Of a stretch of 64,000 nt of DNA, positions 1 to 64,000 are shown in pieces. Source of the stretch: an uncultured Bacilli bacterium. GTDB lineage: Bacteria > Bacillota_I > Bacilli_A > RF39 > UBA660. The notes beneath the pieces were generated by a model that was not told the DNA's origin, searched no databases, and worked only from the letters and a program-made list of their open reading frames with translations. How positions within the stretch are numbered: the first letter of the stretch is position 1; each line of letters begins with the position of its first letter. The stretch spans positions 13,882 through 77,881 of the forward strand of contig CANQQV010000007.1 in NCBI GenBank assembly GCA_947626095.1, in the 5' to 3' direction. The position numbers were made by a program, and so were the translations under genes.

Positions 1-51
1 TATTTAATTCTATTTTAAAAAATAAAATATATTATTAAATAAGGTGAAAAT

Positions 52-783
52 ATGAAAATAATTACTTATCTTATCATTGGTATTGTATCAAGTATTACTA
101 ACATTCTTCCGTTATCTTATAATTCTCATCTAACTCTATTACAAAATCTCTTTAATACTAAAATCTTTAACTATCAAGAACTAAACAATTTATTTTACCT
201 TCCACCCCTAATAGCTATCTTTATCACTCTTATTAACTATCACTCTTTAAAACACATCAAAAAGAATCACTTAAAAAAACTATTTTTACTTATCCCACCA
301 ATTTTAACCAGTATATTTTCTAGTATAATTTTTCATCATTACCAATTAAAAACTATTCCCTATCTTTTTATCATAATCGCTATTCTCCTTATCTTTACCA
401 AAAATAAAAATTATTCTAAACCTTTACAAGAACTAACTATTAAAAACACTATCTTTCTAAGTATTTTTAACTTAATTCCCTTTATTCCTCCAATTCTAAC
501 TAATCTCCTCGGTTGTTATCTTTGTAAATTATCTAAAGAATCAAGTCTCAAATACGCTTTTACTATTACTTTCTTTAATTACTTAATTCCTCTATCTACC
601 AATATCAATTACTTATTATCTACTCCTGATTTAATATACCTCATAATAAGTATTACCTTTTCCACTCTTATCTCTCTATCTTTAATTAAATACTTAATTA
701 ACTTAATCAATAACAATAAACTTTATAAATTATCTCTCTACTTAATTATTATCGCTCTATTTACTTTATATTGGTTTCGTTAA
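52..783 (+). CDS. UppP/BacA-family polytopic membrane protein, divergent with degenerate catalytic motifs
   Basis: 243 aa, about 8 hydrophobic helices. GIVSSITNILPLSYNSH aligns with the UppP motif GxxEGLTEFLPVSSTGH. IPFIPPILTNLLG..LSKESSLKYAF aligns with PGxSRSGxTI..LSRxxAxxFSF, but the Glu and Ser-Arg positions are substituted. Confidence 0.5.
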   Translation: MKIITYLIIGIVSSITNILPLSYNSHLTLLQNLFNTKIFNYQELNNLFYLPPLIAIFITLINYHSLKHIKKNHLKKLFLLIPPILTSIFSSIIFHHYQLKTIPYLFIIIAILLIFTKNKNYSKPLQELTIKNTIFLSIFNLIPFIPPILTNLLGCYLCKLSKESSLKYAFTITFFNYLIPLSTNINYLLSTPDLIYLIISITFSTLISLSLIKYLINLINNNKLYKLSLYLIIIALFTLYWFR

Positions 784-795
784 AAAAAAGATATG

Positions 796-1878
796 TTATT
801 CCATATCTTCTTCCTCTTTATGTTCAATTAAACTAACATCAACACTATTAATACTATCAAATCTCTTCGTAATCTTCTCCGTCGTAATATTAATATCTTT
901 TATATCTTTAGTTACTGTATCAATACTACGAGATAACTTATCCCATCTTTCACGATATTTATCAAATTCTTTACTTAGTTTATTTAATTCAACATGAATA
1001 ATCTGCGCATACTTATCTCTTTCCATATTTTTTAAGATCATCTGAATAATTGTTAAAGTACTCATTAAAGTTGTTGGACTAGTAATCCATACTCTCTTCT
1101 CATAAGAATATCTAAGTAATTCTTCATGATGAGCATTAATCTCTGCAAATACTGCTTCAGCAGGTAAAAACATAATAGCTTCATCTGAAGTTTCACCAGG
1201 TATTATATATTTACTAGCTATTGCATCAATATGCTTTTTAACATCACTTTTAAATAACTTTAAAGCAGCATTTCTTTCTGTATCAGATAAACTAGTATCT
1301 GTCATTCTCTCATAATTTTCTAAAGGAAATTTACTATCGATACAAATAGTTCCTAAAGGTGCTGGAGCATACAAAATAGAATCAGCAATATAACCATTAC
1401 TCATTGTATGTTGAATATCATAAATTGAACCAGTCTTCTCACCGAAAACACTAGTTAAAATATAATTTAAATTAACTTCACCAAAGATACCTCTCGTCTT
1501 CTTATCAGTCAAAACACTTTGTAAACCAACTATTTCTGTTGATAAACTATCAATCTTTTTCTGTGCTTCATCGATCTTGGTTAATCTCTCTAAAATATTA
1601 TTAAATGTTTTATTAGTCTTCTCAAAGTTCTGATCTATTCTTTCATTTACTTTTTCATTTATTAACAATAATTTATGTTCAACACTTTCATTTAATTTAT
1701 TAAAATCTTCTGTTAAATATTTATTTATATCAAACTTAAAATCAGCTAAATCACTATTAACATTCTTTTCTAGCTTTCCTAGTCTTTCTACTAAATCCTT
1801 TTCATCATTCTTTTTAAATAAATTAATAATAACTAAAATAATTAAAACAACTAATAAACCTATTATTACATAATCCAT
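796..1878 (-). CDS. rmuC: DNA recombination protein RmuC
   Basis: 360 aa. N-terminal TM, long coiled-coil, C-terminal nuclease-like region with ICIDSKFPLENYERM and IMFLPAEAVFAE, typical of the RmuC family. Confidence 0.8.
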   Translation of the reverse strand: MDYVIIGLLVVLIILVIINLFKKNDEKDLVERLGKLEKNVNSDLADFKFDINKYLTEDFNKLNESVEHKLLLINEKVNERIDQNFEKTNKTFNNILERLTKIDEAQKKIDSLSTEIVGLQSVLTDKKTRGIFGEVNLNYILTSVFGEKTGSIYDIQHTMSNGYIADSILYAPAPLGTICIDSKFPLENYERMTDTSLSDTERNAALKLFKSDVKKHIDAIASKYIIPGETSDEAIMFLPAEAVFAEINAHHEELLRYSYEKRVWITSPTTLMSTLTIIQMILKNMERDKYAQIIHVELNKLSKEFDKYRERWDKLSRSIDTVTKDIKDINITTEKITKRFDSINSVDVSLIEHKEEEDME

Positions 1879-1880
1879 AA

Positions 1881-2480
1881 TTAATACCTCTCATCTATAT
1901 TAAATTTTTTATTAATGACACGACTTATTACATAAGCTAATAATAACATAATTACTACTTTAACTAATACTATTGGATTTTTTAAGCATTCAACTAGATT
2001 AGTTCCAACATACCCCCAAAACAAAACAATAAAGATTTTACCAACAAATAAAGAATACAAATATTTTAACTTAGGTATCTTAGAAATACCAGCTCCTAAA
2101 TTAATAAAGAAAGAAGGAGCAAAAGGAATTGCAATTATTAAAACAATATTAGTAAAAGATAAATTACTTATCGAATTCATAATCTTCTTTAAATATTTTC
2201 TCTTTTTGCTCTTCTTTTGAAAATAATTATTTAATACTTTTCTAGCTAAACAAAAAGTTGTAAATGATCCTAATACCGTACAAATCCACGAAACTATTGA
2301 ACCCAATATTGGCCCCATTGTTAATATATTAATGGTTATAAATAAGAATAAAGGTAAAAAAGCTAGTATTCCTTCTAAGAAAATTAATCCACAACAAAAG
2401 ATCGGCGCCATTACTCCTGCATTAACTAAAAACTCATTTAACCAACTATTTATATCATTAAAAATTTCCATAATTACCAC
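1881..2480 (-). CDS. DedA / TVP38-TMEM64 (VTT domain) family membrane protein
   Basis: 199 aa polytopic membrane protein with a basic loop (KKSKKRKYLKK) between helix bundles, the DedA-like layout. The start may instead be the ATG at 2471. Confidence 0.6.
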   Translation of the reverse strand: MVIMEIFNDINSWLNEFLVNAGVMAPIFCCGLIFLEGILAFLPLFLFITINILTMGPILGSIVSWICTVLGSFTTFCLARKVLNNYFQKKSKKRKYLKKIMNSISNLSFTNIVLIIAIPFAPSFFINLGAGISKIPKLKYLYSLFVGKIFIVLFWGYVGTNLVECLKNPIVLVKVVIMLLLAYVISRVINKKFNIDERY

Positions 2481-2540
2481 AATTATATTATAGTTTAATT
2501 ACTTTTAAATAACAATAAATGGTCTTTTTTTAATGTAAAC

Positions 2541-2789
2541 TTATTCCTTAGTTACAAAAGTCACATCATATCCATAAAACTCTAAAATATTCGTAGCTTT
2601 TTTCGCTTTAATTCCTCCATTACAATAAATAAAATACTTCTTATTTTTATCTAATAATTCTTTATGATTAACAAGTAATTTTTCATAAGGAATATGTATA
2701 CTACCTTCTACTACTTTACTATCATTATTATTAACATCTATAAATACTCCCATATTCTTCTTATAATCTTTTAATAATATTTTTTTCAT
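2541..2789 (-). CDS. Single-domain rhodanese-like sulfurtransferase
   Basis: 82 aa. Active-site-like loop YCNGGIKAKKA (Cys followed by a basic loop) in a rhodanese-like context. Confidence 0.65.
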   Translation of the reverse strand: MKKILLKDYKKNMGVFIDVNNNDSKVVEGSIHIPYEKLLVNHKELLDKNKKYFIYCNGGIKAKKATNILEFYGYDVTFVTKE

Positions 2790-2819
2790 TAAACCTCACC
2801 CCAATATATTCTATGTCAT

Positions 2820-2852
2820 AAAAAAGAGACGACTTAATTAATTAGTCATCTC
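2820..2852 (-). terminator. Rho-independent terminator closing the T4SS/Tad supercluster
   Basis: Minus strand reads GAGATGACT-aattaatta-AGTCGTCTC followed by TTTTTT. The 9-bp stem overlaps the virD4-like stop codon. Confidence 0.6.
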
Positions 2853-5568
2853 CAAAGAAATCATCAAAGAATTCATCATCTGATATAACACTATTATCAT
2901 TTATTTTAACTTTATCTGGATCAATATTAACATTAACCTTTTCTTTTTCTACTTCTTTATTAGTACTTACTACTGATTCAGGAAGCTTGTCCTCCGTAAC
3001 TTGTGTATTATAAATATTATATTCACTTTCTGTATTAGGTTTATTACCACCAACATTATATGAAGTAACAACTGGTTTAGGAGCTTTATTAGTAAATTCA
3101 CTAACTTCCTTTTTAACCTCTTCTTCCGTTTTTACTTCATTTTTAATTCCACTCATTACATCAGGCATCTCATTATAAATATTATAATTATCTTCTGTTG
3201 TTTTAACTACAGTTCCACTATTATAATTAGGTTGAATAATTGAAGCATTAACCGCTTTTGGTAAAGTATCAAAACTGTCAATATCTTCATCAGGACTACT
3301 AGTAGCAACAGCAATATTAGCTTTCTCTGTTCCTATTGTAATCTCACTATCATCATTCTTAACCTCAAAATCATCTTTAGCATCAGTATCAAAAATATTA
3401 AATGAATTAATATCTGGTGTTTTTAAATCATCAACTTTTTCTTCAACCGGAACTACATCTTTAACATTATTATTATTTAAAATATAATCATTTATTCCAT
3501 CATTAATCTTATCAACATCAAAGTCTGGTTTCTCTTTTTCTTCTATTGATTTGATATCATTTGTCTCTTTATTCTTCGATGCATCCTTTAATTTAGCCTG
3601 TTCTTCTTTTTGGCGTGCTTCTTCGGCATCTAACTCTGCTATCTTTCTATCTATATCACGCATCATAGCATCTAAATCTAATCCGCCACCTAAGCCCCCA
3701 AATAAACCACTATCATTACCATCAGATGGAGCAGATGGAGCAAAAGGATTAGAACTACTACTAGGTCCAAACATATCACCACGTGGTCCAAATGGACTAT
3801 CCATTGGTGATTTAAAAGGATTACCACCCATCGCAGCTCCACCATTTTCATTTAACGAATTTTTAATCTTTTCACTTTTTTTCTTCTTTGTGAACTCTTT
3901 TACATCAAACTTCTGAACTGGTCTCTTTTCTCTTACTGGATAAGAAGCTTCTGTTTTAGGATGACCCCAATCCATTTTAAAGTTTGGTGTATACTTCGTT
4001 TTAAATGGTGATAAACGTAATCTAATTATAATTGCTTCAAACAATTTTAACTTTTGTAAATCAGTTACAGTAACCAAAGGTGTAGAAGCTGTTTTATCTT
4101 TATCACTAGATTTAACTTCACCACACATTTTACTTATTTCTTCCAATGCTGCTAACTCAGTACTAATTAAGTATACTAAGTTACCACAGTTACCTTTAAT
4201 AGTTTCCGCATCTTCATTACCATAAACACTCTTTAATTGGGCAAAGTTTTGAATAATAAATGTAAATCTTATCGCACGAGAACGAGCCGCTGTAACCATT
4301 GTTGTAACATCCTTAAGTGGCGGCATGTTAGCAAACTCATCCAAAATAAAATTAGTTCTATATGGTAACTTTCCTCCATTAGCTTGAGCTACATCAATTA
4401 ATGTTTCATAAACTTGTTTAATAAAAATAGTAGCTAAACTATGATATGTTGTTTTTTCATCATGAATAACAATAAAAACAGCTGTTTTTTCTTTACCAAT
4501 ATTACGCATATCAAAGTCACTATATGATAGCATTTCTGATAAATTTTCACGTGAAGCAAATAATCTTATCTTTTGTCTAAATACTGATAAAATACCACCT
4601 TTAGTTTCAGTAGGAGCATTTATTGTATTTGAAGCAAATATATAAGGACTTGAATCTTCACCCTTTAAAGTAAAATATTCTTTAATATAATTACTAGCGG
4701 CAAATTTTTCTTCCCCAACAGTACTCATCAAGTTAATAGAGTTAAGATTTATTTCCTCTATCTTAGCATCTTCAAATAAACCTAATGCTAAACCTGAAAA
4801 GTAGTCAGCTGATGATTTTTCCCAGAAAGGATCCTTATTATTAGGATCATACAAAATATTTAACGCAACGTCATCTAGTAACTCAGTTGCTTTATCAAAA
4901 TTACCATCTTTATAGTATTGATAAGGTAAAGTAAGTGGGTTCCAAGCATTACCATTTTGTGGCTCACGAAAGTTTAAAATAACAACATTATAACCTCTCT
5001 GCCTCATATAGTCGCTAGACGCTTTATATAATTCACCTTTAGGGTCAGTTATAACCATACTTTCGCCTTTTTTAATTAAAAGTTCAACCATTGGTTCAAC
5101 AACCGTTTGTGATTTACCTGAACCAGTAGAACCTATAACCAAATTATGATATTCACCATTATCTACCCATAATCTTTTACCATCATTAACTAAAGGAATA
5201 CCAGCAGCTTTTGTTTCTTGAGCTAAAGGTTCTACAATTTCAACGTCTTTATCATTTTTTATTTCTCTATCTTTTGACCATCTTGAATAACCTTTACTTT
5301 CCTTTTCACCTATTTCTAAGCCTACACCTTTTTTTCTTTCAAAAACCAAAGAAGAAACACTTGTAAAAATTAAAACTAAAAGTATTAAAAATAAAACTAA
5401 AGTCGCTCCTAAGAATTCTGTTAATCCAGGTATTGGATTTAATCCTGAAAAGGCTCCTGTTTCTCCAAAAGAATTTATATTAGCTGTCGCAATTGCACAA
5501 AGATATAACAAAAATCCCGCAAAAATCGCAAACATTATCAAATCTTTACTTGAAATACGAAATTTCAT
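2842..5568 (-). CDS. virD4: Type IV coupling protein (VirD4/TraG family) with a long low-complexity C-terminal tail
   Basis: 908 aa. Two N-terminal TMs, Walker A LVIGSTGSGKSQTVVEP, NFILDEFANMPPL (Walker B-like), SRAIRFTFIIQNFAQL. The last ~370 aa are acidic, G/P/F-rich and low complexity. RBS GGGGTGGA precedes the ATG. Confidence 0.85.
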   Translation of the reverse strand: MKFRISSKDLIMFAIFAGFLLYLCAIATANINSFGETGAFSGLNPIPGLTEFLGATLVLFLILLVLIFTSVSSLVFERKKGVGLEIGEKESKGYSRWSKDREIKNDKDVEIVEPLAQETKAAGIPLVNDGKRLWVDNGEYHNLVIGSTGSGKSQTVVEPMVELLIKKGESMVITDPKGELYKASSDYMRQRGYNVVILNFREPQNGNAWNPLTLPYQYYKDGNFDKATELLDDVALNILYDPNNKDPFWEKSSADYFSGLALGLFEDAKIEEINLNSINLMSTVGEEKFAASNYIKEYFTLKGEDSSPYIFASNTINAPTETKGGILSVFRQKIRLFASRENLSEMLSYSDFDMRNIGKEKTAVFIVIHDEKTTYHSLATIFIKQVYETLIDVAQANGGKLPYRTNFILDEFANMPPLKDVTTMVTAARSRAIRFTFIIQNFAQLKSVYGNEDAETIKGNCGNLVYLISTELAALEEISKMCGEVKSSDKDKTASTPLVTVTDLQKLKLFEAIIIRLRLSPFKTKYTPNFKMDWGHPKTEASYPVREKRPVQKFDVKEFTKKKKSEKIKNSLNENGGAAMGGNPFKSPMDSPFGPRGDMFGPSSSSNPFAPSAPSDGNDSGLFGGLGGGLDLDAMMRDIDRKIAELDAEEARQKEEQAKLKDASKNKETNDIKSIEEKEKPDFDVDKINDGINDYILNNNNVKDVVPVEEKVDDLKTPDINSFNIFDTDAKDDFEVKNDDSEITIGTEKANIAVATSSPDEDIDSFDTLPKAVNASIIQPNYNSGTVVKTTEDNYNIYNEMPDVMSGIKNEVKTEEEVKKEVSEFTNKAPKPVVTSYNVGGNKPNTESEYNIYNTQVTEDKLPESVVSTNKEVEKEKVNVNIDPDKVKINDNSVISDDEFFDDFFGDD

Positions 5569-5649
5569 GAGTCTTCCACCCCAAATCTATTAATATTATA
5601 CTACATATCAAGTTAAAAATAAAAGGCTTTATTGACCTTTTACTTATTA

Positions 5650-6426
5650 TTATTTTTTTGTAATTTTTGTAATAATTAAAACAAATATAAAGAACAATCC
5701 TAAAGCTCCAATAGCTATTAAAATAGGATTCTGATTAGCTATTTTACTAACCTCAGATTCGTTCTTCTTATCCTTCTTAGTAACAGTTATTCCACCACTT
5801 TCACTACCCGATGGATTACTAGGATTACTAGGTTCAGTACTTTCTCCCTTACTTATATCATAAAGAATATAAATACTCTTCTTACTACTAGGAGTAAATA
5901 CCCAAGTATATACATTATCCTTAACTGAATCAGCATTATTCTCTTTAACTGGATATTCTGACTTAATATTAATCTTTACTTCCGTCAAATTAGGATGATC
6001 TTTAAACAATAAAATTCCTGCATTATCAGTTGATAAAGATATTGTCTTTTCATTAGTATCTTTAATAATTGATGGTGAAGAAAATGCCTTCTTTACACTA
6101 CTAGCTTTATTATAATTACCTAAACCATAATTATATTTATAATATAAAATATATCCGTTACTTAACTCCGTACTAGATTTTTCATAATATTCTATTCCTG
6201 GTTCTTTTTGATCAGGCATCGTATCAACTATTTCTACATCAGCACATGCTGGCATAAAATTTCTAAAAGCCAATCCCATTTGTTCTTTATTATAATAATT
6301 ATCTTGCAAAGCTGTAATAGATACATTTTCTTCTATACTATCTTCTTTAACTACTATATTAACATTAGCACTACATCCACACAGTAAAACCATCAAACAA
6401 CTTAATATAACTAACTTAATTTTCAT
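5650..6426 (-). CDS. T4SS-associated putative lipoprotein with a C-terminal TM anchor
   Basis: 258 aa. Signal peptide with lipobox-like LLCGC, and C-terminal helix NPILIAIGALGLFFIFVLII followed by KITKK. Its start overlaps the upstream stop (ATGA at 6423-6426). Confidence 0.55.
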   Translation of the reverse strand: MKIKLVILSCLMVLLCGCSANVNIVVKEDSIEENVSITALQDNYYNKEQMGLAFRNFMPACADVEIVDTMPDQKEPGIEYYEKSSTELSNGYILYYKYNYGLGNYNKASSVKKAFSSPSIIKDTNEKTISLSTDNAGILLFKDHPNLTEVKINIKSEYPVKENNADSVKDNVYTWVFTPSSKKSIYILYDISKGESTEPSNPSNPSGSESGGITVTKKDKKNESEVSKIANQNPILIAIGALGLFFIFVLIITKITKK

Positions 6427-8888
6427 GTTCCTTCACTCCTTTGATGAGTACTATACCATCCATCCATTTTAATACCCCAATATCCTGAACTATTAAATGG
6501 TCTTCTTGTAAATAATACTCCAGCCGCATTACCACTAGCTTCAGCACAAATATAATTACCAGTTGATTCTTCAATACCAACTACTAATACAATATGCCCA
6601 CTCGATTCTAATAAATCTCCTGGTTCCAAAATCGCACTATTTGTTAAAGAAACTTTTTGTACACCTGACATATTTTGGAATCCACCAGCTAACATTTGTG
6701 CAATATTAAAGCCACCATTCTTAATCGCCCATGGTACAAAACCAGAACAATCTAAACCACAATAATTATAAGATTGATTATTAGCATAAGTATGACATTG
6801 CGTACTACCCCAATAACCTAAAGCACCAATTACAACACCATCAGCGTGTCCACCACCCCAATAATAAGGCACTTTAACATTATAATTATTACCTAATTCT
6901 GCAATTAACGTAACTGCCGCTGCAACTACTCCAGCTCTAGTTCCAAATCCAGCTTTTTCAACATTCTTTTCTATTAAACCATTAAAAGCTTCCAAACTAG
7001 TACCTTGCTTTTCTAAGAATGAATCTAATGGTTCATGTAAAATAGTATGACCATCCGAAGATAATACATAATCCCCATAATCAATAATTCCACTTGAACA
7101 AGTAGCACCAGATATTGAACCACCACCATAATGAATACTTAATATTTCATCATAAGTATGTCCTTCAGCTTCTAATCTACTCCATTCTTGTTGATCAGTA
7201 TTAATATAATCTGTATGTACTACATTTCCACTATCATCGACTAATACTTTTCCTTTAACTTCTTCAGCAACAGCCAAAACTTCCTCTTTAGTTGCTTCAT
7301 CCAAAGCCCTTTTCCAAATAGTTCCACTATTTATTTCTGGTGAATAAAGTGAAATAGCCCCTCTATCATAACGATAAATATCTTTATCATAATCCCAATA
7401 AACTTGATCAGCTTCACAAGCACGCATCCTTATTTTACCAGTATTTTGATTATAACCATAAAAACAATCATCAGGATTACTTGGACACATTGAAGAATTT
7501 CTTGTTAAAGCAAAATTCCTTGCTGCTACTATCTCTGTTTTAAAATACTCAGGTTTATCCCTAGAATAACCTACTTCAGCTAAAGCAACACCAACAACAT
7601 ATTTTTCAAAATCAACAGTTTCTAAAACAGTATAATTACTTGCTTTAGCATCACAATTAACTAACTCGACTTGTATTCCCTCTAAATTAACTGTTCCAGT
7701 TGTTAAAACACCATTTAAAGAATAATTACATTTACCATTACTTTTACCATTACCATCTAATTCATCAGATAAAGTAGTAATTATTAATATTAAAAAGAAT
7801 AAAATTACAATAGCTAAAATAATTGCAACATGTGGATGAGTCTTTAAAAAATTAATTATCGCTTTTTTCGCAGTACCTAACGCCTTATTAAAAGCATTAT
7901 TACCAGACTTTCCACTACGTCCATTACTATTATCCGAAACATCTCCCTCTGTTCCAGCTTTACCACTCAATAAATTCTTTAAACCACTTTTAAGTCTAGC
8001 TCCAATAGAAGGAGTAACTTCTTCATTAATGCTACCACTAGAACTCTTTGCATTACTTTGATTATTACTATTTTCTCCTTCACGTACTCTTCTTGAATGT
8101 TCTAAATTTTGACGAAATCTATCTGGCTTTTCTCCCTCCTGCGCCTCTGGCTTTCTTCGTAGATTTCGATAATTATTAGCCGTTTGGCCATTATTTTGAC
8201 TATTATTTTGTTCATCTACTTTATCTTTATCTAGCTTATTAGGTGCTTCAGGATTCTTCTCACTATCACCAGGTTTTACATCTTTATTATCACCATTTTT
8301 ATCATCTTTATTTTGTTCATCTTTTTCAGGCTTATTACCGCCATTTTTATCATCTTTACTATCTTGATCTTCTAAATCATTTTTTCTTGGTAATCCACCA
8401 CTACCATTTCCCTCAGTATTTTCAGGTACACTCGGATTATTTCCCTGATAACCACTATTTCTTCGAATAGGTTGATCACTAGAATTATCAACCGGTCTCG
8501 GTTCACTTGGTGGCATAGAACTACCATAATCCTTACCAACATCAGGGGCACCTTCTCGTGGATTTGCCTTTTTAACTGGTGTTGTTGGACGTTCTTCCTT
8601 ACCACCTGAATCTTTATTCAATCCCATATCTTTTTTTGGTAAACTAGAAGCTTTTTGGACATTATTAGCACCAGTATCATTCATCATTGCATTAGGATTA
8701 TATCCCTTAGCCATTGCTTTATCTAAATCTTTACTTGCATCAGCAAGATCACTACTAGCTTTTTTTAAATTTTGTGCATGTTCTAAATTATCTCTATTTA
8801 AATCTTTTAAACTAGCTTCAACAGCACTATCCTTATCAGGCTCTAAATCAATCTTTACTTTAAATTCATTATCAGAATCTTGTGCCAT
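6423..8888 (-). CDS. Bifunctional cell-wall hydrolase (SpoIID-like domain + NlpC/P60 endopeptidase), VirB1 analogue
   Basis: About 345 aa disordered K/D/N/G-rich N-terminus, one TM, then YVVGVALAEVG..EIVAARNFALTR (SpoIID/LytB-like) and a C-terminal GLDCSGFVPWAIKNGG .. SSGHIVLVVG (NlpC/P60 Cys/His). The ORF track starts at a GTG at 8903; the ATG at 8888 is preferred. Confidence 0.75.
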   Translation of the reverse strand: MAQDSDNEFKVKIDLEPDKDSAVEASLKDLNRDNLEHAQNLKKASSDLADASKDLDKAMAKGYNPNAMMNDTGANNVQKASSLPKKDMGLNKDSGGKEERPTTPVKKANPREGAPDVGKDYGSSMPPSEPRPVDNSSDQPIRRNSGYQGNNPSVPENTEGNGSGGLPRKNDLEDQDSKDDKNGGNKPEKDEQNKDDKNGDNKDVKPGDSEKNPEAPNKLDKDKVDEQNNSQNNGQTANNYRNLRRKPEAQEGEKPDRFRQNLEHSRRVREGENSNNQSNAKSSSGSINEEVTPSIGARLKSGLKNLLSGKAGTEGDVSDNSNGRSGKSGNNAFNKALGTAKKAIINFLKTHPHVAIILAIVILFFLILIITTLSDELDGNGKSNGKCNYSLNGVLTTGTVNLEGIQVELVNCDAKASNYTVLETVDFEKYVVGVALAEVGYSRDKPEYFKTEIVAARNFALTRNSSMCPSNPDDCFYGYNQNTGKIRMRACEADQVYWDYDKDIYRYDRGAISLYSPEINSGTIWKRALDEATKEEVLAVAEEVKGKVLVDDSGNVVHTDYINTDQQEWSRLEAEGHTYDEILSIHYGGGSISGATCSSGIIDYGDYVLSSDGHTILHEPLDSFLEKQGTSLEAFNGLIEKNVEKAGFGTRAGVVAAAVTLIAELGNNYNVKVPYYWGGGHADGVVIGALGYWGSTQCHTYANNQSYNYCGLDCSGFVPWAIKNGGFNIAQMLAGGFQNMSGVQKVSLTNSAILEPGDLLESSGHIVLVVGIEESTGNYICAEASGNAAGVLFTRRPFNSSGYWGIKMDGWYSTHQRSEGT

Positions 8889-8912
8889 AATTACCACTTC
8901 CACACTAAATAA

Positions 8913-8921
8913 AGTATATCA
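8913..8921 (-). promoter_or_regulatory. Extended -10 element (TGATATACT) upstream of the hydrolase gene
   Basis: Minus-strand TGaTATACT lies about 25 nt upstream of the ATG at 8888 and just downstream of a terminator hairpin. No good -35 element. Confidence 0.35.
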
Positions 8922-8934
8922 TAAAAGCCCAAAA

Positions 8935-8956
8935 GAAAAAAGCCGATAAACGGCTT
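8935..8956 (-). terminator. Putative intrinsic terminator after the virB4 C-terminal ORF
   Basis: Minus strand reads AAGCCG-tttat-CGGCTT followed by TTTTTC. The stem is short, 6-7 bp. Confidence 0.45.
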
Positions 8957-8961
8957 ATTTA

Positions 8962-10746
8962 CTATAATCCACCACCTGCACCAAAAGAATCTAATTCCTC
9001 TTGTGTACATAGGACTCTAACTCTCATACGTCGACTACCACAAATGAATAAAGCTTCACCTTGGTTATAATATTTAATACTATCCATTTCACTTTCATTT
9101 AAGTCAATTAATAAACCTAAATCTTCAACCGCTTGTTTCTTTAAGTTCATTACTAAATAATACGAAGCATTATCAAATATTGCTTTACCATGAACAATTA
9201 AGTTTGGTGCCGCAAAATCAGTAGGTTGTTGTGTAATCAAAATAGTACCAGTATTATACTTACGAGCACGTCTTTGCATTTGGGCTAAGAACTCAGCACC
9301 TAATTCATTTCTCGTTGATAATAAAACGTGAGCTTCATCAACACATAAAACAGTTGTTGTTTCTTTATCAAGACATAATCCCCAAGCATACTTCAAAATA
9401 TTAAAGAACAATGCATTTCTAATATTTTCATCACTATTCATTAATTCTTTAATATTAAAAACAATTATATCACTATTGATATTTAAAGTTGTATGACCAC
9501 AGAAATAATATCTTAATTCCTTCGTTAATGGACGAACTTTTAATTCAAGTCTTTCCATAACATCTCTTTCACGTGTCTTATCAGGCATTGAAAGTAAACG
9601 ACCTTTAATTGTTGCATAAACATCATCAAATGTTGGAAAATCTTCTGATTTCAACGTTGCAAAATTAGTATCAAAGTCTATTTTATAACGTTTATATGTA
9701 TCTTGAACTACTTCACTAAACATTGTTAAAACATCTTCTTCAATACTTGGTGAATAATACTTCATAAACGCTTTTAATGATTGTAAAGCTCTAGTTAAAA
9801 CAGTATAACCTAAACCCTGGTCTAACTCATCTTGATCAGCATCTGGTACAACTTCAAGTGGATTTATCATACCATAATCTCCACCTTTACCTAAATCAAG
9901 GTAACTACCATTTACATTACGACACATTTCTTCAAGTTCACCCTCAGGGTCAACACAAATTACTTTATATCCGTTTCTAATATGACTTCTAATTAATAAC
10001 TTAGCCGCAGTTGATTTACCACTACCAGAAGTACCTAAAATAATCATATTAGCATTATTTCTATTATGTTCTTTTTTTATTTTAAATAAGAATTGATTAA
10101 ATAAGATAACACCACCAGAAAAATCAACACCCATTAAAGTTGAATCTCCTGGATCCTTAATACTATCAAAAACAAAAGGATACATTGCAGCTATTGTAAT
10201 AGAAGGTATTGGTGTTCCAATTCTATTTTCAATATCTTGTTTAGGGAATATTGGAATAATTGACTTAAGAACCTTCTCTTGTTCAAACATAAGAGGAATA
10301 GCCTTCATACCTAAAGCATCAACATAACTACGTACTTGCATTTTCTTCATTTCAAGTTCTTCTTCACTATCAGCTGTAATCATAATATGTAATTGAAAAT
10401 CAAAAATTCTTGCTTGTGTTGCTGCTAGCATTGAAATAAATCCTTCTAATGACTCATAATCTTGTCTAATTCTCTCTTGAATAGTTTGATCTCTCTCAGA
10501 TTGATAACGCATCTTCAAATCAGCTATCTCTTTATTAAGCATACTTTGTAAAGTTGAGAATTCAATTGGAATATGTTTAGCTACCAACTTAACTCCAGAT
10601 ATATAAGTTAAATCAGATAAATATCCAGGATTAATAAACTTAGGATAACTAATAACAGTCATTATTGTCGCATTCTTACCACTTATGATAAATTCCATTG
10701 GTTTAAATTGTAGCCCTTTAGGAGCTACTTCACTTTTTATATTCAT
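8962..10746 (-). CDS. virB4: VirB4-family T4SS ATPase, C-terminal (ATPase) part
   Basis: 594 aa. Walker A MIILGTSGSGKSTAAKLL, Walker B VLCVDEAHVLL, TGTILITQQPTD. Its start overlaps the stop of the preceding ORF (ATGA at 10743-10746). Confidence 0.85.
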   Translation of the reverse strand: MNIKSEVAPKGLQFKPMEFIISGKNATIMTVISYPKFINPGYLSDLTYISGVKLVAKHIPIEFSTLQSMLNKEIADLKMRYQSERDQTIQERIRQDYESLEGFISMLAATQARIFDFQLHIMITADSEEELEMKKMQVRSYVDALGMKAIPLMFEQEKVLKSIIPIFPKQDIENRIGTPIPSITIAAMYPFVFDSIKDPGDSTLMGVDFSGGVILFNQFLFKIKKEHNRNNANMIILGTSGSGKSTAAKLLIRSHIRNGYKVICVDPEGELEEMCRNVNGSYLDLGKGGDYGMINPLEVVPDADQDELDQGLGYTVLTRALQSLKAFMKYYSPSIEEDVLTMFSEVVQDTYKRYKIDFDTNFATLKSEDFPTFDDVYATIKGRLLSMPDKTRERDVMERLELKVRPLTKELRYYFCGHTTLNINSDIIVFNIKELMNSDENIRNALFFNILKYAWGLCLDKETTTVLCVDEAHVLLSTRNELGAEFLAQMQRRARKYNTGTILITQQPTDFAAPNLIVHGKAIFDNASYYLVMNLKKQAVEDLGLLIDLNESEMDSIKYYNQGEALFICGSRRMRVRVLCTQEELDSFGAGGGL

Positions 10747-11336
10747 TGTGTTCTCACCGTCCCAAAAGTCGTTGTCATACCACCATTTAAGAAATTATCT
10801 AAGATCATTCTTAAATCGGCATTTGAAACTTGAGTTGAATTAATGGAAGCATTAGCAAGTCCCGCAATTAAATTACGAATACGTTTTTGAATAATTTCCA
10901 TCCTTTTTTCTTTAAATAATATAAAATACTCAGTATCTACAACATTATATTCCGCCCCCATAAAGGCATTAGCTTTATTAATATCTTGGATAATAAGTTT
11001 TCTAATAGTTCCATCCCCACATTTTTGATATAAAAGTTGTAACTGTGATAAATACAAATTAATATCAACTGGACGATCTGCTACTACTAACCAAAACTCA
11101 TAATCAATCATATTATAAAAGTTTTGTAAATTGAAGATAACGTTTTCTCTTTCACCAGCATCCAAAATAAAGATATTTTTAGGTGCTACTTTAATTCCAG
11201 TAACATAATAACCATTATCTAACTGAATCATTCCATTCATTATATTCTTAATAGGAACCCAGTCTTCAGAATATTTACTAGAACCATCACTACTTGAATT
11301 GCTGTTTACTTGTTCTATCATCGCCATACCTTGCAC
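10743..11336 (-). CDS. VirB4-family N-terminal domain encoded as a separate ORF
   Basis: 197 aa. DWVPIKNIMNGMIQLDNGYYVTGIKVAP resembles the N-terminus of Gram-positive VirB4 homologues. 197+594 aa is about the usual single-chain VirB4 size. GTG start with GGAGAGG 5 nt upstream. Confidence 0.6.
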   Translation of the reverse strand: MQGMAMIEQVNSNSSSDGSSKYSEDWVPIKNIMNGMIQLDNGYYVTGIKVAPKNIFILDAGERENVIFNLQNFYNMIDYEFWLVVADRPVDINLYLSQLQLLYQKCGDGTIRKLIIQDINKANAFMGAEYNVVDTEYFILFKEKRMEIIQKRIRNLIAGLANASINSTQVSNADLRMILDNFLNGGMTTTFGTVRTQ

Positions 11337-11628
11337 ACCAACCTCTCCAATAATATTTTTTTCTTCCAGTATAAAATCTATATATATTACCCAATAATGT
11401 CATAACATTATGATAATTAGGTACCGGAGCAACCAAAAAGGATGCAAATAAGGCAGGTGCTAATAATGCAAACATAACACCTGTACTATTAGATTCTATT
11501 AATAATAGTAATAAAACTGTTATTCCAACTCCTGTTAAAAAGATTGCCAAATCAACAGGAGTGAAAAAACTAAGTATTAATTGTGACTTTTTTGAGTTAG
11601 CTGGAATCAAGAAATTATTTCCATTCAT
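11290..11628 (-). CDS. VirB3-like small membrane protein (TcpE/PrgI-like)
   Basis: 112 aa. Two central TM helices and a basic Y/W-rich tail (RKKYYWRGW). It sits immediately upstream of virB4, as VirB3/TcpE/PrgI normally does. Confidence 0.55.
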   Translation of the reverse strand: MNGNNFLIPANSKKSQLILSFFTPVDLAIFLTGVGITVLLLLLIESNSTGVMFALLAPALFASFLVAPVPNYHNVMTLLGNIYRFYTGRKKYYWRGWCARYGDDRTSKQQFK

Positions 11629-11649
11629 ATATCACACATTCCCTTCATT

Positions 11650-14478
11650 CTATGATTTTTTACTTTCCTTTTGCGCTCTTTCACGACTCTTAGCATTACG
11701 ATATGTATCAGAATCTCTGAAATTCTGTTCAGCAGTTTCTGCAGTAGTTTTCATCTTAGAAGCTCTAGATTCTGCTTTTTGTCCAGGAACAGTAGATCTC
11801 GAACTATCAACCTCAGTACCACTACTTGCTACATAGCTTCGGAAATCCTCTGCTGAAATATTAGAACGTTCGACTGTAGCTCCATTTTTAACAGTATATT
11901 TAACATCATCACCACTTGCATCAACCTCTACTGTACGACCGTTCTTTAATTCCAAAGTAAATCTTCCTACGCCTTTGTTCATTGTTGTAAAGTCTACAAC
12001 ACCACTAATAGCATTTGCTCCAAAGTTTTCAGTTATATAATCACCAAGTGATTGTTGACCATTAAATAATACATCACGATAAGTATCTAAATCTTGTTGA
12101 TGAGTTTCAAAGAACGCTTTTAAAGCTCTTGAAGTATCATTATCTATTCCAGATGAAGCTTCAACCAATTTTCTTGCAACAGCTTCCTTCTTAGCCGCTT
12201 TAAGATCATCATCAGCTTTTTTACGATCTGCTAATAATTCTTCTTGGGCTTTTGCATATTCAGCTGATCTAACATCTACAGAATAATCAGTACGTTTAAA
12301 TGTTGATTGACCTAAATCTTTCATTTTACTAGAAATTAATGTTTCTCTTCTTCTTGCATAATCAGCATCACTTTCACCAGCTAATCTAGCTAAAGCACCA
12401 GCAGCTGTAAGATCATTAGTAGCCTTTTCACGTAAAGCATTAGAATAAGCATAATCTGCTATATCTGTTCTTGCTAAGTCATCTATACGACGTTGTGCCT
12501 TATTAACATATTCATCTTTACCAACAATAGTATTTTCAAGTTGTGATTTAAGACCTGCCAAATCTTGGAAAAGCTTAACTTGTTTATCCATTTTAGACGT
12601 ATCAATTGTACCAGTCGCCCAAACTGTAGCTTTCTTATAAGCATTGTTTACAGCTGTACCAAGAGCTGTAGAAGAATCCATTCTAACACGAGCATCAGTT
12701 AAAGCATTAGCAGCTGCTTCTAATGCCGCATCAGCTGCAACTTTTTGTGCTTGCGTAGCAGAAGGATCATGTGCTAATCTATTAACTTCTTCTTGTGCAG
12801 CTTCATAAGCAGCTCTCGCTCTATTATAAGCCGTTACATCAGAAGCATGTTGTTCTTTACGTTCATCTCTATCTACACCACGTTGGAAAGCTGCTTCATT
12901 AGCTGTACCTGCAACTCTTGTAGCTTCAGCATGGGTATTTGCCATCTTATGACCTTCACCAGGTCCAAATTGTTGCCAAGAACTACGTGCCATTGCTGAA
13001 GCACCTCCAGCAAACGCAGAACCCAATCTTTTAAATGCTCCTTGACCTTTATCTTTACCTTTATTCCAGTTTTGAACAGCAGTTTGTAAACCAGATCTTG
13101 CAACTGCTTCAGCTGCAAATCCTCCACCTTTTGCAAATTTCTCACCAATACCAAGTTTCATATCACCTTTCTTTATTCCTAAAGAACTAGTAATAAAATC
13201 TGGTGCACTTCTTGCAAAAGCAACTAAACCTAAAATAAGTAAAGCTAAAGCTAACATCGTTTCAATTCCTGATAAATTTTGATTGCCCCATAAAGCATCA
13301 ACTGACGAGAACATCTCCGTTAAATGACAAATTATATAAACGACAATATAAACTACTGAAATTCTAACAAAAACCTCCATAAAAGTCGAAACAACCGATT
13401 TTAAATACTGACTAAAATTTGATTTAAATGAAGGTAATACCTGCATAATGAGCGGCACTGGCGCAATAATCTGATAATAAGCTAACTTAGCTGCTCTAAT
13501 ACCCATATCAATACTAAATGATATAAAAGCATATAAAGTAAAAGCACCAGCTATAGTTGATAAACCAAATAAATAAGTTATATCCCCATCATCAACATAG
13601 TTATCGAGGAATACTGTAAATACCCCAAATGATCCCCCACCAGCAGCATACGCATAAGCTTCAGATAAAGTTATCGAATCACCATTAGTAATATTACTAA
13701 CTTTTGAGGCAGTCATACCATCTACAACACTTGTAATACATGAATAAATAGCGGCTGCACCTAATAAAACACTAGCAATTTGTCCAATAACTGGTACACC
13801 ATTAACAGCAACAGCCCCAGCTGCTAAACCAGCACAAGCACCTAAATAAGCCGCACTACTTAAGAAATAATCCTTAGGATCAGCCTCTATTTCATCAGCC
13901 GTCTTACCACTATCCTCAGATGGAAAGAAAAATGCTTGCCATAAACTAACCGCAGTAACACCGCCACCTATATGTTTAATTTGTTCATCAACATTAACAT
14001 TTTGTTCAATCGGAATCGATGAATCACCAACATCAACACTCGACTGTCCCATGTTAATTTCCAAATCACTATTACCTCTAAAAAAGATTTTCGCTAAAAC
14101 ATCATGTTCCAAGAATAAACTTTGTCCTTGATACATAACATTAAAAATAACAGGAGCTAAAGCTAACCCAACAACAGCTATAACAATTCTCTTAACTATT
14201 TGAGGACCAAGCTCATTTTTCATTGATTGATCAGGATCAATAATCGCTCTTAATATGGCATAAGCCAAAACAAAAAGCATTACAACCCCAACAATGGCAT
14301 AAACCTTATTAGCTATATCAGTATAAGCATCAGAAGATAATAATCTTGCTCCAGAAATAGCCATAAATATCCTAAAAACAGGAGCTATATTACCATAAAT
14401 AACCATTGAATCTAAAAGTAAAATAATACCTACAAATCCACTAGTAAGAACAGATGTTAATTTAAATAAAACATGCAT
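11650..14478 (-). CDS. VirB6/TcpH-like polytopic T4SS channel protein with a long Ala-rich coiled-coil tail
   Basis: About 942 aa. The N-terminal ~470 aa has many TM helices; the C-terminal ~470 aa is hydrophilic, Ala/Lys/Asp-rich and helical. The position between VirB2-like and VirB3/4 genes fits. RBS AGAGGTGA lies before the ATG at 14478. Confidence 0.6.
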   Translation of the reverse strand: MHVLFKLTSVLTSGFVGIILLLDSMVIYGNIAPVFRIFMAISGARLLSSDAYTDIANKVYAIVGVVMLFVLAYAILRAIIDPDQSMKNELGPQIVKRIVIAVVGLALAPVIFNVMYQGQSLFLEHDVLAKIFFRGNSDLEINMGQSSVDVGDSSIPIEQNVNVDEQIKHIGGGVTAVSLWQAFFFPSEDSGKTADEIEADPKDYFLSSAAYLGACAGLAAGAVAVNGVPVIGQIASVLLGAAAIYSCITSVVDGMTASKVSNITNGDSITLSEAYAYAAGGGSFGVFTVFLDNYVDDGDITYLFGLSTIAGAFTLYAFISFSIDMGIRAAKLAYYQIIAPVPLIMQVLPSFKSNFSQYLKSVVSTFMEVFVRISVVYIVVYIICHLTEMFSSVDALWGNQNLSGIETMLALALLILGLVAFARSAPDFITSSLGIKKGDMKLGIGEKFAKGGGFAAEAVARSGLQTAVQNWNKGKDKGQGAFKRLGSAFAGGASAMARSSWQQFGPGEGHKMANTHAEATRVAGTANEAAFQRGVDRDERKEQHASDVTAYNRARAAYEAAQEEVNRLAHDPSATQAQKVAADAALEAAANALTDARVRMDSSTALGTAVNNAYKKATVWATGTIDTSKMDKQVKLFQDLAGLKSQLENTIVGKDEYVNKAQRRIDDLARTDIADYAYSNALREKATNDLTAAGALARLAGESDADYARRRETLISSKMKDLGQSTFKRTDYSVDVRSAEYAKAQEELLADRKKADDDLKAAKKEAVARKLVEASSGIDNDTSRALKAFFETHQQDLDTYRDVLFNGQQSLGDYITENFGANAISGVVDFTTMNKGVGRFTLELKNGRTVEVDASGDDVKYTVKNGATVERSNISAEDFRSYVASSGTEVDSSRSTVPGQKAESRASKMKTTAETAEQNFRDSDTYRNAKSRERAQKESKKS

Positions 14479-14489
14479 TAAAATCACCT

Positions 14490-14879
14490 CTAACTAATAC
14501 CACACGTACCATACCAACCTAATAGACCAAACAAGAAGTTTATTAAATCAGGAATAAAGAAAAGGATTATCGCATAAACAATTCTCTTACCTGTCATCTT
14601 AGCCGCTTTAGCTAAAGCTTCTTTATCTTGACTAGCCGTTGCCTTTACAAAATCAGCAATAGACATTGCTAAACACAATAATGGTGCAGCATATTTAAAC
14701 ACATTAAACATTTGTTGCAAAAAATCAATTACTTCTTTATCAAAAACGCCACCACAATCATCACTATCAGCCAAACTATAAGTAACTTCATAAGAATTAT
14801 CTAGTGCTTTTACCTCACTAGTAACTAAAAATAATCCCCCAATTAATACTAAAATAATCAAAAATAATTTTCTATGCAT
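14490..14879 (-). CDS. VirB2/TrbC-like pilin-type mini-protein (paralogue 2)
   Basis: About 129 aa. Signal peptide (..SEVKA/LD), then two TM helices separated by a basic loop (ATASQDKEALAKAAKMTGKR). Paralogous to the 14965-15285 product. RBS GAGGTG. Confidence 0.5.
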   Translation of the reverse strand: MHRKLFLIILVLIGGLFLVTSEVKALDNSYEVTYSLADSDDCGGVFDKEVIDFLQQMFNVFKYAAPLLCLAMSIADFVKATASQDKEALAKAAKMTGKRIVYAIILFFIPDLINFLFGLLGWYGTCGIS

Positions 14880-14902
14880 AGAAAACACCTCATATCATAG
14901 AA

Positions 14903-14911
14903 ATTATACCA
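14903..14911 (-). promoter_or_regulatory. Extended -10 element (TGGTATAAT) for the T4SS operon
   Basis: Minus-strand TGgTATAAT lies about 25 nt upstream of the ATG at 14879, directly after a terminator hairpin. Confidence 0.4.
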
Positions 14912-14912
14912 T

Positions 14913-14940
14913 AAAAAAAATGATATTAAAACAAATATCA
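14913..14940 (-). terminator. Putative intrinsic terminator after VirB2-like paralogue 1
   Basis: Minus strand reads TGATATT-tgtttt-AATATCA followed by TTTTTTTT. The stem is AT-rich. Confidence 0.4.
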
Positions 14941-14964
14941 CTTTATTTATACTATTTTTGTTAA

Positions 14965-15285
14965 TTAGCAATTTCCTGAATTCTTAACACAACTAGCACA
15001 TACATCATAGTCGCCACCTGCTGAATCTACTAAACTAAATACTAGTCCAACTAATGTTGGTACAAACCAAATAGCGATACCAGCAACAGCTCTCATAGCT
15101 AATTGTTTCATTGCTTTTTTAATTTCATCATCTTTAGAAGCAACAACTGCTTTACCTAAATCTATACAACCAAATATTATAATTAATAGTGGAATAACAA
15201 TTTTAAATACTCCTAATATTTTTCCTACAACAACCCAAATATCTTTTGTTTGAGCACAAAAATTAACAGCTGCTAATATATCCAT
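14965..15285 (-). CDS. VirB2/TrbC-like pilin-type mini-protein (paralogue 1), monocistronic
   Basis: About 106 aa from the ATG at 15285 (AAGGAG 9 nt upstream). Two TM helices with basic loop KAVVASKDDEIKKAMKQLAMR and a Cys-rich C-terminus (CASCVKNSGNC). It has its own promoter and terminator. Confidence 0.5.
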   Translation of the reverse strand: MDILAAVNFCAQTKDIWVVVGKILGVFKIVIPLLIIIFGCIDLGKAVVASKDDEIKKAMKQLAMRAVAGIAIWFVPTLVGLVFSLVDSAGGDYDVCASCVKNSGNC

Positions 15286-15313
15286 ATAAAACATCTCCTT
15301 CATTTCTAATATA

Positions 15314-15342
15314 ATTGTATTTAAATTTACAAAATATGTCAA
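15314..15342 (-). promoter_or_regulatory. Sigma-A type promoter TTGACA-17-TACAAT for VirB2-like paralogue 1
   Basis: Read on the minus strand: TTGACA tattttgtaaatttaaa TACAAT. It lies between the TadZ-like stop codon (15352) and the AAGGAG RBS. Confidence 0.6.
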
Positions 15343-15351
15343 GTTTTTCTT

Positions 15352-16437
15352 TTATTCTTTGACAATTCCAAATAACCTTGCTGACTTATTTCCTTCACTA
15401 GCAGGTCTATTTTTATCAAATCCCAATTTATTCAAAAGTTCATCTAAAACACGATGTTTATCCTTTTTATCATCTAAAGGACAAATATTATGGAAAACAC
15501 TACATCTAGCTTCTGCTTCAAAATCTCTAATATCATTAGAATCCAACAAGCTCTTATTTAAGATAACCTTTGTTCCTTTAATCTTATCTAAGATATTACG
15601 ATCTCTTCTTACCATTTTATTTAACATCAAAGTTGATGGTTCAATTAAATATAGCATTTCCGTACAATTTGCAGCTTCAGCACTATCATTAACATCAATC
15701 AATATAACATTATAATTATTTACTGGATTCTTAATAATTGAACTTAAATCCTTACTACTAACACTCTTTAGTTCAGGATCATTAAAAAATAAGAAATCAT
15801 TTTTATCCAATTCTAAACCCAACACTGAATAATTTTCTGATAATTGTTTTTTCAACATATAAATTAAAGTCGTAGCTCCAGCATGATCAGTTAAATCTTT
15901 AATTCCAATAATTCTTGTTCCACCAATACTTGGCATTGCAATAGAAGAATTAATAAATGATCTTTCATTAGCTGCCCCTCTACTACCATTAAATCCACCA
16001 CCCATCATTCCTCCTTGCGGAGCTTGATTAGGCATTCCTCCACCATTATTACCAATAATATGGAATTGAGCTACATCTTTATACGTATTTGGATTATCAA
16101 TCAAATACGTTATAGCATCAATATTTCTTGTAAAGTTATAAATTCCCATTGATACCAACTCAGAAAGGTATTGTGGTGAATTTACAACTGGTGAATCATC
16201 TAATAGTAAAATAATCTTTGACATATCCATACCAAAAGAAAGTCTTTGAATCTGTGATATGTCTTGATATCCTGCTATAGCTGTAATATCCAATATCATT
16301 TTATTAAAGAAAAAGTTATCAAATTGTGCTACTAAATCATCAACTTGAAATTCACCATCAATAGTCTTAATCAAATCTATTTTATTACTTAAACTTGATA
16401 ACATTGCTGAATATTTATTAGCAACTATAACATTCAT
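15352..16437 (-). CDS. TadZ/CpaE-like protein (pseudo-receiver + degenerate ParA/MinD-like domain)
   Basis: 361 aa. The N-terminal ~110 aa has a CheY-like layout (KIILLLDD). The C-terminal domain RIIGIKDLTDHAGATTLIYMLKKQL resembles the deviant Walker A of CpaE/TadZ (KGGxGxTT) but lacks the Lys and Gly residues. Confidence 0.5.
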   Translation of the reverse strand: MNVIVANKYSAMLSSLSNKIDLIKTIDGEFQVDDLVAQFDNFFFNKMILDITAIAGYQDISQIQRLSFGMDMSKIILLLDDSPVVNSPQYLSELVSMGIYNFTRNIDAITYLIDNPNTYKDVAQFHIIGNNGGGMPNQAPQGGMMGGGFNGSRGAANERSFINSSIAMPSIGGTRIIGIKDLTDHAGATTLIYMLKKQLSENYSVLGLELDKNDFLFFNDPELKSVSSKDLSSIIKNPVNNYNVILIDVNDSAEAANCTEMLYLIEPSTLMLNKMVRRDRNILDKIKGTKVILNKSLLDSNDIRDFEAEARCSVFHNICPLDDKKDKHRVLDELLNKLGFDKNRPASEGNKSARLFGIVKE

Positions 16438-16465
16438 TGTATGTCAACTCCCTTTATTCTAAAAA

Positions 16466-17062
16466 TCAACTAACATAATCTTCTGCTGTTATGCCTTCCC
16501 CTTCATCTTGAGGGTCATATATTTCATCAGAAGTTCCATCTACTTTTACTGATAAGAATTCCTCTAAAACAGGAACTTCAAATTTATAAAATAATCTAAC
16601 TTTATAATACACTGCCTTATATCTGCCTGTTTGAGTATTGGCATTATACTTTGCAAAACAATAATAATATTTTTTACTAGAATCAGCAGGTTCAAATTCA
16701 GAAGCAGGACCACTTCCACTACGAAGTTCAGAAACTCCATACCAATTACCTGAAATATCTCCTGCAGTATGAGGACAATAACCCATAGCGTCATAATTAT
16801 TTCCCATTAAATAAAGATTAATAGTTTCAATAGTATTAACATTTATCTTAATTGCTGAACCATTTATTAATGATGTACCATCATGAGTTCCTGGACTTAC
16901 AGATTTTGTAACTCCTTTATGCTTTTCAATAATCGTTAAAACTTCATTTTTTATTTTAAAAGACTTTGAGTAATTAATATTAATAATGATATAAGCTGAA
17001 AATAAAGCAATAAAAACTACTATTAAACCTAAAAGCCAAATATTTACAATTCCATTTTTCAT
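16466..17062 (-). CDS. TadE/TadF-like pseudopilin
   Basis: 198 aa. A short N-terminus then a hydrophobic helix (MKNGIVNIWLLGLIVVFIALFSAYII), followed by a Cys-containing globular domain. Paralogous in layout to the 17063-17608 product. Confidence 0.5.
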   Translation of the reverse strand: MKNGIVNIWLLGLIVVFIALFSAYIIININYSKSFKIKNEVLTIIEKHKGVTKSVSPGTHDGTSLINGSAIKINVNTIETINLYLMGNNYDAMGYCPHTAGDISGNWYGVSELRSGSGPASEFEPADSSKKYYYCFAKYNANTQTGRYKAVYYKVRLFYKFEVPVLEEFLSVKVDGTSDEIYDPQDEGEGITAEDYVS

Positions 17063-17608
17063 CTAACTACCACCATAACATCTATCATTGATTTCATCGA
17101 AATCATTTACTAAATAAATAATTGAAGTTTCTCCTGAAATATTTATTTTAAACATACTTCTTAAGATTGGCCAATCCAATCTAAAGAAAACAACCGCCCC
17201 ATAATACGCAGATTCAGGATGCCCTACTGGTCCAGTCGTATAAATAACTGGGTCTTCGTCACCAGTACTTGAACTACGAGACGTAATCATATACTTAGTA
17301 ATACAATAATTAGCATCACCAGACCATCTAGGTTGTGGTGTTATATCACTTAATTTAAAATGAGCCCAACAATTACCATCTTCAGGACATTTACCGACTG
17401 AAGAATAACCAATACCTTTTAAATATTCATTAATTTTAGTAATCGAATCATTATTAATTCCGTGTGCTCTTTCAATTGTAATTAATATTTCATCTTTAAT
17501 TTTATAACATCTTGAATAATTCGTTGAAACACTAACAAAAGTTGTAAATAACGCTAAAAAAGATATTACTAAAACAAAAATCCATGTTCCTCCTATAGCT
17601 TCTTTCAA
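17063..17608 (-). CDS. TadE/TadF-like pseudopilin (TTG start)
   Basis: 181 aa. MKEAIGGTWIFVLVISFLALFTTFV shares the MKEA-G leader with the two pilins. TTG start with AGGTG 6 nt upstream. Its stop abuts the next start (TAGATG). Confidence 0.5.
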   Translation of the reverse strand: MKEAIGGTWIFVLVISFLALFTTFVSVSTNYSRCYKIKDEILITIERAHGINNDSITKINEYLKGIGYSSVGKCPEDGNCWAHFKLSDITPQPRWSGDANYCITKYMITSRSSSTGDEDPVIYTTGPVGHPESAYYGAVVFFRLDWPILRSMFKINISGETSIIYLVNDFDEINDRCYGGS

Positions 17609-17617
17609 TGTTTACAC

Positions 17618-17854
17618 CTACCCTCTAAATGGGCACATAAAGACTTCGTCAGACCCATCATTTGGATTTTTACAATATGCCATTAAAGTATTTGGATCAT
17701 ATCCATTATCGCACATTGCATTAGCGCAAGTTGCTCTATCTTGCATACCATCTTTAATTATAGGCCAAATAAACATAAAGAAAAAAGCCGTAAGCAAAGC
17801 AACGGCTGAAACGACAATTACAGAACCAGTTAATTCACCTGTAGCTTCTTTCAT
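17618..17854 (-). CDS. Short Flp-like pilin (P2)
   Basis: 78 aa. MKEATGELTGSVIVVSAVALLTAFFFMFIW then a 45-aa head with 4 Cys. RBS GAGGTGA. Confidence 0.55.
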   Translation of the reverse strand: MKEATGELTGSVIVVSAVALLTAFFFMFIWPIIKDGMQDRATCANAMCDNGYDPNTLMAYCKNPNDGSDEVFMCPFRG

Positions 17855-17883
17855 TTCTAATCACCTCAATAATAATTCAAAAA

Positions 17884-18156
17884 CTAATTTGTTCCTGAGC
17901 AATGTTTTGAATAACTACGATTATTATATGTAGCATTACAAGTAAAGTTTTGGCAATTAACACTAGTACCATTCATAGCACCAGTAGTAATATTTCCATC
18001 ATAATTACCATCAGCATCAATATTTGAACATGCAGTTTGCATTGCAATATTCGCTTGAATTTGTGGCATAATAAATACTGTAAATAATGCTGCAATCGCC
18101 GCAATTGCAACAACTGTAATAACTGTCATGTTTAGTTCACCTGTAGCTTCTTTCAT
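17884..18156 (-). CDS. Short Flp-like pilin (P1), sequon-rich
   Basis: 90 aa. MKEATGELNMTVITVVAIAAIAALFTVFIM then a head with 4 Cys and six N-x-S/T sequons. First gene behind a strong promoter. RBS GAGAGG. Confidence 0.55.
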   Translation of the reverse strand: MKEATGELNMTVITVVAIAAIAALFTVFIMPQIQANIAMQTACSNIDADGNYDGNITTGAMNGTSVNCQNFTCNATYNNRSYSKHCSGTN

Positions 18157-18193
18157 TTATAAAATCATCCTCTCTCTTATTATTACTAAAAAT

Positions 18194-18222
18194 AGTATAT
18201 CATTTATATTTTTATTATTCAA
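18194..18222 (-). promoter_or_regulatory. Sigma-A type promoter TTGAAT-17-TATACT with TG extension, for the pilin operon
   Basis: Minus strand reads TTGAAT aataaaaatataaatga TATACT, with TG at -15/-14, about 40 nt upstream of the P1 ATG. Confidence 0.6.
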
Positions 18223-18243
18223 TACTTTTTACAAAAGTATACG

Positions 18244-18290
18244 AAAAAAAAGGACTTAGTTTTTAATTATTATTATCACTAACTAAGTCT
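18244..18290 (-). terminator. Intrinsic terminator after the flavoenzyme::GT-C gene
   Basis: Minus strand reads GACTTAGTT-(19 nt loop)-AACTAAGTC followed by eight T. The 5' arm lies in the last codons of the ORF. Confidence 0.5.
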
Positions 18291-21200
18291 TTTCTAACAT
18301 AGATTTTATATGAGTTTTCTTTTTCATAAAACAGCTCATAATCTTTAAAATTATCATACGTAAACAATCGATCATATGATATGACAAATAAATGTGTAAA
18401 ATTATAAGCTTTTACAAACTCTGCTATATCACCATTGCCCACTTGAATAGCAATATAATCACCAAAAATATCTCTACCACCATTCATAGTTAAATAAAAT
18501 ACTTCTGCTCTAGTATCCATAAAAGATTTAATACCACGCCACTCTAAGTATCCACCAATATCATAATTTGTATATATCTTTATATCTTTAGGATCATATA
18601 CCTCTAATAGTTTATCAACACCTTCTTTTAAATATGATTCCTTTTGACTATTCATTATTGTTTTACCAAAATGAATACTTACAACCCCTAATAAGACATA
18701 AAATAAAATTAAAGTTATTCGATATACATTTTTCTTAGGAATTAAACTTATTTCATCTAGACAATTATTCCTAAATATATTTTTAAAAAAGTAACAAAAA
18801 GGATAAGTAACAAACATTACAAAAAAAGGAAAACTTTTTACAGCCATAAAAGATAAAATAATACAGCCAAATAACATACATAAATAACTAATCTTTACTT
18901 CTTTCTTTTTATTATAATTAACCATAAATATAATAAAATATATAAACAATACACCAATAGTATATAAACCAGGAAATTCCAATATTCTCATTGGTCTCAT
19001 TTCACCAATTATTTCAGCTCCTTGACCACCGTATGAATTAATAAAATAACATATTGCATCTAATCCATAAGGATTAACAAAACCAGCTAGAAAAATAAAC
19101 AGACAAATTATGATTAACCACCTAAAATCATAAACATTTTTCTTTTTTAAAATAACTTCTTCAAAAAATCCCTCAGCAATAAAAGGTAGCATAAAAATAA
19201 ATATAAACCACCATAAAGCAGCATTAAGATTTATTAGCAAAACAGATATAATTGGTAAGAAAAATAACACTTTATAGTTACCCTTTTTCATGAATATTTC
19301 CATAATATACACATCTAATGCTAACAATATATAGGTAAAAACTTGTGGTCTAGTAGTTATAAAATAGTTATTTAACAATAATAAATTTATTATCAAACTT
19401 ATTATTCCTGATAAAACATAATTATTATCGCTTACCAACATACAAATCTTATAAATAATAAATAATAGTAAATAATTAATTAATATTAAAACTATAAAAA
19501 CCCAAACAATTCCTGCTTTATTATACAAAGTATAAAATCCTACAGAAAATAACCATTGTTGCATTACAAAAGGTAAATCTTCATGCATTGTAAATGGTTC
19601 AATCGTCGGAAACCCATGTTCTAAAACATACCTTCCATGATTTAATAAAAACCATGAATCATTATCTAAAGTCCACTTACTAAAACACCACCACAATAAT
19701 GGTACAGAAATCATAAATATTAATAAAAACCACTTACTTATTTTTATCTTACTAATTTTATTTTTTAATTTACTAACAATATTTTTTAACTTATTATTTT
19801 TTTCATCCTTTTCCTCATGATATTCTTTTTCCGTATTTACATTCCAAATATCATCTTTAGTTGTTTCATCACCTAAAATACAATCAACAGCTTTCATACC
19901 AGTCATCATTGAATGATCCATATTATTATAACGGTGTTGACCATTACGACCAATACAATATAAATTATCACATTTATTAATATAACTAATAACTTTATCT
20001 ATTTCACTATAACTATCAAAATATGCTGGATAAGCTTTCTTGACCTTTTCACGATGAGAATCTAAAACATCATCACGATCTATAATCCCCATTTTTACAA
20101 GCTCATCTATTGCAAAGTTCTTACACTCTTCAACACTCATATTCCAAAATTCATCATTTTCATTACAGAAATATTCTAAGCCAACCCAAACTGTATCTTT
20201 AGGTTTCTTAACCATATAAGGACTCCAATTATTAAATATTTGAATTCTTCCCAACTTAACATCTGGTTCTTGAACATATATCCAACAATCAGGCACTATA
20301 TTATTTAATGTTTTTATCTTTGTTTCATTTTTTAAATTAAGTTTTTTTACCAACAACCCTACTGTAACAAAATCACGATAAGGTAAATTATCAGCAATAT
20401 TATAAACTTTCTTAGGAACATTATTCATATTACAAACTAAGTCTTTTAATGGCATACTAGAAATAAAAATATCGCCTTTAACAATTACTTCTTTTCCATC
20501 AACTAAACAAGAAATTGACTTAATTTTATTTTTATCATTATTTATCTTTACAACTTGGTGATTTTTTAAAATAGTCCCACCCATTTTTTCAACTTCTTCG
20601 GCAACTTTTTCCCATAATTCACCTGGACCATATTTCGGATATATATATTCTTCTATTAAAGATGTTTCCTTATCTTTATTTTTTTTCTTAAATAATTTTA
20701 AAATTGAATCTTTTAAAACAGCAAAGATCGAAAGTCCTTTAACTCTTTGAGCTCCCCAATCTGCTGATATATTTTTGGGATGTCTTCCCCATAGTTTTTC
20801 CGTATAACCTTCAAAAAAAGTTGAATATAATTTTTTACCGAAACGATTAATATAAAAGTTTTCTAAATTATCTTCTTTTTTCTTAATAACAATACTTTTT
20901 AAATAACTAAATCCACTTTGAATTGTTCTTACAAGTCCTAAATTCTTAAAAGTTTGCAATTTCATACTAACGGGATAATCAAAGAACTTTTTTAAGTAAT
21001 AAATACGTGAAACACGATTTCTAACTAAAAAAACATTATCTTCTTTTTCTGGATCCGGTCCACCATCTGATAAACTTTTTTCTCTTTTTAACATTTTATC
21101 ATCAAAAGATGGCTTTCCTTGAATAGGCATTATACTTTGCCAAAAATCATTAACACGTTTTTCTTTAGAAAAAAATCTATGTCCACCAATATCCATTCTA

Positions 21201-21352
21201 TTGCCTTTATAATTAACAGTTTTAGAAATTCCACCAATTGAGTTACTCTCTTCTAAAATCGTAACATTATAACCTTTACTTCTTTTTAATAATTCATAAG
21301 CTGCCGTAAGTCCAGCTGGACCTGCACCAATAATAATTGCTTTTTTCTTCAT
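18263..21352 (-). CDS. Fusion protein: FAD/NAD(P)-binding oxidoreductase (amine-oxidase/UGM-like) + polytopic GT-C-like membrane glycosyltransferase domain
   Basis: About 1029 aa from the ATG at 21352 (RBS GGGGGA). Contains [19 protein letters not shown] dinucleotide fold and GGHRFF. After about aa 535 there are more than 10 TM helices with LDNDSW (DxD-like) in the first external loop, then a ~130-aa C-terminal soluble domain. Confidence 0.55.
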
Positions 21353-21396
21353 TAAAATCCCCCTAAGAAAGATATCCATATATCATATATAGATAT

Positions 21397-21405
21397 ATTA
21401 TAACA
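21397..21405 (-). promoter_or_regulatory. Extended -10 element (TGTTATAAT) for the flavoenzyme::GT-C gene
   Basis: Minus-strand TGtTATAAT lies about 45 nt upstream of the ATG at 21352, immediately after the tadC terminator hairpin. Confidence 0.4.
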
Positions 21406-21433
21406 TAAAAAAAAGATATTTAGAAATATCTTT
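21406..21433 (-). terminator. Putative intrinsic terminator after tadC
   Basis: Minus strand reads AAAGATATT-tcta-AATATCTTT followed by TTTTTT. The stem is AT-rich and therefore weak. Confidence 0.4.
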
Positions 21434-21449
21434 ATTTATTAAAACATTA

Positions 21450-22238
21450 TTATGAACCAATCATGTTCATAACCGCAATTAGTAGTAGAATCATAACACC
21501 GATACCAGTACATACTAACATACTCATTGTTTTATTTTCCATTTTATCCAAACGCTCTTTATATCGCGTCTCACGAGCTTTTTGTTGTAAGTTTGAAATA
21601 GTCTTTGAGAAAGTAATTAATTGTTCTTGTTTCCTCTCTTGACGACCTAAACTTAAACGATATAACAAACGCATCATACGCATTGAATCACGAACTGGAT
21701 ACATCTGCGCAAATTCCATATATGGTGTAACAGTTGCATCACCGGCATTAATCTTATTAATCATATCGATTAAACCTTCTCTAAATATCTCCGGTGCGTC
21801 ATTAATTGATTTACCTAAAGCAACTGGAACAGTATAGTGTTGAATTAAAATTTCTAGACCTTTTAAGTAATAAGGTAACATTGAATCTATTTGTAATAAG
21901 TGGGCTTTATAAAAACTCTTTAAATTCAAATAATCCAATTTAAACATTCCATACCCACCAACAACAGCTAAAACAACTTTAACAGCTGTTAAATTAGATA
22001 TCATAATAAATATCAATAATATTATAACTATTAAACCATTCTTTATTCTCTTTTGGAATAAAACATCAGAATCAAGACCTTCACCATATTTAGCTCTAAC
22101 TAAGAAATCATAATCTTCTTCTTTTAGCTTCATAAAGATATCTTGATTATCTTGAATAAATTTATTAGGTTTAATATAACCATTAACAGTTAAAACAATA
22201 AAAGCAACTAATCCAATAACAATAACTTCAAAATACAT
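21450..22238 (-). CDS. tadC: TadC-like platform protein (T2SSF domain)
   Basis: 262 aa. TM helices flank a helical cytoplasmic domain (LPYYLKGLEILIQHYTVPVALGKSI..) with a T2SSF-like pattern. Follows tadB with a 2-nt gap. Confidence 0.65.
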   Translation of the reverse strand: MYFEVIVIGLVAFIVLTVNGYIKPNKFIQDNQDIFMKLKEEDYDFLVRAKYGEGLDSDVLFQKRIKNGLIVIILLIFIMISNLTAVKVVLAVVGGYGMFKLDYLNLKSFYKAHLLQIDSMLPYYLKGLEILIQHYTVPVALGKSINDAPEIFREGLIDMINKINAGDATVTPYMEFAQMYPVRDSMRMMRLLYRLSLGRQERKQEQLITFSKTISNLQQKARETRYKERLDKMENKTMSMLVCTGIGVMILLLIAVMNMIGS

Positions 22239-22240
22239 AA

Positions 22241-23134
22241 CTACTCAACCCCCACATCTTCGTTATAATATTTTTCCCCTGTTACTAAGAAATAACAATT
22301 GATAATTATTATTGCATGTAATATTAATTGAACATACCAGTTTTCTAACATTGCTAAATATTCAGATCTACCAAATAATAGCTGCATAACTAAAACCAGT
22401 AAGAATAAAGCCATACCAAATGTTAAGAACTTTTTATGGAATGTTTGTCTATCCATTCTATCACGATAAACACCTTCAACCAAAGCATCTATATCCATTG
22501 ACATTAATTCTAGTGCTTCACCAGAATCTCTTGCACCTTCTTTAGTAATCTGCAAGAATAATTGGTGCATATTTTTAACCATATAATACGGATAAGCATT
22601 GTTAAAGAAGTCAATTGATTGATCAATCGTACCATTATCATAAGACATTTGAATCATTCTTTTAACATCCCTTAATACAGGATCTTGTAAAATACCAGAA
22701 TCTCTAACACCTTCTAAAGCTTTAACAAAACTCTGAGTTGTATTAAATTCCATAATAACGTTTGTCGTATAAACTTGAACTTGTTCAAATAAATATTCAC
22801 TATATAATCTTTGTGTCCTTAAATAATTTAAATAAGGAACAAAACATATCGCAATTATTGTATAAACAACTGTTACAGGAATACTATAGAAATATAAGAA
22901 AGTTATACCTGCAGCTGCTCCACCCATAAGAAGAACTTGCGTAGCATACTGCCTAGGTGTATATTCATATCCTAATTCTTTAGTTTTCTCTTTAACCTCA
23001 CGATAACTATAAGGCGCATATGTATTATAAACATTAGATACAGTATCAGCAAAAAATTTATAAACATTATCACCAGTATTAAAACGATATGCTAAAACGA
23101 AAACTGCTATAACTAACCATATAACTAATTCCAT
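22241..23134 (-). CDS. tadB: TadB-like platform protein (T2SSF domain)
   Basis: 297 aa. N-terminal TM, a paired TM, then a ~130-aa helical domain (FVKALEGVRDSGILQDPVLRDVKRMI..GEALELMSMDI) and C-terminal TMs. Directly downstream of the ATPase. Confidence 0.65.
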   Translation of the reverse strand: MELVIWLVIAVFVLAYRFNTGDNVYKFFADTVSNVYNTYAPYSYREVKEKTKELGYEYTPRQYATQVLLMGGAAAGITFLYFYSIPVTVVYTIIAICFVPYLNYLRTQRLYSEYLFEQVQVYTTNVIMEFNTTQSFVKALEGVRDSGILQDPVLRDVKRMIQMSYDNGTIDQSIDFFNNAYPYYMVKNMHQLFLQITKEGARDSGEALELMSMDIDALVEGVYRDRMDRQTFHKKFLTFGMALFLLVLVMQLLFGRSEYLAMLENWYVQLILHAIIIINCYFLVTGEKYYNEDVGVE

Positions 23135-23149
23135 AATATCACCTTCTTT

Positions 23150-24715
23150 TTATAAAACATCGCTAGTTGGTGTTGAAGCAACATTTTGTCCAACACTATT
23201 TGGCATCACAGCTGTCGGAAAAATATTTGGTTGAGGGCTTGGTGCTACACTCGTTGCTGGTGTAGCAGGTGCAGCTGGCGTAACAGGACTAGTTGTAACA
23301 GCCGAAACAGGAGCTGATACTGAAGCCTGAAATGGAACCACAGCAGCTGGTGCTACATTTTGCGTTTGAGGCACAGCTGGTGCTGGAACAGGTTGTGAAG
23401 ATGCAGCTACACTAGGCTGAGGCACAGCAGATACTGGCACAGTTGGGATAGGTTGCTCTTCTAAAACCTCTTGGCTGTTAACAACTTGAGAGTTATTAAC
23501 AGCAGGAGTAGTTCCACCATTTTGCGCTTCCCCATTCGTTGAATCACCCTCATTAAGAGCATCAATCAAAGTATTCTTAGTTTCCTTATTTGCTAAATTA
23601 TCATCTTTACTGTCTCTTAAATTAGATAAATCTTCCTTAGATTCAGCATCCCCTAAACCAAAAATATCATCATTTTCAAAATAAACATTACCAATAGCTA
23701 AATAATCAATTAGCTTCTTAGTAGGATTATGTAAAGTAACTTTACCATCCAATGTTTTAGAATATAAAATATTAGACTTTGGCTTATTAGTTTCGTCATC
23801 AACATAAAATTCACATATCTCCATAATTTCACGTTGGAAACGATCTAAAGCCTTAGAATAATAACCTTTAACATATATACCAATTTGAATATATCTATGA
23901 ATTGAAGATAGATATTGTTCAATATCTTGGCTACCTTCAAGTAACGCATACATACGCATTGGTATACTTGATGCCTTATCGGCATGAATTGTTGAAATAA
24001 TATGGTGTCCAGAAGAAATAGAGTTACGAACTGCCATAACTGCTTCAGCTGAACGAACCTCGGCAAGTAATATCCATATTGGGTTCTGTCTCATGCAGGC
24101 TACTAAGGCATCAGTATAAGATGCTATATTATTAGTCTTCATGGCCACAATATCACGATGAGGGAAAATTTTATCTAAGTGAAGTTCCAAAGTATCCTCA
24201 ATAGATATAATTTTTTCATCTTCTTTTGTATTACTAGCTAAATATTTAACAAGTTCTGTTTTACCAGAACCAGTTTCTCCTGCAATCATTATATTGCAAT
24301 GACCCCAAACACATTTTATTAAAAAATCATGCATTTGATCAGTAATATATTGTTCGTTAATTAATTTTTCTTTATTTAAACGAATCTTAGCAGGAGTTTT
24401 ACGTATCAAGCACGCGATTCCATTTGTAGCAATGGAATCGTGGACAAAGTTCATACGTAATTCAGCACTTTCAGAGTCAAGAAATGGATGAGCCATATTG
24501 AAAGTTCTACCCATAACATTTGCACATTGAAAGGCTAATTTTTCCATAAACGGATTATTTATATCAGGTCTTTCAACTTGATAAACACCTTTAGACAATG
24601 TCTTTAACCAAACTTGGCCACCATTACTATATGAAATATCGGTAATATCATCATCCTCTAAAAACTCAGATAATGGGCCAAAATCCATCTGGGAGAAAAC
24701 ATTCTTCTCATCCAT
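23150..24715 (-). CDS. tadA: TadA/CpaF-type secretion ATPase (T2SSE/VirB11 superfamily) with a Pro/Ala/Val-rich C-terminal tail
   Basis: 521 aa. Walker A IMIAGETGSGKTELVKYL, Walker B WILLAEVRSAEA, His box SGHHIISTIHA. The last ~140 aa are low-complexity P/A/V/S/T. RBS AGAGGGTG. Confidence 0.8.
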   Translation of the reverse strand: MDEKNVFSQMDFGPLSEFLEDDDITDISYSNGGQVWLKTLSKGVYQVERPDINNPFMEKLAFQCANVMGRTFNMAHPFLDSESAELRMNFVHDSIATNGIACLIRKTPAKIRLNKEKLINEQYITDQMHDFLIKCVWGHCNIMIAGETGSGKTELVKYLASNTKEDEKIISIEDTLELHLDKIFPHRDIVAMKTNNIASYTDALVACMRQNPIWILLAEVRSAEAVMAVRNSISSGHHIISTIHADKASSIPMRMYALLEGSQDIEQYLSSIHRYIQIGIYVKGYYSKALDRFQREIMEICEFYVDDETNKPKSNILYSKTLDGKVTLHNPTKKLIDYLAIGNVYFENDDIFGLGDAESKEDLSNLRDSKDDNLANKETKNTLIDALNEGDSTNGEAQNGGTTPAVNNSQVVNSQEVLEEQPIPTVPVSAVPQPSVAASSQPVPAPAVPQTQNVAPAAVVPFQASVSAPVSAVTTSPVTPAAPATPATSVAPSPQPNIFPTAVMPNSVGQNVASTPTSDVL

Positions 24716-24746
24716 AAAAACACCCTCTTTTTATTTTTTATATTAA

Positions 24747-25550
24747 TTAACACAATGTTAAATCAGTACACTCATCAGCAATAATGTGAGTTTGATTTAT
24801 AATAAGTGATCTTAATTCTTCATTAGATAATTTTGTTGCATTAGCACTAGTTGCATAAGTAGTATTACGTGCAATTGGTTCAATGACAATGCCCAATTTT
24901 TCTGCCTTCTTAAGTAGTAAGAATATTTCTTCAGGAACAGCAAAGAATAAATAGTCAGCATTACCAGGGTTATCTTTATCAGCAAAAACATTATTACCTT
25001 TTGCATCCTTAACCGCTAAAACTTCAATTGAAGCATATAATCTACCATATACTATCTTATTTTCATCTTCTTCAACAGTAGAAGATAAATATAAGTCTAT
25101 CTTATTTTCTGGCATTATTGAATTTGCCATAATAGTACTACTATTAACCTTTAATTGATAAACTGTATATCCATCTTGAATATCAGAGAACATTGAATCA
25201 GGCATATCCTCTTCATTCATTAACTGTTCATCATAGAAGAAACTATTTCTAGCTATCTTTCCATCATAAGCAACAACTTTACCAATAATAGCATCAGGTT
25301 GAGTTACAATATTATCCATATTTGCAATAACATCTTTTGGTAAATCAGCATACCCTATATCATCAGCTGTAATTTTCTTACGAGCAACTAAAGTATTTTT
25401 ACAAAAAGGAACTCTTGTAGGTTGAATAGATTGAGTTACTCTCCAACTATATCCTAAATATAAAACAACTAAACCAATTAACACACCTAATATTGTAATT
25501 GTATTTTTATTACTTAAAAACTTTTTAAAAGGTACAAGTAAATTTCCCAT
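24747..25550 (-). CDS. CpaB/RcpC-like pilus assembly protein
   Basis: 267 aa. N-terminal TM (ITILGVLIGLVVLYLGY) followed by a SAF-like segment (TLVARKKITADDIGYADLPKDV) and a beta-rich domain, positioned upstream of tadA. RBS AAGGAGGA. Confidence 0.5.
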   Translation of the reverse strand: MGNLLVPFKKFLSNKNTITILGVLIGLVVLYLGYSWRVTQSIQPTRVPFCKNTLVARKKITADDIGYADLPKDVIANMDNIVTQPDAIIGKVVAYDGKIARNSFFYDEQLMNEEDMPDSMFSDIQDGYTVYQLKVNSSTIMANSIMPENKIDLYLSSTVEEDENKIVYGRLYASIEVLAVKDAKGNNVFADKDNPGNADYLFFAVPEEIFLLLKKAEKLGIVIEPIARNTTYATSANATKLSNEELRSLIINQTHIIADECTDLTLC

Positions 25551-25573
25551 TCTTATTCCTCCTTATTTACATC

Positions 25574-26083
25574 CTATGGATAATAATCACAATAACTATT
25601 ATTCATCTTATCAGATACACAATTTAAACCGTCATCATCACAGTCCAAATTTGCTGAATCAAATTCAACGATCAAATCTATTGAATTAACAACATCTAAA
25701 TCAGTCATAGCATGTTCTCCTGCCGTTTCCTCAGTATCACGACCAATTATAAAACCAGCAGTTGTTGTTGATATTTTGACACTTACTTTAGGAGGAGATT
25801 CATATAAATCATAAAATTGAATATTATAACTATCAGTTACTGAAACAGTTTCAGCGAATCTTCTTAGGAAGTTTTCAACGAAAACTTCCTTTAAGATTCT
25901 AACTTGTCCAGTTTGTGAATAATATCTATAATCAATTGCATCATACAATGCACTATTTGCTACTTCTTTCAATTGATAATAATCTTGAGTATTAGATGTC
26001 GTAGCATCATTTGTTAACATCATAACTGATGCTATAAAGATACCAAGAATTATAAACCAATAGCCCCAGTAGGATTCTTTCAT
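25574..26083 (-). CDS. TadE-like pseudopilin
   Basis: 169 aa. MKESYWGYWFIILGIFIASVMMLTNDA (short leader plus hydrophobic helix), with C-terminal Cys residues. RBS AAGGAG. Confidence 0.45.
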   Translation of the reverse strand: MKESYWGYWFIILGIFIASVMMLTNDATTSNTQDYYQLKEVANSALYDAIDYRYYSQTGQVRILKEVFVENFLRRFAETVSVTDSYNIQFYDLYESPPKVSVKISTTTAGFIIGRDTEETAGEHAMTDLDVVNSIDLIVEFDSANLDCDDDGLNCVSDKMNNSYCDYYP

Positions 26084-26099
26084 ATGTTCTCACTCCTTT

Positions 26100-29000
26100 C
26101 TATTTAAATGCCAATCTATAATATTGTGTACTTTCAACAGGTTCCCATATGTTCTTAGCGGTTCCTGTTTCAATATAATCTATCCAACGACAGTTACCTG
26201 AAGCAATTTTGTTCTTCAATTCTTCCTTAGCAGAATCTGAATTAGAAGAAACTATTTCACAAACATTATTTTCACTTCTCATATTACTTAAATTATTTGT
26301 TCCAGCAGAAGCACCTGTTGAACTAAATAAGTCATTAAAGTTCTCTAAGAAATTACTTCCATAATGACCAAAGTTAGCAATGTAATTGTTCATATCATCT
26401 TCTTGATCACTAGTTGCAAACCAAGAACAACTTGAAGGATCATCACAAGAACCTAATGGTTGAATAGAAGCACGACCATAAATAGTCAAGTTATCGAAAT
26501 TAACTTCATAACCATATCTATCATTATAATCTCTTATAGCAGCTAAAGTTGTAGGTCTAAGTTCAAATGAATACTCTGGAGTAGTACCACCATCATTCAA
26601 ATAAACTTTTTCACCTTGTTCTTCAATTTCCTTCAAGGCAACTTCACCTTTATTAGTAATTAACTTATTACCGCCATAATAGAATACACCCCTATTAGTC
26701 CAGTTATTTCCAAGTTCTCTATCTGTAGGACTATTCAAGTCAGATAACGCTACAGTAGTTGTATATAGTCCAAGTGTACCTCTAGCTTTATCATACTCAG
26801 TTTCCCTATTGAAATCATAATCAAATCCAACAGAACTTGCAAACTCTTGCGCAGTTGTCTCAGTTTCAGAAGTATAAGTAACAATTGGATCACCACAACA
26901 TAAGCAAATATCTTCAACTACCTCATAGAAACACGTTCGTTTATTTTGTGGAATCAATGCCTCTGCATCACCCATGACTCGACCGAGCTGTCCATCACTA
27001 TAACTACCAATTTGTGTAAACTGATAAGTATATCTATATAAGTTTCGTGCCGTAGTCATACTTACTGGGAAGATATTTAAATTACCTTCAATATCTCTAT
27101 CATCACCAGTCATCGTACCACTGAATACCGACCAACCTTTTTTAGCCTTATCGGAGCGATCAGTATAACTAGGTCCGCCTTCACGTTTAGCAGCATTATC
27201 CCATGCATCCTCTAAATCATCACCATGTTCACGCGTATCATTTGGTCCAGTATACCAAATACCTTTATTTCGATAGAAACTACTATTAGTAATCGAAGCT
27301 TTAATATAATGAGCTTTAAAATAAGAAACATTAAAGCTATAACATTTTCCACCTTCCCATCGTGGAACACGCTCAGAAATTTGGAAAGTATAAGCATCAC
27401 CATTCTTATTATATCCAGTTCCAGTACCAGCAATTTCTCGACCAATAGAACATAAAGTTATAAGTTTAGTTACTACATGTTCTGAACCAGCATTATTTTT
27501 GATAGAAAGTGGCTTATTATCTTTATAAAATTCAGTACCTTCACCATACTTTTTGATTAAATCATCATCCATCCAAGGTCCATCTTCAGGGTCATAATAA
27601 GCAAATTCAAGATAGTTTCTTGCCAGTTTAACTGGTGTATCAGGTGTTTCTTCACAAGCTTCTTCACCAACCGCCAGTTCACAAGGATCTGTAAATCCAA
27701 CATAAGCATCTACCATCTTATTTGTACTCTTATTAAATCCTTCAGTAATACCCTCTTTTAAGAAGAATTTATCATTTAACTGATCATATTGAATTAAAAT
27801 ATTATCATCTTGCAATATAGTCATATAAAGTTTTTCATCATAATCATAAGAAACAAAAGGTTCAAACATTGTTAAGATTTGCATGAATGTCTTTGTACCA
27901 GTAAATGATGATTTATCAGTACTAGCTGGATTATTCGCTTTACCATTAGCATCATCGGTAGCATTATTTAATTCAAAGTGTTGACAATTCCAGAATTGTT
28001 CATACTTATTATTAATTATGTTCGCCGCACTAGTCATCTTCTGATAAGCAGGGCTCATTATAGCTTCACTTGCTGCTTTCATTTTATCAGAAAGATTCGT
28101 AAATGCAGTTTGCTTATTGGTATCAGTATTACCAAGATAACATCCATCAGCAGAAGTTGTTGGATTTTCCCCAGCTGTTTGACCATCATAACCAGCAGAA
28201 GTAGGTTTTGATGTAAATGTACAAGCAGTTCCAGATACCTTATCTTGCGAATAATCAGGTTTAGTAGGCGTTTTAACTGGATCGGAAGTAACATTATCAG
28301 TTACAGTGTAATTATTGTATGATCCTTGTCTTTCATCTCCATCACCTTGGAACTTCATATTCAATGATAATTCATAATGGCCATATCGAGTTGTATCGTT
28401 ATTATCAGATCTTATATTTTGAAGCGTACATTCCCAGTCACTATCTTCAGATTCATCTTCCTCTGTATCTTCATCATCTTCAACTTCATTATAAGTCCAT
28501 TGTAAACATCCTGAATCAGGAACAAACACTAATTTATCAGATGTATAATCTTGATCATCTATATCCGTATAAGCATGCGAAGCATTACTATATGTATTAT
28601 AGTTATTAACCATTATTTTAGACTGTTCAACCAAATCTCTCATAAATAAGTCATAATCAAGATACGTAGTATAACATGTACGACCACCTTGAATAAATAA
28701 ATTATTATTAGCATTTTGGAAGAATTTACCAGCTAAAACAGCATTTTTACCAACGAAGTTACCAAATGCTTCCATTGTAATTACCCAGTCTTCACGACAT
28801 GATACTTGACAATATTCATTACCTTGATAAGATGCAACCATTATCGAATTACCACGATCATCTTCTTTTTGATATACTGAAAGATCTCTCTCTGCATCTA
28901 CATCAGCTGCATAATTATCTTTAACATTAACAACACAAGTACCTATTGCTTCCGTGTACTTCTCCTCTGTACCAGTATAATAAGCACCTTCCTTTACCTC

Positions 29001-31952
29001 ATATAAATCAGGTGAGCCAGCATAATCAGCTCTATAGCTACATACACTAGACATTGTTGAAACAGAGCAATCTCCATTACAAACGTTTTTCATAACATAT
29101 TGATATGAAACCTCGTCTAAAACATTACTACAGCATCCAGATGCTTTAAACAATGATTTATTGAATGATGATGGGCAATGATCTTCATCAGTACATTGTG
29201 TATAATCTAAACTTTCAAGTTTAGAACATATTGAAGGTCCACCATCTATATTAAAGTAAATAAATGTTGAATCACTATTTAAATCAAAGACAAGCATTCT
29301 TTGCTTAGAAGCACTACCAGCATATGGATTTCCTATACGTATACTTGAATAGTCAATACCACCTTCATACTTAATTTCTAAAGCATATTGTTCTTCTTCT
29401 TGTCTATTTTTAGGTAATGTAACAGCTTTAGCATCAGTAACTTCTATTTTTACTTCATAATCATATACTTCTTGTAATGGATCGGTTGTAGATTTATCGG
29501 TATTTTTTTCCATCTTAACTAAAGTACCTTTAACTCCTTGAACAACACCAGTATCATCGTCAGGATGTGGAAGATATTGATAATTAGAAGTATTACCCAT
29601 AGTTAATCGTGTATTGACAGGCAATGTCATAGTTCCTTTGTAAACAATCGTATAACTATTTCCATCATCACCAAAAGTTATATCTTTACTATCAATTGTT
29701 CTTTGGAAGGCACCACCTTCTTCAAATTTATAATTTTTGTATTTAATAAACATTTCAATTAAATAAGTACGAGCCTGTGGACTTTCAGTAACACCAAATG
29801 CATCAACAGCTGAAGTTATAGCGCTTTTAAATTCACTATTGTCTTCAAGCATATTGCCATTAGCATCTTGGTAAGCAGGATTTTCATAAATTTCCTTTAG
29901 TTTTTGGGCTAATTCTTCATAAGATAGATAGTGTTCATAATAAGCTTGATCACTATATTCTGTAACACCACTATATCCATTTATTAAAACAACAGTACGA
30001 ATAGCAACGTGTGCTGCTAATCTAACTGGATCAGTAACAGTGTCAAAATCAGCCTTACTAGAATGCTTATTAATATAGTCAATAATTACACCAATCATTT
30101 TACCTAAGTCAGAATCTTGATTAACATGTTCAGTTATATCATATTTATCGTCAGAAGGCCCCACACGACCAGGATCCATACATAAAGCAAAATACTTAAT
30201 GCTTTCATTATCAACACATCTAGCAATATAGTTATTACTATTTAAGTCATCATTAATTCCAGTTCTAACAGTATGACCTTCTGAATCTGTTTGTGCTTTT
30301 ATTTTAACTACATCACACATTTTATGTTCAAAGTCATTCAAGGCATAAGAGTTGTTTTCACCAGAAACGATATTTGCATCAACATCAATTACAAATGAAC
30401 CGTCACCAGCTTCAGAATTAACTCCAATATCTCGTACTTCAAATTTATAAACAAGATTTCTGGTTTCACCATCTTCTTGAACTGTAACATTAACATCAAT
30501 ATATTCACCAGAACCAGTAGGTGAATTACCAGCAACAAAACATTGGTTATTTATGAAACTAGCATCTAAGTTAGTAGCCGTTCCACTCTTAGCACAACCA
30601 ACCATTCCTGGAACAGATAAGTAAGTATGCTGACCAACATAAACTGATTTATATCTATCTCTTTCTCTTACAGTTCTTTTATATTGTGCTGCATAATACG
30701 CACCTTCAGTCACCGAGACTGGTCTACCTGGTTCAAGAAGCTCTCCAGAACCATTTTTTAACCAACCAAGGAATTCAGTATCTTGACCAAGTACAGTACT
30801 ATTGTTTACAACATTTGGTAAAGTAAATGTACTTCCTGTACCTCTACAGAAATATTCACCATTATCAGTTTGCGTACATTGACTTGTATCAGATAATTCA
30901 AAAGGTGTATTAATATTTGTTAATCTAACACCATCAGAATATACATAACAAGCTACATATATACCACTATCAGGTGCAACAGAAGCGCCAGGAGCAACAA
31001 CCGTTTTTCCACCTTCTGCACATTCACCTACATGCTGATAAGCAGGATCGTTTCTATTTCTTCCATCAGGAACCTTTGTCCAACCTCTAAATTCTATAGG
31101 TAAAGGTGAAGAATTCGGAGAACAGCTAGGTAACGTAACATTTCCACTTGTTACACTTACATAATAGTTGTGAGTACTACCAAACGATACAGCTCGCCAA
31201 TTCGAATCAAAACTACAAGTACCATAACCACCTGGATAAGCATTAACACCACCTGTATAACTTATTTGAAAATCTAATGTTACTGATTTTTCATCAATAC
31301 CATCAGCAGTAAATACAGCTTGAGTTTGAGCCGTAAAATTTTGGCCTTGATTTAATGCTGCATCTGTAGGTGTGACAACACAAACAGTATCACCAGGGCA
31401 CCCACTCCAATCAACATATCTTTCACTATTAGAATCTTTAGTTAAAGACTTAATTCTTACATTTCTTACATTAAATCTAACTGCTATTAAATTAGCAATA
31501 TTTTGACTAGGTTTATTGACCACTTCACCATTTATACTACCATTAAGTGGTACAGTTATTCTAGTAGGATCATTTGGTTCATAATGATAATGATAAGTAC
31601 GATGACTACCTTCATGTTCATAAGCAGGATTAGTTCTTTCACCACTCCAAGAACATGTTACATAATCATCAATAACAACTCCAGAAGGCTCAATAAGATT
31701 CCTAATTACAAAAGCATAATACGATTCTCCACCAACCGTATAATTTTCTCTTTGTATTACTAATGCCTTCAATCGTCCATCCGGAACTAAATCTGGATCT
31801 GGAACACATTCAAGGTCTATATATCTTTCAGAGCTTAATTTTACACCACTGCCATTAAATGAAAAATCATCTGTGGCCATAGCTGGACCAATAGCTACTA
31901 CAAAAGAAATTATTATAAATAGGATATATTTTCTAATATTACTAATCTTCAT
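26100..31952 (-). CDS. Giant secreted Cys-rich protein of unknown function (candidate pilus-associated adhesin or substrate)
   Basis: 1950 aa. Signal peptide ILFIIISFVVAIGPAMA/TDD. About 44 Cys by my count. No LPXTG, no C-terminal TM, and no obvious internal repeats or catalytic motifs. The start shares a base with the upstream stop (TAATG). Confidence 0.7.
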   Translation of the reverse strand: MKISNIRKYILFIIISFVVAIGPAMATDDFSFNGSGVKLSSERYIDLECVPDPDLVPDGRLKALVIQRENYTVGGESYYAFVIRNLIEPSGVVIDDYVTCSWSGERTNPAYEHEGSHRTYHYHYEPNDPTRITVPLNGSINGEVVNKPSQNIANLIAVRFNVRNVRIKSLTKDSNSERYVDWSGCPGDTVCVVTPTDAALNQGQNFTAQTQAVFTADGIDEKSVTLDFQISYTGGVNAYPGGYGTCSFDSNWRAVSFGSTHNYYVSVTSGNVTLPSCSPNSSPLPIEFRGWTKVPDGRNRNDPAYQHVGECAEGGKTVVAPGASVAPDSGIYVACYVYSDGVRLTNINTPFELSDTSQCTQTDNGEYFCRGTGSTFTLPNVVNNSTVLGQDTEFLGWLKNGSGELLEPGRPVSVTEGAYYAAQYKRTVRERDRYKSVYVGQHTYLSVPGMVGCAKSGTATNLDASFINNQCFVAGNSPTGSGEYIDVNVTVQEDGETRNLVYKFEVRDIGVNSEAGDGSFVIDVDANIVSGENNSYALNDFEHKMCDVVKIKAQTDSEGHTVRTGINDDLNSNNYIARCVDNESIKYFALCMDPGRVGPSDDKYDITEHVNQDSDLGKMIGVIIDYINKHSSKADFDTVTDPVRLAAHVAIRTVVLINGYSGVTEYSDQAYYEHYLSYEELAQKLKEIYENPAYQDANGNMLEDNSEFKSAITSAVDAFGVTESPQARTYLIEMFIKYKNYKFEEGGAFQRTIDSKDITFGDDGNSYTIVYKGTMTLPVNTRLTMGNTSNYQYLPHPDDDTGVVQGVKGTLVKMEKNTDKSTTDPLQEVYDYEVKIEVTDAKAVTLPKNRQEEEQYALEIKYEGGIDYSSIRIGNPYAGSASKQRMLVFDLNSDSTFIYFNIDGGPSICSKLESLDYTQCTDEDHCPSSFNKSLFKASGCCSNVLDEVSYQYVMKNVCNGDCSVSTMSSVCSYRADYAGSPDLYEVKEGAYYTGTEEKYTEAIGTCVVNVKDNYAADVDAERDLSVYQKEDDRGNSIMVASYQGNEYCQVSCREDWVITMEAFGNFVGKNAVLAGKFFQNANNNLFIQGGRTCYTTYLDYDLFMRDLVEQSKIMVNNYNTYSNASHAYTDIDDQDYTSDKLVFVPDSGCLQWTYNEVEDDEDTEEDESEDSDWECTLQNIRSDNNDTTRYGHYELSLNMKFQGDGDERQGSYNNYTVTDNVTSDPVKTPTKPDYSQDKVSGTACTFTSKPTSAGYDGQTAGENPTTSADGCYLGNTDTNKQTAFTNLSDKMKAASEAIMSPAYQKMTSAANIINNKYEQFWNCQHFELNNATDDANGKANNPASTDKSSFTGTKTFMQILTMFEPFVSYDYDEKLYMTILQDDNILIQYDQLNDKFFLKEGITEGFNKSTNKMVDAYVGFTDPCELAVGEEACEETPDTPVKLARNYLEFAYYDPEDGPWMDDDLIKKYGEGTEFYKDNKPLSIKNNAGSEHVVTKLITLCSIGREIAGTGTGYNKNGDAYTFQISERVPRWEGGKCYSFNVSYFKAHYIKASITNSSFYRNKGIWYTGPNDTREHGDDLEDAWDNAAKREGGPSYTDRSDKAKKGWSVFSGTMTGDDRDIEGNLNIFPVSMTTARNLYRYTYQFTQIGSYSDGQLGRVMGDAEALIPQNKRTCFYEVVEDICLCCGDPIVTYTSETETTAQEFASSVGFDYDFNRETEYDKARGTLGLYTTTVALSDLNSPTDRELGNNWTNRGVFYYGGNKLITNKGEVALKEIEEQGEKVYLNDGGTTPEYSFELRPTTLAAIRDYNDRYGYEVNFDNLTIYGRASIQPLGSCDDPSSCSWFATSDQEDDMNNYIANFGHYGSNFLENFNDLFSSTGASAGTNNLSNMRSENNVCEIVSSNSDSAKEELKNKIASGNCRWIDYIETGTAKNIWEPVESTQYYRLAFK

Positions 31953-32698
31953 TATAAAACACTCTTCTTTCTTTTAACTATTATCACAGTTATAACAACC
32001 CCGATTGCTACTATAATACCAACAATCAAAAATCTATATTTAGATATACTACTAACTACTTTATTAACGTTGTTCTCGGTTTTATTTTTGTTAGCTTCAT
32101 CAATATTTCCATTAGCTAGTTGCTCTTTATAATCATTTATCCTATCATATACCGTTGCACTATCTATTGAATAACTTGTATATTGCGTACATAGATAATA
32201 ATCAGGAACATCCGAACATATATCCAATTCAGAATATATATTAAATTTAGGAACTGTTAACTTCGTTGTCCTTAACGTCCTACCAGCACATGCTCCATAC
32301 AATGAATATATTTCAAACTGATAATCTACATTAGCATTTAAAGCCTCTTGCTTTAATGAAATTATTCCATCTTGATTAACATGTGTAGGGCCAAATACTT
32401 GAGGGTTTCCGCTTATTCCTTTACCCTGAGGAATAACTCTAACAGCCATCCTATCATTGATATTAAATATTTGGAGATATACATAATGTTTTTTCAAACT
32501 TGCGGCTCCAATTTCTGGATCCTCATCAACAGTAACTACTTCATCTCCCGTTACGTAAGTTACCTTAACGTTCGCTGCTTCACTTCTTAATTCACTTAGA
32601 AGTGTACTAGCACAAACGCCATCTTCCTCTGCTTGTACTTTAACTGTGACAAATAAAGCACATGCAGTCATTAATACAATTAAAAATTTTTTCATCAT
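31952..32698 (-). CDS. Secreted/membrane-anchored protein, first gene of the supercluster
   Basis: 248 aa. Signal peptide (..VKVQA/EEDG), Cys-containing ectodomain, C-terminal TM FLIVGIIVAIGVVITVIIV plus KRKK. Translationally coupled to the giant ORF. Confidence 0.6.
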   Translation of the reverse strand: MMKKFLIVLMTACALFVTVKVQAEEDGVCASTLLSELRSEAANVKVTYVTGDEVVTVDEDPEIGAASLKKHYVYLQIFNINDRMAVRVIPQGKGISGNPQVFGPTHVNQDGIISLKQEALNANVDYQFEIYSLYGACAGRTLRTTKLTVPKFNIYSELDICSDVPDYYLCTQYTSYSIDSATVYDRINDYKEQLANGNIDEANKNKTENNVNKVVSSISKYRFLIVGIIVAIGVVITVIIVKRKKSVL

Positions 32699-32807
32699 AA
32701 AGCACCAACCTTATTTTCTAAATATAATTTTACCATTAACAATTTAAAATAACAATATTAAATTGAAGAATAATGATGATTATGATATATTATTAATGGT
32801 GATTTTA

Positions 32808-33260
32808 ATGAAGAAAAAAGTTTTAAAAATAGCAGGATTCCTTATAGTAATAGGAGCTATTATAGGTATTCTATATGCTAGTATTGTTTTAAAAGGTCAA
32901 GAAAATGATTTAGATAAACATTTAGTTGAATTAACCTTCAGTGAAGTTCAAGAAAAAATTAATAATAAGGAATCATTTATTCTTTTATTTTCCAAGACCG
33001 ATTGCTCACATTGTGCAGCATTCAAGCCTCCATTTAAACAGGTTTTAGCTAAATATGATATAACTGCCTATGAATTAAAAGTTGATTTACTATCAAAAGA
33101 TGAGAAAAAAGAATTATCAACTATTGCTAACTTTTCTGGTACTCCTACTACAATCTTTATTGTTGATGGCGAAGAAAAAAGTACTTCAACTCGTTTAATT
33201 GGCGAATCAAACGAAGAAAAGATAGAATCAAGATTAAGAGCATTAGGATACATTAAATAA
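32808..33260 (+). CDS. Membrane-anchored thioredoxin-fold protein (CxxC)
   Basis: About 150 aa from the ATG at 32808. N-terminal TM (IAGFLIVIGAIIGILYASIVL), thioredoxin-like motif KTDCSHCAAFKP and a GTPTT cis-Pro loop. Divergent from the supercluster. Confidence 0.7.
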   Translation: MKKKVLKIAGFLIVIGAIIGILYASIVLKGQENDLDKHLVELTFSEVQEKINNKESFILLFSKTDCSHCAAFKPPFKQVLAKYDITAYELKVDLLSKDEKKELSTIANFSGTPTTIFIVDGEEKSTSTRLIGESNEEKIESRLRALGYIK

Positions 33261-33280
33261 AAGAATAAAAGGTGATTAAT

Positions 33281-33979
33281 ATGAAAAAGTTACAAATTAA
33301 TCCAAAAGAACTACTAAAAAGTATAGGCATCTTATGTCTATACTTTTTATTGCAGTTTATTTTGACAATTATCTACTATTTACTTACTGAATTAAAGATT
33401 TTACCTTTTTCCGAAAGTATTGGTAACTTCTTTATTTACATCTTCCTTGCTTCAATTATCTCTCTTACATATATCAAAACTTTAATTAAAGATTTTAAAG
33501 ACTTTAAAAAGAATTATAAAACCATTTTAAAAATATCATTTAATTATTGGTTAAAAGGCCTATTTATTTCATATATTGGTAGCTTATTAATTATGATGTT
33601 TAAACTCGAAGAAGTAAATAATCAAACAGCTGTCATCTCTATTCTTAAAGAAAACTTCTTCTTAACTTCTTTTATGACTATCATTCTTGCTCCTTTAACT
33701 GAAGAATTATTCTTTAGAAGAGGTTTAAGAAAATTTACCGAAAACAAACATCTTTATGCCTTTACTTCTGGTTTACTATTCGGTGGTATTCATATAATTT
33801 CTTCTATTAATGGTTTTAGTGACCTACCAATGTTACTTTATTTAATTCCTTATAGTTCATTAGGTGTAGCCTTTGGTTATGCTTATTATAAAACCGATAA
33901 CATCTATGGCTCAATGACGATACATGCTATCCATAATGCTATAAGTATTATTCTTATGATCTTAGGAGGTAATTTATGA
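33281..33979 (+). CDS. CPBP-family intramembrane glutamic endopeptidase (CAAX protease/Abi)
   Basis: Motifs LTEELFFRRGL, FGGIHIISS and MTIHAIHNAI in a polytopic membrane protein. Confidence 0.8.
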   Translation: MKKLQINPKELLKSIGILCLYFLLQFILTIIYYLLTELKILPFSESIGNFFIYIFLASIISLTYIKTLIKDFKDFKKNYKTILKISFNYWLKGLFISYIGSLLIMMFKLEEVNNQTAVISILKENFFLTSFMTIILAPLTEELFFRRGLRKFTENKHLYAFTSGLLFGGIHIISSINGFSDLPMLLYLIPYSSLGVAFGYAYYKTDNIYGSMTIHAIHNAISIILMILGGNL

Positions 33980-34947
33980 GTGAAGATAAAGATAAACGTA
34001 TGAGTAGATACGAAAAAAAAGATCAAGATAAAATCAAAGAAATTGAAACAACGAAAAAGGAAGAACAAGAAACACCTGAAGAAGAACATCACAAACTACT
34101 CGATTCTAAACCCAAAAAAGTATTCTTTGCTATTATCTTATTCCTTATTATTATATGCATTTATGCTTCTACTTTTGGTGTTTCAATAATTGATGTTAAA
34201 GAATCTAAAGTCGAATCTAATCTATTACCTGATTCATTTCATGGTCTAAAGATTGTTCATTTTTCTGATTTACACTACGGTACTAGTATTAATAAAAAAC
34301 AATTAGATCGTGTTATCAAAAAAATAAACCAAATAAATCCTGATATTATCTTCTTTACTGGTGATCTAGTTGATAAAAATATCGTTATTACTGATACTAT
34401 TAAACAAGAAATAATAACTTCCTTAAACCAATTAAATAAAGACACTTATAAATACGCTATATATGGTAATGAAGACGATAATACCTATAAAGAAATAATT
34501 GAATCAACTAATTTTACGCTTTTAGATAACGAATCAACCTTATTATATTATAAAGATATAACACCAATAATGATAACTGGCTTTAATTCTAATACTAAAC
34601 CCGATTATACAATCTTAACTAATAATATTGATGACGTTGATACCTCATCATTATATAAAGTAGTCTTAATCCACGAACCAGATACCATCGATAACTTCAC
34701 CGATTATAATCCTAACCTTGTCTTATCTGGTCATTCCTTAGGTGGTTTAATCAATCTACCATTAATCAAATCATTATTTCTACCAGCTAATGGAAAAAAA
34801 TATTATAAAGACTATTATAATATCAACGACATTGATTTCTATATATCTAATGGCTTAGGAACAACTGGTATTAAAGCTCGTTTAAATAATCATCCATCTA
34901 TTAATTTCTATCGCTTATATAAAACAGAAGAAGTACTAAATTCATAG
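33976..34947 (+). CDS. Membrane-anchored metallophosphoesterase (calcineurin-like, YkuE-like)
   Basis: 323 aa. N-terminal TM, then VHFSDLHYG, FFTGDLVDK, IYGNEDDN and LSGHSLGG. ATGA overlap with the CPBP gene. Confidence 0.75.
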   Translation: MSEDKDKRMSRYEKKDQDKIKEIETTKKEEQETPEEEHHKLLDSKPKKVFFAIILFLIIICIYASTFGVSIIDVKESKVESNLLPDSFHGLKIVHFSDLHYGTSINKKQLDRVIKKINQINPDIIFFTGDLVDKNIVITDTIKQEIITSLNQLNKDTYKYAIYGNEDDNTYKEIIESTNFTLLDNESTLLYYKDITPIMITGFNSNTKPDYTILTNNIDDVDTSSLYKVVLIHEPDTIDNFTDYNPNLVLSGHSLGGLINLPLIKSLFLPANGKKYYKDYYNINDIDFYISNGLGTTGIKARLNNHPSINFYRLYKTEEVLNS

Positions 34948-34955
34948 TACTTCTT

Positions 34956-35387
34956 TTATAAACATTCAACGTAAGTATCAGTTAAACATCTAAGACAACA
35001 AACACAGCCTAAATCCATTGTAAATACTGAATTAGTTGCCACAAATGGATATATACTTGTTGGATCAGGATTATCTTGTAATACTCTAAATGTACAACAA
35101 TTTCCTTCAATCTTTTCTACTCTAAAGACATTAGAACAAGTTGTTCCTCCATCACAAGTAGCTGTTGAATCTTTAGTAACTGGCATACTCCAAGGTACAC
35201 TATTACTTCCACAAGTATATATCATAACTGGTCTTGTATTACAAACTAAGCAAGATGGCCCACCACCTAACATTGGTCGATCGCAAGAATCTAAACAACT
35301 ATCAACACAAGCATTTTGTTGTAAGACAAGAATAACACTTAATATTTCGGCTAAACAATTACTTTCACTATTACCATTATTACACAT
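34956..35387 (-). CDS. CotZ/CotY-like cysteine-rich spore coat/exosporium family protein
   Basis: About 143 aa. NCLAEILSVILVLQ.., FRVEKIEGNCCTFRVL and FTMDLGCVCCLRCL match my recollection of B. subtilis CotZ (FRVERVHGSCATLSLL, IEVDLDCFCAINCL). Confidence 0.6.
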   Translation of the reverse strand: MCNNGNSESNCLAEILSVILVLQQNACVDSCLDSCDRPMLGGGPSCLVCNTRPVMIYTCGSNSVPWSMPVTKDSTATCDGGTTCSNVFRVEKIEGNCCTFRVLQDNPDPTSIYPFVATNSVFTMDLGCVCCLRCLTDTYVECL

Positions 35388-35509
35388 ATATCTCACCCTT
35401 TCATATATCTCACTATTAATTTATGTTTGTTTTAAAAAATAGTGCTAATTTGTAAATACTTTTATTTTTTAAAAAGATATAGTATAATAAACTAACAGGT
35501 GATAAAAAA

Positions 35510-35827
35510 ATGGAATGGATACAATATGTCATAATATTAATAGCATTAATAATTATAACCTTAGTTATTATTAAATTGAAAAGTAAAGACTTTTCTTCAG
35601 AAGTAAATAAATTAATTAAATATTTAGGTGGTAAAGATAATATTATCAATGCTGAATGCAATATGTCACGTTTTAAAGTTATCTTAAAAGATACTTCGAT
35701 AGTTGATAAAGATTCTATTCAAAAACTAGGTGCTAAAGGTATCGTTGAAATCGATAATCAATTAAAGATTATCTTTGGTCGTGACGCCAAGCAACTAAAA
35801 GAATATATTAAAGACATTATAAAATAA
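35510..35827 (+). CDS. Membrane-anchored stand-alone PTS EIIB-like domain protein
   Basis: 105 aa. N-terminal TM then YLGGKDNIINAECNMSRFKVILKD..GAKGIVEIDNQLKIIFG, resembling the glucose-family EIIB fold (LGGxxNI..HCxTRLR..GV). RBS AGGTGA. Confidence 0.5.
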   Translation: MEWIQYVIILIALIIITLVIIKLKSKDFSSEVNKLIKYLGGKDNIINAECNMSRFKVILKDTSIVDKDSIQKLGAKGIVEIDNQLKIIFGRDAKQLKEYIKDIIK

Positions 35828-35836
35828 CCAATATGG

Positions 35837-36112
35837 TTATTTTTTTATTTCATAATCTATAATATCTTTAAAATAGATCTTTTCATTCCTTATATTAACA
35901 AAATAGTCATCCTTACATAAAACTAACTTTTCATCTTTCTTTCCATCTTTAGTATCGATAATTACATGTAATCTATTAACATAACCTCTATTATCAAATT
36001 CTTTCTTTAACTCACTAATATCTTTAGCTTTTCTTTCATTATAAACATACTCCGTATTATTCTTTATTTCTTTATCAATCTTATTAGCATAAACACTAGG
36101 TAATTTCATCAT
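35837..36112 (-). CDS. Hypothetical small protein
   Basis: About 91 aa from the ATG at 36112, preceded by the strong RBS AGGAGGA. The longer ORF-track start (36199) would overlap the divergent ftsW-like gene. Confidence 0.45.
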   Translation of the reverse strand: MMKLPSVYANKIDKEIKNNTEYVYNERKAKDISELKKEFDNRGYVNRLHVIIDTKDGKKDEKLVLCKDDYFVNIRNEKIYFKDIIDYEIKK

Positions 36113-36131
36113 ATTCCTCCTAACTAAGTAT

Positions 36132-37193
36132 ATGTATAAAACTAATATTTTTGCCAAATATATTAATATGAAAGCAATATTAAATAATAAATATTTCATC
36201 TTAATTCCGTTACTTATTTTAAATACTATCAGTCTTATCTACTTATTTAAAACTCCCTATTTTACTAAACAACTTATATTTATTCTTTTAAGTATTTCCC
36301 TTTTATTAATTAGTAGTAAACTAAACTATAAATTCATTAACAAATATAGTAAGTTCCTCTACTTACTTAGTATATTCCTTCTTATCCTTGTTCTTATTGT
36401 TGGTGAAGAAACTAAAGGTGCTAAAGCATGGCTTCATCTATCCAATATCTCTATTCAACCAAGTGAAATAGCTAAACTTACTCTAACCATCTATACTGCC
36501 TATTTAATTAATAAACATAAAAGTCTAATCTATCTTTTAATAATTACTTTAATCCCCTCTATTTTAACCTTCTTAGAACCTGATACAGGCGCAATAATCA
36601 TTTACCTTATTATTTTCCTATCATCCCTTAAATACTTTAAAATAAGTAAAAAAATCCTTATTTTCGCTTCTACCTTTATCCTACTATTTCTCCTATCACA
36701 TATCTCTTTATATTTTATCAACAAAGATCTTTTAATTAATATATATGGACCTAACTTACTATATCGTATTGATCGTCTTATATCTTTCCAAAATCACGAT
36801 AATATTCAATATACTAACTCCCTAATCTCTATCGGAGCTCACAAATTACTATATATTCCTGAAAACCATAATGACTTTATCTTCGCTGCTATCATCAGTA
36901 AATACAATATCCTTTCATTCAGTATTATCTTAATATCTTATTTCTTTATCTTCTACTACTATTTAACTAATTTAACTAAAAAAAATAATGTATCTAACAT
37001 TATTAACTTTATAATTTTAAATACATTATTATTTCAAGTCTTTTATAATATCTTCATGAATTTGTCTTTATTACCAATTATTGGTATACCATTACCATTT
37101 CTAAGTTATGGTGGTTCCTACTTAGTAACTTTATATATTTTAATCGGTTTATCTATTAATTTAAACATTAATCCTAATAGAAGAATGGATTAG
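36132..37193 (+). CDS. SEDS-family peptidoglycan glycosyltransferase (FtsW/RodA/SpoVE)
   Basis: 353 aa polytopic protein. IQPSEIAKL, LEPDTGAI, ENHNDFIFAAI and PLPFLSYGGS. The start is uncertain (36132 or the ATG at 36168). Confidence 0.8.
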   Translation: MYKTNIFAKYINMKAILNNKYFILIPLLILNTISLIYLFKTPYFTKQLIFILLSISLLLISSKLNYKFINKYSKFLYLLSIFLLILVLIVGEETKGAKAWLHLSNISIQPSEIAKLTLTIYTAYLINKHKSLIYLLIITLIPSILTFLEPDTGAIIIYLIIFLSSLKYFKISKKILIFASTFILLFLLSHISLYFINKDLLINIYGPNLLYRIDRLISFQNHDNIQYTNSLISIGAHKLLYIPENHNDFIFAAIISKYNILSFSIILISYFFIFYYYLTNLTKKNNVSNIINFIILNTLLFQVFYNIFMNLSLLPIIGIPLPFLSYGGSYLVTLYILIGLSINLNINPNRRMD

Positions 37194-37368
37194 GACCATA
37201 TCCTGGACCAGGTCCATAATAAGGACGATAAGGGTAAGGACCAGGTGTCGCTATAATTGGACGAGGACGACTTACTCCAACTGCCGCTCCACCTACTAAA
37301 GCTCCTGTAATAAATGGTAAAACAAACCCACCATAACGTCCATCACGTATATAAGTATTATAATACAT
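37174..37368 (-). CDS. Small Gly/Pro/Tyr-rich protein with a central hydrophobic segment
   Basis: 64 aa. MYYNTYIRDGRYGGFVLPFITGALVGGAAVGV..PGPYPYRPYYGPGPGYGPNPFFY. Good RBS AAGGAG. Convergently overlaps the ftsW-like 3' end by 20 nt. Confidence 0.5.
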   Translation of the reverse strand: MYYNTYIRDGRYGGFVLPFITGALVGGAAVGVSRPRPIIATPGPYPYRPYYGPGPGYGPNPFFY

Positions 37369-37414
37369 ATAAAAACTCCTTTCATTTTATTTTATGATAA
37401 GGAGTTTTTATATG

Positions 37415-38290
37415 TTATTTTCTTCTTAACTTTTTCATATAAGAACCTTGTGGAGCAAAAGGAATACTAAATGTTAACATATCATATTGTTGACTTAATT
37501 TATAAAGTTCATCTTGTAAATATACCCCTTTTTCTGTTGCACTTAAATTAGCCGCCAATTTTTTCATAAATACCGGTTCATGAATACCTAACATTTGAAA
37601 AATATCTTCAATTGTTATTATTTTTCCATCTATTGGGCTTCTTGTTCCTACTAAAGTCAAATCAATATTAAATACAACTAAAAACATTAGTATAGCCAAA
37701 CTAGTTTTATCAAGTTCACTCGTAAAATGACCAAAGCTATCATTATATTTTGGAACATCTATATATCTACTTTGATCTCCCAAAGATGTTGAAACAGAAA
37801 TTGACTTATCTTTTTTGCCAAACTGCATTCCATCATAATCAATAAATCTTAACGTTCCATTCGGTAAAACAATAATATTATCACAAGTACATAAATCTGG
37901 TATAACTATTCCTACTTTATTAGCTTTCATAACAATATCTTCTATCTTTTTATACAATTCATAATAATGATGTAAATCACTTCTCTCTTTTAAAGTAAAA
38001 GTATCATCATAATTATTTAAATCACTGCCAATAACTCTCTCCATTGTATAACCAACACATTCTTTTTGAAAATAAACAGCTGATATCGGTCTAACTATTT
38101 CACTTACCGTTTCCGCTCTTATATCTAGTATTTTTCTTTCATATGATGTACCTGCTAATTTACAAGCTTGTAAAACTAAAGGTGCAGCTACTTTTAAAAC
38201 TCTACCATCTTCTAAAGTATATATTTTAGAGCAATCCCCACTATGAATTAAACTTTCAGGTTTAAAACTATTTAATTGCATTTTCTGCAT
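37415..38290 (-). CDS. Protein-kinase-like fold protein (atypical)
   Basis: About 291 aa from the ATG at 38290 (RBS AAAGGGGGA). Contains GRVLKVAAP (VAIK-like Lys), IPDLCTCDNIIV (catalytic-loop-like) and RFIDYDGMQF (DFG-like). Confidence 0.45.
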   Translation of the reverse strand: MQKMQLNSFKPESLIHSGDCSKIYTLEDGRVLKVAAPLVLQACKLAGTSYERKILDIRAETVSEIVRPISAVYFQKECVGYTMERVIGSDLNNYDDTFTLKERSDLHHYYELYKKIEDIVMKANKVGIVIPDLCTCDNIIVLPNGTLRFIDYDGMQFGKKDKSISVSTSLGDQSRYIDVPKYNDSFGHFTSELDKTSLAILMFLVVFNIDLTLVGTRSPIDGKIITIEDIFQMLGIHEPVFMKKLAANLSATEKGVYLQDELYKLSQQYDMLTFSIPFAPQGSYMKKLRRK

Positions 38291-38352
38291 CTCAATTCCC
38301 CCTTTTAACAAGAGCTTATTCTATAAAAAATAGAGTAGCTTGTCAACCTACT

Positions 38353-39588
38353 CTATTTAAAAATTCCTAAGAATTGTTTTTTCTTACCTTTTCTAATTAC
38401 TAAGACTTTTCCCTCTATTGCCATGTCTTTTGTAATAATCATATTTTCATCAGTCATTTTTTCATTATTAATAGAAATAGCATTACTACTAAGCATTTCT
38501 CTAGCTTCTCTTCTTGAAGAACATATTTCGTTATCTACTAATAAATCAAGTAGTTTAACTTCTCCATTTAAATTAATAGAAGGTACCATCTTCATTCCTA
38601 ACATTATATCTTTAGCACTTAAACCATTTACATCCCCACTAAATAACGCTTGACTAATTTTCTCAGCTTTTTCATATTCTTCTTCGCCATGTAAATCAGT
38701 AATAATTGCTTTAGCTAAGGCCTTCTGTGCAATTCTCTTTTCTGGGCATTCTAAATGTTGTTTTTCTATTTCCATTATTTCATCAGGAGTTAAGAAAGTT
38801 AACATCTTTAAATATGTAATAATCATTGAATCTTCAAGTCCAATACAATATTGATACAATTCATAACTAGAAGTTTTATTTTTATCTAACCATAAAGCAT
38901 TACCTTCTGTCTTACCAAACTTCTTACCTTGTGAATCAGTAACTAAAGGCATTACCATACCATAAGCTTCTTTATCGAGCTTTTTACGAATTAATTCAAT
39001 ACCAGAAGTAATATTTCCCCATTGGTCAGAACCAGCTACTTGTAAAGTACAATCTCTATTTTCAAATAAATATAAGAAATCTAAAGCTTGTAATATCATA
39101 TAACTAAATTCAGCATATGTAATACCCGATTCTAATCTACTTTTTACTTTATCCTTAGCAAGCATATAACCTATATTAAAGAACTTACCATAATCTCTTA
39201 AGAAATCTAAAACATTAATATCCTTTGTCCAATCATAATTATTAACTACTTCAAAGCCAAAAATATCTTCCGCTTGTTTCTTTAAACCTTTAATATTATG
39301 TTCTACCTCTTCTTTTGTAATCATTGGTCTTTCAGCATTAGGTTTAGGATCTCCTATTAAACCAGTTGCTCCACCAACTAATAATATTGGATGGTGTCCA
39401 TGTTGTGCTAATCTTTTACTAATCAAAAATGATGAATAATGACCAATATGCATTGAATCAGCAGTTGGATCTGTTCCAATATAGAAAGTCATCCCACCTT
39501 TATTCAACTTATCAATTAGATCTGGACTACTAATATCCTGAACTAATCCACGCCATTTTAACTCATCATATAAAGTCATTTGTTCCAT
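38353..39588 (-). CDS. tyrS: Tyrosine--tRNA ligase
   Basis: About 411 aa from the ATG at 39588 (RBS AGAGGGA). HIGH motif (MHIGHYSS), KFGKT (KMSKS-type) and a C-terminal S4-like domain. The ORF-track N-terminal extension runs into the T-box terminator. Confidence 0.95.
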   Translation of the reverse strand: MEQMTLYDELKWRGLVQDISSPDLIDKLNKGGMTFYIGTDPTADSMHIGHYSSFLISKRLAQHGHHPILLVGGATGLIGDPKPNAERPMITKEEVEHNIKGLKKQAEDIFGFEVVNNYDWTKDINVLDFLRDYGKFFNIGYMLAKDKVKSRLESGITYAEFSYMILQALDFLYLFENRDCTLQVAGSDQWGNITSGIELIRKKLDKEAYGMVMPLVTDSQGKKFGKTEGNALWLDKNKTSSYELYQYCIGLEDSMIITYLKMLTFLTPDEIMEIEKQHLECPEKRIAQKALAKAIITDLHGEEEYEKAEKISQALFSGDVNGLSAKDIMLGMKMVPSINLNGEVKLLDLLVDNEICSSRREAREMLSSNAISINNEKMTDENMIITKDMAIEGKVLVIRKGKKKQFLGIFK

Positions 39589-39738
39589 ATTATCCCTCTT
39601 TCTAAAAATAAAAAAGTTCATAAATCTAAGGACGCTATAGCGCGGTACCACCTTAGTTTATGAACTTTATCATACACTTTATCTCTTAACGCGAGTTACG
39701 TTTTAGCTCCAGAGTCGTAAATTCCTTCATCGCTAATT
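39589..39738 (-). promoter_or_regulatory. T-box riboswitch leader of tyrS
   Basis: The minus strand carries the T-box sequence AAGGUGGUACCGCG (39641-39652). The antiterminator CUAAGG-bulge-..-CCUUAG competes with a long terminator AAGTTCATAAA.CTAAGG/CCTTAG.TTTATGAACTT plus a T-run (39604-39667). There is a single UAC triplet, at 39717-39719. Confidence 0.8.
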
Positions 39739-39745
39739 AATCTAA

Positions 39746-39773
39746 ATTATAACATTTAATTTTTATTTGTCAA
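39746..39773 (-). promoter_or_regulatory. Sigma-A promoter TTGACA-16-TATAAT (TG-extended) for the tyrS leader
   Basis: Minus strand reads TTGACA aataaaaattaaatgt TATAAT. The -35 overlaps the last codons of the upstream ORF. Confidence 0.6.
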
Positions 39774-41733
39774 ATATGCCACTTATCTTTTCGCCAATGC
39801 CTCTAAAGAAAGCACCTATTACTGCGAAATTAAAGTAAATTCGATAACCTAATAATCTTAAGATTAAATAGATTAAGATTAAGACTATAATAATTATAAT
39901 AATTATAATTAACCAAGTATTTTTACCTTTTTCTACTCCGTCAATAGAGATAGAATAAGTAACTGTATCACTTTCATCTGCTGAAGTACAAGTCAATTTA
40001 ATAATTGAACCAGAAGTTAAATCACTATTACCTTCTGTAACACAACGTGCATTCTCATCTATTTGTGTATACTGAATATCTAATTCCGTATCTCCTTTAT
40101 GTAATTTAATTCCATAATCATACTTACCAGTCTCAAATCCTATATCATCATAATCTTTAATAGTTAATGATGCTAAACCAGCTTCTGATCCTAATTCTTT
40201 TTTATCTTGTCTTGTAACATTAAGAACATACAATCTTGTAAAATCTGTACAATCTTTACTAGAAACTGTTACTTTTACTTCTCTAACAACTCCTACTTCT
40301 AAGCTTTCAGCACCTTCAACAACAACTGTATCTCCTTCTTCGTTAACATAAGCATTAACGATTAAATCTTGTACTTCATTAGGAACTTGAACATCATAAG
40401 TAAATACTTTAGAATCAAAATTTGTAATTTGATCTATTTCTATACCCTGTCTATCTGTCGCTAAATCAATTCCTTTTAATAAAGCTAATGAATCAATATC
40501 TGTTGTACATTTTGTTGGTGTATCTTCTCTAATTACTGTTATATTATAAACATTTGTCGAACCTTTTTGATTAACAACTTTAACATATATTTGATTAGTT
40601 CCCAATTGTAAATTATAAGTTTGTGGGCCATAGCCATTAGCAAAGCTTGAAGTATTATCCGTAAGTGTCGCCCCAACTGTAATTTGTTCAACATTATTAG
40701 CTACATTAACTGTGTAATTTGTTATATTACTTGCAAAAGCTGGAGTTAATGTTCCTTTATCAACAGTTAAATTAGATAAAGTATTAACATTACTTCGATT
40801 ATCAGCTCTTGTTACTACAATCTTGTAAGTTACAGTTTTATTAGCTGAATTCTTAACTTTAACTGATATTGTATTAGAACCATATTTAAGATTTACTGTT
40901 CTTGGTCCATAACCCGAAACAAATGAACTACCACTTTTTGCTGAGGCATCTACTCTAATAGAAGCAACATCAGCTCCAACTGATACCTTGTAAGATTTAG
41001 TTCCACTCTTAAATGATGGTGATAAAGAACCGCTACTAACTGATAATTTAGTTAATGAAGGAGCTGCAACAGTTGTTCCGCCACCGGAGCTACCGCCACC
41101 GCCGCTTCCGTTATCAGAACTCTTAACACAAGTACCTGAATAAACTTGCTTACAATATCTTTTATTAAATGTTCCTGTACCTACTTGTGTAGACTTACAA
41201 GTATCCGTAGTTGGTTTGCCGCCATTATCAGCTTGAATCTTATATCCACTTTTACATTCGGCAAAATTATTATTAGCATTAATATTAGCTTTTGATGGTG
41301 TTACAACCCTTGTTCCCCCAGACATACTAACTGTTGCACATCTTTCAACGGAAAACTTAGAAGTTAAACCAACTTGTAAACCATCAGTACAAGATGTTGT
41401 TACTTTGTAACTAGTATAGTAATAACCACCTGTCAATGTATTAAAAACCCAGAAATGATATGTTCCGTTTTTTAAACTTATCTGTGCTCTATTGGTATAT
41501 TTTACAGCCATACCAGTTTTTAACACATTAATTGCTGAATTTCTATCTTTTTTTGTATTGTAATAAAACGTTAAACTCTTATCTGTATATTTTCCAGAAT
41601 AAGTAATTGTTACAACATCCCCACTAGCTGAAGCACTGATACTATCTGCTTTTACTATTCCAAGGGGAATAACAAATAATATAAATATATATACTAGAAA
41701 ACGTAATTTTATTTTATTAATAGTTCTACCCAT
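39763..41733 (-). CDS. Surface protein with cadherin-like beta-sandwich repeats and a C-terminal TM anchor
   Basis: 656 aa. Signal peptide, Cys-rich region, a GGGGSSGGG linker, then repeated ~85-aa modules (LTKLSVSSGSLSPSFKSGTKSYKVSV.. and LSNLTVDKGTLTPAFASNITNYTVNV..) and C-terminal IIIIIIIVLILIYLIL. Confidence 0.65.
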   Translation of the reverse strand: MGRTINKIKLRFLVYIFILFVIPLGIVKADSISASASGDVVTITYSGKYTDKSLTFYYNTKKDRNSAINVLKTGMAVKYTNRAQISLKNGTYHFWVFNTLTGGYYYTSYKVTTSCTDGLQVGLTSKFSVERCATVSMSGGTRVVTPSKANINANNNFAECKSGYKIQADNGGKPTTDTCKSTQVGTGTFNKRYCKQVYSGTCVKSSDNGSGGGGSSGGGTTVAAPSLTKLSVSSGSLSPSFKSGTKSYKVSVGADVASIRVDASAKSGSSFVSGYGPRTVNLKYGSNTISVKVKNSANKTVTYKIVVTRADNRSNVNTLSNLTVDKGTLTPAFASNITNYTVNVANNVEQITVGATLTDNTSSFANGYGPQTYNLQLGTNQIYVKVVNQKGSTNVYNITVIREDTPTKCTTDIDSLALLKGIDLATDRQGIEIDQITNFDSKVFTYDVQVPNEVQDLIVNAYVNEEGDTVVVEGAESLEVGVVREVKVTVSSKDCTDFTRLYVLNVTRQDKKELGSEAGLASLTIKDYDDIGFETGKYDYGIKLHKGDTELDIQYTQIDENARCVTEGNSDLTSGSIIKLTCTSADESDTVTYSISIDGVEKGKNTWLIIIIIIIIVLILIYLILRLLGYRIYFNFAVIGAFFRGIGEKISGIFDK

Positions 41734-41838
41734 ACTAATCTATCCTATCTATTATTAATAATAACATTTTACCATTTATTTATCAAGAATATAAATATAA
41801 AATCGTCAATTAATAGAAAAAAGATAACAAGTATCCTT

Positions 41839-42792
41839 TTATGCTTTAGCAAATTCTAAATTGATATCAAAATTAGTAGCTTTCTTTTCTAACAAAGAAT
41901 CCTTATCGCCACTTTCAAACCATATATATACTCTTACTTTAGTAATCCCCTGTTGAATCATAAATAGACTTTGTTTATTCCTAAATTCCTTCTTTGTTAC
42001 AATATCTGAACTAATATTAGAAAAATTATTACTACTTTTTCGATCAATTATCTTAATTTTATTAAATTCACTATTTATTCCACGATAAGATATTACTTTA
42101 TCTTCTATATCTTCCCCGTAAACATCTTCTGTAATCTTTTTAGCTTCCTTAGTATGAACATCACTATTAGGTTCCCAAATAACCGCCTTTATTCCAGCAG
42201 CTAAACCCTGAATATCCTTCTTATCTGTACTACTAGTAGTTCCTTCTACCACAAAACCAATTCTAATCGCATTTTCTAAACCATTATCTTTCTTTTGCTT
42301 AACATACGAATTTTCCGTTAAAGCAATAGATTCTGGTTCTGAAGCTTCAAAAAACACATCAAACGCCATATAATAACTATCTTTACATTCTTTAGCAAAA
42401 CATCTATTATCTTTCTGTTTTTCACTACTTACATAATATTCTTTACCATCTTTTTCTAATATTTCATAATACATATCTAATCGACCATCACTAATGCCTC
42501 CACTAGTTGAAACACGTGATAAGACATCTGGTAATTGATTCCTACTTTTATAAATATCTGTTGTAACATTAAAACTATCTTTATTTAATTTTGTACCATA
42601 ATTAATCCCATCTGCTGATATCTTTAAATCATCTATAACACCAACACTTAAATCAATACTACTACTCATTCCTTTTATCTTTTTAACACATACAACACTT
42701 AAAACTACAAGTAATACTGCTATTAATACTAAACCGATGACTATTAATATTTTCAATGTTTTTTTTCTCGTTTTTCTTAAATTTTTTTTCAA
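41839..42792 (-). CDS. Membrane-anchored extracytoplasmic protein, unknown function
   Basis: 317 aa. Basic N-terminus plus a TM (ILIVIGLVLIAVLLVVLSVV). No recognised motif in the remainder. Confidence 0.4.
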   Translation of the reverse strand: MKKNLRKTRKKTLKILIVIGLVLIAVLLVVLSVVCVKKIKGMSSSIDLSVGVIDDLKISADGINYGTKLNKDSFNVTTDIYKSRNQLPDVLSRVSTSGGISDGRLDMYYEILEKDGKEYYVSSEKQKDNRCFAKECKDSYYMAFDVFFEASEPESIALTENSYVKQKKDNGLENAIRIGFVVEGTTSSTDKKDIQGLAAGIKAVIWEPNSDVHTKEAKKITEDVYGEDIEDKVISYRGINSEFNKIKIIDRKSSNNFSNISSDIVTKKEFRNKQSLFMIQQGITKVRVYIWFESGDKDSLLEKKATNFDINLEFAKA

Positions 42793-42885
42793 GATATCAC
42801 CTTCTTACCTTATACTTATAAGTATAATGCATTTAACTAAATATTTTCAACTATCTATTTTTTAGTATTAAAGAAAAAAAGGTAA

Positions 42886-45009
42886 TTATTCATTACCTTT
42901 TATATAAAATTCACCCTTATCATTAACATCTACTAAAACTTTTGAATTTTCTTTTATCGTTCCATCAATTAATTTCATGGCTAACAACGTTTCTAAATTA
43001 TCGGAAACATATCTCTTAATAGGACGTGCTCCAAAATTTTCATCATAAGCATTATTAATAACATACTCTGAAGCATCATCAGTTAAAGAAATAATAATTC
43101 CTTTATCTTTTAATCTTGCATTAATATCATTAATAATCTTATCTAATATCTTATAAACCACATCTTTACTTAAAGTCTTAAAGTAAACAATATCATCTAT
43201 TCTATTTAAAAATTCTGGTTTAAATGTTTTATGTAAATCTTTTTCAATTAATTCTTCCTTATTAGGTAAGTTCTCTAGGATATATTCACTACCTAAGTTA
43301 CTTGTCATAATAATAATGGTATTTTTAAAATCAACTGTTCTTCCTTGACTATCAGTTATTCTACCATCATCTAATATTTGTAATAATAAATTAAAGACAT
43401 CAGGATGTGCTTTTTCTATTTCATCAAATAAAACTATCGAATAAGGATTTCTTCTTACTGCTTCTGTAAGTTGTCCACCTTCGTCATAACCTATATAACC
43501 AGGCGCAGCACCTATTAATCTTGAAACATTAAAACTTTCCATATATTCTGACATATCAATTCTTATCATATGTCTTTCATCATCAAATAACTCATAAGCT
43601 AAAGTTCTCGCTACTTCTGTCTTACCAACACCCGTTGGACCTAAAAATAAGAATGAACCAATTGGACGATTAGGATCTTTAATTCCGGCACGACTACGAA
43701 TAATCGCATTAGATACTTTCTTTAAAACTTCATCTTGCCCAATTACTCTTTTTTTCATACTTTCTTCTAGTTTAAGTAATTTTTCTTTTTCTCCTTCAAC
43801 TAGTTTAGAAACCGGAACATTCGTCCATTTAGAAACTATCTGCGCAATATCTTCTTCCGTAACTGTATCACTTATTAAAACATTTTTATTATTCTTTTGT
43901 AAATCTTCTAGCTCACGTTCTAATCTCGGAATATCTCCATGACGTAATCTTGCTGCCGTATCCAAATCATAATTATTTTCGGCTTCTTTCAAACGATGTC
44001 TTAAACTTTCCAAAGTTTTCTTTGTCTCACTTATCTTATTATTAACTTCTTTTTCACTATTAAAATCTTCTTTTAACTTAGTCTCTTGTAATTTAAGATT
44101 ATAAAGTTCATCATCTATTTCTTGTAATCTCTTCTTACTTTGTTCATCTTTTTCTTTCTTTAAAGATTGCCTTTCGATTTCTAGTAGCATAATCTTTCTT
44201 GTTAACTTATCTAAACTAACTGGTACACTATCCATTTCAACTTTAATAGTCGCACAAGCTTCATCGATTAAATCGATTGCTTTATCAGGTAAATAACGAT
44301 CCGTAATATAACGATCAGATAAAGTCGCTGCGGCAATTAAAGCATGGTCTTTAATATTAACCCCATGATGAACTTCAAATCTTTCTTTTAAACCACGTAA
44401 AATAGCTATTGTATCAATAACACTTGGAGCTTTAACAATAATCTTTTGAAATCTTCTTTCTAGTGCTCCATCTTTTTCAATAAACTTACGATATTCATTT
44501 AATGTAGTCGCTCCAATACACTTAATCTCCCCACGGGCAAGCATTGGTTTAAGCATATTAGCTACATTCATTGTTCCTTCGCCTGAATCACCAACTATCA
44601 TATGTATTTCATCAATAAACATAATGATACTTCCATCAGAATCTTTAATTTTATTTAAAACAGCTTTTAATCTCTCTTCAAATTCACCACGGTATTTAGC
44701 ACCTGCTACTAAAGCTGCTAAATCAAGTCCCCATATTGTTTTATTCTTTAAACCATCAGGTACATCACCATTAACAATACGTAGTGCTAAACCTTCTACG
44801 ATGGCTGTCTTACCTACTCCAGGTTCCCCAATTAATACTGGATTATTCTTTGTTTTACGTGATAATATTCGCGTAATACTCCTTATTTCTTCATCTCTGC
44901 CAATAACCGGATCTATTTTATTTTCTTTAGCTGCCACCGTAATATCACGGCCATACTTAGCTAAAACATCCTCTTCTTCTTGTTGTGGCATATTATATCC
45001 ATAATTCAT
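42886..45009 (-). CDS. clpB: ClpB-type AAA+ disaggregase lacking the N-terminal domain
   Basis: 707 aa. Two Walker A motifs ([16 protein letters not shown]) and a long M-domain coiled coil between NBD1 subdomains. The sequence begins about 15 aa before the conserved [19 protein letters not shown] segment. Confidence 0.85.
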
Positions 45010-45033
45010 GATAATCCCTCCATATCAACCACC

Positions 45034-45061
45034 ATTATACTCTAAAATTAGCACTTGTCAA
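45034..45061 (-). promoter_or_regulatory. Sigma-A promoter TTGACA-16-TATAAT of clpB
   Basis: Minus strand reads TTGACA agtgctaattttagag TATAAT. The -35 lies inside the CIRCE spacer. Confidence 0.6.
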
Positions 45062-45074
45062 TATAGAGTGCTAA
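45048..45074. promoter_or_regulatory. CIRCE operator (HrcA binding site)
   Basis: TTAGCACTT-gtcaatata-GAGTGCTAA compared with the consensus TTAGCACTC-N9-GAGTGCTAA: one mismatch. It overlaps the clpB promoter. Confidence 0.8.
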
Positions 45075-45092
45075 TTTTTATAGATAAAAAAA

Positions 45093-45809
45093 CTATTTCA
45101 AAGTATACTTCAAAATAGCTTCTTCTACTTCTTTAGGATGCGTAGCTCCTATATTGTGTTTACCACCTTTAATAAGATCTATATTATCTTTATAATCTTT
45201 ACCTAAGTAATCTATTACTTTATGCGGATTAACTTGTTCATCTTCATCCCCATAGATAATTACAAAATCTTTTTTTGGCAATTCTTTTACTTCTTCTTCT
45301 AAATCTTCTCTAACAATCGATTGATATGACTTACGTAAAAACTTTGTCCCATAAACCATTTCATTAGTTTTTAAAATATGAATTACATAAAAATCTCTCA
45401 AGCAATTTCGTATACCCTGTAAAGCTTGTGGTGTTTTAATAAAACTTTTACTCTTCTTTGTTGTTCTAATGATAGCTGGTGATACTAAAATAAGTTTTTG
45501 GGAAGCGTTAAACTTTGTCTTATATCTAATCGCTACACTTCCGCCAAAACTATAACCTAAGATATAATCTATATCTAAATTATTATCTATTATATATTTA
45601 TTAATATAATCAGCATAGTCATTTAAATCCCAACCTTTATCTGGTTCAGCCTCCCCACAAAATCCTGGTAAATTTAACTTATATACGTTATAGTTTTTCT
45701 CTAATCTTTTAACTAATTCTTCTCTATTGTGCCATGCATCAGTTTCTTTAGTTTGCGAAGTATAATTTTGATAATTCCAACCATGAATTAATAAAATAGA
45801 TTTTTTCAT
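45093..45809 (-). CDS. Alpha/beta-fold hydrolase
   Basis: 238 aa. Nucleophile elbow GYSFGG. A late His (GGKHNIG) fits a Ser-Asp-His layout. RBS AAGGGGGA. Confidence 0.65.
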   Translation of the reverse strand: MKKSILLIHGWNYQNYTSQTKETDAWHNREELVKRLEKNYNVYKLNLPGFCGEAEPDKGWDLNDYADYINKYIIDNNLDIDYILGYSFGGSVAIRYKTKFNASQKLILVSPAIIRTTKKSKSFIKTPQALQGIRNCLRDFYVIHILKTNEMVYGTKFLRKSYQSIVREDLEEEVKELPKKDFVIIYGDEDEQVNPHKVIDYLGKDYKDNIDLIKGGKHNIGATHPKEVEEAILKYTLK

Positions 45810-45811
45810 AA

Positions 45812-47227
45812 CTAATCCCCCTTATAAGGAATAATTCGATAAGTATCATTTTCTAAACTTAGTAAATTTTCTTCTTCTACTTTATCATAATCTCTAAAAT
45901 AACCACTATAATGATAGAAAATTATTCCTTTATAATTATTCATAAAATTATGATTTTTAACAACGACAACATTCTTATAATCTTTTAATATTTTCAAATA
46001 TTCTATATCATCAAACAAATAAACTTTATCAAAATTTGGAAATAATTCTGGTACCTTTTCAAAACGATCTGTATTTTCTGCTGAACCAAATTTTCTAATT
46101 ACTAATATCTTCTTTTTATATTTATTCTTACTTAATTGTTTTAATCTTTCATAAGTAGTTACATCCCCATCAAAGAATACTTGTTTACCAAAAATATTTA
46201 CTTTATTTATTCTATTCTCTACTGGTACATAACTATTTAAAGCCTCTACTATATTTTTCTTATTAACTCCTAAATACTTCCCTACTTTATAAGCTAAAGC
46301 ATATTGTAAAAGTGATAAGTCTGTAAGTAAATAAGGTTTTATATAATGACCTTCAATCATAAAGCCATCATCTTTATAAGATACATTCGTATTAAACGTT
46401 AATAACTCCTCTAAATTAGAAGTAAATAACTTCTTATCATCATAATAGATATCTTTATCTCTTAAACTGATTCTTTTAATATATTTATCTTTAATATTAT
46501 AAAAACCTACTTTAGCATTTCTAAATATCTCTGCTTTATTTATGGCTAAATCCTCTATTGTATCCATTCCATCTTTATGTAAATGTGATGAATCTAATTG
46601 TAAAAAGCAAGCCACATCTGGTTTAAGTAATGTACTTAATACTTTAACATGATCTTTAAAATAAATTGAATTTTCTAATACCACATACTCAGTATCCCTT
46701 TTAAGTAGATTTATAATATGTGCTTTAAGTAAAATTGGTGTAATTCTTTTATGATATATACGCTCTACTTTATATTTTTTTGCTAAAACTTTTTCTATTA
46801 AACCAACACTAGTGGTTTTACCTACACTACCTGTAACTGCTACGACCTTTGGTTTTACTTCCCTTAATACATGTTCATACAATTTATCTATTTCTTCTAA
46901 TATATTATCTACTACTAAGTAATTATATTTTTCATTATCAAATAACGATAACATATCTTTTTCAATAACATATGTATATTCGGGATGTTTCTCCATTATC
47001 TCTTTTATCTTTGGGCGATAATCAACGTAATTAGGCACCCAACCATCTTCAATATCATATTGGGTAAAATAAATTGGGAAAAACAAGATATTTTTAGCTT
47101 CTTTTTCATATTGCTCATCTAAATAAACAATTCTTAAATAATCAAAAACAATATCTTTATCGTTAAGATGTTCATCAATAATACTACATATTTTCTTTAA
47201 TTCATATAATGAATACTTATTGGTCAT
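45812..47227 (-). CDS. Mur ligase family protein (MurF-like)
   Basis: 471 aa. ATP-binding P-loop VAVTGSVGKTTS about 130 aa from the N-terminus. The rest is too divergent for me to assign a substrate. Confidence 0.5.
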   Translation of the reverse strand: MTNKYSLYELKKICSIIDEHLNDKDIVFDYLRIVYLDEQYEKEAKNILFFPIYFTQYDIEDGWVPNYVDYRPKIKEIMEKHPEYTYVIEKDMLSLFDNEKYNYLVVDNILEEIDKLYEHVLREVKPKVVAVTGSVGKTTSVGLIEKVLAKKYKVERIYHKRITPILLKAHIINLLKRDTEYVVLENSIYFKDHVKVLSTLLKPDVACFLQLDSSHLHKDGMDTIEDLAINKAEIFRNAKVGFYNIKDKYIKRISLRDKDIYYDDKKLFTSNLEELLTFNTNVSYKDDGFMIEGHYIKPYLLTDLSLLQYALAYKVGKYLGVNKKNIVEALNSYVPVENRINKVNIFGKQVFFDGDVTTYERLKQLSKNKYKKKILVIRKFGSAENTDRFEKVPELFPNFDKVYLFDDIEYLKILKDYKNVVVVKNHNFMNNYKGIIFYHYSGYFRDYDKVEEENLLSLENDTYRIIPYKGD

Positions 47228-47251
47228 TAAACCATCTCTTTCATTAATATT

Positions 47252-47260
47252 ATTATAACA
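47252..47260 (-). promoter_or_regulatory. Extended -10 element (TGTTATAAT) upstream of the Mur-ligase-like gene
   Basis: Minus-strand TGtTATAAT lies immediately after the leuS terminator T-run, about 25 nt from the ATG at 47227. Confidence 0.4.
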
Positions 47261-47291
47261 AAAAAGTAGATTTAATTCCTTTAAATCTACT
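47260..47291 (-). terminator. Intrinsic terminator after leuS
   Basis: Minus strand reads AGTAGATTTA-aaggaat-TAAATCTACT followed by TTTTTT (10-bp stem). Confidence 0.65.
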
Positions 47292-47300
47292 TTTTACTTT

Positions 47301-49721
47301 CTACTTAACGACAATATTAACTATTTTACCTTTAACAACTATTACTTTAACAACTTCTTTACCTTCCATAAACTTAATTACATTAGGTTCAGCCATTGCT
47401 TTAGCTTTAACACTTTCTTCATCTTCATCAACACTAATTGTAATAGAAGCTCTTAATTTACCATTTACTTGAACGCCAATTGTTCTTTCATTATCTACCG
47501 TTTTAGCTTCATCATAAGTTGGCCACTTACTATTACATATAGGTTCATAACCAATTTGTTCATTTAGTTCTTCTGTAACATGTGGTGCTAAAGGATTTAA
47601 TAATGTTAATAAGACATGATAATCTTCTTTCGTGATACTTTCTTTATCATCATAAGCATTAGCTAAAATCATTAAAGTTGAAACAACCGTATTATAAGCC
47701 ATATGGGTTAAATCATATTCAACCTTTTTAATACTCTTATGAATTAAACTTTCTAAGTCTTTAGAATATTCTTTACCATCTACTACTTTATCTTTTAATC
47801 TAACTACTTTATCAATAAAACGTTTACATCCTCTTAATGAATCAGTACTCCATGGAGCATCTTGTTCATAATCACCCATAAACATTTCATAAACTCTTAA
47901 AGTATCGGCCCCATATTCTTTAACAATATCATCAGGATTTATAACATTGCCTTTTGACTTACTCATCTTTTCATTATTAGAACCTAATACCATACCATGA
48001 CTAACTCTTGTCCATATCATTTCTTTATTAGGTACTAAGCCAATATTGTATAAGAATTGGACCCAGAATCTTGCATATAATAAGTGTCTTGCAGTATGTT
48101 CCATCCCACCATTATACCAATCTACTCTATTCCAATACTTCATGGCATCCATTGAAGCAAATTCTTTATCATTATGCGCATCCATAAATCTTAAGAAGTA
48201 CCAACTAGATCCTGCCCAGTTAGGCATTGTATCTGTTTCTCTTCTCGCTTTACCACCACAACAAGGACAAGTGGTATTAACCCAATCAGTTATATTAGCT
48301 AATGGACTTTCTCCATCTTCAGTTGGTTCATACTCTGCTACATCTGGTAATAACAATGGTAAATCTTTTTCATCCATTGGTTGCCATCCACATTTTTCAC
48401 AATATATCATTGGAATTGGTTCACCCCAGAATCTTTGTCTAGAGAAGATCCAATCACGCATCTTGTAATTATTTACAACACGTCCAATACCTTTTTCTTC
48501 TAACATCTTCGTTAAAGCTTCTTTAGCTTCTTTAACTGTTAAACCACTATATTCTTCAGAATTAACTAATCTGGCCTCTGGATTTTCTAAATAATCATAT
48601 TTTTCATAAGCTTTTTCTTCTAAGTTACCACCCGTAATAACTTCTACTATTTCTAGGTTATGAACTTTAGCATATTCATAATCTCTTTGATCATGAGCTG
48701 GAACAGCCATAACTGCTCCTGTTCCATAATCACCTAAGACAAAGTCACCTAAGAAAATAGGAACTTCTTTACCAGTAACTGGATTAATTGCTTTAATACC
48801 TTTAACTTCAACACCAGTCTTACCTTTATTTAATTCTGTACGATCCATATTAGATTTCTTACTAGTTTCTTCTATATAAGCTAATACTTCATCTTTATTT
48901 TCTACTCTTGGCATTAATTCTTTAATTAATTTACCATCTGGTGCAATAACAAAGAATGTAATACCATAAATCGTTTCAATACAAGTTGTAAATATTGAAA
49001 ATTTACCACCACCAACGATATCGACATCTACTTCAACACCAGTTGATTTACCAATCCAATTTATTTGGCCTAATTTAACTTTTTCAGCAAAATTTGTATC
49101 ATCTAAGCCCTTTAATAAGTCTTCAGCATAATCACTCATTCTTAACATCCATTGCGCTTTTTCTTTTTGAATAACTGGACTACCACAACGTTCACAAACA
49201 CCACCAGCTGCATCTTCATTAGACAATACTGATTTACAAGTAGGACACCAGTTTACTGGAATTGTATCTTTATAAGCCATTCCATGTTTATAAAATTGTA
49301 AAAATTGCCACTGTGTCCATTTATAATACTCTGGATCAGTTGTTGAAAACTCTCTACTCCAATCAAAAGAAAAACCGATACTCTTCATTTGATTCTTAAA
49401 AGTTACAATATTTTCTTTAACTGCTTCTTTAGGATGAATATGATTTTTAATCGCATATTGTTCAGCCGGTGCGCCAAATGCATCCCATCCCATTGGATAT
49501 AAAACATTTAATCCTTGCATTCTTTTCATTCTGGCAATCGCATCTTGGGCCGTATAACTTCTAACATGTCCAACATGTAAACCAGATCCACTTGGATAAG
49601 GAAACTCTACTAAGATATAGTATGGTTTCTTACTCTTATCCCCATTTTTAGCTTCAAAAGTATGATTATCATCCCAATACTTTTGCCACTTTTTTTCTAT
49701 TTCTGTAAAATTATATTCCAT
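47301..49721 (-). CDS. leuS: Leucine--tRNA ligase
   Basis: About 806 aa from the ATG at 49721 (MEYNFTEIEKKWQKYW). HVGH (HIGH-type), KMSKSKGN, CP1 editing region FTTCIETIYGITF.. and VPAHDQRDYEYA. Confidence 0.95.
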   Translation of the reverse strand: MEYNFTEIEKKWQKYWDDNHTFEAKNGDKSKKPYYILVEFPYPSGSGLHVGHVRSYTAQDAIARMKRMQGLNVLYPMGWDAFGAPAEQYAIKNHIHPKEAVKENIVTFKNQMKSIGFSFDWSREFSTTDPEYYKWTQWQFLQFYKHGMAYKDTIPVNWCPTCKSVLSNEDAAGGVCERCGSPVIQKEKAQWMLRMSDYAEDLLKGLDDTNFAEKVKLGQINWIGKSTGVEVDVDIVGGGKFSIFTTCIETIYGITFFVIAPDGKLIKELMPRVENKDEVLAYIEETSKKSNMDRTELNKGKTGVEVKGIKAINPVTGKEVPIFLGDFVLGDYGTGAVMAVPAHDQRDYEYAKVHNLEIVEVITGGNLEEKAYEKYDYLENPEARLVNSEEYSGLTVKEAKEALTKMLEEKGIGRVVNNYKMRDWIFSRQRFWGEPIPMIYCEKCGWQPMDEKDLPLLLPDVAEYEPTEDGESPLANITDWVNTTCPCCGGKARRETDTMPNWAGSSWYFLRFMDAHNDKEFASMDAMKYWNRVDWYNGGMEHTARHLLYARFWVQFLYNIGLVPNKEMIWTRVSHGMVLGSNNEKMSKSKGNVINPDDIVKEYGADTLRVYEMFMGDYEQDAPWSTDSLRGCKRFIDKVVRLKDKVVDGKEYSKDLESLIHKSIKKVEYDLTHMAYNTVVSTLMILANAYDDKESITKEDYHVLLTLLNPLAPHVTEELNEQIGYEPICNSKWPTYDEAKTVDNERTIGVQVNGKLRASITISVDEDEESVKAKAMAEPNVIKFMEGKEVVKVIVVKGKIVNIVVK

Positions 49722-49735
49722 TTTATTCACTCTTT

Positions 49736-50590
49736 CTAATTATGTTCTTTTAACCATTCTAAGATTACTTTAGTTGCTTCTTTTCTCTTTAAGCCATTAA
49801 CCAGCTCTGAATTAACTAAAATACCATCTTTAACAATTACTCTATCTTGCATTGCATATTCATAAGTCTTATGATGTAATTCATCTTTTATTTCTTTTAA
49901 AACGGTATCTTTATCTACCCATTCAACACTAAATACTTCATCTTCATCTAAATTCTGTTTATCTTTTTTACTATTTACTAATTTAAATAAGAAACCAGTA
50001 CATTCGATATTAAAGTATTTATCTTTATTAAAAGCATAATAATGATGATTTATTTTAGGCACTTCTTTTAAGAGTTTTAACTTACTATAACCTGTTTCTT
50101 CTTTTACTTCTCTTAAAGCACAATCTAATGGACTTTCTCCTTCTTTAATTGTTCCACCAATAAATAAACGTCCACCTTTTTCATGCCAATTAATTGTGAG
50201 GTATTTATCATTATCTTCATCATAAACTATTGCTACTATTGAATTTTTCTTAAATTCATTATCGTGAGGTTTACCAGTTACTTCTTCTATTACTTGTTTT
50301 ATTTCTATCTTATGCTTAACAGCATATTCATAATCTTCTTCATTATGTAAAGGTACTCCTCCTTTAGCTTCTTCTATCTTGCTATCTATATATATGGGAA
50401 CCTTACAATCATTTATCGGATTAATTGCGTATAACTTCGTAAATCCCTCTTTAACTTTCGTCTCTAAATCTTTATTAGATCTAAGTAAAATATAACTAAC
50501 ACCATATAAAGTATCTACTTCTTTAACTGGTATTTCTAATACTTTATCACTATTTTCTACTTTAAATTTAACTACTTTACTTTTTGTCAT
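49736..50590 (-). CDS. Fusion of a LeuRS CP1-fragment-like N-domain and a NUDIX hydrolase domain
   Basis: 284 aa. N-terminal VDTLYGVSYILL and AINPINDCKVPIYI..GGVPLHNEEDYEYAVKHKIEIKQVI parallel ETIYGITFFVIAP and AINPVTGKEVPIFL..AVPAHDQRDYEYAKVHNLEIVEVI of the adjacent LeuRS. Perfect Nudix box GGTIKEGESPLDCALREVKEETGY. Confidence 0.7.
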   Translation of the reverse strand: MTKSKVVKFKVENSDKVLEIPVKEVDTLYGVSYILLRSNKDLETKVKEGFTKLYAINPINDCKVPIYIDSKIEEAKGGVPLHNEEDYEYAVKHKIEIKQVIEEVTGKPHDNEFKKNSIVAIVYDEDNDKYLTINWHEKGGRLFIGGTIKEGESPLDCALREVKEETGYSKLKLLKEVPKINHHYYAFNKDKYFNIECTGFLFKLVNSKKDKQNLDEDEVFSVEWVDKDTVLKEIKDELHHKTYEYAMQDRVIVKDGILVNSELVNGLKRKEATKVILEWLKEHN

Positions 50591-50945
50591 TTTCTTTACC
50601 CCATTTTTTATTTAGATATTTACCATATCCAAAATACATACTAAAGATTAAAATTAAAATAATAACAAACGCAATTAATAATTTAATGCCAATAAACCAA
50701 CTATCTGGTAATAAACCAATTACTGTTATTGTAAAAGCTATAATAAAAGCATTAATAATAGCAATTGTATTTAACAACTTACGATAATTCATTTTCTTTT
50801 TATCTAAATTAAATTTTTTCGTTATAATTACTAACTCAGATATCTTTGTATACTTTTCTTTCTTGAGCATATCATCGAAAATAAAGTAATAAACAAAGTA
50901 TACAACCATAAAGACGATTAAAAAGAAGACTAAATCAAACATCAT
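50577..50945 (-). CDS. Small membrane protein, first gene of the T-box-controlled leuS operon
   Basis: 122 aa with 3 predicted TM helices. RBS AGTGAGG. Overlaps the next gene by 14 nt. Confidence 0.5.
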   Translation of the reverse strand: MMFDLVFFLIVFMVVYFVYYFIFDDMLKKEKYTKISELVIITKKFNLDKKKMNYRKLLNTIAIINAFIIAFTITVIGLLPDSWFIGIKLLIAFVIILILIFSMYFGYGKYLNKKWGKENDKK

Positions 50946-51165
50946 AAAACCTCACTTTCCAAAATAAAAGACATCTTCGTATAAGGACGAAAATGTCGTG
51001 GTACCACCTTAATTTCTGATATAAATCAGCTTTAAATTGATAACGGAATTACCCTCAAAGCTCCAAAAGCAAGTTCAGATATCTATCATCCTAATTTTCA
51101 CCATCCATTAGGTCTCTATAATGAATTAATATCCTACTACTCTTTCTTCATCACTTAAAATATAT
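50946..51165 (-). promoter_or_regulatory. T-box riboswitch leader (probable Leu specifier CUU)
   Basis: The minus strand has Stem I elements (AGAGUAGUAGG, UAGAGA.., GGUGAAA), the candidate specifier loop GAACUUGC (CUU at 51071-51073), the T-box AAGGUGGUACCACG (50997-51008), and the terminator GACATTTTCGT-ccttat-ACGAAGATGTC plus TTTTATTTT (50961-50997). Confidence 0.8.
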
Positions 51166-51172
51166 TAAATGT

Positions 51173-51201
51173 ATTATAAAATATCTTTATTTTTAAATCA
51201 A
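51173..51201 (-). promoter_or_regulatory. Sigma-A promoter TTGATT-17-TATAAT for the Leu T-box leader
   Basis: Minus strand reads TTGATT taaaaataaagatattt TATAAT, directly downstream of the preceding ORF's stop. Confidence 0.55.
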
Positions 51202-51207
51202 GAACAA

Positions 51208-51708
51208 TTAATGACTCATTGTTGGTGCTGAATCATCATAATCAATTCCAAGTTTATTTGCATACACTGATAATTCATATGAAACATATGCATCATCATA
51301 ATAACCGATATTTTTTAAATAAGTAAAGTATGCAGCAGCTGCTTGCATCTTTCTTAAATCACATGTATCTTTATCTATTTTACCAGCTTTAAGCTCTTCT
51401 GTTGCTTCAGCTACTCTTCTATCGAACATACTCATATGAAGTCCATTAGTTAATATATGATGAATTCCAATTATTGTCCCTGATATCGGTCCATGTTTTT
51501 GAATTGCAAATCTCATTTTATTCTTAATATTTTCTGTATATGTAGCATAAGCATCTACAGGTCCCTGTGTTGGTGAGTGAACACTACCTCCAGCAGGAGC
51601 TGCAAACGGATTAACTACATGGCCATTAACCATTATTTTACCAGAACGGCTTACTGGCATTCCACCCATCATACCTCTTCTAGGTCCTCTTGGTCCTCTT
51701 GGTGGCAT
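51208..51708 (-). CDS. Hypothetical protein with an Arg/Gly/Pro-rich N-terminus
   Basis: 166 aa. MPPRGPRGPRRGMMGGMP.. then a globular domain. RBS AAGGGGA. No family recognised. Confidence 0.45.
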   Translation of the reverse strand: MPPRGPRGPRRGMMGGMPVSRSGKIMVNGHVVNPFAAPAGGSVHSPTQGPVDAYATYTENIKNKMRFAIQKHGPISGTIIGIHHILTNGLHMSMFDRRVAEATEELKAGKIDKDTCDLRKMQAAAAYFTYLKNIGYYDDAYVSYELSVYANKLGIDYDDSAPTMSH

Positions 51709-51746
51709 AAAATCATCCCCTTACTACCGCTATTATAAACACAAAA

Positions 51747-54227
51747 CTAAATTTGTGCAACATACTCTAATAATTTCATAAACATATTAACGAATTTCTT
51801 ATCCAAACCTACTTTATGTAAGTTTCTTATTTCTACACGTTTTCGATCAATACTCATATTAGAGAAGACTATTTTACCAATTTGTTCTTTTAATATTGTC
51901 TTAATTTGTAAATCAGAAATAATTGAATCAATATCTTCATTAATTAATCTAACTGCATCTATTTCAATATCTTTACCTTTACAATTAATTGTTAATTGTT
52001 TAGTCGTTGGAACATCATTAACTTCAACAATAAAATCAGTATCTTCAATATAACAATCTCTATCTACTTTTTCATTATCTATATATACAATAACATCATT
52101 AGCTTCTCTTGTATTTCTAAATCTAATACGATAATTTCTCTTAGCTGGTACAATACCTGTCTTACCTTCTACTGGTCTAATAATCATTGTATAGTTATTA
52201 GCCATATAGTTATAATCAACTCTTGTAAGTAAGTAATAACCTTCTTTATATAAGTTACTAAATCCATCATCTTCATATAAATTATACTGATTACTCTTAC
52301 CAGGGAAAACATGTATTTCCATTGTCTTAGGACTATTAGTAACATTCATGTTATTTTCTAAATCAGCCATACATATTATTGAACCATCCCTCGCAAACAC
52401 TGGATAATCTTCATCTTTATAGAATAAAATATATCTTTTATTACCTAAATATTTCTTACCTGTCTTAAAATCATACCATGTTCCTTTAGGTAAGAATATT
52501 CTTTCAACTGATCTATTCATAACTTCATCTTTAGGCTTTGTAATTGGTGCTACAAATAATTCAGATCCATAATAATATTCATTTTGATAATCTAATTCAT
52601 CATATATTTCTGGATATTGATAATATACTGGCTGAACTAATGGTAAACCAACTTTGTGATATTTATAAGCTTCTGAATATAAATAAGGTATTAATTTATG
52701 TCTCATTTGACAATATAATCTAACAATATTTAAAGTCTTAACATCCCATTTCCATGGTTCTCTTTTATAATATCTTCCATACTTCGCACTAAATCTAAAT
52801 ATTGGACTAAAAGTTCCATATTGAACATATCTTATATATAATTCTGAATCTTCAATACCATCTTTATATCCGCCAACATCATGACTCCACCATGATAAAC
52901 CTAAATTAGAAGATGTACTATTATAATATGGTAATAACTTTAACGTATTCCAACTAACTAACGTTTCACCACTATAATGGACAGGATATAAATGAGGTGC
53001 ATATGTATTAGCTCTACTAAGTATTAAAGGTCTAACTCCTTCCATCTTATTAAAATCAGTAAAATGATAATAGTTTAAAGCATCATTCGCTGCTTTATCT
53101 TTTAAATTACGATAATTAATCCAAAAGAAGTCAACCCCTATTTTATATAACGGATCAATAAGATTACTTAAATAAGCACTCATTAATTCTTTATCAAAGG
53201 CATTAAACGGAATAGCTTGTTTATCACCAACACCTACTACTTTAGCTATTTCGTCAAACTTTGGTTCATGTGGATGAATACCTTCACTAGGATCTAAACT
53301 AAGTCCTACTCTAACTCCACGATCATGCATATACTTAACAAATTCCGTTGGCTTATAAAATAACTCACGATTAAAAGTAAAACCAGAATTAAATCTCGCC
53401 AAATTATTTTTATCTTTTAAATGCCAATTATCACCAAGTAACAAAATACTCATTGGAATCTTATTACGATTGAAATCCATTAATAACTTTTGCACATCTT
53501 CAAAGTTATACATTTCATTCTTATTCCACCAAATGCCTAAAGCATATCTTGGTATTAAAGGAGGCATTCCCGTTAAAGTAAAATAATTATGTAAACAATT
53601 ACCAAAATCTTTATTATACATAAAGACATATACATCAATACGTTTCTTATCATTAAATATTAAAGAACCATCTTCACCGATTATATTTGAAGCTGAATCA
53701 TCAATTGAAACAAATCCATCAGATGAATATAATCCTTTTGCTTTAGCTACTAACATATCTTCTACTTTTCTTTTAATATGCTTAAAGTCTTGAACTTCAC
53801 TTTCTCCTAAGAAAGGATCGTTTGTTCTATCAATATTAGCTACAATTCCTTTATAATTACGTGCTTCTGGATGACCATAATACCATTCTTTATTATTAGC
53901 ATCTAAAAGTTTAATGCTTAAAATACTATCTGGTGAATATTTATTACCAGCAAAAGACTTCTCTTTTTCATAACGTAAATTAAAATACTTAGTCGTTATA
54001 TCTAATATTCTCTCATTTTGATCTACTTTCATTTGCGGAATCGAAAAATTTCTAAACTTCGCAAATTCTGTTGGCCGATCTTCAAAGTATCCTTCTTCAC
54101 TAAATTCTAATCTAACTAATAAATCACTTAAAACAGTAATACGATAAAATTGTCCTTTAAATACACTTTGTGGTTTACTTATTGCGTTTTGATAATCAGG
54201 TTTAAAATGTTCTCCAAAATTAGCCAT
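51747..54227 (-). CDS. Glycoside hydrolase family 31-like protein
   Basis: About 826 aa from the ATG at 54227 (GGAGG 8 nt upstream). GH31-like blocks GVDFFWINYRN, VHYSGETLVSW and LSWWSHDVGGY. The catalytic positions look substituted (see findings). Confidence 0.7.
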   Translation of the reverse strand: MANFGEHFKPDYQNAISKPQSVFKGQFYRITVLSDLLVRLEFSEEGYFEDRPTEFAKFRNFSIPQMKVDQNERILDITTKYFNLRYEKEKSFAGNKYSPDSILSIKLLDANNKEWYYGHPEARNYKGIVANIDRTNDPFLGESEVQDFKHIKRKVEDMLVAKAKGLYSSDGFVSIDDSASNIIGEDGSLIFNDKKRIDVYVFMYNKDFGNCLHNYFTLTGMPPLIPRYALGIWWNKNEMYNFEDVQKLLMDFNRNKIPMSILLLGDNWHLKDKNNLARFNSGFTFNRELFYKPTEFVKYMHDRGVRVGLSLDPSEGIHPHEPKFDEIAKVVGVGDKQAIPFNAFDKELMSAYLSNLIDPLYKIGVDFFWINYRNLKDKAANDALNYYHFTDFNKMEGVRPLILSRANTYAPHLYPVHYSGETLVSWNTLKLLPYYNSTSSNLGLSWWSHDVGGYKDGIEDSELYIRYVQYGTFSPIFRFSAKYGRYYKREPWKWDVKTLNIVRLYCQMRHKLIPYLYSEAYKYHKVGLPLVQPVYYQYPEIYDELDYQNEYYYGSELFVAPITKPKDEVMNRSVERIFLPKGTWYDFKTGKKYLGNKRYILFYKDEDYPVFARDGSIICMADLENNMNVTNSPKTMEIHVFPGKSNQYNLYEDDGFSNLYKEGYYLLTRVDYNYMANNYTMIIRPVEGKTGIVPAKRNYRIRFRNTREANDVIVYIDNEKVDRDCYIEDTDFIVEVNDVPTTKQLTINCKGKDIEIDAVRLINEDIDSIISDLQIKTILKEQIGKIVFSNMSIDRKRVEIRNLHKVGLDKKFVNMFMKLLEYVAQI

Positions 54228-54327
54228 CTTTAACGCCTCCATTTTATTCTAATCACTATCATTATATCAAAAATAATAATTTATTACATCAAAAAACATT
54301 ATGTTATAATACTACTTGGTGAAAACA

Positions 54328-55257
54328 ATGTTTAAATATACTTTAGATAACAAAAGATATCATACTTTAAACTATTACTATAAAACTAAATATGGTAAAA
54401 AGACTTTTAAAGTATCCCTAAATGGTAATTTTTCTTGCCCTAACAAAACCAATGGCCCTGGTTGTATTTTCTGTTCTCCACTAGGATCAGGTGATTTCGC
54501 TGGTGATAAAGAAAAAGACTTAGTAACCCAATTTAACGAAATCAAAGAAATAATGGAACGTAAATGGCCGAATAGTTATTATATCGGTTATTTCCAAGCT
54601 AATACTAATACTTACGCTCCCGTTAATATCTTAAAAGAAAAATATGAAACTATTCTTTCTTTACCTAATGTTATTGGTTTAAACATTGCCACTCGTAGTG
54701 ATGCCATCACTAAAGAATGTTATGACTACTTAAGTGAACTTAATCAAAAAACTGATTTAACTATTGAACTAGGTTTACAATCGATTAAATCATCTACTTT
54801 AAAGTTTATTAATCGTGGCCACGATTTAAATAACTTTACTAACTGTGTTAAAGAATTACAAAAACGCAACATTAAAGTTGTAGTTCATATTATTAATGGA
54901 CTTCCTTATGAAACAAAAGAAGATATGTTAGCTACCGTTCGTTATCTAAACGACTTACACATTGATGGGATTAAAATTCATATGTTACATATTATCAAAA
55001 ATACTCCCTTAGCTACTTACTATCAAAACCATCCCTTCCATATCTTAACTAAAGAAGAATATATTGATATCGTTATCAATCAATTAGAACTTTTAAATCC
55101 CAAGATTGTTATCCATCGCTTAACTGGTGATCCTAAAAAAGAAGATTTAATCGAACCAACTTGGTTATTAAAAAAATTCTGTGTTCTAAATGATATCGAT
55201 AAAGAAATGAAAAAAAGAGATACTTATCAAGGTGCCAAACTAAAAGGTAATAACTAA
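54328..55257 (+). CDS. Radical SAM protein, TIGR01212 (YhcC-like) family
   Basis: About 309 aa. Cys cluster CPNKTNGPGCIFCS near the N-terminus and a TIM-barrel-like remainder typical of this family. Confidence 0.8.
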   Translation: MFKYTLDNKRYHTLNYYYKTKYGKKTFKVSLNGNFSCPNKTNGPGCIFCSPLGSGDFAGDKEKDLVTQFNEIKEIMERKWPNSYYIGYFQANTNTYAPVNILKEKYETILSLPNVIGLNIATRSDAITKECYDYLSELNQKTDLTIELGLQSIKSSTLKFINRGHDLNNFTNCVKELQKRNIKVVVHIINGLPYETKEDMLATVRYLNDLHIDGIKIHMLHIIKNTPLATYYQNHPFHILTKEEYIDIVINQLELLNPKIVIHRLTGDPKKEDLIEPTWLLKKFCVLNDIDKEMKKRDTYQGAKLKGNN

Positions 55258-56216
55258 TTGTTATTACCTTTTCTCTTTAATCTATATGTAATCGTATTCT
55301 CTGATACTTGAATTGGTTGAAAACCTAACTCAGTAGCAACCTCTCTTGCTTCAATGACATCTTTCTTTACTACAACAAATAACTCAGCTAATGATACTAT
55401 TTCCATAAACTTAGCTAATGCCTCTACTGCATAACCTTGACCCTGATAATTTCTATATATCTTATATTCGATAAAACCATTAAATTTCAAAGATATATAA
55501 CCAATCTCAGCATTATCATCTCTTAAATTTATCGTATAACCAATTGAAGCAAAATCCGGAGTATCTTGTTTCTTTAAATAAAGACGTTCTGTCTTTAAAC
55601 AATTATCATACCCTTCTTCATCAAATTGTTCTAACTTCTTCATAGTTGAATCTTTTAAATCAAACCCTAACATCTTATCCCCTGCTAAGACATCAGCATA
55701 ATCATCATCTTTAGTAAGTTCAACTAAAGCTTTACAATATATTTTTAACTTACTTAAATGTTCACTATCAAAATGAAATCTTAACTCTTGTTGAATATTT
55801 ATATAATCTAATAAATCGGTCTTAAATTGTTTACTACGTGCATGACAATCACAAGCCATTTCTAATAAATCTAAATCTGACATATCGTTAGAATTATCAT
55901 AATATTCTGGATGATGAGAATTTCTACTCCAATGTAATCTGATTGCTTCTGTTTGTTCCTTACTTAAAACATGACTAATATTTTGCATAGTATCAATATC
56001 ATCGACAATACTCGCTAAAGACATAAACTCTTCCGTATTCTGAATTTTAGAAATATCATGTACAGAACAACGGCCAATCAGTCTTATTGCATCAACACTT
56101 CTATTACGATGAATAAGATATCTAGCTAAATACTGTCCACTACGCATTACACAAGCTCTATGTATCAAAGCATCATTCATTTCTTTAGATAATTTTTCTG
56201 TATCAATCGTTCTCAT
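55254..56216 (-). CDS. Two-domain protein: HD-like/DUF5662-like N-domain + GNAT acetyltransferase
   Basis: 320 aa. The N-terminal half has CSVHDISK and HWSRNSHHPEYY. The C-terminal ~120 aa has the GNAT motif A YRNYQGQGYAVEAL. RBS AGGAGG. Confidence 0.55.
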   Translation of the reverse strand: MRTIDTEKLSKEMNDALIHRACVMRSGQYLARYLIHRNRSVDAIRLIGRCSVHDISKIQNTEEFMSLASIVDDIDTMQNISHVLSKEQTEAIRLHWSRNSHHPEYYDNSNDMSDLDLLEMACDCHARSKQFKTDLLDYINIQQELRFHFDSEHLSKLKIYCKALVELTKDDDYADVLAGDKMLGFDLKDSTMKKLEQFDEEGYDNCLKTERLYLKKQDTPDFASIGYTINLRDDNAEIGYISLKFNGFIEYKIYRNYQGQGYAVEALAKFMEIVSLAELFVVVKKDVIEAREVATELGFQPIQVSENTITYRLKRKGNNN

Positions 56217-56275
56217 AATGACCTCCTACACATTTAAAACGTATTATACACTAAAATTTCTAAAAGGACAAAAAA

Positions 56276-57211
56276 TTATCTCATTAAGAGATAATAACAA
56301 TAAACTAAATACATAATAATCATACTTATTCCTTCCTTACGACTAATCTTTAAATCTTTAAAATAAAAATAAATAAACATCGTACAAACAATTAATATAA
56401 CTATATCTATTAAAGACGCTAAACTAATTAATATTGGTCTTATCATACTACTTATCCCTAAGATAAATAAAATATTAAAGATATTACTACCTATTACATT
56501 ACCAACTGCTATTTCATTTTCTCCCTTTATTAAAGCCACTAACGAAGTACATAACTCTGGTAACGAAGTCCCAATTGCTACTACTGTTAAACCAATCACT
56601 CTTTCACTTACCCCAAAACTTCTAGCTATCTCCATCGCCATTTTAACTGTTAAATGTCCCCCAAATATTACTAAAGCTAATCCACCCAATGTAAATACTA
56701 AATCCATTACCGAAAACTCTTTCTTTACTATTTCTCTACTATTAACTCCTTTTATTAACTTATATAGATAAATAAATAAAACTACTAAAAGTATTCCCCC
56801 ACTTATTCTACTAATTAGTAATATCCCTTTACTTATATAATTAACCATTATTAAACCAAATAACAAAATACCACATAATAACGACATTACATAATCTTTA
56901 GCAATAACTTCTCTCTTTACTAAAACATCTTTAAATAACGCTGTAACCCCTAATACTACTAATAAATTAAATATATTACTCCCAATTATATTAGATACTG
57001 ATAAATCACTAGAATTGTGAATAATGGCCATAATACTAACAGCTGCCTCCGGTGCTGACGTTCCAAAAGCTACTAACGTTAAACCAATAATCATCGTTGG
57101 TATTTTAAAAAAAGTAGCTATATTACTACTACCTTCTACAAAAAAATCTGCTCCCTTAATTAGTAAAATAAAACCAATAATTAATAAAAGATAACTCATA
57201 AGTTCACCCAT
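56276..57211 (-). CDS. Ca2+/Na+ antiporter (CaCA family, YrbG-like)
   Basis: 311 aa polytopic protein. Paired alpha-repeat signatures GTSAPE and GTSLPE. An alternative start is the ATG at 57199. Confidence 0.85.
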   Translation of the reverse strand: MGELMSYLLLIIGFILLIKGADFFVEGSSNIATFFKIPTMIIGLTLVAFGTSAPEAAVSIMAIIHNSSDLSVSNIIGSNIFNLLVVLGVTALFKDVLVKREVIAKDYVMSLLCGILLFGLIMVNYISKGILLISRISGGILLVVLFIYLYKLIKGVNSREIVKKEFSVMDLVFTLGGLALVIFGGHLTVKMAMEIARSFGVSERVIGLTVVAIGTSLPELCTSLVALIKGENEIAVGNVIGSNIFNILFILGISSMIRPILISLASLIDIVILIVCTMFIYFYFKDLKISRKEGISMIIMYLVYCYYLLMR

Positions 57212-57245
57212 ATAACTATATGTTTTAACTAATCAAAAAAGACAG

Positions 57246-57599
57246 CTACTCGCCATCTTTTTCATGTATCTTATCAATTAATTTTTCTATCTTATCACCA
57301 TAAGCTACTGAATTATCATAAACAAATCTAAGTTCTGGTGTATGTCTTATTTCAATACGATTAGCTATCTTTGTTCTTAAATAACCAGCTGTTTCATCAT
57401 TCAATTCTTTTTCTAACTTTTTATGATCCATTTCTAGCATTGAAGTAAAATATACTCTTGCTAAACCTAAATCATTAGTTACCACAACTCCAGTTATATT
57501 AATCGCCTTTAAAATTGAATCATGAGCTTCTAAAGCACAGATATTACTAAGTTCTTGAGCTATTTGTGAACCTATTCTTTTTAATTTAATTTGATTCAT
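57246..57599 (-). CDS. rbfA: Ribosome-binding factor A
   Basis: 117 aa. KH-like RbfA pattern (RIGSQIAQELS.., VVVTNDLGLARVYF, ELRFVYD). ATGA overlap with the infB stop. Confidence 0.9.
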   Translation of the reverse strand: MNQIKLKRIGSQIAQELSNICALEAHDSILKAINITGVVVTNDLGLARVYFTSMLEMDHKKLEKELNDETAGYLRTKIANRIEIRHTPELRFVYDNSVAYGDKIEKLIDKIHEKDGE

Positions 57600-59710
57600 C
57601 TTTTAACCTCAACAACTTCATATATTTCTATCGTATCACCGACTTTAATATCTGAATAATTATCTAACGTAATACCACATTCATATCCTTTTTTAACTTC
57701 TTTAACTTGATCTTTTTCTCTTTGTAAACTAGCTATCTTCGTATCTGTAACAACTATACCATCACGAATAAGTCTTGCATTAGCTCCACTTTTTACAATA
57801 CCATCAATTACATAAGAACCAGCTATATTACCAACTTTAGAGAATTTAAATATCTTTCTAATTTCGACATTACCTAATATCTTCTCTTCAAATTCTGGAT
57901 CAAGCATACCTTTCATTGCTGCTTCCATTTCTTCAACTAATTTATAAATTATTGTATAAAGTCTTATATCAACACCATACTCTTTAGCTATTTCTTTTGT
58001 ACTATTAGAAGGACTAACACAGAATCCTAAGATAATCGCATTTGAAGCTTGGGCTAAAACAACATCACTTTCCGTAATTGTTCCAATACCACTTCTAATT
58101 ACTTTAACTTTAACTCCATCAACATCAATCTTCTCTAAAGCATTACGAACTGCTTCTTCAGAACCTCTAACATCGGTTTTTAATACAACATTAATCTCTT
58201 TAGTATCTGAATCAATTGAAGCAAATAAATTATCTAAAGATAATGTTTGTTTTTGGAATTTTTGTTCACGTAATTGAATACTACGTTTTTCGGCTACATC
58301 TTTAGCTTGACTTTCGGTTTCAAAAGCCATAAATTTATCTCCGGCTGATGGATTAGCAGACAAACCAGTAATTTCAACTGGCATAGCTGGTCCAGCTTCA
58401 ACAATTGAATTACCTAGATCATCTTTCATTGTTCTTACCTTACCATAAGTAGTACCAACAACAATTGGATCACCAATACGTAAAGTACCATTTTGAATTA
58501 ATAATGATGCAACACCACCAATATTCTTATCCATCTTCGATTCAATTACTGTACCTAACGCATAACGATTCGGATTAGCTTTTAATTCTTGCATTTCAGC
58601 TATTGCCAAAATTGTTTCTAATAATAAATCTATACCTTGACCACTCTTAGCTGAGATATCAACAAATGGAACATTGCCACCCCATTCTTCTGGTGTAATA
58701 CTATGTTCCGCCATCTCTGTTCTAATACGATCAGGTTTAGCATCTGGTTTATCTATCTTATTAACCGCTACAACAATTGGTACATTAGCTGCTAAAGCAT
58801 GATCTATTGCTTCTTCCGTTTGTGGCATTACACCATCATCAGCTGCTACTATTATAATAACAATATCTGTAATACTAGCTCCACGTGCTCTCATCTCTGT
58901 AAAAGCCGCATGCCCTGGTGTATCAATAAACGTTATCTTATGACCATCATGTTCAACTTGGTAAGCACCAATTGCTTGTGTAATACCACCATACTCTGAA
59001 TCAACAATTTTACTCTTTCTAATTGTATCAAGTAAAGTTGTTTTACCATGGTCAACATGTCCCATAATTGTAACCACAGGAGGTCTTGTAACTAAGTCTT
59101 CTTCTCTATCATTAGCTTCAAACTCTTCAAAGTTAGCGACATCTTGTGTTTCTTCTTTCTTTAATGTCTTATTATAATCTAAGACTAAAACACTAGCTGT
59201 TTCATAATCAATTGGATTATTTAGGCTTAACATTAAACCAAGTCCCATAATCTTCTTAATTAAATCGGTTCCACTAACCTCTAAAGCATTAGCTAAATCA
59301 CTAACTGACATATTCTCTTTATATAAAATAACATTTTCTTCAGCTGCATTACTCATTAATTTTTCTTTATGTTTATACATCTCTTTACGTTTAGACATAT
59401 ATTCATCTTGTGAACTTTGTAATTGACTCTTCTTCTTTAGTTTTTGCTTTTTATCTCCCGCTTTAAAGTTCTTATCTAAGTTATTAGCTTCAACTAAATC
59501 TTCTACTACTTCATCAATTGCATCTTCATCTTCATAATCAGTTTCTACATCCGTACTAATTAAATTAATCGTATTATCAAGAATAATAATGTCATCTTCT
59601 GATAACTCATCATCACCATTCTTAACATTAATTCCTAACTCACTACATTTCTTTAATATTTCTGCTACTGAATGATTAGTATCTAATGCATATTCTTTAA
59701 CACTCATCAT
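57596..59710 (-). CDS. infB: Translation initiation factor IF-2
   Basis: 704 aa. G-domain [14 protein letters not shown] and NKID, in the conserved nusA-infB-rbfA context. Confidence 0.95.
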
Positions 59711-59732
59711 AATAACTCACCTCTATCTTTAT

Positions 59733-59990
59733 TTATTCTTCTACAATCTTTTCCATTTCCTCATATACTACATCTGGAATCTTTACTTCTAAAATACGTT
59801 CTAACGCCTTTGTCTCACGCGCTTTCTTAATTACTTCTTTATCTTTCTTTAAGTAAGCTCCACGACCATTAGCTTTCCCTGTTAAATCAACAGATACATT
59901 ACCTTCTTTATCACGTACTACTCTAAGCAAATCTTTCTTTAAAGTCTTTTCCTTCGTAATAACACAAGTTCTTTCTGGTATCTTCTTCAT
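59733..59990 (-). CDS. ylxR: YlxR/RnpM family (DUF448) RNA-binding protein
   Basis: 85 aa. IPERTCVITKEK..DLLRVV..GRGAYL, and its position between nusA and infB. Confidence 0.85.
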   Translation of the reverse strand: MKKIPERTCVITKEKTLKKDLLRVVRDKEGNVSVDLTGKANGRGAYLKKDKEVIKKARETKALERILEVKIPDVVYEEMEKIVEE

Positions 59991-60007
59991 GAGTCTAACC
60001 TCACTTC

Positions 60008-61159
60008 TTAATTATTTCCTTCTTCATTAACTTGATTTAAAGTCTTAACTTCAATTTTATATTTAGTTAATTTAGAAGCTAATTTAATATTTGTTCCTTT
60101 TTTACCTATTGCTAAAGATAAATTATCATCATTAACAATTGCTAAAGCTTCTTTCTTCATTGGATCAGTAATCGTAACTATTGCATCTTTAGCAGGACTT
60201 AAAGCATTCTTAATATATTCTGCTGGATCAGCACTATATAATACGATATCAACCTTTTCACCATTAAGTTCTTTTAAGATTGAACCAATTCTTGAACCTC
60301 TTTCTCCAATACAAGCTCCTATAGCATCGATCTTTTCATTCGTTGATTCAACTGCTACTTTACTTCTAATACCAGCTTCTCTAGCTACCGCATGTAATAT
60401 AATTGTTCCATCAGCTAATTCTGGTATTTCCGATTCAAATAATCTTTTAACAAAGCCATAATGTTTTCTTGAAAGTAAGATAAGTGGTCCCTTCGTATTA
60501 GCTTCTACTTTCGTAACATAAACTCTAATATTAGAACCCATCTTAACTTCTTCACCAGGTATCATCTCTGACTTAGGTAAAATACCTCTTGTACGACCTA
60601 ATTCAACATAATAATTACGAATATCTTCCATTGCTAAAGTACCAACTAACATCTCATCTTGTTTATCTGCAAATTCCGAAATAATTGCTTCTTTTTCTGC
60701 TTCTCTTATCTTTTGCATAATAACTTGTTTAGCTGTTCCTGCTGCAACACGGCCAAAGTCTTTAGGTGTAACTTCTTTTTCAATCGTTTCCCCAACTTCT
60801 ATATTAGGTACTATTTCTCTTGCATCTTCAAGTAGTATTTGTGCGTCAATATTAATCTCTGGTGGTACATCTACTTCATTACCTTCTTCATCGATAATTG
60901 TATCTCCTTCATCAATTTCTGGTACTACAACATAATAAGACATAACTTTAATTTCTCCAGTTGTACGATTAATATCAACTCTAACATTAGTCTTAGAACC
61001 AAAATTCTTCTTATAAGCTGTTGCTAATGCAAGTTCCATCGCATCAAATACTACATCTTCTGAAATACCTTTTTCGGCTACTATACCTTTAACTGCTTTA
61101 ATAAATGCGACAGGATCCATATGGCCACTTTCTTCTACAACGTCTTTCTTTCTTGCCAT
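60008..61159 (-). CDS. nusA: Transcription termination/antitermination factor NusA
   Basis: About 383 aa from the ATG at 61159 (RBS AAGGAAG). N-terminal domain, S1 and two KH regions (GACIGERGSRIGSI, LAIGKKGTNIKLAS). Confidence 0.9.
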   Translation of the reverse strand: MARKKDVVEESGHMDPVAFIKAVKGIVAEKGISEDVVFDAMELALATAYKKNFGSKTNVRVDINRTTGEIKVMSYYVVVPEIDEGDTIIDEEGNEVDVPPEINIDAQILLEDAREIVPNIEVGETIEKEVTPKDFGRVAAGTAKQVIMQKIREAEKEAIISEFADKQDEMLVGTLAMEDIRNYYVELGRTRGILPKSEMIPGEEVKMGSNIRVYVTKVEANTKGPLILLSRKHYGFVKRLFESEIPELADGTIILHAVAREAGIRSKVAVESTNEKIDAIGACIGERGSRIGSILKELNGEKVDIVLYSADPAEYIKNALSPAKDAIVTITDPMKKEALAIVNDDNLSLAIGKKGTNIKLASKLTKYKIEVKTLNQVNEEGNN

Positions 61160-61160
61160 T

Positions 61161-61418
61161 TTAAACACTTCCTTTTTCTTTACTTGTAATATCTAAGATA
61201 TATGAATCATCAATTAAATCTAACTTATCAATAATTGGATTTATAACATTAGTAGCTTCCACAATCGTATCTAAGTCTAAACCATTTACTTTATCTAACT
61301 CAATACGTAAGAAGTTATAATTACCTTCTGTTTCATAAACCACACTATCAACAATAATATTCATTTCCTTCATCGGCTCTGTAATAGCCTTCCTTATTTC
61401 TTCTAATATTTTATTCAT
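61161..61418 (-). CDS. rimP: Ribosome maturation factor RimP, N-terminal domain only
   Basis: 85 aa. The pattern NFLRIELDK..GLDLDTIVEATNVINPIIDKLD..YILDITS matches the RimP N-domain. The ORF ends 1 nt before the nusA ATG. Confidence 0.7.
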   Translation of the reverse strand: MNKILEEIRKAITEPMKEMNIIVDSVVYETEGNYNFLRIELDKVNGLDLDTIVEATNVINPIIDKLDLIDDSYILDITSKEKGSV

Positions 61419-61442
61419 GATTCACCTCTTTAAACTAATAAT

Positions 61443-61466
61443 AAAAGTGGGATATTACGCCCACTT
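61443..61466 (-). promoter_or_regulatory. Terminator-like hairpin in the rimP-nusA leader (candidate attenuator)
   Basis: Minus strand reads AAGTGGG-cgtaatat-CCCACTT followed by TTTAT, located between the predicted promoter and the rimP RBS. Confidence 0.45.
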
Positions 61467-61481
61467 AAATCTGATACCTAA

Positions 61482-61509
61482 ATTATAACATAATTTTCTA
61501 ATTATGCAA
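61482..61509 (-). promoter_or_regulatory. Sigma-A promoter TTGCAT-16-TATAAT (TG-extended) of the rimP-nusA-infB operon
   Basis: Minus strand reads TTGCAT aattagaaaattatgt TATAAT. Confidence 0.55.
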
Positions 61510-61573
61510 GATTTTAATTGAGACTTTAAGCTTTTTGTAGTATATTAACTATATAAGGTAAGGAAGAGCTGCT

Positions 61574-62599
61574 ATGAAAAAAAGTCAAAATATAATTATT
61601 GCGATATTATTTATTATTTGTATTACTCTAAGTATCTCATCTATTTCCATGAGTGCTAACATTAAGGAAAGTAATACTTCTAATAAAAACCATAATTCTT
61701 TAAACATTGATCCAACATCAAACACTTTTCCTTTTGATGTTTCTGACTTCTCTGGTAAAGAAATAAATACGATTGATATCGCTGCTAAAAAATATCAAAA
61801 TAATACAATTAGTATTACTAATAGTGATTTTAAAATAAGTAATGAACTATCTAATGAAATATATAATTTAATTAATAGCTATGGTGCTAGTGCTGCCTTT
61901 TACATTGTTAGTTTAGATGATGGTATGACCATTGGTTATAACGTCGATCGTAAATTTGAAACCGCTAGTTCTATCAAAGCCCCATATGCTCTTTACTTAT
62001 ATCATGAAATAGCTAAAGGAAATGTTGATGTTACCGAAAAGTTAGTTTATCAACCACGATATTATAATCCTGGTACTGGTGTTGTTAAAAGAAGTTCTTT
62101 TGGTACTGAATATACAGTTAATGATTTAATATATTACTCTTTATATGAATCAGATAATATTGCTTATGAAATGCTTCATGGTCACTTTGGTGTTAAAGGT
62201 TTCAATGCCATGTTAAAAAATCTTGGTACTAAAGAATTATATTTAACAGCTAGTAATCCATGGGGTTATACTTCATGTCGTAGCGCTGCTCTTATTTGGC
62301 AAGATATCTATAATTTTTCTATTACTGATAGTGAAGGTATTGAACTATTAAATATCTTATCAACTGGTAAATACAATTATTATAAAGAAGTAATGCCTGA
62401 TATCGAAAGTGCTAGTAAAACTGGCTTTGCTAAAAAAGATGTTGTTGAAACTGGTATTGTCTTTGATAATCACCCATATATTGCTATTGCTATGGCTAAC
62501 AAAGGTGGTCGTATTGGCGCCTACACTGAAGTAATTAGATTAATATCTTGTATGAATAAAGTAATGAATGAATATAACACTTACTTAGAAAACAAATAG
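61574..62599 (+). CDS. Class A beta-lactamase-related serine hydrolase (secreted/membrane-anchored)
   Basis: 341 aa. N-terminal TM or signal, SxxK (ASSIKAP), SDN (YESDNIAYE) and KTG (SKTGFA). RBS AAGGAAG. Confidence 0.7.
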   Translation: MKKSQNIIIAILFIICITLSISSISMSANIKESNTSNKNHNSLNIDPTSNTFPFDVSDFSGKEINTIDIAAKKYQNNTISITNSDFKISNELSNEIYNLINSYGASAAFYIVSLDDGMTIGYNVDRKFETASSIKAPYALYLYHEIAKGNVDVTEKLVYQPRYYNPGTGVVKRSSFGTEYTVNDLIYYSLYESDNIAYEMLHGHFGVKGFNAMLKNLGTKELYLTASNPWGYTSCRSAALIWQDIYNFSITDSEGIELLNILSTGKYNYYKEVMPDIESASKTGFAKKDVVETGIVFDNHPYIAIAMANKGGRIGAYTEVIRLISCMNKVMNEYNTYLENK

Positions 62600-62620
62600 A
62601 GAATGAAAATTCTCTATTTT
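62595..62620. terminator. Bidirectional terminator between convergent genes
   Basis: AATAGAGAAT-gaaa-ATTCTCTATT (10-bp stem) with a T-run on the plus strand and an A-run upstream. Both stop codons lie within the stem. Confidence 0.6.
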
Positions 62621-63126
62621 ATATACCCATTTTGCACTATCTTTGTTTCATTAACTACCATAAAAGCTTTTGCATCAATATCTTTTATTATTTTTTTTAA
62701 CTTACTTAAATTACGACTATTTAAAGTAATAAACAAAATATTAGCTTCTTCCTCTTTATACGTATTAACTGTTTCAACTACCGAAACCCCAAACCCTTCA
62801 CTTCTTATCTTATCAATACTATCCTTACTTGTCTCCATCGTCATTACTTCGACACTTATCAAACTATTAATTAAAGTATTTGAAATAAATGTCCCTATAA
62901 TCGTCCCTGTTGCATACCCCGCTGAATAAGCTATAACTATCCATATACTATTAATATCAGAATTAAGTGCTTCCTTAACTACTAAAAACCAAATAAAAAC
63001 CTCAAAAAAACCTATTAGTCCTGCTAATAGTGTTTTTCCTCTTACCGAATAATTAGTTCTTATTGTTCCTAATGTTACATCAGCTATTCTGGCCATAAAT
63101 ATTTTCAGGCATAAAGTAAATAACAT
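62614..63126 (-). CDS. UPF0316 family membrane protein (DUF2179-containing, YebE-like)
   Basis: 170 aa. RIADVTLGTIRTNYSVRGKTLLAGLIGFFEVFIW resembles the UPF0316 N-terminus. C-terminal soluble DUF2179-like part. TAATG overlap with the upstream gene. Confidence 0.7.
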   Translation of the reverse strand: MLFTLCLKIFMARIADVTLGTIRTNYSVRGKTLLAGLIGFFEVFIWFLVVKEALNSDINSIWIVIAYSAGYATGTIIGTFISNTLINSLISVEVMTMETSKDSIDKIRSEGFGVSVVETVNTYKEEEANILFITLNSRNLSKLKKIIKDIDAKAFMVVNETKIVQNGYIK

Positions 63127-63389
63127 TAAGCTCCTCCTTTAAACACCATTATTAATATTATTGCCACAACTATAATAATTATAAGTACTAATACCTTTCC
63201 TAATTTCTTATCTTTATCTTCATTAGACATACTTTTATACATTGCTGTATCTTTATTACGATACATATTCCATCTTGGATCTAAGACACTATTCATTTCT
63301 TTTTGTTGTGATATTGGAATCATTCTTCCACACTCAGGACATACACCACCTTTAGTTGGTAATGCTGCTCCACAATACTTACAATTCAT
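63126..63389 (-). CDS. Zinc-ribbon protein with a C-terminal TM
   Basis: 87 aa. CKYCGAALPTKGGVCPECG and C-terminal VLVLIIIIVVAIILIMVF. RBS AGGTGA. Confidence 0.55.
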   Translation of the reverse strand: MNCKYCGAALPTKGGVCPECGRMIPISQQKEMNSVLDPRWNMYRNKDTAMYKSMSNEDKDKKLGKVLVLIIIIVVAIILIMVFKGGA

Positions 63390-63434
63390 ATTATCACCTA
63401 TTTATATTTTAACATAAAAAAAGATTAGAATAAA

Positions 63435-63959
63435 CTAATCTTCACCATACTCTTCAATAAAATTCTTACTTTTATGTGGCTCTTCACGTAACAAATCATT
63501 ATAATCTTGTTGTCTTAAAGCTTCATATACCATAATTGCTACTGTATTAGATAAGTTTAATGCTCTTACTTTATCTGTCATTGGCATTCTCATACATCTA
63601 TCAATATGTGGTTTTAATATTTCTCTAGGAATACCTGTTGACTCTTTGCCAAAAACAAAATAAATATTCTTACTACTATCACTATAATCAAATGAAGTAT
63701 GAGGTTTATGTCCATACCTTGTTAAAAAATAAAACTCCCCTTTATCTTTATTCTTATCCATAAAATCTTCCCAGTTTTCATAAACTGTATAATGACAATT
63801 ATCTATATAATTAACTCCACTTCTTCTAATATACTTTTCATCTAAAGAAAAACCTAATGGTTTAATTAAATGTAAATACGTATTCGTAGCTACACAAGTT
63901 CTCATTATATTTCCTGTATTACCTGGTATTTCTGGTTCAAACAAAACAACATTTAACAT
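63435..63959 (-). CDS. trmL: tRNA (cytidine/uridine-2'-O)-methyltransferase TrmL (SpoU family)
   Basis: About 174 aa from the ATG at 63959 (GGAGG 5 nt upstream). LFEPEIPGNTGNIMRTC and LNLSNTVAIMVYEALRQ. Confidence 0.85.
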   Translation of the reverse strand: MLNVVLFEPEIPGNTGNIMRTCVATNTYLHLIKPLGFSLDEKYIRRSGVNYIDNCHYTVYENWEDFMDKNKDKGEFYFLTRYGHKPHTSFDYSDSSKNIYFVFGKESTGIPREILKPHIDRCMRMPMTDKVRALNLSNTVAIMVYEALRQQDYNDLLREEPHKSKNFIEEYGED

Positions 63960-64000
63960 AAATACCTCCAAATAAATAAGACCATCAGGTCTTATTCTTT

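Follow-up and report, generated by a model that had tools for sequence, protein, structure and literature searches.

A relaxase-less gene cluster on the chromosome of RF39 gut Bacilli is a probable homologue of Bacillus plasmid mating-pair-formation operons

Results

A T4SS unit and a Tad-like unit in one gene run

Gut Bacilli of the RF39 lineage carry a chromosomal, vertically inherited gene cluster that is probably homologous to the mating-pair-formation operon found on the plasmids pBMB68, pXO2/pAW63 and pLS20, in a fixed, domesticated form that lacks a relaxase. Within the 64-kb stretch of DNA that we analysed (the window), the cluster occupies positions 2842-32698 of the minus strand as an unbroken run of 22 co-directional genes in the open reading frame listing. 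T4SS parts occupy its low-coordinate end, and its high-coordinate end has genes for a T2SSE ATPase, a CpaB-like protein and two T2SSF-like proteins, along with pilin-like genes. A preliminary description of this DNA had recognised the T4SS and Tad-like modules, and both are real and tightly packed: the overlapping junctions that it listed (ATGA at 6423-6426 and 10743-10746, TAATG at 31952) were all verified in the sequence, the motifs that it quoted are all found in the translations, and most of the remaining intergenic gaps measure 0-31 nt, the largest (106 and 70 nt) flanking a 1038-aa gene. Its figure of 23 consecutive minus-strand genes depends on how the genes are counted, and the T4SS operon promoter that it proposed is not upheld, as promoter-like sites are no commoner than in shuffled sequence; terminator-like sites in the window are likewise no more frequent than in shuffled sequence. 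The minus-strand run itself extends past the cluster to position 796 with rhodanese, DedA and RmuC genes. GC content is 0.30-0.36 in parts of the cluster and 0.25-0.29 in the flanks.

The T4SS half

The low-coordinate part of the cluster holds the following features.

2842-5568, minus strand: VirD4-type coupling protein (T4CP), CD1115 family (PF02534, 6.9e-57; TraG-D_C, 5.9e-24)
5650-6426, minus strand: 258-aa lipoprotein with a C-terminal membrane anchor, a conserved accessory protein (lipobox-like N-terminus)
6423-8903, minus strand: 826-aa membrane-anchored peptidoglycan hydrolase, VirB1 analogue (SpoIID, 3.1e-6; NlpC/P60, 0.0098, weak)
8962-10746, minus strand: VirB4 ATPase, short form, 594 aa (P-loop_TraG, 1.1e-14; AAA_10)
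10743-11336, minus strand: TrsD/TraC-like protein, 197 aa (Mbov_0397 mycoplasma ICE VirB4 model, 1.2e-13, positions 95-276)
11290-11628, minus strand: VirB3/PrgI-like membrane protein, 112 aa (TcpE, 0.0076)
11650-14487, minus strand: 945-aa polytopic membrane protein, VirB6-like (position, topology, Mbov_0396 at 1.9e-5)
14490-14888, minus strand: VirB2-like small membrane protein (a) (PF18895 T4SS_pilin, 1.8e-4, 21.9 bits, under the gathering score)
14965-15342, minus strand: VirB2-like small membrane protein (b) (PF18895, 2e-6, 28.2 bits, over the gathering score)

Family matches agree with the earlier naming of VirD4, VirB4, a SpoIID plus NlpC/P60 hydrolase and a VirB2-like pair, and in the other half they back the T2SSE ATPase, the CpaB-like protein and DUF5411. 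The coupling protein passes the NCBIfam conju_CD1115 model (298 bits against a cut-off of 250), has a low-complexity C-terminal extension of about 400 aa and is homologous to the T4CPs of pBMB68 and a pLS20-like plasmid; its gene lies downstream of that for VirB4 in 44 of 47 informative loci. VirB4 has more than 7,249 homologues, the best 120 of which are all exactly 594 aa long and at least 88% identical, and it shares 29% identity over its full length with a VirB4 from a B. thuringiensis plasmid. Although the identity of VirB4 stands, the preliminary description missed that its N-terminal domain, judged from the model match, has been split off as the separate 197-aa TrsD-like gene; PF26593 (TraC-like) is recorded for this protein in relatives, and its pBMB68 homologue is encoded immediately 5' of VirB4.

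For the hydrolase, SpoIID is also recorded in relatives and weak HMM matches lead to plasmid lysozyme/C40 hydrolases. The lipoprotein, which found no match in a Pfam search, sits between the hydrolase and VirD4 in relatives (44% identity), and a VirB8-like role is possible. The name VirB6 is weaker than had been implied: the 945-aa protein has no Pfam match, and the name was drawn from its position and topology together with a 2e-5 match, below cut-off, to a mycoplasma ICE transmembrane protein (NCBIfam Mbov_0396). This protein evolves fast (27-73% identity among relatives), has a long, coiled/charged C-terminal half and is like the 952-aa pLS20_p028-family protein of pXO2 in position and size, though a sequence match is undetectable. 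The two VirB2-like proteins are paralogues, and the true start of (b) is probably an internal ATG because its relatives are about 107 aa long.

The Tad-like half and its surface proteins

Upstream of the VirB2-like pair, the high-coordinate part of the cluster reads as follows.

15352-16437, minus strand: TadZ-like candidate, 361 aa (receiver-like N-terminal half, degenerate P-loop C-terminal half)
16466-17608, minus strand: two paralogous pseudopilin-like proteins, 198 and 181 aa (N-terminal 'MKE/N..G' motif, then a hydrophobic helix)
17618-18156, minus strand: two small pilin-like proteins, 78 and 90 aa (invariant N-terminus MKEATGELN.., then a hydrophobic helix)
18263-21379, minus strand: 1038-aa fusion of an FAD-dependent oxidoreductase and a large polytopic membrane domain (Amino_oxidase, 7e-16; NAD_binding_8)
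21450-23134, minus strand: two paralogous polytopic membrane proteins, 262 and 297 aa (T2SSF/TadB-TadC-like by profile-profile comparison)
23150-24715, minus strand: T2SSE-family hexameric ATPase (PF00437, 3.4e-25)
24747-25550, minus strand: CpaB/RcpC-like protein with SAF domain (RcpC, 2.3e-4, under the gathering score)
25574-26083, minus strand: DUF5411 protein with a pseudopilin-like N-terminus (PF17424, 2.1e-51)
26100-32698, minus strand: 1950-aa secreted giant and the cluster-heading 248-aa secreted, C-terminally anchored protein (no Pfam match)

The ATPase has more than 7,355 homologues; its core of 375 aa hardly varies among them, and its Pro/Ala-rich tail is variable. Scores do not separate the TadA/CpaF from the VirB11 type, as NCBIfam gives 109 bits for VirB11 and 104 bits for the TadA conjugal-transfer-associated ATPase, both below the cut-offs; the best plasmid matches are 'VirB11' proteins of Peribacillus, pXO2 and pLS20-type plasmids. 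The proteins previously called TadB and TadC match nothing by sequence in Pfam, NCBIfam or PDB, while hhalign does provide a profile-profile link to T2SSF: they match true TadB/TadC at 81% (E 1.3e-5) and 89% (E 2.2e-6), and each other with a probability of 92%. We regard them as candidate T2SSF-like platform proteins.

The labels 'TadZ' and 'pilins' had likewise been given with more assurance than the matches bear out. The 361-aa protein, which is highly conserved (56-96% identity, dN/dS 0.03-0.19), has no Pfam, NCBIfam or PDB match and an unusable AF2 model, and we call it TadZ-like tentatively, from its degenerate P-loop and a local, weak match of that region to a pBMB68 AAA ATPase (hhalign E 1e-3, HMM 3.7e-3). 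The case for the pilins consists of N-terminal features, which are kept across loci in the pilin-like and pseudopilin-like proteins alike, and a 0.0025 match of the 90-aa protein to archaeal Pilin_N; neither small protein has the Flp G/XXXXEY motif.

These observations leave the Tad assignment indirect: a Pfam T2SSF match and the Flp motif are absent, the window has no prepilin peptidase gene, and the ATPase scores as VirB11 as well as TadA. The same absences would fit a cluster with no Tad-type filament, in which the ATPase is a true VirB11 docking under VirB4 and its neighbours are lineage-specific channel or wall-spanning subunits of the T4SS. Such a reading also draws on the top NCBIfam score (VirB11), on the use of that name for the orthologue in the plasmid literature (PMC8557374, PMC1196294) and on the low-confidence, uninformative AF2 model of the TadB-like protein. 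We consider it quite unlikely, however, as the matches to true TadB/TadC run across the T2SSF domain, a CpaB/RcpC/SAF protein is present, pilin-type N-termini, in which a hydrophobic helix follows a short polar leader, occur in five proteins, and the genes stand in the canonical Tad order (CpaB-(TadZ)-ATPase-two platform paralogues-small pilins-TadE-like), as they do in the Streptomyces and Ralstonia loci that we compared.

The 1038-aa oxidoreductase gene interrupts the cluster and is a variable cassette, not a core part. It is missing in L001-L003, L005 and other loci and present in L004, L006 and L012; its slot is taken by two YfhO-family proteins in L008 and by a duplicate of the giant protein in L022. 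The preliminary parts list did not include this gene. The giant and the 248-aa protein, which have no Pfam match, evolve fast (25-52% identity among relatives, dN/dS 0.43-0.81) and are candidate adhesins or surface components. Their positional analogues are pAW63 CDS26, a 1416-aa surface protein (PMC1196294), the pLS20 adhesin Tie (PMC8557374) and an isopeptide fimbrial protein of Peribacillus pA.

Counterparts in conjugative plasmids

Annotated maps reveal the same collinear T4SS plus Tad-like arrangement in the conjugation operons of pBMB68, pXO2/pAW63 and pLS20, where, unlike in the window, a MOBP relaxase is present; the ATPase is annotated there as "VirB11" and its neighbours as "unknown". 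Iterated searches with the window's TadA, TadB, TadC, CpaB, TrsD-like protein, VirB4 and VirD4 reached pBMB68 ORFs, and those with TadA, TadC, VirB4 and VirD4 reached ORFs of a pLS20-like plasmid. In pBMB68 and in pLS20-like and Peribacillus plasmids, homologues of the TadB/TadC-like pair come after the ATPase. Family HMMs further connected VirB3 to a pBMB68 'PrgI family' protein (9e-6), the CpaB-like protein, which has two gene copies in distant relatives, to a pBMB68 SAF-domain protein (1.4e-34), the pseudopilins to a 120-aa gene after the TadC-like gene of Peribacillus, pLS20-like and pXO2 plasmids (6e-5 to 2e-3), DUF5411 to a gene upstream of the ATPase (in pBMB68 just 5' of the SAF/ATPase genes) and, weakly, the TadZ-like protein to the AAA ATPase. 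VirB2-family genes occur in pXO2 (PF04956, 4.9e-14) and in the pLS20-like plasmid (PF18895, 32 bits).

The pairing is therefore not the unprecedented fusion that had been proposed. Nor does the premise hold that Gram-positive T4SSs are pilus-less and Tad loci autonomous, as the plasmids carry TrbC/VirB2-family genes together with a T2SSE/T2SSF-like module. Because the collinear pairing recurs in conjugation operons of pBMB68, pXO2 and pLS20-like plasmids, a functional link between the T4SS and Tad-like parts gains support. The proteins share little sequence identity with those of the plasmid systems (about 29-33% for the ATPases), so we can only infer when the capture took place and in which direction.

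Chromosomal fixation and separability of the units

The system was found in 38 species-level genomes and 80 metagenomic loci, its carriers being gut Bacilli of the RF39 lineage, namely Candidatus Coprovivens and its relatives; GTDB places Coprovivens in family CAG-1000 of order RF39 (PMC8035907). The cluster is bounded by CotZ/metallophosphoesterase/CPBP/thioredoxin and rhodanese/DedA/RmuC/BacA genes. Because both flanks are conserved, dS of the cluster genes matches that of the flank genes, and dN/dS of the motor parts is 0.03-0.12, we conclude that the system is chromosomal and vertically inherited. This range holds for TadB/C/Z, VirB4, VirB3 and TrsD in the closest comparisons (VirB4, 0.05-0.09; TadB/TadC-like, 0.04-0.12), with comparisons to more distant loci giving values of up to 0.19 (TadZ) and 0.26 (VirB3), and flanking genes have values of 0.2-0.33.

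The cluster was described as lacking relaxase and integrase, and this is borne out: all 64 kb of the window proved free of genes for a relaxase, an integrase, replication or partition and of any tRNA, bounding direct repeat or att, about 2 kb outside the left window edge likewise had none, and no relaxase turned up in the window plus about 2 Mb of fetched loci. Since the housekeeping flanks are conserved in many species and synonymous divergence equals that of the flanks, the cluster is not an ICE. That the cluster is an ordinary ICE or integrated plasmid remnant with its relaxase and integrase elsewhere, or a decaying element, is very improbable and largely refuted; close relatives outside the lineage with known context do all lie on conjugative plasmids and GC is slightly raised in parts of the cluster, but both flanks are identical in many species, dN/dS is very low, and no gene is broken in dozens of loci.

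The T4SS and TadA-B-C units are separable, because the T4SS unit occurs alone in related lineages and TadA-B-C can be followed by housekeeping genes. At 25 of 49 informative VirB4-anchored metagenomic loci, the T4SS unit stands by itself at the same chromosomal position, with no pilin/TadZ genes upstream, its neighbours on that side being suf, CoatF, FemAB or opposite-strand genes. In at least seven species-level genomes (L029, L041, L011, L014, L021, L025, L038), TadA-B-C is followed by unrelated or housekeeping genes, including SufS-SufU-SerS-FtsK. The single machine first suggested, if taken as obligatory, finds no support in these loci, and the halves are in part independently distributed: the units are not always adjacent, while the pilin, pseudopilin and TadZ-like genes of RF39 loci stay with the VirB2/T4SS unit, directly upstream of it, and were never seen attached to a lone TadA-B-C. 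Two functionally independent systems, a T4SS and a Tad-like pilus serving adhesion or aggregation, brought side by side by accidental rearrangement, would produce such separations and would also fit the stand-alone CpaF, PilC/GspF and DUF5411 operon predicted in Clostridia (Roseburia, Ruminococcus, Eubacterium; PMC9523054). We nevertheless judge this unlikely, given that the pairing recurs with unchanged order within single conjugation operons of three plasmid groups, that the pilin-type genes keep to the T4SS, and that motor parts of both units share very low dN/dS.

Discussion

The domesticated mating-pair-formation operon that we favour would natively join two modules. One would be a monoderm (MPF-FATA-like) T4SS with VirB2-like, VirB6-like and VirB3 proteins, a split VirB4 (TrsD-like N-domain plus ATPase), a hydrolase and VirD4; the other would be a Tad-like type-IV-filament module with the T2SSE ATPase, two T2SSF-like proteins, CpaB-like, DUF5411 and pilin/pseudopilin-like proteins, a possible TadZ and the large surface protein. 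The whole set would have been captured into the RF39 chromosome and then inherited vertically under strong purifying selection. ATPase and platform may assemble the small pilins into a short filament or pseudopilus, which together with the giant surface protein would catch a partner cell through the wall; the hydrolase would open the peptidoglycan, and VirD4 would feed the VirB4/VirB3/VirB6/VirB2 channel to pass a substrate into the partner, either proteins or DNA that a factor encoded elsewhere has processed. Outward, contact-dependent transfer would be the most likely activity, because a conjugation-type coupling protein is retained.

The machine might instead have been repurposed away from DNA export, towards interaction with a host or partner, the exchange of effectors or nutrients, or the uptake of DNA by a dependent organism with a reduced genome, in parallel with the essential relaxase-less T4SS of epibiotic Patescibacteria or with the ComB and Ced/Ted importers. 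The Patescibacteria system is chromosomal and relaxase-less, with PF18895 VirB2-like arrays and a TrsD-like protein (PMC12102498), exactly the traits seen here, where the VirB2-like arrays reach up to five. Contigs with these genes reach lengths of about 1.0 Mb, conservation is extreme, and the fast diversification of the surface parts is what partner recognition would predict. Yet the conjugation-type T4CP is kept inside the operon in nearly all informative loci, whereas ComB-type importers have none (PMC12857230) and the T4CP of Patescibacteria is mostly unlinked and non-essential (PMC12102498), and we rate such repurposing as somewhat unlikely. The Patescibacteria T4SS is still the nearest functional analogue of the domesticated operon; the likeness to archaeal Ups pili plus Ced/Ted is a formal one.

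The composite itself is already known from Bacillus plasmids, although the pilus-assembly-like module of the pXO2/pLS20-type apparatus has been largely overlooked in the literature on those plasmids. What is new here is a chromosomal, vertically inherited and relaxase-less version of it.

Gene content and order of the cluster

The window is AT-rich (25–36% GC), with a strongly negative GC skew throughout, and positions 2842–32698 are filled by 22 consecutive minus-strand genes whose junctions are overlaps or very short gaps. The order of these open reading frames, together with their Pfam and NCBIfam matches, confirms the observation in the preliminary description that type IV secretion system (T4SS) genes and Tad-like pilus genes lie here in one cluster. 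As promoter and terminator scans of the cluster yielded sites no better than those in shuffled controls, operon boundaries could not be set. We found no description of this system in the literature linking RF39 or Coprovivens with secretion or pili.

Genes of the cluster in the direction of transcription (high to low coordinates).
Gene 1, minus strand: secreted, anchored protein of 248 aa
Gene 2, minus strand: secreted protein of 1950 aa (giant protein), no Pfam domain
Gene 3, minus strand: DUF5411 protein (2e-51)
Gene 4, minus strand: CpaB/RcpC-like protein
Gene 5, minus strand: T2SSE ATPase (TadA)
Genes 6 and 7, minus strand: polytopic membrane paralogues of 297 and 262 aa (TadB/TadC-like)
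Gene 8, 18263–21379, minus strand: FAD-oxidoreductase/membrane fusion of 1038 aa
Genes 9 and 10, minus strand: pair of small pilin-like proteins
Genes 11 and 12, minus strand: pair of pseudopilin-like proteins
Gene 13, minus strand: 361-aa protein with a degenerate P-loop (TadZ-like)
Genes 14 and 15, minus strand: VirB2-like pair (PF18895)
Gene 16, minus strand: polytopic protein of 945 aa (VirB6 position)
Gene 17, minus strand: VirB3-like protein
Gene 18, minus strand: TrsD-like protein of 197 aa
Gene 19, minus strand: VirB4
Gene 20, minus strand: hydrolase, SpoIID plus NlpC/P60
Gene 21, minus strand: lipoprotein
Gene 22, minus strand: VirD4

VirB4 matches the P-loop_TraG and AAA_10 families, is 29% identical to plasmid VirB4 over its full length, and has relatives that their database sources label as VirB4 family. 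VirD4 (PF02534, 6.9e-57) passed the cut-off of a curated conjugal coupling protein (T4CP) family (NCBIfam conju_CD1115, 298 bits against a cut-off of 250). The cell-wall hydrolase, a VirB1 analogue, matches SpoIID (3.1e-6) and weakly NlpC/P60, and adjoins VirB4 across relatives. Of the components by which a monoderm (MPF-FATA-type) T4SS is recognized, VirB4, a VirD4/TcpA-type coupling protein and a wall hydrolase are present. The VirB3-like protein matched TcpE (0.0076) and, in an HMM comparison, a PrgI-family protein (9e-6). The protein in the VirB6 position is assigned by that position, its topology and a sub-threshold match (1.9e-5) to a mycoplasma ICE membrane protein; its family HMM, run against plasmid proteins, matched neither pLS20_p028 nor TrbL proteins. 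In NCBIfam the 197-aa protein corresponds to the N-terminal part of long-form VirB4; the VirB4 of this system is therefore split, as it is with TrsD in some Gram-positive systems.

At its C-terminus (window 2842–4000) VirD4 is extended by ~400 aa of low-complexity sequence in which Asn, Asp, Glu and Lys are abundant. Some related loci carry arrays of five VirB2-like genes (L069, 2311–6697; L077; L080, 82–4667), and in several of these the VirB2 domain is the terminal part of a longer protein (200–530 aa). The hydrolase and VirD4 are missing downstream of VirB4 in the related loci L069, L078 and L079.

The filament-type module resembles Tad systems in gene order

Compared with fetched Tad loci, the succession of CpaB, ATPase, two platform paralogues, small pilins and larger pseudopilins is the Tad gene order. 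The ATPase matches T2SSE (3.4e-25), and the NCBIfam models for VirB11 and for conjugal-transfer-associated TadA score it alike, both below their cut-offs. The two membrane proteins that follow it are paralogues of one another (hhalign, 92%) and aligned with true TadB/TadC proteins from Ralstonia, Sinorhizobium and Streptomyces over the T2SSF domain, with probabilities of 81% (E 1.3e-5) and 89% (E 2.2e-6). Neither had a Pfam, NCBIfam or PDB match, and a Pfam scan of eleven TadB-like members gave only noise. Family profiles of the TadB-like and TadZ-like proteins found nothing among all PDB chains; an AlphaFold2 model of the TadB-like protein built from a shallow alignment (pLDDT 58.7) gave meaningless Foldseek matches, and a single-sequence model of the TadZ-like protein (pLDDT 36.7) was discarded. 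The CpaB/RcpC-like protein matched RcpC below the gathering score (2.3e-4) and strongly matched the SAF-domain protein of plasmid pBMB68. The TadZ-like protein gave a weak P-loop match only and did not match Ralstonia CpaE in hhalign.

Five proteins have in common a short polar leader and, after it, a hydrophobic helix, and a pilin-like protein weakly matched archaeal Pilin_N (0.0025). The Flp-type G/XXXXEY processing motif is absent from the pilin N-termini (MKEATGELN(M/G)(T/S)VI.., no EY), and no prepilin peptidase (TadV/CpaA, peptidase A24) was detected among the window proteins scanned. Since a Pfam T2SSF hit, the Flp motif and an in-window prepilin peptidase are all lacking and the TadZ assignment is tentative, we classify this predicted type-IV-filament module as Tad-like, without claiming membership of the Tad family.

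The ATPase ends in a variable tail of ~130 aa (window 23150–23560), rich in Pro, Ala, Val and Ser and poorly conserved, whereas its catalytic core is nearly invariant. In all RF39 loci (among them L024, L025, L027, L029 and L041) the Tad-like unit has a CPBP-family intramembrane protease beside it (window 33272–33979, plus strand), and this includes distant loci without thioredoxin, giant protein or DUF5411; on the Peribacillus plasmid pA a CPBP protease (L051, 9223–9699) lies ~10 kb upstream of the ATPase. Given the lack of an A24 prepilin peptidase, a processing role for the CPBP protease is conceivable. The N-x-T/S motif conserved near the pilin N-terminus (ELN[MG][TS]) raises the possibility of glycosylation of the predicted surface proteins or pilins.

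The cluster is a long-resident chromosomal system

The remainder of the window is occupied by housekeeping genes, encoding RmuC, DedA, UppP, thioredoxin, the CPBP protease, a metallophosphoesterase, CotZ, FtsW/RodA, TyrRS, ClpB, a MurF-like protein, LeuRS with a T-box leader, IF-2, NusA and TrmL. No relaxase domain or integrase was found in any window protein scanned, the window contains no tRNA, and no direct repeats bound the cluster. Homologues of the MOBP2/MOBP3 relaxases and primases of related plasmids were likewise absent from the window and from ~125 related loci, and the ~2 kb beyond the left window edge hold a class-Ib tRNA synthetase and a small ORF. The earlier statement that the cluster lacks a relaxase and an integrase was thus borne out in the window, in the ~125 related loci (for the relaxase) and in the ~2 kb past the left edge. 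In many species the same genes flank the cluster on both sides: CotZ, metallophosphoesterase, CPBP and thioredoxin on one, and rhodanese, DedA, RmuC, BacA and a tRNA synthetase on the other.

Pairwise dS of the cluster genes equals that of the flanking genes. Against the related locus L005 it was ~0.5–0.9 for nearly all cluster genes (1.4 for one short pilin gene) and 0.68–0.91 for the flanks. In the closest comparisons dN/dS was 0.03–0.12 for the TadB-, TadC- and TadZ-like proteins, VirB4, VirB3 and the TrsD-like protein, rising against more distant loci to as much as 0.19 (TadZ-like) and 0.26 (VirB3); flanking genes gave 0.2–0.33 and the giant protein 0.43–0.81. The cluster is a long-resident chromosomal system, vertically inherited and under selection. 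We reject an integrative conjugative element or integrated plasmid on the grounds of the conserved flanks, the equal dS and the lack of an integrase or att sites in the window, and a decaying remnant on those of the intact reading frames and low dN/dS.

Databases contain more than 7,355 relatives of the T2SSE ATPase, whose 375-residue core is almost invariant, and more than 7,249 of VirB4; each of the best 120 VirB4 relatives has a length of exactly 594 aa and an identity of at least 88%. Named sources of these relatives are 'Bacilli bacterium', 'uncultured Tenericutes', Coprobacillus sp. CAG:605 and Candidatus Coprovivens, the last belonging to GTDB order RF39, family CAG-1000 (PMC8035907). 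Among 1.84 billion cluster representatives, the RF39 VirB4s fall into one cluster; the next relatives, on short contigs, are 44% identical, followed by matches at 32–34% that include Thomasclavelia ramosa and Solobacterium, the nearest named outgroups being Erysipelotrichales at 32%. Judged by these identities, the RF39 system is a distinct, deep branch.

Several neighboring genes have features of their own. A T-box leader (101.8 bits; window 50980–51160, minus strand) precedes a small ORF, a 284-aa ORF (49736–50590, minus strand) and, after these, leuS. In the 284-aa ORF a NUDIX hydrolase domain is joined to a fragment similar to the editing region of LeuRS (model positions 289–371); the product may be an editing-domain/NUDIX fusion that stands on its own and shares the regulation of leuS. 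The ClpB homologue (42886–45009, minus strand; 707 aa) aligns to model positions 150–848 only, indicating that the N-terminal domain of canonical ClpB is absent. Spore-coat-type genes flank the system, encoding a CotZ-like protein (window 34956–35396, minus strand) and, in the related locus L053 (4725–5039), a Coat F domain protein. The RF39 lineage was formerly grouped with the wall-less Mollicutes; from these genes and those for MurF-like, FtsW/RodA and UppP proteins, the organisms appear to have a wall and perhaps form spores. A 656-aa protein with two cadherin-like beta-sandwich domains (39763–41733, minus strand; 1.7e-26), encoded ~7 kb from the cluster, is a further candidate surface adhesin.

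Collinear operons are present on Bacillus conjugative plasmids

The best matches to VirB4 in a protein search of PLSDB were conjugative plasmids of B. thuringiensis; for the T2SSE ATPase they came from pXO2, a plasmid of Peribacillus and natto plasmids of the pLS20 type. Annotated maps place both modules within a single transfer region. On pBMB68 the order is MobP3 relaxase, VirD4, a small protein, TrbL/VirB6, PrgI, an unnamed gene, VirB4 and NlpC/P60 and, further on, an SLH protein, an 851-aa protein, DUF5411, a SAF (CpaB-like) protein, an AAA ATPase, the T2SSE ATPase, two ~300-aa proteins, small proteins and DUF4320. On pXO2 and the pLS20-like plasmid it runs from the ATPase through two membrane proteins, small proteins, a TrbC/VirB2-family protein and (VirD4) to a large pLS20_p028-family membrane protein, small proteins, TrsD-like, VirB4, a bifunctional hydrolase and a MobP2 relaxase.

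For most window proteins, iterated searches and family HMMs revealed homology to the positional counterpart on these plasmids; the VirB6-position protein, the lipoprotein and the 78/90-aa pilins had no counterpart there in searches with the RF39 family HMMs. From surface protein to CD1115 VirD4, the parts list of the pBMB68-type, pXO2/pAW63/pBT9727 and pLS20 families is collinear with the window cluster: large surface protein, DUF5411-like protein, (CpaB/SAF protein, AAA ATPase), T2SSE ATPase ('VirB11'), two membrane paralogues of ~250–300 aa, small pilin- and pseudopilin-like proteins, VirB2-family protein, large VirB6-position protein, VirB3/PrgI, TrsD-like, VirB4 and bifunctional wall hydrolase. 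The window has this collinear gene set without the plasmid location and MOBP relaxase of that operon type: the plasmids are mobile and carry MOBP2/MOBP3 relaxases, primases and replication/partition genes, whereas the window, chromosomal and vertically inherited, has none of these. In addition, VirD4 lies at the end of the cluster in the window and mid-operon or beside the relaxase on the plasmids, and the ATPases are only ~29–33% identical. The composite of T4SS and Tad-like module is a known, under-annotated plasmid architecture. Because the same pairing exists within single transfer regions of the classical plasmids pBMB68, pXO2 and pLS20-like, the fusion is less unprecedented than was initially proposed.

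In the plasmid literature the ATPase is termed 'VirB11' and its neighbors are left unknown, and pLS20-family plasmids are stated to lack VirB2 (PMC8557374; PMC1196294). VirB11 is stated to be universally absent from Gram-positive T4SSs (PMC12857230), and reviews allow these systems no VirB11, VirB2 pilins or pili (PMC12857230; PMC11730352). In the pLS20-like, pXO2 and Peribacillus plasmids (the last at L051, 23526–23798), the 'VirB11' ATPase gene is followed by a series of small genes, the last of which encodes a VirB2-family protein. The pLS20-like member, a 76-aa protein (L042, 4420–4650), scores above the gathering score of PF18895 (32 bits), and the 92-aa protein of pXO2 (L133, 23541–23819) matches TrbC/VirB2 (PF04956, 4.9e-14). 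These predicted VirB2-family members are at odds with the published absence of VirB2 in the pLS20 family.

The two modules are linked in some lineages and separate in others

We surveyed linkage from both sides. Among 38 species-level genomes examined from the ATPase side, 19 show the full order up to the T4SS within the limits of their contigs, and in seven clear cases TadA-B-C is followed by unrelated genes, as in the related loci L029 and L041, where SufS-SufU-SerS-FtsK come after TadC; four were ambiguous and eight contigs were too short. From the VirB4 side, 24 of 80 metagenomic loci have VirB2 immediately preceded by genes for pilins, pseudopilins and a TadZ-like protein (14 extend to TadC), 25 have only housekeeping or opposite-strand genes upstream while keeping the rhodanese-DedA flank, and 31 were uninformative. 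VirD4 follows VirB4 in 44 of the 47 informative loci. The true break point is therefore between TadC and the pilins and not between 'Tad' and 'T4SS', and the genes for the filament subunits go with the T4SS unit. As the plasmid homologues keep the same overall order, we infer that the composite is ancestral and was split afterwards in some RF39 lineages. The preliminary interpretation of a single machine is partly supported: it gains from the recurrence of the pairing on plasmids and is weakened by the loci in which TadA-B-C is followed by unrelated genes (at least 7 of 38) or no pilins lie upstream of VirB2 (25 of 49 informative loci).

The TadC-pilin break point is also a variable cassette site, with the following contents.
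Window 18263–21379, minus strand: FAD-oxidoreductase/polytopic-membrane fusion, the same in related loci L004, L006 and L012
L008, 13305–18253: two YfhO-family membrane proteins of the teichoic-acid glycosylation type
L016: two ORFs (786 and 834 aa) matching the L008 pair in size
L022, 13191–18794: second copy (paralogue) of the giant protein

Comparison with other systems and possible function

Chromosomal T4SSs of Patescibacteria/CPR share with the RF39 system a monoderm MPF-FATA-related VirB4, a TrsD-like protein (with its gene near virB4) and VirB3/PrgI and VirB6, of which the RF39 members are putative, as well as PF18895 VirB2-like genes that are often arrayed, no nearby relaxase, and a chromosomal, lineage-wide occurrence in small-genome organisms (PMC12102498); the five-gene VirB2-like arrays of some related loci resemble the Patescibacteria pilin arrays. 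RF39 differs in that the T4CP and wall hydrolase are integral to the operon, a Tad-like module is fused in one sub-lineage, and the host is a member of the Bacillota. The IncI plasmid R64 (and PAPI-1) likewise has a type-IV-filament machine and a T4SS on one transfer element; the filament gathers partners, the T4SS transfers, and the type IV pilus serves liquid mating (PMC12857230; PMC12102498). Those systems are diderm, and a gene cluster of their own encodes their type IVb pili (PilQ/PilR/PilS/PilV), whereas the RF39 module is Tad/archaeal-like, monoderm and interleaved with T4SS genes. A predicted operon in Clostridia (Roseburia, Ruminococcus, Eubacterium) with CpaF, PilC/GspF, DUF5411 and an internalin-like protein resembles the cluster in having a T2SSE ATPase, DUF5411, a large surface protein and a T2SSF-like protein; it is described as a stand-alone unit of eight to nine genes with no mention of T4SS genes, unlike the RF39 cluster (PMC9523054).

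Mycoplasma ICEs are more distant. The RF39 TrsD-like protein matches the N-terminal region of their VirB4 (Mbov_0397, 1.2e-13) and the VirB6-position protein weakly matches Mbov_0396, both far below cut-offs; mycoplasma VirB4 is a single long protein, whereas that of RF39 is split, and neither a DDE recombinase nor other mycoplasma-type ICE genes were found in the RF39 cluster. The archaeal Ups pilus and Ced/Ted importers offer a formal analogy only, that of a contact filament paired with a VirB4/VirB6/VirB2-related channel, and their modules are unlinked, unlike the RF39 cluster. Specific kinship to Ced/Ted is ruled out, as the CedD model matches only the VirD4 P-loop (1.4e-3).

With the parts list, the homology to conjugation operons, the chromosomal fixation, the purifying selection and the absence of linked DNA-processing genes established, a mechanism can be proposed. 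The T2SSE ATPase and platform would build a filament or pseudopilus from the small pilins; the filament and the rapidly evolving giant protein would contact a partner cell; the hydrolase would open the wall; and a VirB4/VirB3/VirB6/VirB2 channel served by VirD4 would export the substrate. Candidate substrates are DNA with a relaxase acting in trans, DNA handled by an unrecognised processing route, or proteins, and the retention of a conjugal T4CP argues for export as the predicted direction. A serious alternative, on the Patescibacteria model (PMC12102498), is that the machine has been repurposed; it makes the same claim of identity as the reading as a conjugation-type apparatus and differs from it in function only. 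A broader proposal, which we regard as rather unlikely but worth stating, is that RF39 gut Bacilli depend on a domesticated conjugation machine in which the Tad-like filament and the VirB2-bearing T4SS would form one contact-dependent exchange organelle, the equivalent in Bacillota of the T4SS that is essential to epibiotic Patescibacteria; homology would then imply that a conjugative filament not yet seen in Gram-positive bacteria is built by the 'VirB11 region' of pXO2 and pLS20. Such a filament, if real, would contradict the current view of Gram-positive systems as lacking pili and VirB11.

A branch of monoderm conjugation systems, with pXO2 of the anthrax bacterium and the model plasmid pLS20 among its members, appears to carry VirB2-family genes and a Tad-like ATPase/platform/pilin module in its transfer operon, and part of the value of the analysis lies in exposing these overlooked components. 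As pLS20 is amenable to genetics and known for efficient mating in liquid, the filament-module idea can be tested there directly. RF39 adds a second case, besides Patescibacteria, of lineage-wide domestication of a relaxase-less chromosomal T4SS. Kept under strong selection in a common and widespread uncultured gut lineage, the system offers a handle on the cell-cell interactions or DNA exchange of these bacteria.

Follow-up and report, generated by a model that had tools for sequence, protein, structure and literature searches.

A candidate pilus of uncultured gut Bacilli whose subunits share an N-terminal signature outside the curated pilin models

As far as is known, all type IV filaments described to date rely on an A24 peptidase together with a class III signal of the known form, in which position -1 can be Gly, Ala or Ser. 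The archaeal pilins of family PF07790 depend on EppA and carry Gln at +1. Gene clusters that contain DUF5411 together with CpaF and PilC have been predicted in Roseburia, Ruminococcus and Eubacterium (PMC9523054), and the pilus cluster of TANB77 encodes pilin-like proteins of 143-236 aa (PMC11680825). As for type IV secretion, reviews describe Gram-positive systems as lacking pili (PMC12857230, PMC12102498).

Here we analyze a locus within a stretch of 64 kb (the whole of the DNA under study, referred to below as the window), in which an earlier note had read several small proteins as a pilin/pseudopilin family. That reading is very probably right. Five proteins of the locus are very probably the pilins and pseudopilins of a previously undescribed pilus that occurs in many uncultured gut Bacilli (hosts with reduced genomes, according to the literature cited here), and their N-terminal signature is distinct, strongly selected and matched by no curated pilin model.

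Five candidate pilins and their common N-terminus

The five proteins, with the start of each (the slash in P1 marks the putative cleavage point), are as follows.

17884..18156, minus strand: P1, candidate major pilin, 90 aa; N-terminus MKEATGELNMTVITVV; start MKEATG/ELNMTV, one transmembrane (TM) helix, head of about 45 aa with 4 Cys
17618..17854, minus strand: P2, candidate second small pilin, 78 aa, a paralogue of P1; N-terminus MKEATGELTGSVIVVS; start MKEATGEL, 4 Cys
17063..17608, minus strand: candidate minor pilin/pseudopilin, 181 aa, a paralogue of the 198-aa protein; reads MKEAIGGTWIFVLV from a TTG start (MKEAIGGTW)
16466..17062, minus strand: candidate minor pilin/pseudopilin, 198 aa; N-terminus MKNGIVNIWLLGLIVV; begins MKNGIVNIW
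25574..26083, minus strand: pilin-like DUF5411 protein, 169 aa; N-terminus MKESYWGYWFIILG; start MKESYWGYW, Pfam PF17424 (E=2.1e-51)

The sequences and coordinates quoted in the earlier note were all correct, as was its count of four Cys in each small head (4 in P1 and 4 in P2). All five proteins begin M-K-E/N and pass, after a few residues, into a hydrophobic helix, which is the single N-terminal hydrophobic segment of each. The conserved MKEA-G start that had been proposed for the group holds in this looser form, but the Gly, found at position 6 or 7 in four of the proteins, lies at position 4 in the 198-aa protein of the window. The putative leader is short and polar, six residues long (seven in the DUF5411 protein), with Gly, Ser or Ala at position 6 except for the Val of the window's 198-aa protein, and about 20 hydrophobic residues come after it. 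A Glu directly behind the Gly, which had also been claimed, is a property of P1 and P2, in which Glu or Asp follows Gly6, but not of the minor pilins, which have no acidic residue there.

In a six-frame search of the whole 64-kb window that took in every possible start codon, M[KR][EDQNHST][ASTG] ahead of a hydrophobic stretch turned up at the starts of the four clustered pilins and nowhere else. Beyond the window, the P1/P2 family comprises 2168 clusters at 90% identity, unnamed and from uncultured gut Bacilli; a species-representative genome set yielded 499 confirmed matching stretches, and the family is conserved throughout the 80 assemblies that were fetched. Over 83 loci the first 12 residues of P1 have a median identity of 100%; residues 1-45 are 67% identical and the head 27%, with a value of 72% for the locus ATPase in the same genomes. 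The Cys-rich head of P1 is hypervariable, that is, while the first 12 residues exceed the ATPase in conservation. The putative MKEATG leader is invariant (100% in 80 P1 orthologues), equal in this to the helix behind it, inside which Pro31 is invariant as well. Codons 4-6 of P1 show synonymous changes only, and because of these changes we rejected the idea that the N-terminus is conserved as a signal at the RNA level or for translation.

In the P1, P2 and 181-aa families, 90-100% of the members have Gly at position 6; the 198-aa family has Gly there in 61%, Ser in 19% and Ala in 12% (92% of orthologues in total), and among the relatives of P1 Ser is the sole replacement for Gly. The MKE[AS] start is common to the five families, whose N-terminus is the only part that they share (the N-terminal 20 aa of the DUF5411 protein can be aligned with the minor pilins), and variants at position 3 exist (MKN, MKH and MKQ). 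The signature is not a product of chance but a distinct variant under strong selection, with no match among the curated pilin models. In the putative leader, invariance is as high as in the putative mature N-terminus. This pattern, unusual among leaders that are cut off, speaks against cleavage and would fit retained residues equally well.

The absence of the Flp and type IV hallmarks, asserted in the earlier note, was borne out both by reading the N-terminal sequences directly, in which the Flp motif G/xxxxEY is absent from all five proteins, and by a regular-expression search of the window and the related loci, in which no motif of the G-F/M-x-x-x-E type was found. Glu at +5 is absent; if cleavage occurs after Gly6, the Glu or Asp of P1 and P2 would stand at +1. 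The profile searches that had been suggested gave no Pfam match to Flp (PF04964), N_methyl (PF07963) or TadE (PF07811) at E<=10, either for the five window proteins or for 63 homologues (25 of P1/P2 and 38 of the minor pilins). The P1/P2 family has no curated Pfam match, and the only pilin-related one is the sub-threshold match of P1 to archaeal Pilin_N (PF07790; 19.1 bits against a cut-off of 25.2, residues 6-78), seen in 2 of 25 P1/P2 members. VirB2-type T4SS_pilin (PF18895) does not match P1 or P2, each of which has one TM helix and not a two-helix hairpin. For the 181-aa protein there is no Pfam match and no relative in the PDB, and profile searches of the PDB with the minor pilins came back empty; the 169-aa protein matches DUF5411 well above the gathering score (173.8 bits, cut-off 30). 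In low-confidence AF2 models, P1 consists of a helix at 5-45 followed by three strands (pLDDT 61), and the DUF5411 protein of a helix at 5-51 followed by strands (pLDDT 59). Foldseek searches of the PDB with these two models returned noise only and no pilin, a null result that is uninformative either way because the models are of low confidence.

The putative filament module and the adjoining secretion system

Besides the candidate pilins, the locus and its divergent neighbors contain the following genes.

2842..14487, minus strand: Gram-positive-type type IV secretion system (T4SS), adjoining the filament module with its synteny kept
14490..15342, minus strand: two VirB2-like proteins (PF18895, T4SS_pilin), 125 and 132 aa; E=2e-6 (above cut-off) and 1.8e-4 (below cut-off)
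15352..16437, minus strand: conserved cytoplasmic protein, 361 aa, which may be TadZ-like; always after the minor pilins
18263..21379, minus strand: 1038-aa fusion of an FAD/NAD-binding oxidoreductase with a large polytopic domain at the C-terminus (Pfam domains)
21450..22238, minus strand: polytopic protein, 262 aa, putative second platform protein by its TadC position
22241..23134, minus strand: polytopic protein, 297 aa, putative platform protein by its TadB position; 65% median identity
23150..24715, minus strand: secretion ATPase of the CpaF/VirB11/FlaI clade, 521 aa; Pfam T2SSE 3.4e-25
24747..25550, minus strand: CpaB/RcpC-like protein, 267 aa; TIGR03177 E=6.8e-9 and Pfam RcpC E=2.3e-4, both below cut-off
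26100..32698, minus strand: secreted, C-terminally anchored protein of 248 aa and secreted Cys-rich giant of 1950 aa, the first genes of the locus
32763..33979, plus strand: exported thioredoxin-like protein and Rce1/CPBP intramembrane protease (Pfam), divergent neighbors of the locus

The module is strictly syntenic, with the CpaB-like protein, the ATPase of the CpaF/VirB11 clade, the two polytopic proteins, the candidate pilins and the possibly TadZ-like protein in an order that does not change across about 80 assemblies. The ATPase has CpaF as its best PDB match (1.3e-15) and scores 1.9e-31 with the NCBIfam model for VirB11 and 8.4e-30 with that for the TadA family, both below the cut-offs; it ends in a tail of about 150 aa rich in Pro, Ala, Ser and Val. 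We found no Pfam or PDB match for the 297-aa polytopic protein, nothing in a PDB profile search with the 262-aa one and no relation between the two with hhalign, so the platform role assigned to them stays positional. The 361-aa protein, present in 81 of 84 loci, has no match in Pfam or the PDB; its position, together with a GATT motif that we take to resemble that of TadZ, suggests that it may be TadZ-like. The label 'Tad' denotes sub-threshold or clade-level matches and not membership in curated families. Speaking against a Tad-like filament are the missing Glu at +5, the missing N_methyl, Flp and TadE matches, the putative platform proteins and the 361-aa protein, which match nothing known, and the ATPase, for which VirB11 scores as well as CpaF/TadA.

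Some parts of the locus vary. P2 occurs in 59 of 84 loci, and the stand-alone modules lack it. The 1038-aa gene, which may serve in pilin glycosylation, is a variable insert just upstream of P1, where other loci have two YfhO genes and most have nothing. The 1950-aa giant has no Pfam match and may be an adhesin.

The adjoining T4SS encodes a VirB6-like protein of 945 aa, PrgI/TcpE-like and TraC-like proteins, VirB4, a SpoIID+NlpC/P60 hydrolase, a 258-aa lipoprotein and the VirD4 coupling protein. A stand-alone module without a T4SS exists in locus L042, and its last gene is a homologue of the 125-aa VirB2-like protein. A reading of the 181-aa and 198-aa proteins as VirB8-like parts of the T4SS was rejected, because the module without a T4SS retains one of them. 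P1 has no match in a plasmid collection and none in a phage collection, which indicates that the system is no known mobile element.

Proposed processing and assembly of the candidate pilins

A Pfam scan of all window ORFs of at least 90 aa found no Peptidase_A24 domain, and no multi-TM ORF with a GxGD motif occurs in the 64-kb window or in 85 related loci (about 1.5 Mb). The earlier note was therefore right that no prepilin peptidase is encoded in the window, and the same is true of the related loci, but the argument that it built on this carries little weight, because the gene for a prepilin peptidase often lies away from the system that the enzyme serves, and one peptidase may serve several systems (PMC6668835). 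The MSH loci, for example, are all without one (PMC6668835).

The reading that we prefer, with a probability of roughly 0.5, is that the locus builds a Tad-like type IV filament from pilins that carry a new, short signal resembling class III and lose it by cleavage behind the Gly, through a peptidase with its gene elsewhere. In its favor stand the gene context, the short polar start and single TM helix of each protein, the conserved N-terminus before a hypervariable head, the start common to the five families and, weakly, the match of P1 to archaeal Pilin_N. The subunits of the filament would be the major pilin P1, the second small pilin P2 and three minor pilins (the 181-aa, 198-aa and DUF5411 proteins), each inserted in the membrane with the N-terminus inside and the Cys-rich head outside. 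The leader, M-[KR]-E-[AS]-x-[G/S/A], would be removed after position 6 (position 7 in the DUF5411 protein) by a prepilin peptidase of the A24 type, encoded at another place in the genome; variation at position 6 that is confined to Gly, Ser and Ala fits a cleavage site. The mature major pilins would then begin with Glu (Glu7 of the precursor), and this residue at +1 would take over the charge-neutralizing job of the classical Glu at +5. Polymerization would be driven by the CpaF/VirB11-clade ATPase together with the two polytopic proteins and the CpaB-like protein, and in this lineage the filament would cooperate with the adjoining T4SS, probably for cell contact.

The pilins might instead stay uncleaved, a reading that we hold to be rather unlikely. 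All six N-terminal residues would be kept, the Lys2-Glu3 pair leaving the tip nearly neutral and able to exit the membrane, and the MKEATGEL segment would belong to the structure of the filament core or serve as a docking tag for the platform. Such a role would account for a leader conserved like the helix behind it, with synonymous codon changes and identity in all 80 P1 orthologues, and for a start common to five families, and it agrees with the lack of an A24 gene in all 86 stretches. It runs counter, however, to the A24 requirement known from the type IV filaments studied so far, and to the restriction of position 6 to the residues expected of a cleavage site; a far-away peptidase is common, and the MKN, MKH and MKQ variants, in which position 3 is not acidic, weaken the idea of a charge pair. 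Removal of the leader by a protease of another kind appears highly improbable. One candidate for this is the divergent Rce1/CPBP protease beside the first gene of the locus (33272-33979; PF02517, 7.7e-17), just as its thioredoxin-like neighbor is a candidate for disulfide formation. A CPBP homologue (33-39% identity) and a phosphoesterase adjoin the locus in about 9 of the 16 loci with visible upstream DNA, and no A24 gene was found in the 85 related loci; yet the pair is missing from that position in at least seven loci, and its adjacency is explained by plain chromosomal synteny, since a CotZ-like gene further out is also conserved. No precedent is known to us for the processing of pilins by a CPBP protease.

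That the five proteins are not filament subunits at all, but bitopic membrane components or secretion substrates with a common N-terminal membrane-targeting tag, seems distinctly improbable. No pilin model matches them above threshold, the ATPase scores equally well as VirB11, and the structure models are weak, all of which this explanation would accommodate. It fits poorly with a module that exists also without a T4SS, and with the pattern seen in P1, a small protein heading the pilin block in the operon, whose N-terminus is invariant and whose disulfide-rich head is hypervariable, as is typical of a major pilin; in Clostridia, moreover, DUF5411 lies beside CpaF and PilC/GspF genes (PMC9523054). 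A broader proposal, which we regard as unlikely, is that of a whole type IV filament lineage without A24 peptidases, in which the MKEATGE tip stays intact or is cut by an unrelated intramembrane protease, and which is built into a Gram-positive secretion system with VirB2-like proteins.

The signal of this large family (2,168 clusters) differs from those known and hardly varies, and none of the curated models that we tried detects it. A definition of this signal would permit the annotation of such pili in gut metagenomes, and would offer a test of whether the acidic residue can shift from +5 to +1 and of the need for cleavage. Through its link to a T4SS, the locus suggests one route by which Gram-positive bacteria might make contact with partner cells.

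Comparison with known systems

The locus resembles Flp/Tad systems in its very small candidate major pilin, its several adjoining pseudopilin genes, its CpaF-clade ATPase and CpaB-like protein, the two polytopic proteins at the TadB/TadC position and the cytoplasmic protein at that of TadZ. It differs from them in that G/xxxxEY and any match to PF04964 or PF07811 are missing, Glu stands at the putative +1 instead of +5, the locus has no TadV gene, which can also lie apart from such systems, sequence does not identify the platform and TadZ candidates, and the heads are rich in Cys. With archaeal type IV pilins it shares the weak profile match of P1 (residues 6-78), the dispensability of Glu at +5 and a Glx after the putative cleavage site; the PF07790 match, however, falls below the cut-off and is confined to 2 of 25 members, and the hosts here are bacteria. 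The usual archaeal leader has Lys or Arg directly before the Gly, which is absent here.

The predicted clusters of Clostridia and TANB77 (PMC9523054, PMC11680825) likewise belong to uncultured or gut Firmicutes, encode a Tad-like ATPase and unannotated pilin-like proteins, and owe the pilin-like status of these to gene context and topology, as here; DUF5411 is shared between the former (PMC9523054) and the present locus. Neither MKEATGEL pilins nor the joining to a T4SS are described there, and the pilin-like proteins are larger. Further comparisons are the IncI R64 thin pilus and PAPI-1, type IV pili that assist conjugation, and the T4SS of Patescibacteria with its VirB2-like arrays (PMC12857230, PMC12102498). 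The present system resembles them in that it encodes a candidate type IV filament together with VirB4 and VirD4 and has VirB2-like genes in a monoderm. No relaxase was seen near the present system, which is set apart from conjugation-assisting pili and the T4SS of Patescibacteria by its walled Bacilli hosts, by a candidate filament that is Tad-like and not type IVb, and by the arrangement of its two modules in a single array on one strand.

A shared N-terminal tag in five pilin-like proteins

Five proteins encoded in the window were proposed in the earlier note to be pilins or pseudopilins, and a check against the raw sequence and its listed ORFs showed all their N-termini and coordinates to be correct.

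Pilin-like proteins of the window, with family N-terminal consensus
17884-18156, minus: P1, small candidate pilin, 90 aa; MKEATGELNMTV
17618-17854, minus: P2, small candidate pilin, 78 aa; M[KR]EATGEL
17063-17608, minus: 181-aa candidate minor pilin, TTG start; M[KR]EAIGG.W
16466-17062, minus: 198-aa candidate minor pilin; M[KR][EDQN][SA]I[GSA]..W
25574-26083, minus: DUF5411 protein, 169 aa; MKE[SAT][YF]WGYW

As described, a single hydrophobic segment directly follows a short polar start in all five, and P1 and P2 contain four cysteines each; the window's P1 also has six N-x-S/T sequons within its 90 residues. A search of the whole window (all start codons, six frames) for M[KR][EDQNHST][ASTG] with a hydrophobic stretch behind it returned only the four clustered genes. 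The reported absence of Flp and type IV signatures was borne out: the Flp, N_methyl and TadE profiles match none of the five proteins, and at a threshold as loose as E<=10 they also match none of 25 P1/P2 and 38 minor-pilin homologues. The sole related profile match is to archaeal Pilin_N, in 2 of the 25 P1/P2 homologues, at 19.1 bits (below the 25.2 cut-off). The 181-aa protein is a paralogue of the 198-aa one, and DUF5411 resembles the two over its first 20 residues only; pilins of a single system are usually alike at the N-terminus only. Across the tag families position 6 (7 for the Gly of DUF5411) is Gly, else Ser or Ala, except for Val in 5% of the 198-aa family, the window's copy among them.

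A profile search with P1 and P2 retrieved 2168 protein clusters (90% identity), every one unnamed or 'hypothetical' and none with a Pfam domain. Exhaustive HMMER searching of cluster representatives gave 615 clusters (50% identity), whose alignments start, almost without exception, with residue 1 on residue 1. The N-termini read MKEATGEL with rare conservative replacements (K to R, E3 to D/Q, T to S, E7 to D/N), and G6 is replaced by Ser in 3 of 149. A scan of species-representative genomes yielded at least 499 confirmed matching stretches, from which 80 loci were retained, all from uncultured gut Bacilli (record titles: Bacilli, Tenericutes, Mollicutes, Candidatus Coprovivens, Clostridium sp. 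CAG:628 and CAG:1000). Across loci the median identity of P1 is 100% over the first 12 residues, 67% over residues 1-45 and 27% over the Cys-rich head; in the same genomes the ATPase of the locus is 72% and VirB4 82% identical. Codons 4 (GCA/GCT/GCG), 5 (ACA/ACT/ACG) and 6 (GGA/GGT/GGC/GGG) of P1 vary while their amino acids remain constant, indicating selection at the protein level. The MKEATGEL signature is thus a conserved family trait and no local oddity, and the MKE-tagged candidate pilins are widespread yet unannotated.

Bacilli-type loci also occur on contigs of metagenome-assembled genomes titled Muribaculaceae or Bacteroidaceae (L012, L030, L038, L049, L052, L059, L060, L069, L074) or Merdimonas (L031); such titles probably reflect misbinning or mislabelling in public records.

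Gene order and a Tad-like reading

The same gene order is found in about 80 assemblies, as far as each contig extends.

Genes of the array, in order (all minus strand), and its divergent neighbors
1: 248-aa anchored protein
2: 1950-aa secreted giant protein
3: DUF5411
4: CpaB-like protein (match below cut-off)
5: ATPase
6: two polytopic proteins, 297 and 262 aa
7: variable glycosyltransferase-like gene, 18263-21379
8: P1, then P2
9: 181-aa and 198-aa proteins
10: 361-aa cytoplasmic protein
11: two VirB2-like proteins, PF18895 (T4SS_pilin), 14490-14888 and 14965-15342
12: VirB6-like protein, 945 aa
13: PrgI/TcpE-like and TraC-like proteins
14: VirB4
15: SpoIID+NlpC/P60 cell-wall hydrolase
16: lipoprotein
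17: VirD4
32763-34947, plus, divergent, beside the first gene: exported thioredoxin-like protein, Rce1/CPBP intramembrane protease, metallophosphoesterase

We consider this system most likely to be a type IV filament of the Tad-like kind, in which P1 would be the major subunit. This reading draws on protein anatomy, on an N-terminus that stays invariant while the disulfide-rich head is hypervariable, on gene context, and on AF2 layouts (low-confidence models: for P1 helix 5-45 with three strands, for DUF5411 helix 5-51 with strands). The pilin assignment is well supported, by context and by no curated model. For the ATPase, CpaF is the nearest solved structure (1.3e-15), followed by VirB11 and FlaI; in NCBIfam the VirB11 and TadA families rank about equally, neither reaching its cut-off. 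Pfam and PDB profile searches found no known relative of the two polytopic proteins or the 361-aa protein. Two published gene neighborhoods are similar: in gut Clostridia, DUF5411 lies beside genes for CpaF and PilC/GspF, in a predicted secretion-related system (PMC9523054), and the uncultured order TANB77 has a Tad-like cluster whose pilin-like proteins lack annotation (PMC11680825). The consulted parts of both articles make no mention of MKEATGEL pilins or of a link to type IV secretion.

Several genes vary among loci. The C-terminal ~150 aa of the presumably cytoplasmic ATPase (23150-23600, minus) form a long low-complexity tail rich in Pro, Ala, Ser and Val, and the counterpart of this ATPase in Clostridium sp. 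CAG:1000 has only 393 aa. The Cys-rich 1950-aa protein heading the locus (26100-31952, minus) has no Pfam match and may be an adhesin borne by the filament; proteins of this type, seen in 23 loci, differ among genomes in size and presence. Genes of an envelope-glycosylation type occupy the slot immediately upstream of P1 and differ among loci: the window has an FAD/NAD-binding oxidoreductase joined in one protein to a large polytopic domain (18263-21379, minus), L001-L004 have two YfhO genes (L001:5061-9929), and most loci have nothing there. This arrangement resembles Pseudomonas, where pilin-glycosylation genes adjoin pilA.

Possible processing of the putative leader

That no prepilin peptidase lies nearby, as first noted, was confirmed by a Pfam scan, which covered every window ORF of 90 aa or more and detected no A24 family member. 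No membrane ORF of the window has the A24 motif GxGD, and none of 85 related loci (~1.5 Mb in total) has an A24-like ORF. Because Gly, Ser or Ala at position 6 is the pattern of a class III cleavage site, we favor cleavage after Gly6, which would be made by an A24 peptidase encoded elsewhere in the genome; the mature P1 and P2 would then have Glu as their +1 residue. In Methanococcus, EppA-dependent pilins have Gln at +1, which is converted to pyroglutamate; the Glu could be its counterpart, a lead only. Remote, shared prepilin peptidases are common, and all MSH loci are without one (PMC6668835).

The putative leader is no less invariant than the helix behind it, and this invariance would suit an uncleaved pilin tip equally well. 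Cleavage by the divergent Rce1/CPBP protease is a further candidate, since that gene adjoins the locus in the window and, paired with the metallophosphoesterase, in roughly nine of the 16 related loci with visible upstream DNA; we rate this possibility as low, however, because it is missing at that position in at least seven loci and further flanking genes are conserved besides it. If no A24 peptidase is involved, whether or not the tip is cut, the pilin family would be remarkable.

Association with a type IV secretion system

The pilus module and a Gram-positive-type type IV secretion system (T4SS; VirB4, VirD4, VirB6-like, PrgI-like and TraC-like proteins and the cell-wall hydrolase) form a single co-linear array (2842-32698, minus), conserved in about 80 assemblies and flanked by housekeeping genes. 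No relaxase or integrase was seen across the whole 64-kb window, and P1 has no match in plasmid and phage collections; the array looks like a fixed chromosomal system and not a mobile element. Elsewhere in the window, the gene immediately upstream of that for leucyl-tRNA synthetase is a 284-aa ORF (49736-50590, minus) that joins a LeuRS editing-domain fragment to a NUDIX domain.

In Clostridium sp. CAG:1000 (locus L042) the pilus part stands alone, with a dlt operon after it, which shows that the pilus module can be separated from the T4SS. A homologue of one PF18895 protein closes this T4SS-less module (L042:11872-12222), so that the VirB2-like protein may belong to the pilus part. According to a recent review and a recent T4SS survey in Patescibacteria, Gram-positive T4SSs are without VirB2 pilins, Patescibacteria excepted; the review also notes IncI plasmids and PAPI-1 as known cases in which type IV pili cooperate with T4SSs (PMC12857230, PMC12102498).

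Follow-up and report, generated by a model that had tools for sequence, protein, structure and literature searches.

A family of giant cysteine-rich surface proteins encoded in a pilus-like/type IV secretion locus of RF39-type gut Bacilli

Animal and human gut communities commonly include RF39-type Bacilli, which are uncultured and have reduced genomes. In F-like systems, the Cys-rich surface mating adhesin TraN, an outer-membrane protein of about 600 aa in diderms, is encoded in the type IV secretion system (T4SS) locus together with the thioredoxin-fold proteins TrbB/TraF. Miller et al. 2022 (PMC9523054) predicted an uncharacterised operon of CpaF, PilC/GspF, DUF5411 and 'InlB-like' proteins in Roseburia, Ruminococcus and Eubacterium, without assigning it a function, defining a protein family or linking it to a T4SS. 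Our searches of the literature on RF39 with T4SS or pilus, and on Tad with VirB4 in Firmicutes, returned nothing describing the locus analysed here. This locus lies in a window of 64,000 nucleotides from an uncultured Bacilli bacterium, in which a preliminary description, made from the sequence alone, had drawn attention to a giant secreted protein of 1950 aa.

Domain architecture of the giant protein

The giant is encoded by a single uninterrupted 5.85-kb ORF (26100-31952, minus strand, 1950 aa) and is a real, secreted, Cys-rich surface protein; no RNA-seq runs holding its gene were found. Its only hydrophobic segment (residues 3-30) belongs to a cleavable signal peptide with an A-M-A/T signal-peptidase site between A26 and T27, and a hydrophobic N-terminal segment is present in 105 of 109 long relatives. 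The protein ends in ...YYRLAFK and contains neither an LPXTG-type sortase motif (LP.[TSA][GAN]) nor a C-terminal hydrophobic segment that could act as an anchor. Its Cys residues, estimated at about 44 in the preliminary description, number exactly 44 (2.26%, versus 1.04% in window genes outside the cluster) and include the closely paired strings CLCCGDP (1683-1689), GCCSNV (939-944) and CNGDCS (958-963). In these respects the preliminary description was accurate. In a 32-sequence alignment with a mean column identity of 24%, conservation is complete or no lower than 90% for 32 of these Cys, and the enrichment exceeds what chance would give. We infer that disulfides are formed, and count toward this the membrane-anchored CxxC thioredoxin (PedC-like) encoded beside the giant in most loci. 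The claim that the protein lacks an HExxH motif is literally wrong, as HEGSH occupies residues 113-117; this stretch is poorly conserved and relatives do not conserve the motif, so we rejected it as a metalloprotease site and regard it as a chance match.

No match to the giant was found in Pfam (none at E<=1), NCBIfam or PHROGs, and profiles built from 6 sequences, from 32 sequences, from the short subfamily and from the mid-region returned noise only against the PDB. The protein can nevertheless be divided into the following parts, the layout of the N-terminal half being assigned with moderate confidence.

31875..31952, minus strand: signal peptide, residues 1-26, cleaved after A-M-A
31170..31874, minus strand: N-terminal beta-sandwich region, residues 27-261, the most variable part, all-beta in the AF2 model
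30657..31169, minus strand: two divergent Flg_new (Listeria-Bacteroides repeat)-like repeats, residues ~262-432, with motifs LP...F.GW, similar to each other by hhalign
30321..30656, minus strand: further beta-sandwich domain, residues ~433-544, from strands in the AF2 model
29253..30320, minus strand: thioester-domain (TED)-like module, residues ~545-900, from the C591 motif, TED matches in relatives and AF2
28533..29252, minus strand: Cys-rich conserved core 1, residues ~901-1140, 15 Cys, profile positions ~1000-1200, with motifs GCC, CQVSC.EDW and RTCYTTY; kept in the giants and in a subfamily of 900-1500 aa
28053..28532, minus strand: variable acidic linker, residues ~1141-1300, the lowest conservation of the C-terminal half
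26778..28052, minus strand: conserved core 2, residues ~1301-1725, in common with the short subfamily (profile positions ~1600-1790), with motifs CQHF, NSSFYRNKG.WY, FPVS.TT.RNLY.YTY and CFYEV.E..CLCCGD
26103..26777, minus strand: C-terminal module of about 215-225 aa, residues ~1726-1950, a proposed docking domain ending in ...YYRLAFK-COOH

In the N-terminal half, residues 27-261 are 29-47% identical to those of close relatives. Comparison by hhalign shows residues ~270-340 and ~374-428 to be diverged copies of one repeat (probability 95.7%, E 1e-8), so that the reported lack of tandem repeats holds for the DNA of the gene, in which none were found, and fails for the protein. Pfam Flg_new (PF09479) gives no match in the giant itself; an HMM of its second repeat matches the relative P0123 at 164-221 (E 2e-5 in a 168-sequence set), overlapping the Flg_new match of that relative (138-207, E 4e-8). 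The AF2 model of the N-terminal half (873 aa, pLDDT 68) is a string of beta-sandwiches, for which Foldseek returned only generic Ig/cadherin arrays at TM ~0.1.

The TED-like module contains C591 in ALCMDPGR.GP, a helix, RLAAHVAIR (644-652), and a helical bundle with a beta-sandwich. C591, in FALCMDP, fits the reactive-Cys motif [YFL]C[LIVM][DENQ] and is invariant in alignments of 32, 28 and 26 sequences and in both subfamilies. Over this module AF2 predicts a Cys-bearing strand, a helical bundle and then a beta-sandwich (pLDDT 80-94). Among 26 mid-region pieces, TED matched two members and TED_2 two, the only families matching more than one piece; no member reaches the gathering score, the best being the relative P0151 with 21.8 bits on the Cys motif (Pfam cutoff 22). 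The position of the thioester Gln (TQxA[IV]W) is occupied by H648 in the giant, by Gln in P0006, P0012, P0036, P0119, P0123, P0137, P0142 and P0144, of which P0119 and P0137 retain T-Q-x-A-I, and by Asn, Ser, Asp or Glu in the others. Since His replaces Gln, the thioester is probably not formed in the giant.

The C-terminal ~1000 aa match no known fold or family in Pfam, NCBIfam, PHROGs or the PDB, and may have an enzymatic or channel role. The AF2 model of this half, built on a 6-sequence alignment, is unusable (pLDDT 38), and the best Foldseek hit obtained with it (E 0.12) is meaningless. Core 2 has the lowest dN of the gene (0.039, residues 1501-1650). The C-terminal module ends in [ASPVG][FYWML]K in 128 of 155 family representatives; most of the other 27 look truncated, since they are short or lose family-profile coverage ahead of the C-terminus; two have short extensions past the motif. 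This module is also found alone behind a lipoprotein signal peptide in a 416-aa mini version of the giant (P0104, locus L021), directly upstream of DUF5411 on a contig of 2.4 kb that carries no upstream flank.

A recombining gene pair in a fixed gene order

The giant had been described as an orphan, a status that a word-indexed homologue search, with 6-8 matches, seemed to support. An exhaustive profile search overturned this: 182 cluster representatives, all of them unnamed, pass E<=1e-3 and 102 of them also pass E<=1e-30; the distant ones retain just the two C-terminal cores. The locus is chromosomal, and the MAGs that carry it (Candidatus Coprovivens, order RF39) come from the guts of rabbit, mouse and chicken. 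The genes around the giant in the window are listed below.

32763..34947, plus strand: divergent trio, identified by domain matches, of a membrane-anchored thioredoxin (CSHC; likely start 32796), an Rce1-like CPBP intramembrane protease and a metallophosphoesterase
31952..32698, minus strand: 248-aa partner with signal peptide, ~190-aa ectodomain, C-terminal TM helix and basic tail, identified from its sequence and TAATG overlap
25574..26083, minus strand: DUF5411 protein, 169 aa (Pfam E 2e-51), with pseudopilin-like N-terminus MKESYWGYW and hydrophobic helix
24747..25550, minus strand: CpaB/RcpC-like protein, 267 aa (Pfam RcpC 21.5 bits, cutoff 28.8; TIGR03177 35.3 bits, cutoff 71)
23150..24715, minus strand: secretion ATPase of the VirB11/TadA/TrbB superfamily, 521 aa (Pfam T2SSE, E 3e-25)
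21450..23134, minus strand: two polytopic membrane proteins, 297 and 262 aa, assigned to the TadB/TadC position by position and size only
16466..18156, minus strand: two small pilin-like ORFs (17884-18156 and 17618-17854; leader MKEATGEL) and two pseudopilin-like ORFs (181 and 198 aa), recognised from their sequences
2842..16437, minus strand: T4SS block, from Pfam/NCBIfam matches: a 361-aa protein, two T4SS_pilin-like proteins (T4SS_pilin, weak), a VirB6-like protein of 945 aa (ICE_Mbov_0396_TM, weak), proteins of 112 and 197 aa, a VirB4-like protein of 594 aa (TraG P-loop/AAA_10), a hydrolase of 826 aa (SpoIID and NlpC/P60), a 258-aa lipoprotein and VirD4, 908 aa (T4SS-DNA_transf, E 7e-57)

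The ATG of the giant overlaps the TAA of the partner ORF by one base (TAATG), which confirms the translational coupling to an anchored protein noted earlier. The order of a ~250-aa membrane-anchored partner, the giant, DUF5411, the CpaB-like protein and the secretion ATPase was observed in 15 of 15 independent loci, counting each only where the relevant flank lies on the contig, and T4SS genes come next after the ATPase wherever the contig continues. DUF5411 lies directly downstream of every family member with a readable 3' flank. A gene of 240-320 aa precedes the giant wherever the 5' flank is on the contig, with the exception of a second copy of the giant in L014. Co-occurrence with the machine genes was thus checked as the preliminary description had proposed: every homologue with readable context lies in the same pilus-like/T4SS operon, so these homologues are not mostly found outside Tad/T4SS settings.

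The neighbouring genes include a T4SS set, with VirB4, VirD4, a VirB6-like protein and a cell-wall hydrolase, in the same order in L001, L002, L004, L013 and L014. The Tad label given to the others is weaker than first thought. The best NCBIfam matches of the ATPase are VirB11 (2e-31), a TadA-family conjugal-transfer-associated ATPase (8e-30) and TrbB (3e-26), essentially equal and all far below cutoffs; the CpaB match is below threshold; and neither the 297-aa nor the 262-aa protein gives a T2SSF match. These two have no detectable paralogy, which leaves a TadB/TadC pair unsupported. The downstream gene, described before as a TadE-like pseudopilin, belongs to DUF5411 and is not recognised as TadE, although its pilin-like leader is genuine: 'MKE..G + hydrophobic helix' is common to DUF5411 and four other pilin-like ORFs of the cluster, the resemblance including the N-terminus of the 181-aa ORF. 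None of the pilin-like and pseudopilin-like ORFs has a family match, the leader MKEATG/EL differs from the Flp motif G/xxxxEY, and no prepilin peptidase (peptidase A24 motif) was found in the window.

No relaxase or integrase domain was found among the ORFs scanned between 1 and 45 kb, although other parts of the genome could encode a relaxase. The housekeeping flanks tyrS, ftsW, PTS-IIB and cotZ are the same across species and genera. Together with the lack of plasmid matches, these observations speak against a conjugative element (ICE or plasmid). The divergent trio holds its position in L001, L002/3, L007, L010, L012, L015-17, L019 and L020 and is absent from the neighbourhood of L018. The attractive idea that the Rce1-like protease processes the C-terminal RLAFK was dropped, its gene being absent near L018. 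The thioredoxin orthologues give PedC-like and weak TraF matches.

In this fixed setting the giant is the least conserved protein of the neighbourhood, with 51-55% identity, whereas TyrS reaches 94% and the TadB/C-like proteins 96%. Where the flanks of species are ~80% identical in nucleotide sequence, the TadB/C-like proteins remain 96% identical, and VirB4 is 90% identical even against L014. This extreme conservation of the core machine proteins makes the apparatus look indispensable. Within the giant itself, identity among close relatives rises from 29-47% at the N-terminus to 62-82% at the C-terminus. When L004 and L007 are compared, tadA and cpaB show 94-100% nucleotide identity and the partner and giant 77-91% (~86% where tadA is 100%), and identity breaks sharply at the junction of the giant with DUF5411. 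The giant has a dS of 0.48 versus 0-0.15 for its neighbours, with a dN/dS of 0.20. Positive selection in situ was rejected as the source of variability on these values, since a dN/dS of ~0.2 with elevated dS points to allele replacement by recombination. The partner and giant are a recombining variable cassette; they are duplicated as a pair in L019, and the second paralogue in L014 lacks a partner gene. Across the RF39-type gut MAGs examined, whose genomes are reduced, the apparatus shows high conservation.

Proposed role and alternatives

We propose, with a probability of about 0.5, that the giant is the variable adhesin, or target-recognition subunit, of a chromosomal pilus-like/T4SS apparatus in RF39-type gut Bacilli. 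It would be exported by Sec and would fold outside the cell with many disulfides, probably helped by the neighbouring membrane-anchored thioredoxin. Its conserved C-terminal half, especially the last ~215 residues ending in RLAFK-COOH, would dock it to conserved parts of the machine, the prime candidate being the DUF5411 pseudopilin-like protein encoded directly downstream, and the co-varying 248-aa partner could act as tether or chaperone. The variable N-terminal half, with its beta-sandwich stalk, two Flg_new-like repeats and TED-like module, would project outward and bind a ligand on a host or bacterial surface. Adhesion, the ligand and docking to DUF5411, the pilins or the partner are predictions, and placement at a filament tip draws on one observation, the adjacency to DUF5411. 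The adhesin or receptor-binding role suggested in the preliminary description fits the string of beta-sandwiches, the Flg_new-like repeats, the TED-like module, and a protein that is the least conserved of its locus and part of a recombining cassette.

A broader reading can be put forward tentatively, and we regard it as possible rather than probable. The giant may represent a new modular class of surface proteins, in which a C-terminal docking domain of ~215 aa, so far undescribed and with an invariant [AS][FWY]K-COOH end, would attach exchangeable passengers to a pseudopilin, DUF5411. The apparatus of this pseudopilin would be an undescribed, relaxase-less and chromosomally fixed cross between a type IV filament and a T4SS like that of Mollicutes, with partner and giant as its recombining specificity determinant. 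Passengers so defined would span sizes from 200 aa, for a lipoprotein domain, to 1700 aa, for a hypervariable adhesin stapled by disulfides. If this were true, the apparatus would serve in attaching to other cells and in exchange with them.

Rather less likely is that the giant is a mating-pair or target-cell adhesin of the T4SS that stays on the cell surface, held on the membrane by the 248-aa partner and never part of a filament. This is a sub-variant of the variable-adhesin reading that differs in location, and PrgB of enterococcal plasmids, TraN of F-like plasmids and the CDS14 lipoprotein of mycoplasma ICEs might be its functional analogues. It accounts for the coupling, co-variation and co-duplication of the giant with a membrane-anchored partner and for the T4SS genes in every long locus, and it agrees with the resemblance of the VirB6-like and pilin-like proteins to Mollicutes ICE proteins and with the weak TraF-like matches of the thioredoxin orthologues. 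However, the universally adjacent gene is the pseudopilin-like DUF5411, not a T4SS component; P0104 is itself a lipoprotein beside DUF5411, and the second L014 paralogue has no partner.

We consider it unlikely that the giant is a structural part of the envelope-spanning machine, its Cys-rich C-terminal half lying in a wall-crossing conduit or base of the T4SS or filament and its N-terminal domains serving as spacer. The functional analogy would be to VirB9/VirB10 or RcpA, which to our knowledge have no counterpart in monoderms. A large, disulfide-stabilised protein whose conserved C-terminal half defines the family, and whose gene is strictly linked to those of a highly conserved core machine (TadB/C-like 96%, VirB4 90%), would suit such a part. 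Yet the fastest-evolving, recombining gene of a locus does not normally encode a core structural part, the number of copies differs between loci (L019 has tandem pairs, L014 a second copy and L021 the mini version), and the N-terminal domains are of adhesin type.

Secreted cargo, an effector or toxin of the system, which the preliminary description had also entertained, is very improbable. The giant is indeed large, secreted, anchorless and encoded in a secretion locus, but T4SS substrates do not typically carry a Sec signal peptide, searches of Pfam, NCBIfam and PHROGs revealed no signature of a toxin, enzyme or immunity protein, and the downstream gene is not a variable immunity gene but encodes a pseudopilin-like protein that is conserved. 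A polymorphic toxin in particular was rejected: the N-terminus is variable and the C-terminus conserved, the reverse of the polarity of that class.

An origin as a receptor-binding protein or cargo of a phage or mobile element unrelated to the apparatus, suggested by hypervariability and recombination, is hardly credible given the same housekeeping flanks across species and genera, a cluster without integrase or relaxase, and the rejection of plasmid or phage origin by searches of PLSDB (megablast, tblastn), INPHARED (tblastn) and IMG/VR (pattern scan), which returned no relatives.

The contrast between highly conserved machine genes and one fast-recombining giant makes the locus a plausible key to how RF39-type Bacilli adhere to hosts or other bacteria and exchange material with them. 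What appeared to be an orphan is now a family open to study, with at least 180 sequence clusters, a domain map, a C-terminal signature and a genomic signature.

Comparison with known systems

Set against the Tad/Flp system, the neighbours of the giant show a T2SSE-superfamily ATPase that scores about equally as VirB11, TadA or TrbB and a CpaB-like match below threshold; T2SSF, the Flp motif and an A24 peptidase were not detected in the window. The giant also differs from the TadG-type (vWA) proteins of Tad loci: its N-terminus is a cleavable Sec signal, not a TadE-like one, and Pfam gave no vWA or TadE match in the giant or its relatives. Like the PrgB-type LPXTG adhesins, it is a large putative adhesin encoded with a Gram-positive T4SS; unlike them, it has no LPXTG motif or common domains, is chromosomal and not plasmid-borne, and belongs to a cluster without relaxase. 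TraN with TrbB/TraF offers a working analogy, a Cys-rich giant in a T4SS locus with a thioredoxin neighbour giving a weak TraF match, although TraN has no sequence similarity to the giant.

PilY1/PilC of type IVa pili provide a second working analogy, being large proteins that are not pilins, carry a Sec signal and are encoded among genes for minor pilins; their N-terminal part is variable and binds the ligand, and their conserved C-terminal part couples to minor pilins. There is no sequence similarity, as the PilY1/PilC domain (PF05567) was not matched in Pfam/NCBIfam by the giant or 28 relatives, and the filament system at this locus is not type IVa. With TED/TIE adhesins (Cpa, SfbI; PF08341, PF20610) the giant has in common an invariant [YF].ALC[LM]DP, a following helix in the place of TQxA[IV]W and a predicted beta plus helical bundle; it differs in having His for Gln and in lacking an LPXTG sortase anchor and a PDB sequence match.

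The operon of Miller et al. (PMC9523054) combines, as here, a secretion ATPase, a polytopic membrane protein, DUF5411 and a large protein whose repeat is of the internalin-B (Flg_new) type. The giant is ~700 aa longer, occurs in RF39-type Bacilli and not Clostridia, and is joined to a full T4SS block. Our subfamily of 900-1500 aa, which includes P0123 with its Pfam Flg_new match and P0160 with the order partner-giant-DUF5411-CpaB-ATPase, is probably the large protein of that operon. The giant family thus offers a candidate role both for DUF5411 and for the operon of Miller et al. 2022.

The giant protein and its family

The reading frame that the preliminary description had presented as uninterrupted was borne out, and it overlaps the gene directly upstream.

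26100-31952 (-): the giant, a single open reading frame of 1950 residues
31952-32698 (-): the partner, a 248-aa membrane-anchored protein

Most of what had been read from the sequence was recovered. The proposed cleavable signal peptide ends in an A-M-A/T signal-peptidase site after A26, residues 3-30 form the sole hydrophobic segment, in agreement with the absence of a C-terminal anchor, and no LPXTG sortase motif was found in the giant. The count of about 44 cysteines is exact (44, or 2.26%, versus 1.04% for window genes outside the cluster), and the cysteine strings quoted at that time are all present. The TAATG coupling also holds, the ATG of the giant sharing one base with the stop codon of the upstream ORF, which is anchored as described (signal peptide and C-terminal transmembrane helix); no terminator-like sites occur between the partner, the giant and the next gene. 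Other statements required revision. Tandem repeats are indeed missing from the DNA, but the protein sequence contains one repeat twice, in divergent form, at residues ~270-340 and ~374-428 (hhalign 95.7%, E 1e-8). HExxH, said to be absent, is present as HEGSH at 113-117, though it is not conserved, and the downstream gene, taken to be TadE-like, encodes Pfam DUF5411 (E 2e-51) and not a recognised TadE.

Nor is the protein an orphan. Only 5-7 relatives came up when 5.8 billion proteins were searched by word index, a result that by itself would match that earlier reading, whereas an exhaustive search of 1.84 billion cluster representatives, using a HMMER profile of the giant's C-terminal 1071 residues, recovered 182 representatives at E<=1e-3 (102 at E<=1e-30), mostly of 1750-2550 aa. 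None of the representatives checked carries a name, and the giant is a member of a sizeable, wholly uncharacterised family. The giants subgroup (1750-2550 aa, ending ...[FY]R[LM][AS][FY]K-COOH) has its full length in common with the window protein; the short subfamily (900-1500 aa, ending ...G[PS][SA][WM]K-COOH) has only the two C-terminal cores in common with it (window residues ~1000-1200 and ~1600-1790). A C-terminal [ASPVG][FYWML]K was present in 128 of 155 representatives, with the final Lys in all 128. The other 27 are mostly truncated-looking, being short or having a family-profile match that stops before the C-terminal end, and two of them carry a few additional residues beyond the motif. 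A hydrophobic N-terminal segment is found in 105 of 109 long members, and Cys content ranges from 1.6 to 4.2% across the family. In the genome scan, relatives came from MAGs of rabbit, mouse and other guts labelled 'uncultured Bacilli', and also from Candidatus Coprovivens, which corresponds to GTDB UBA11963 of family CAG-1000, order RF39 (PMC8035907). The window sequence itself is present in rabbit-gut metagenomes.

Domain architecture

AF2 modelled residues 28-900 (mean pLDDT 68) as a string of beta-sandwiches to ~590, a strand bearing C591, a helical bundle at ~615-740 and one more beta-sandwich to ~900, with pLDDT values of 80-94 in the last block. Foldseek with the whole model of this N-terminal half returned generic Ig/cadherin arrays only. 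The internal repeats carry LP...F.GW motifs, and their HMM matches one relative (P0123) in the region of its Pfam Flg_new match.

The motif Y.ALC[LM]DPGR.GP....Y around C591 is invariant in both subfamilies. The Pfam thioester domain, TED (PF08341), scores 21.8 bits against a cutoff of 22 on this motif in another relative (P0151), and among 26 mid-region pieces scanned, TED and TED_2 (PF20610) were the sole families matching more than one member (two each; best E 4e-4 and 1e-3). In the giant, RLAAHVAIR is the helix equivalent to TQxA[IV]W, which places His at the Gln position; a minority of relatives, among them P0119 (T-Q-I-A-I-R), have Gln at this position, and others have Asn, Ser or Asp. 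The motif matches and the His together suggest a module that is TED-like, in which a thioester is probably not formed in the case of the giant.

The C-terminal ~1000 aa yielded no usable model (AF2 pLDDT only 38) and no match to anything in sequence-profile and structure searches. This part is divided into a Cys-rich core (residues ~901-1140), a variable acidic linker (~1141-1300), a second conserved core (~1301-1725) and a final module of ~225 aa at the C-terminus. The final module stands alone in P0104 (416 aa; L021, 49-1299): behind a lipoprotein signal peptide and an unrelated ~200-aa N-terminus, this protein has just the terminal ~215 aa typical of the giant family, with KYFRLAFK at its end, and its gene lies directly upstream of DUF5411. 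A similar build was observed in P0108 (415 aa). In an alignment with a mean column identity of 24%, 32 of the 44 cysteines are at least 90% conserved, and with an extracytoplasmic thioredoxin encoded next to the cluster, extensive disulfide bonding would be the natural reading.

Gene order and chromosomal setting

We read 15 independent loci (the window, L001, L002/3, L004-6, L007, L009-L020 and L021), and gene order is constant wherever the contig is long enough: a partner of 240-320 aa, the giant, DUF5411, a CpaB-like protein, a secretion ATPase, and then a 297-aa and a 262-aa membrane protein. On longer contigs the series goes on with small pilin-like genes and a pair of pseudopilin-like proteins, then a 361-aa protein, a pair of T4SS_pilin-like proteins, a VirB6-like protein and VirB4, and after these a SpoIID/NlpC hydrolase, a lipoprotein and VirD4. 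Since this order is constant, the homologues lie within the Tad/T4SS context to which the giant had been assigned, and not mostly outside it. Features of the window named below are as follows.

2842-16437 (-): T4SS block with VirD4, VirB4, VirB6-like and hydrolase genes
14490-18156 (-) and 25574-26083 (-): pilin-like and pseudopilin-like proteins
18263-21379 (-): 1038-aa ORF between the 262-aa gene and the pilin-like genes
33272-33979 (+): Rce1-like CPBP (CAAX-protease family) intramembrane protease
34956-35396 (-): CotZ-like spore-coat protein
39763-41733 (-): 656-aa surface protein
47301-49730: full-length leuS
49736-50590 (-): 284-aa protein, a LeuRS editing (CP1) domain fragment plus a NUDIX domain

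The label 'Tad' is less secure than had been supposed. In its favour, five ORFs (two pilin-like of ~80-90 aa, one of 181 aa, one of 198 aa, and DUF5411) have in common a leader 'MKE(A/S)..G' and a hydrophobic helix, as expected of a pilin set. Against it, the ATPase is ambiguous, with VirB11, 'TadA family conjugal transfer-associated ATPase' and TrbB scoring about alike and all far under their cutoffs; the CpaB matches are sub-threshold; the 297- and 262-aa membrane proteins have no T2SSF match and no detectable paralogy; and the 64-kb window contains no prepilin peptidase motif. Cysteines are also abundant in the extracytoplasmic portions of the pilin-like and pseudopilin-like proteins (2-4%, with four Cys in each small pilin-like ORF), so the whole apparatus, giant included, may require disulfides to form in an anaerobe. 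Weak matches to Mollicutes ICE families (Mbov_0396, MMCAP2_0566) were obtained with the VirB6-like and pilin-like proteins, and VirD4 of the window has a C-terminal extension of ~400 aa with no domain match.

Beside the partner gene, most loci carry a divergent trio: a membrane-anchored CxxC thioredoxin (PedC-like, with a weak TraF match), the Rce1-like protease and a metallophosphoesterase. The protease gene is conserved between the other two; the trio, protease included, is not found in the L018 neighbourhood. It is conceivable that this protease processes the invariant A-F-K-COOH end of the giants.

Gene content varies after the 262-aa gene, ahead of the pilin-like genes. In the window this slot holds the 1038-aa ORF, which lacks a signal peptide and has an FAD amine-oxidase domain at its N-terminus (E 7e-16), the C-terminal ~540 aa being without assignment; the same insert occurs in L011 (76% identity). 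L012 has two ~800-aa membrane proteins there, L014 a second giant copy that has no partner, and in L001, L002, L004 and L013 the slot is empty. It is therefore a variable cargo slot.

The window is chromosomal. The cluster extends over ~2.8-35 kb. It is bordered at one end by bacA/rmuC/VTT and at the other by cotZ, PTS-IIB, ftsW and tyrS, with clpC, leuS, infB and nusA farther out, and further species and genera have the same flanks on the cotZ/PTS-IIB/tyrS side. No matches were found in plasmids, phages or viral contigs, and neither a relaxase nor an integrase was seen within the cluster. The CotZ-like protein (17 of 146 residues Cys, 11.6%) is syntenic beside the cluster in many loci. Its occurrence together with SpoIID-domain and FtsW/SpoVE genes is unexpected, because RF39-type bacteria are not known to sporulate. 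The 656-aa protein has two Cadherin-like beta-sandwich domains (E 2e-26) and is syntenic beyond tyrS in L001, L002 and L007; its 1388-aa relative in L020 additionally has Flg_new. The gene for the 284-aa protein lies directly upstream of leuS. Across the window (1-64000) almost all genes are on the minus strand, GC skew is strongly negative throughout (-0.12 to -0.49 in each 2-kb bin) and GC is 24-36%.

Allele exchange and the proposed role of the giant

The giant diverges far more than its neighbours.

Table. Protein identity between the window and species with flanks ~80% identical at the nucleotide level
TadB/C-like proteins: 96%
361-aa protein: 95%
TyrS: 94%
DUF5411: 85-88%
Partner: 63-69%
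Giant: 51-55%

Four or five allele lineages of the giant exist, with a mutual identity of ~55%; divergence is highest at the N-terminus and linker and lowest at residues 1000-1100 and 1600-1900. Between the window and L014, VirB4 is 90% identical but the giant only 26%. In the pair L004 and L007, nucleotide identity is 94-100% for tadA (the secretion ATPase) and cpaB versus 77-91% (mean ~86%) for partner and giant, with an abrupt break where the giant meets DUF5411. For this pair, the Nei-Gojobori method gave dN 0.098, dS 0.48 and dN/dS 0.20 for the giant, and dS of 0.15 for the CpaB-like protein and 0 for the first 288 codons of tadA. The high dS and low dN/dS of the giant, beside near-identical tadA and cpaB, point to a partner+giant cassette that is swapped by recombination between divergent alleles, each allele being under purifying selection. 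In L019 (3743-18204) the partner+giant pair occurs twice in tandem (320 + 2128 aa for the first, 304 + 2039 aa for the second), ahead of a single DUF5411 gene. Because the partner co-varies, is translationally coupled and is co-duplicated with the giant, it is likely an allele-specific tether or chaperone.

Of the roles first proposed (adhesin, receptor-binding protein or cargo), a modular surface adhesin fits the adhesin-type variable N-terminus and conserved C-terminus. The N-terminal part would be oriented to the target, while the C-terminal part would engage conserved components of the machine; DUF5411 is the prime candidate for this contact, since its gene invariably follows the giant and is conserved across the recombination break. 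Such a protein may sit at the filament tip or on the cell surface. The conserved C-terminus also makes it possible that the giant is a structural part of an envelope-spanning machine, a role to which the variable adhesin-type N-terminus is less suited. That it is cargo, a toxin or a mobile-element protein is unlikely.

The general kind to which a surface adhesin of this sort would belong, a large secreted adhesin tied to a filament or T4SS machine, is already known. PilY1/PilC of type IVa pili and the T4SS mating adhesins PrgB and TraN offer working analogies for how the giant might act, TraN being accompanied by thioredoxin-fold helpers. The giant falls outside the PilY1/PilC, PrgB and TraN families, since it lacks each of their defining features tested. 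The nearest published description is an uncharacterised operon of CpaF, PilC, DUF5411 and an 'InlB-like' protein in Roseburia, Ruminococcus and Eubacterium (PMC9523054). What is new is the family itself, its C-terminal docking-type module in which the terminal Lys is invariant, its strict association with DUF5411, the partner+giant cassette that recombines, and, in RF39-type bacteria, a hybrid apparatus encoded by a chromosomal cluster in which no relaxase was seen.
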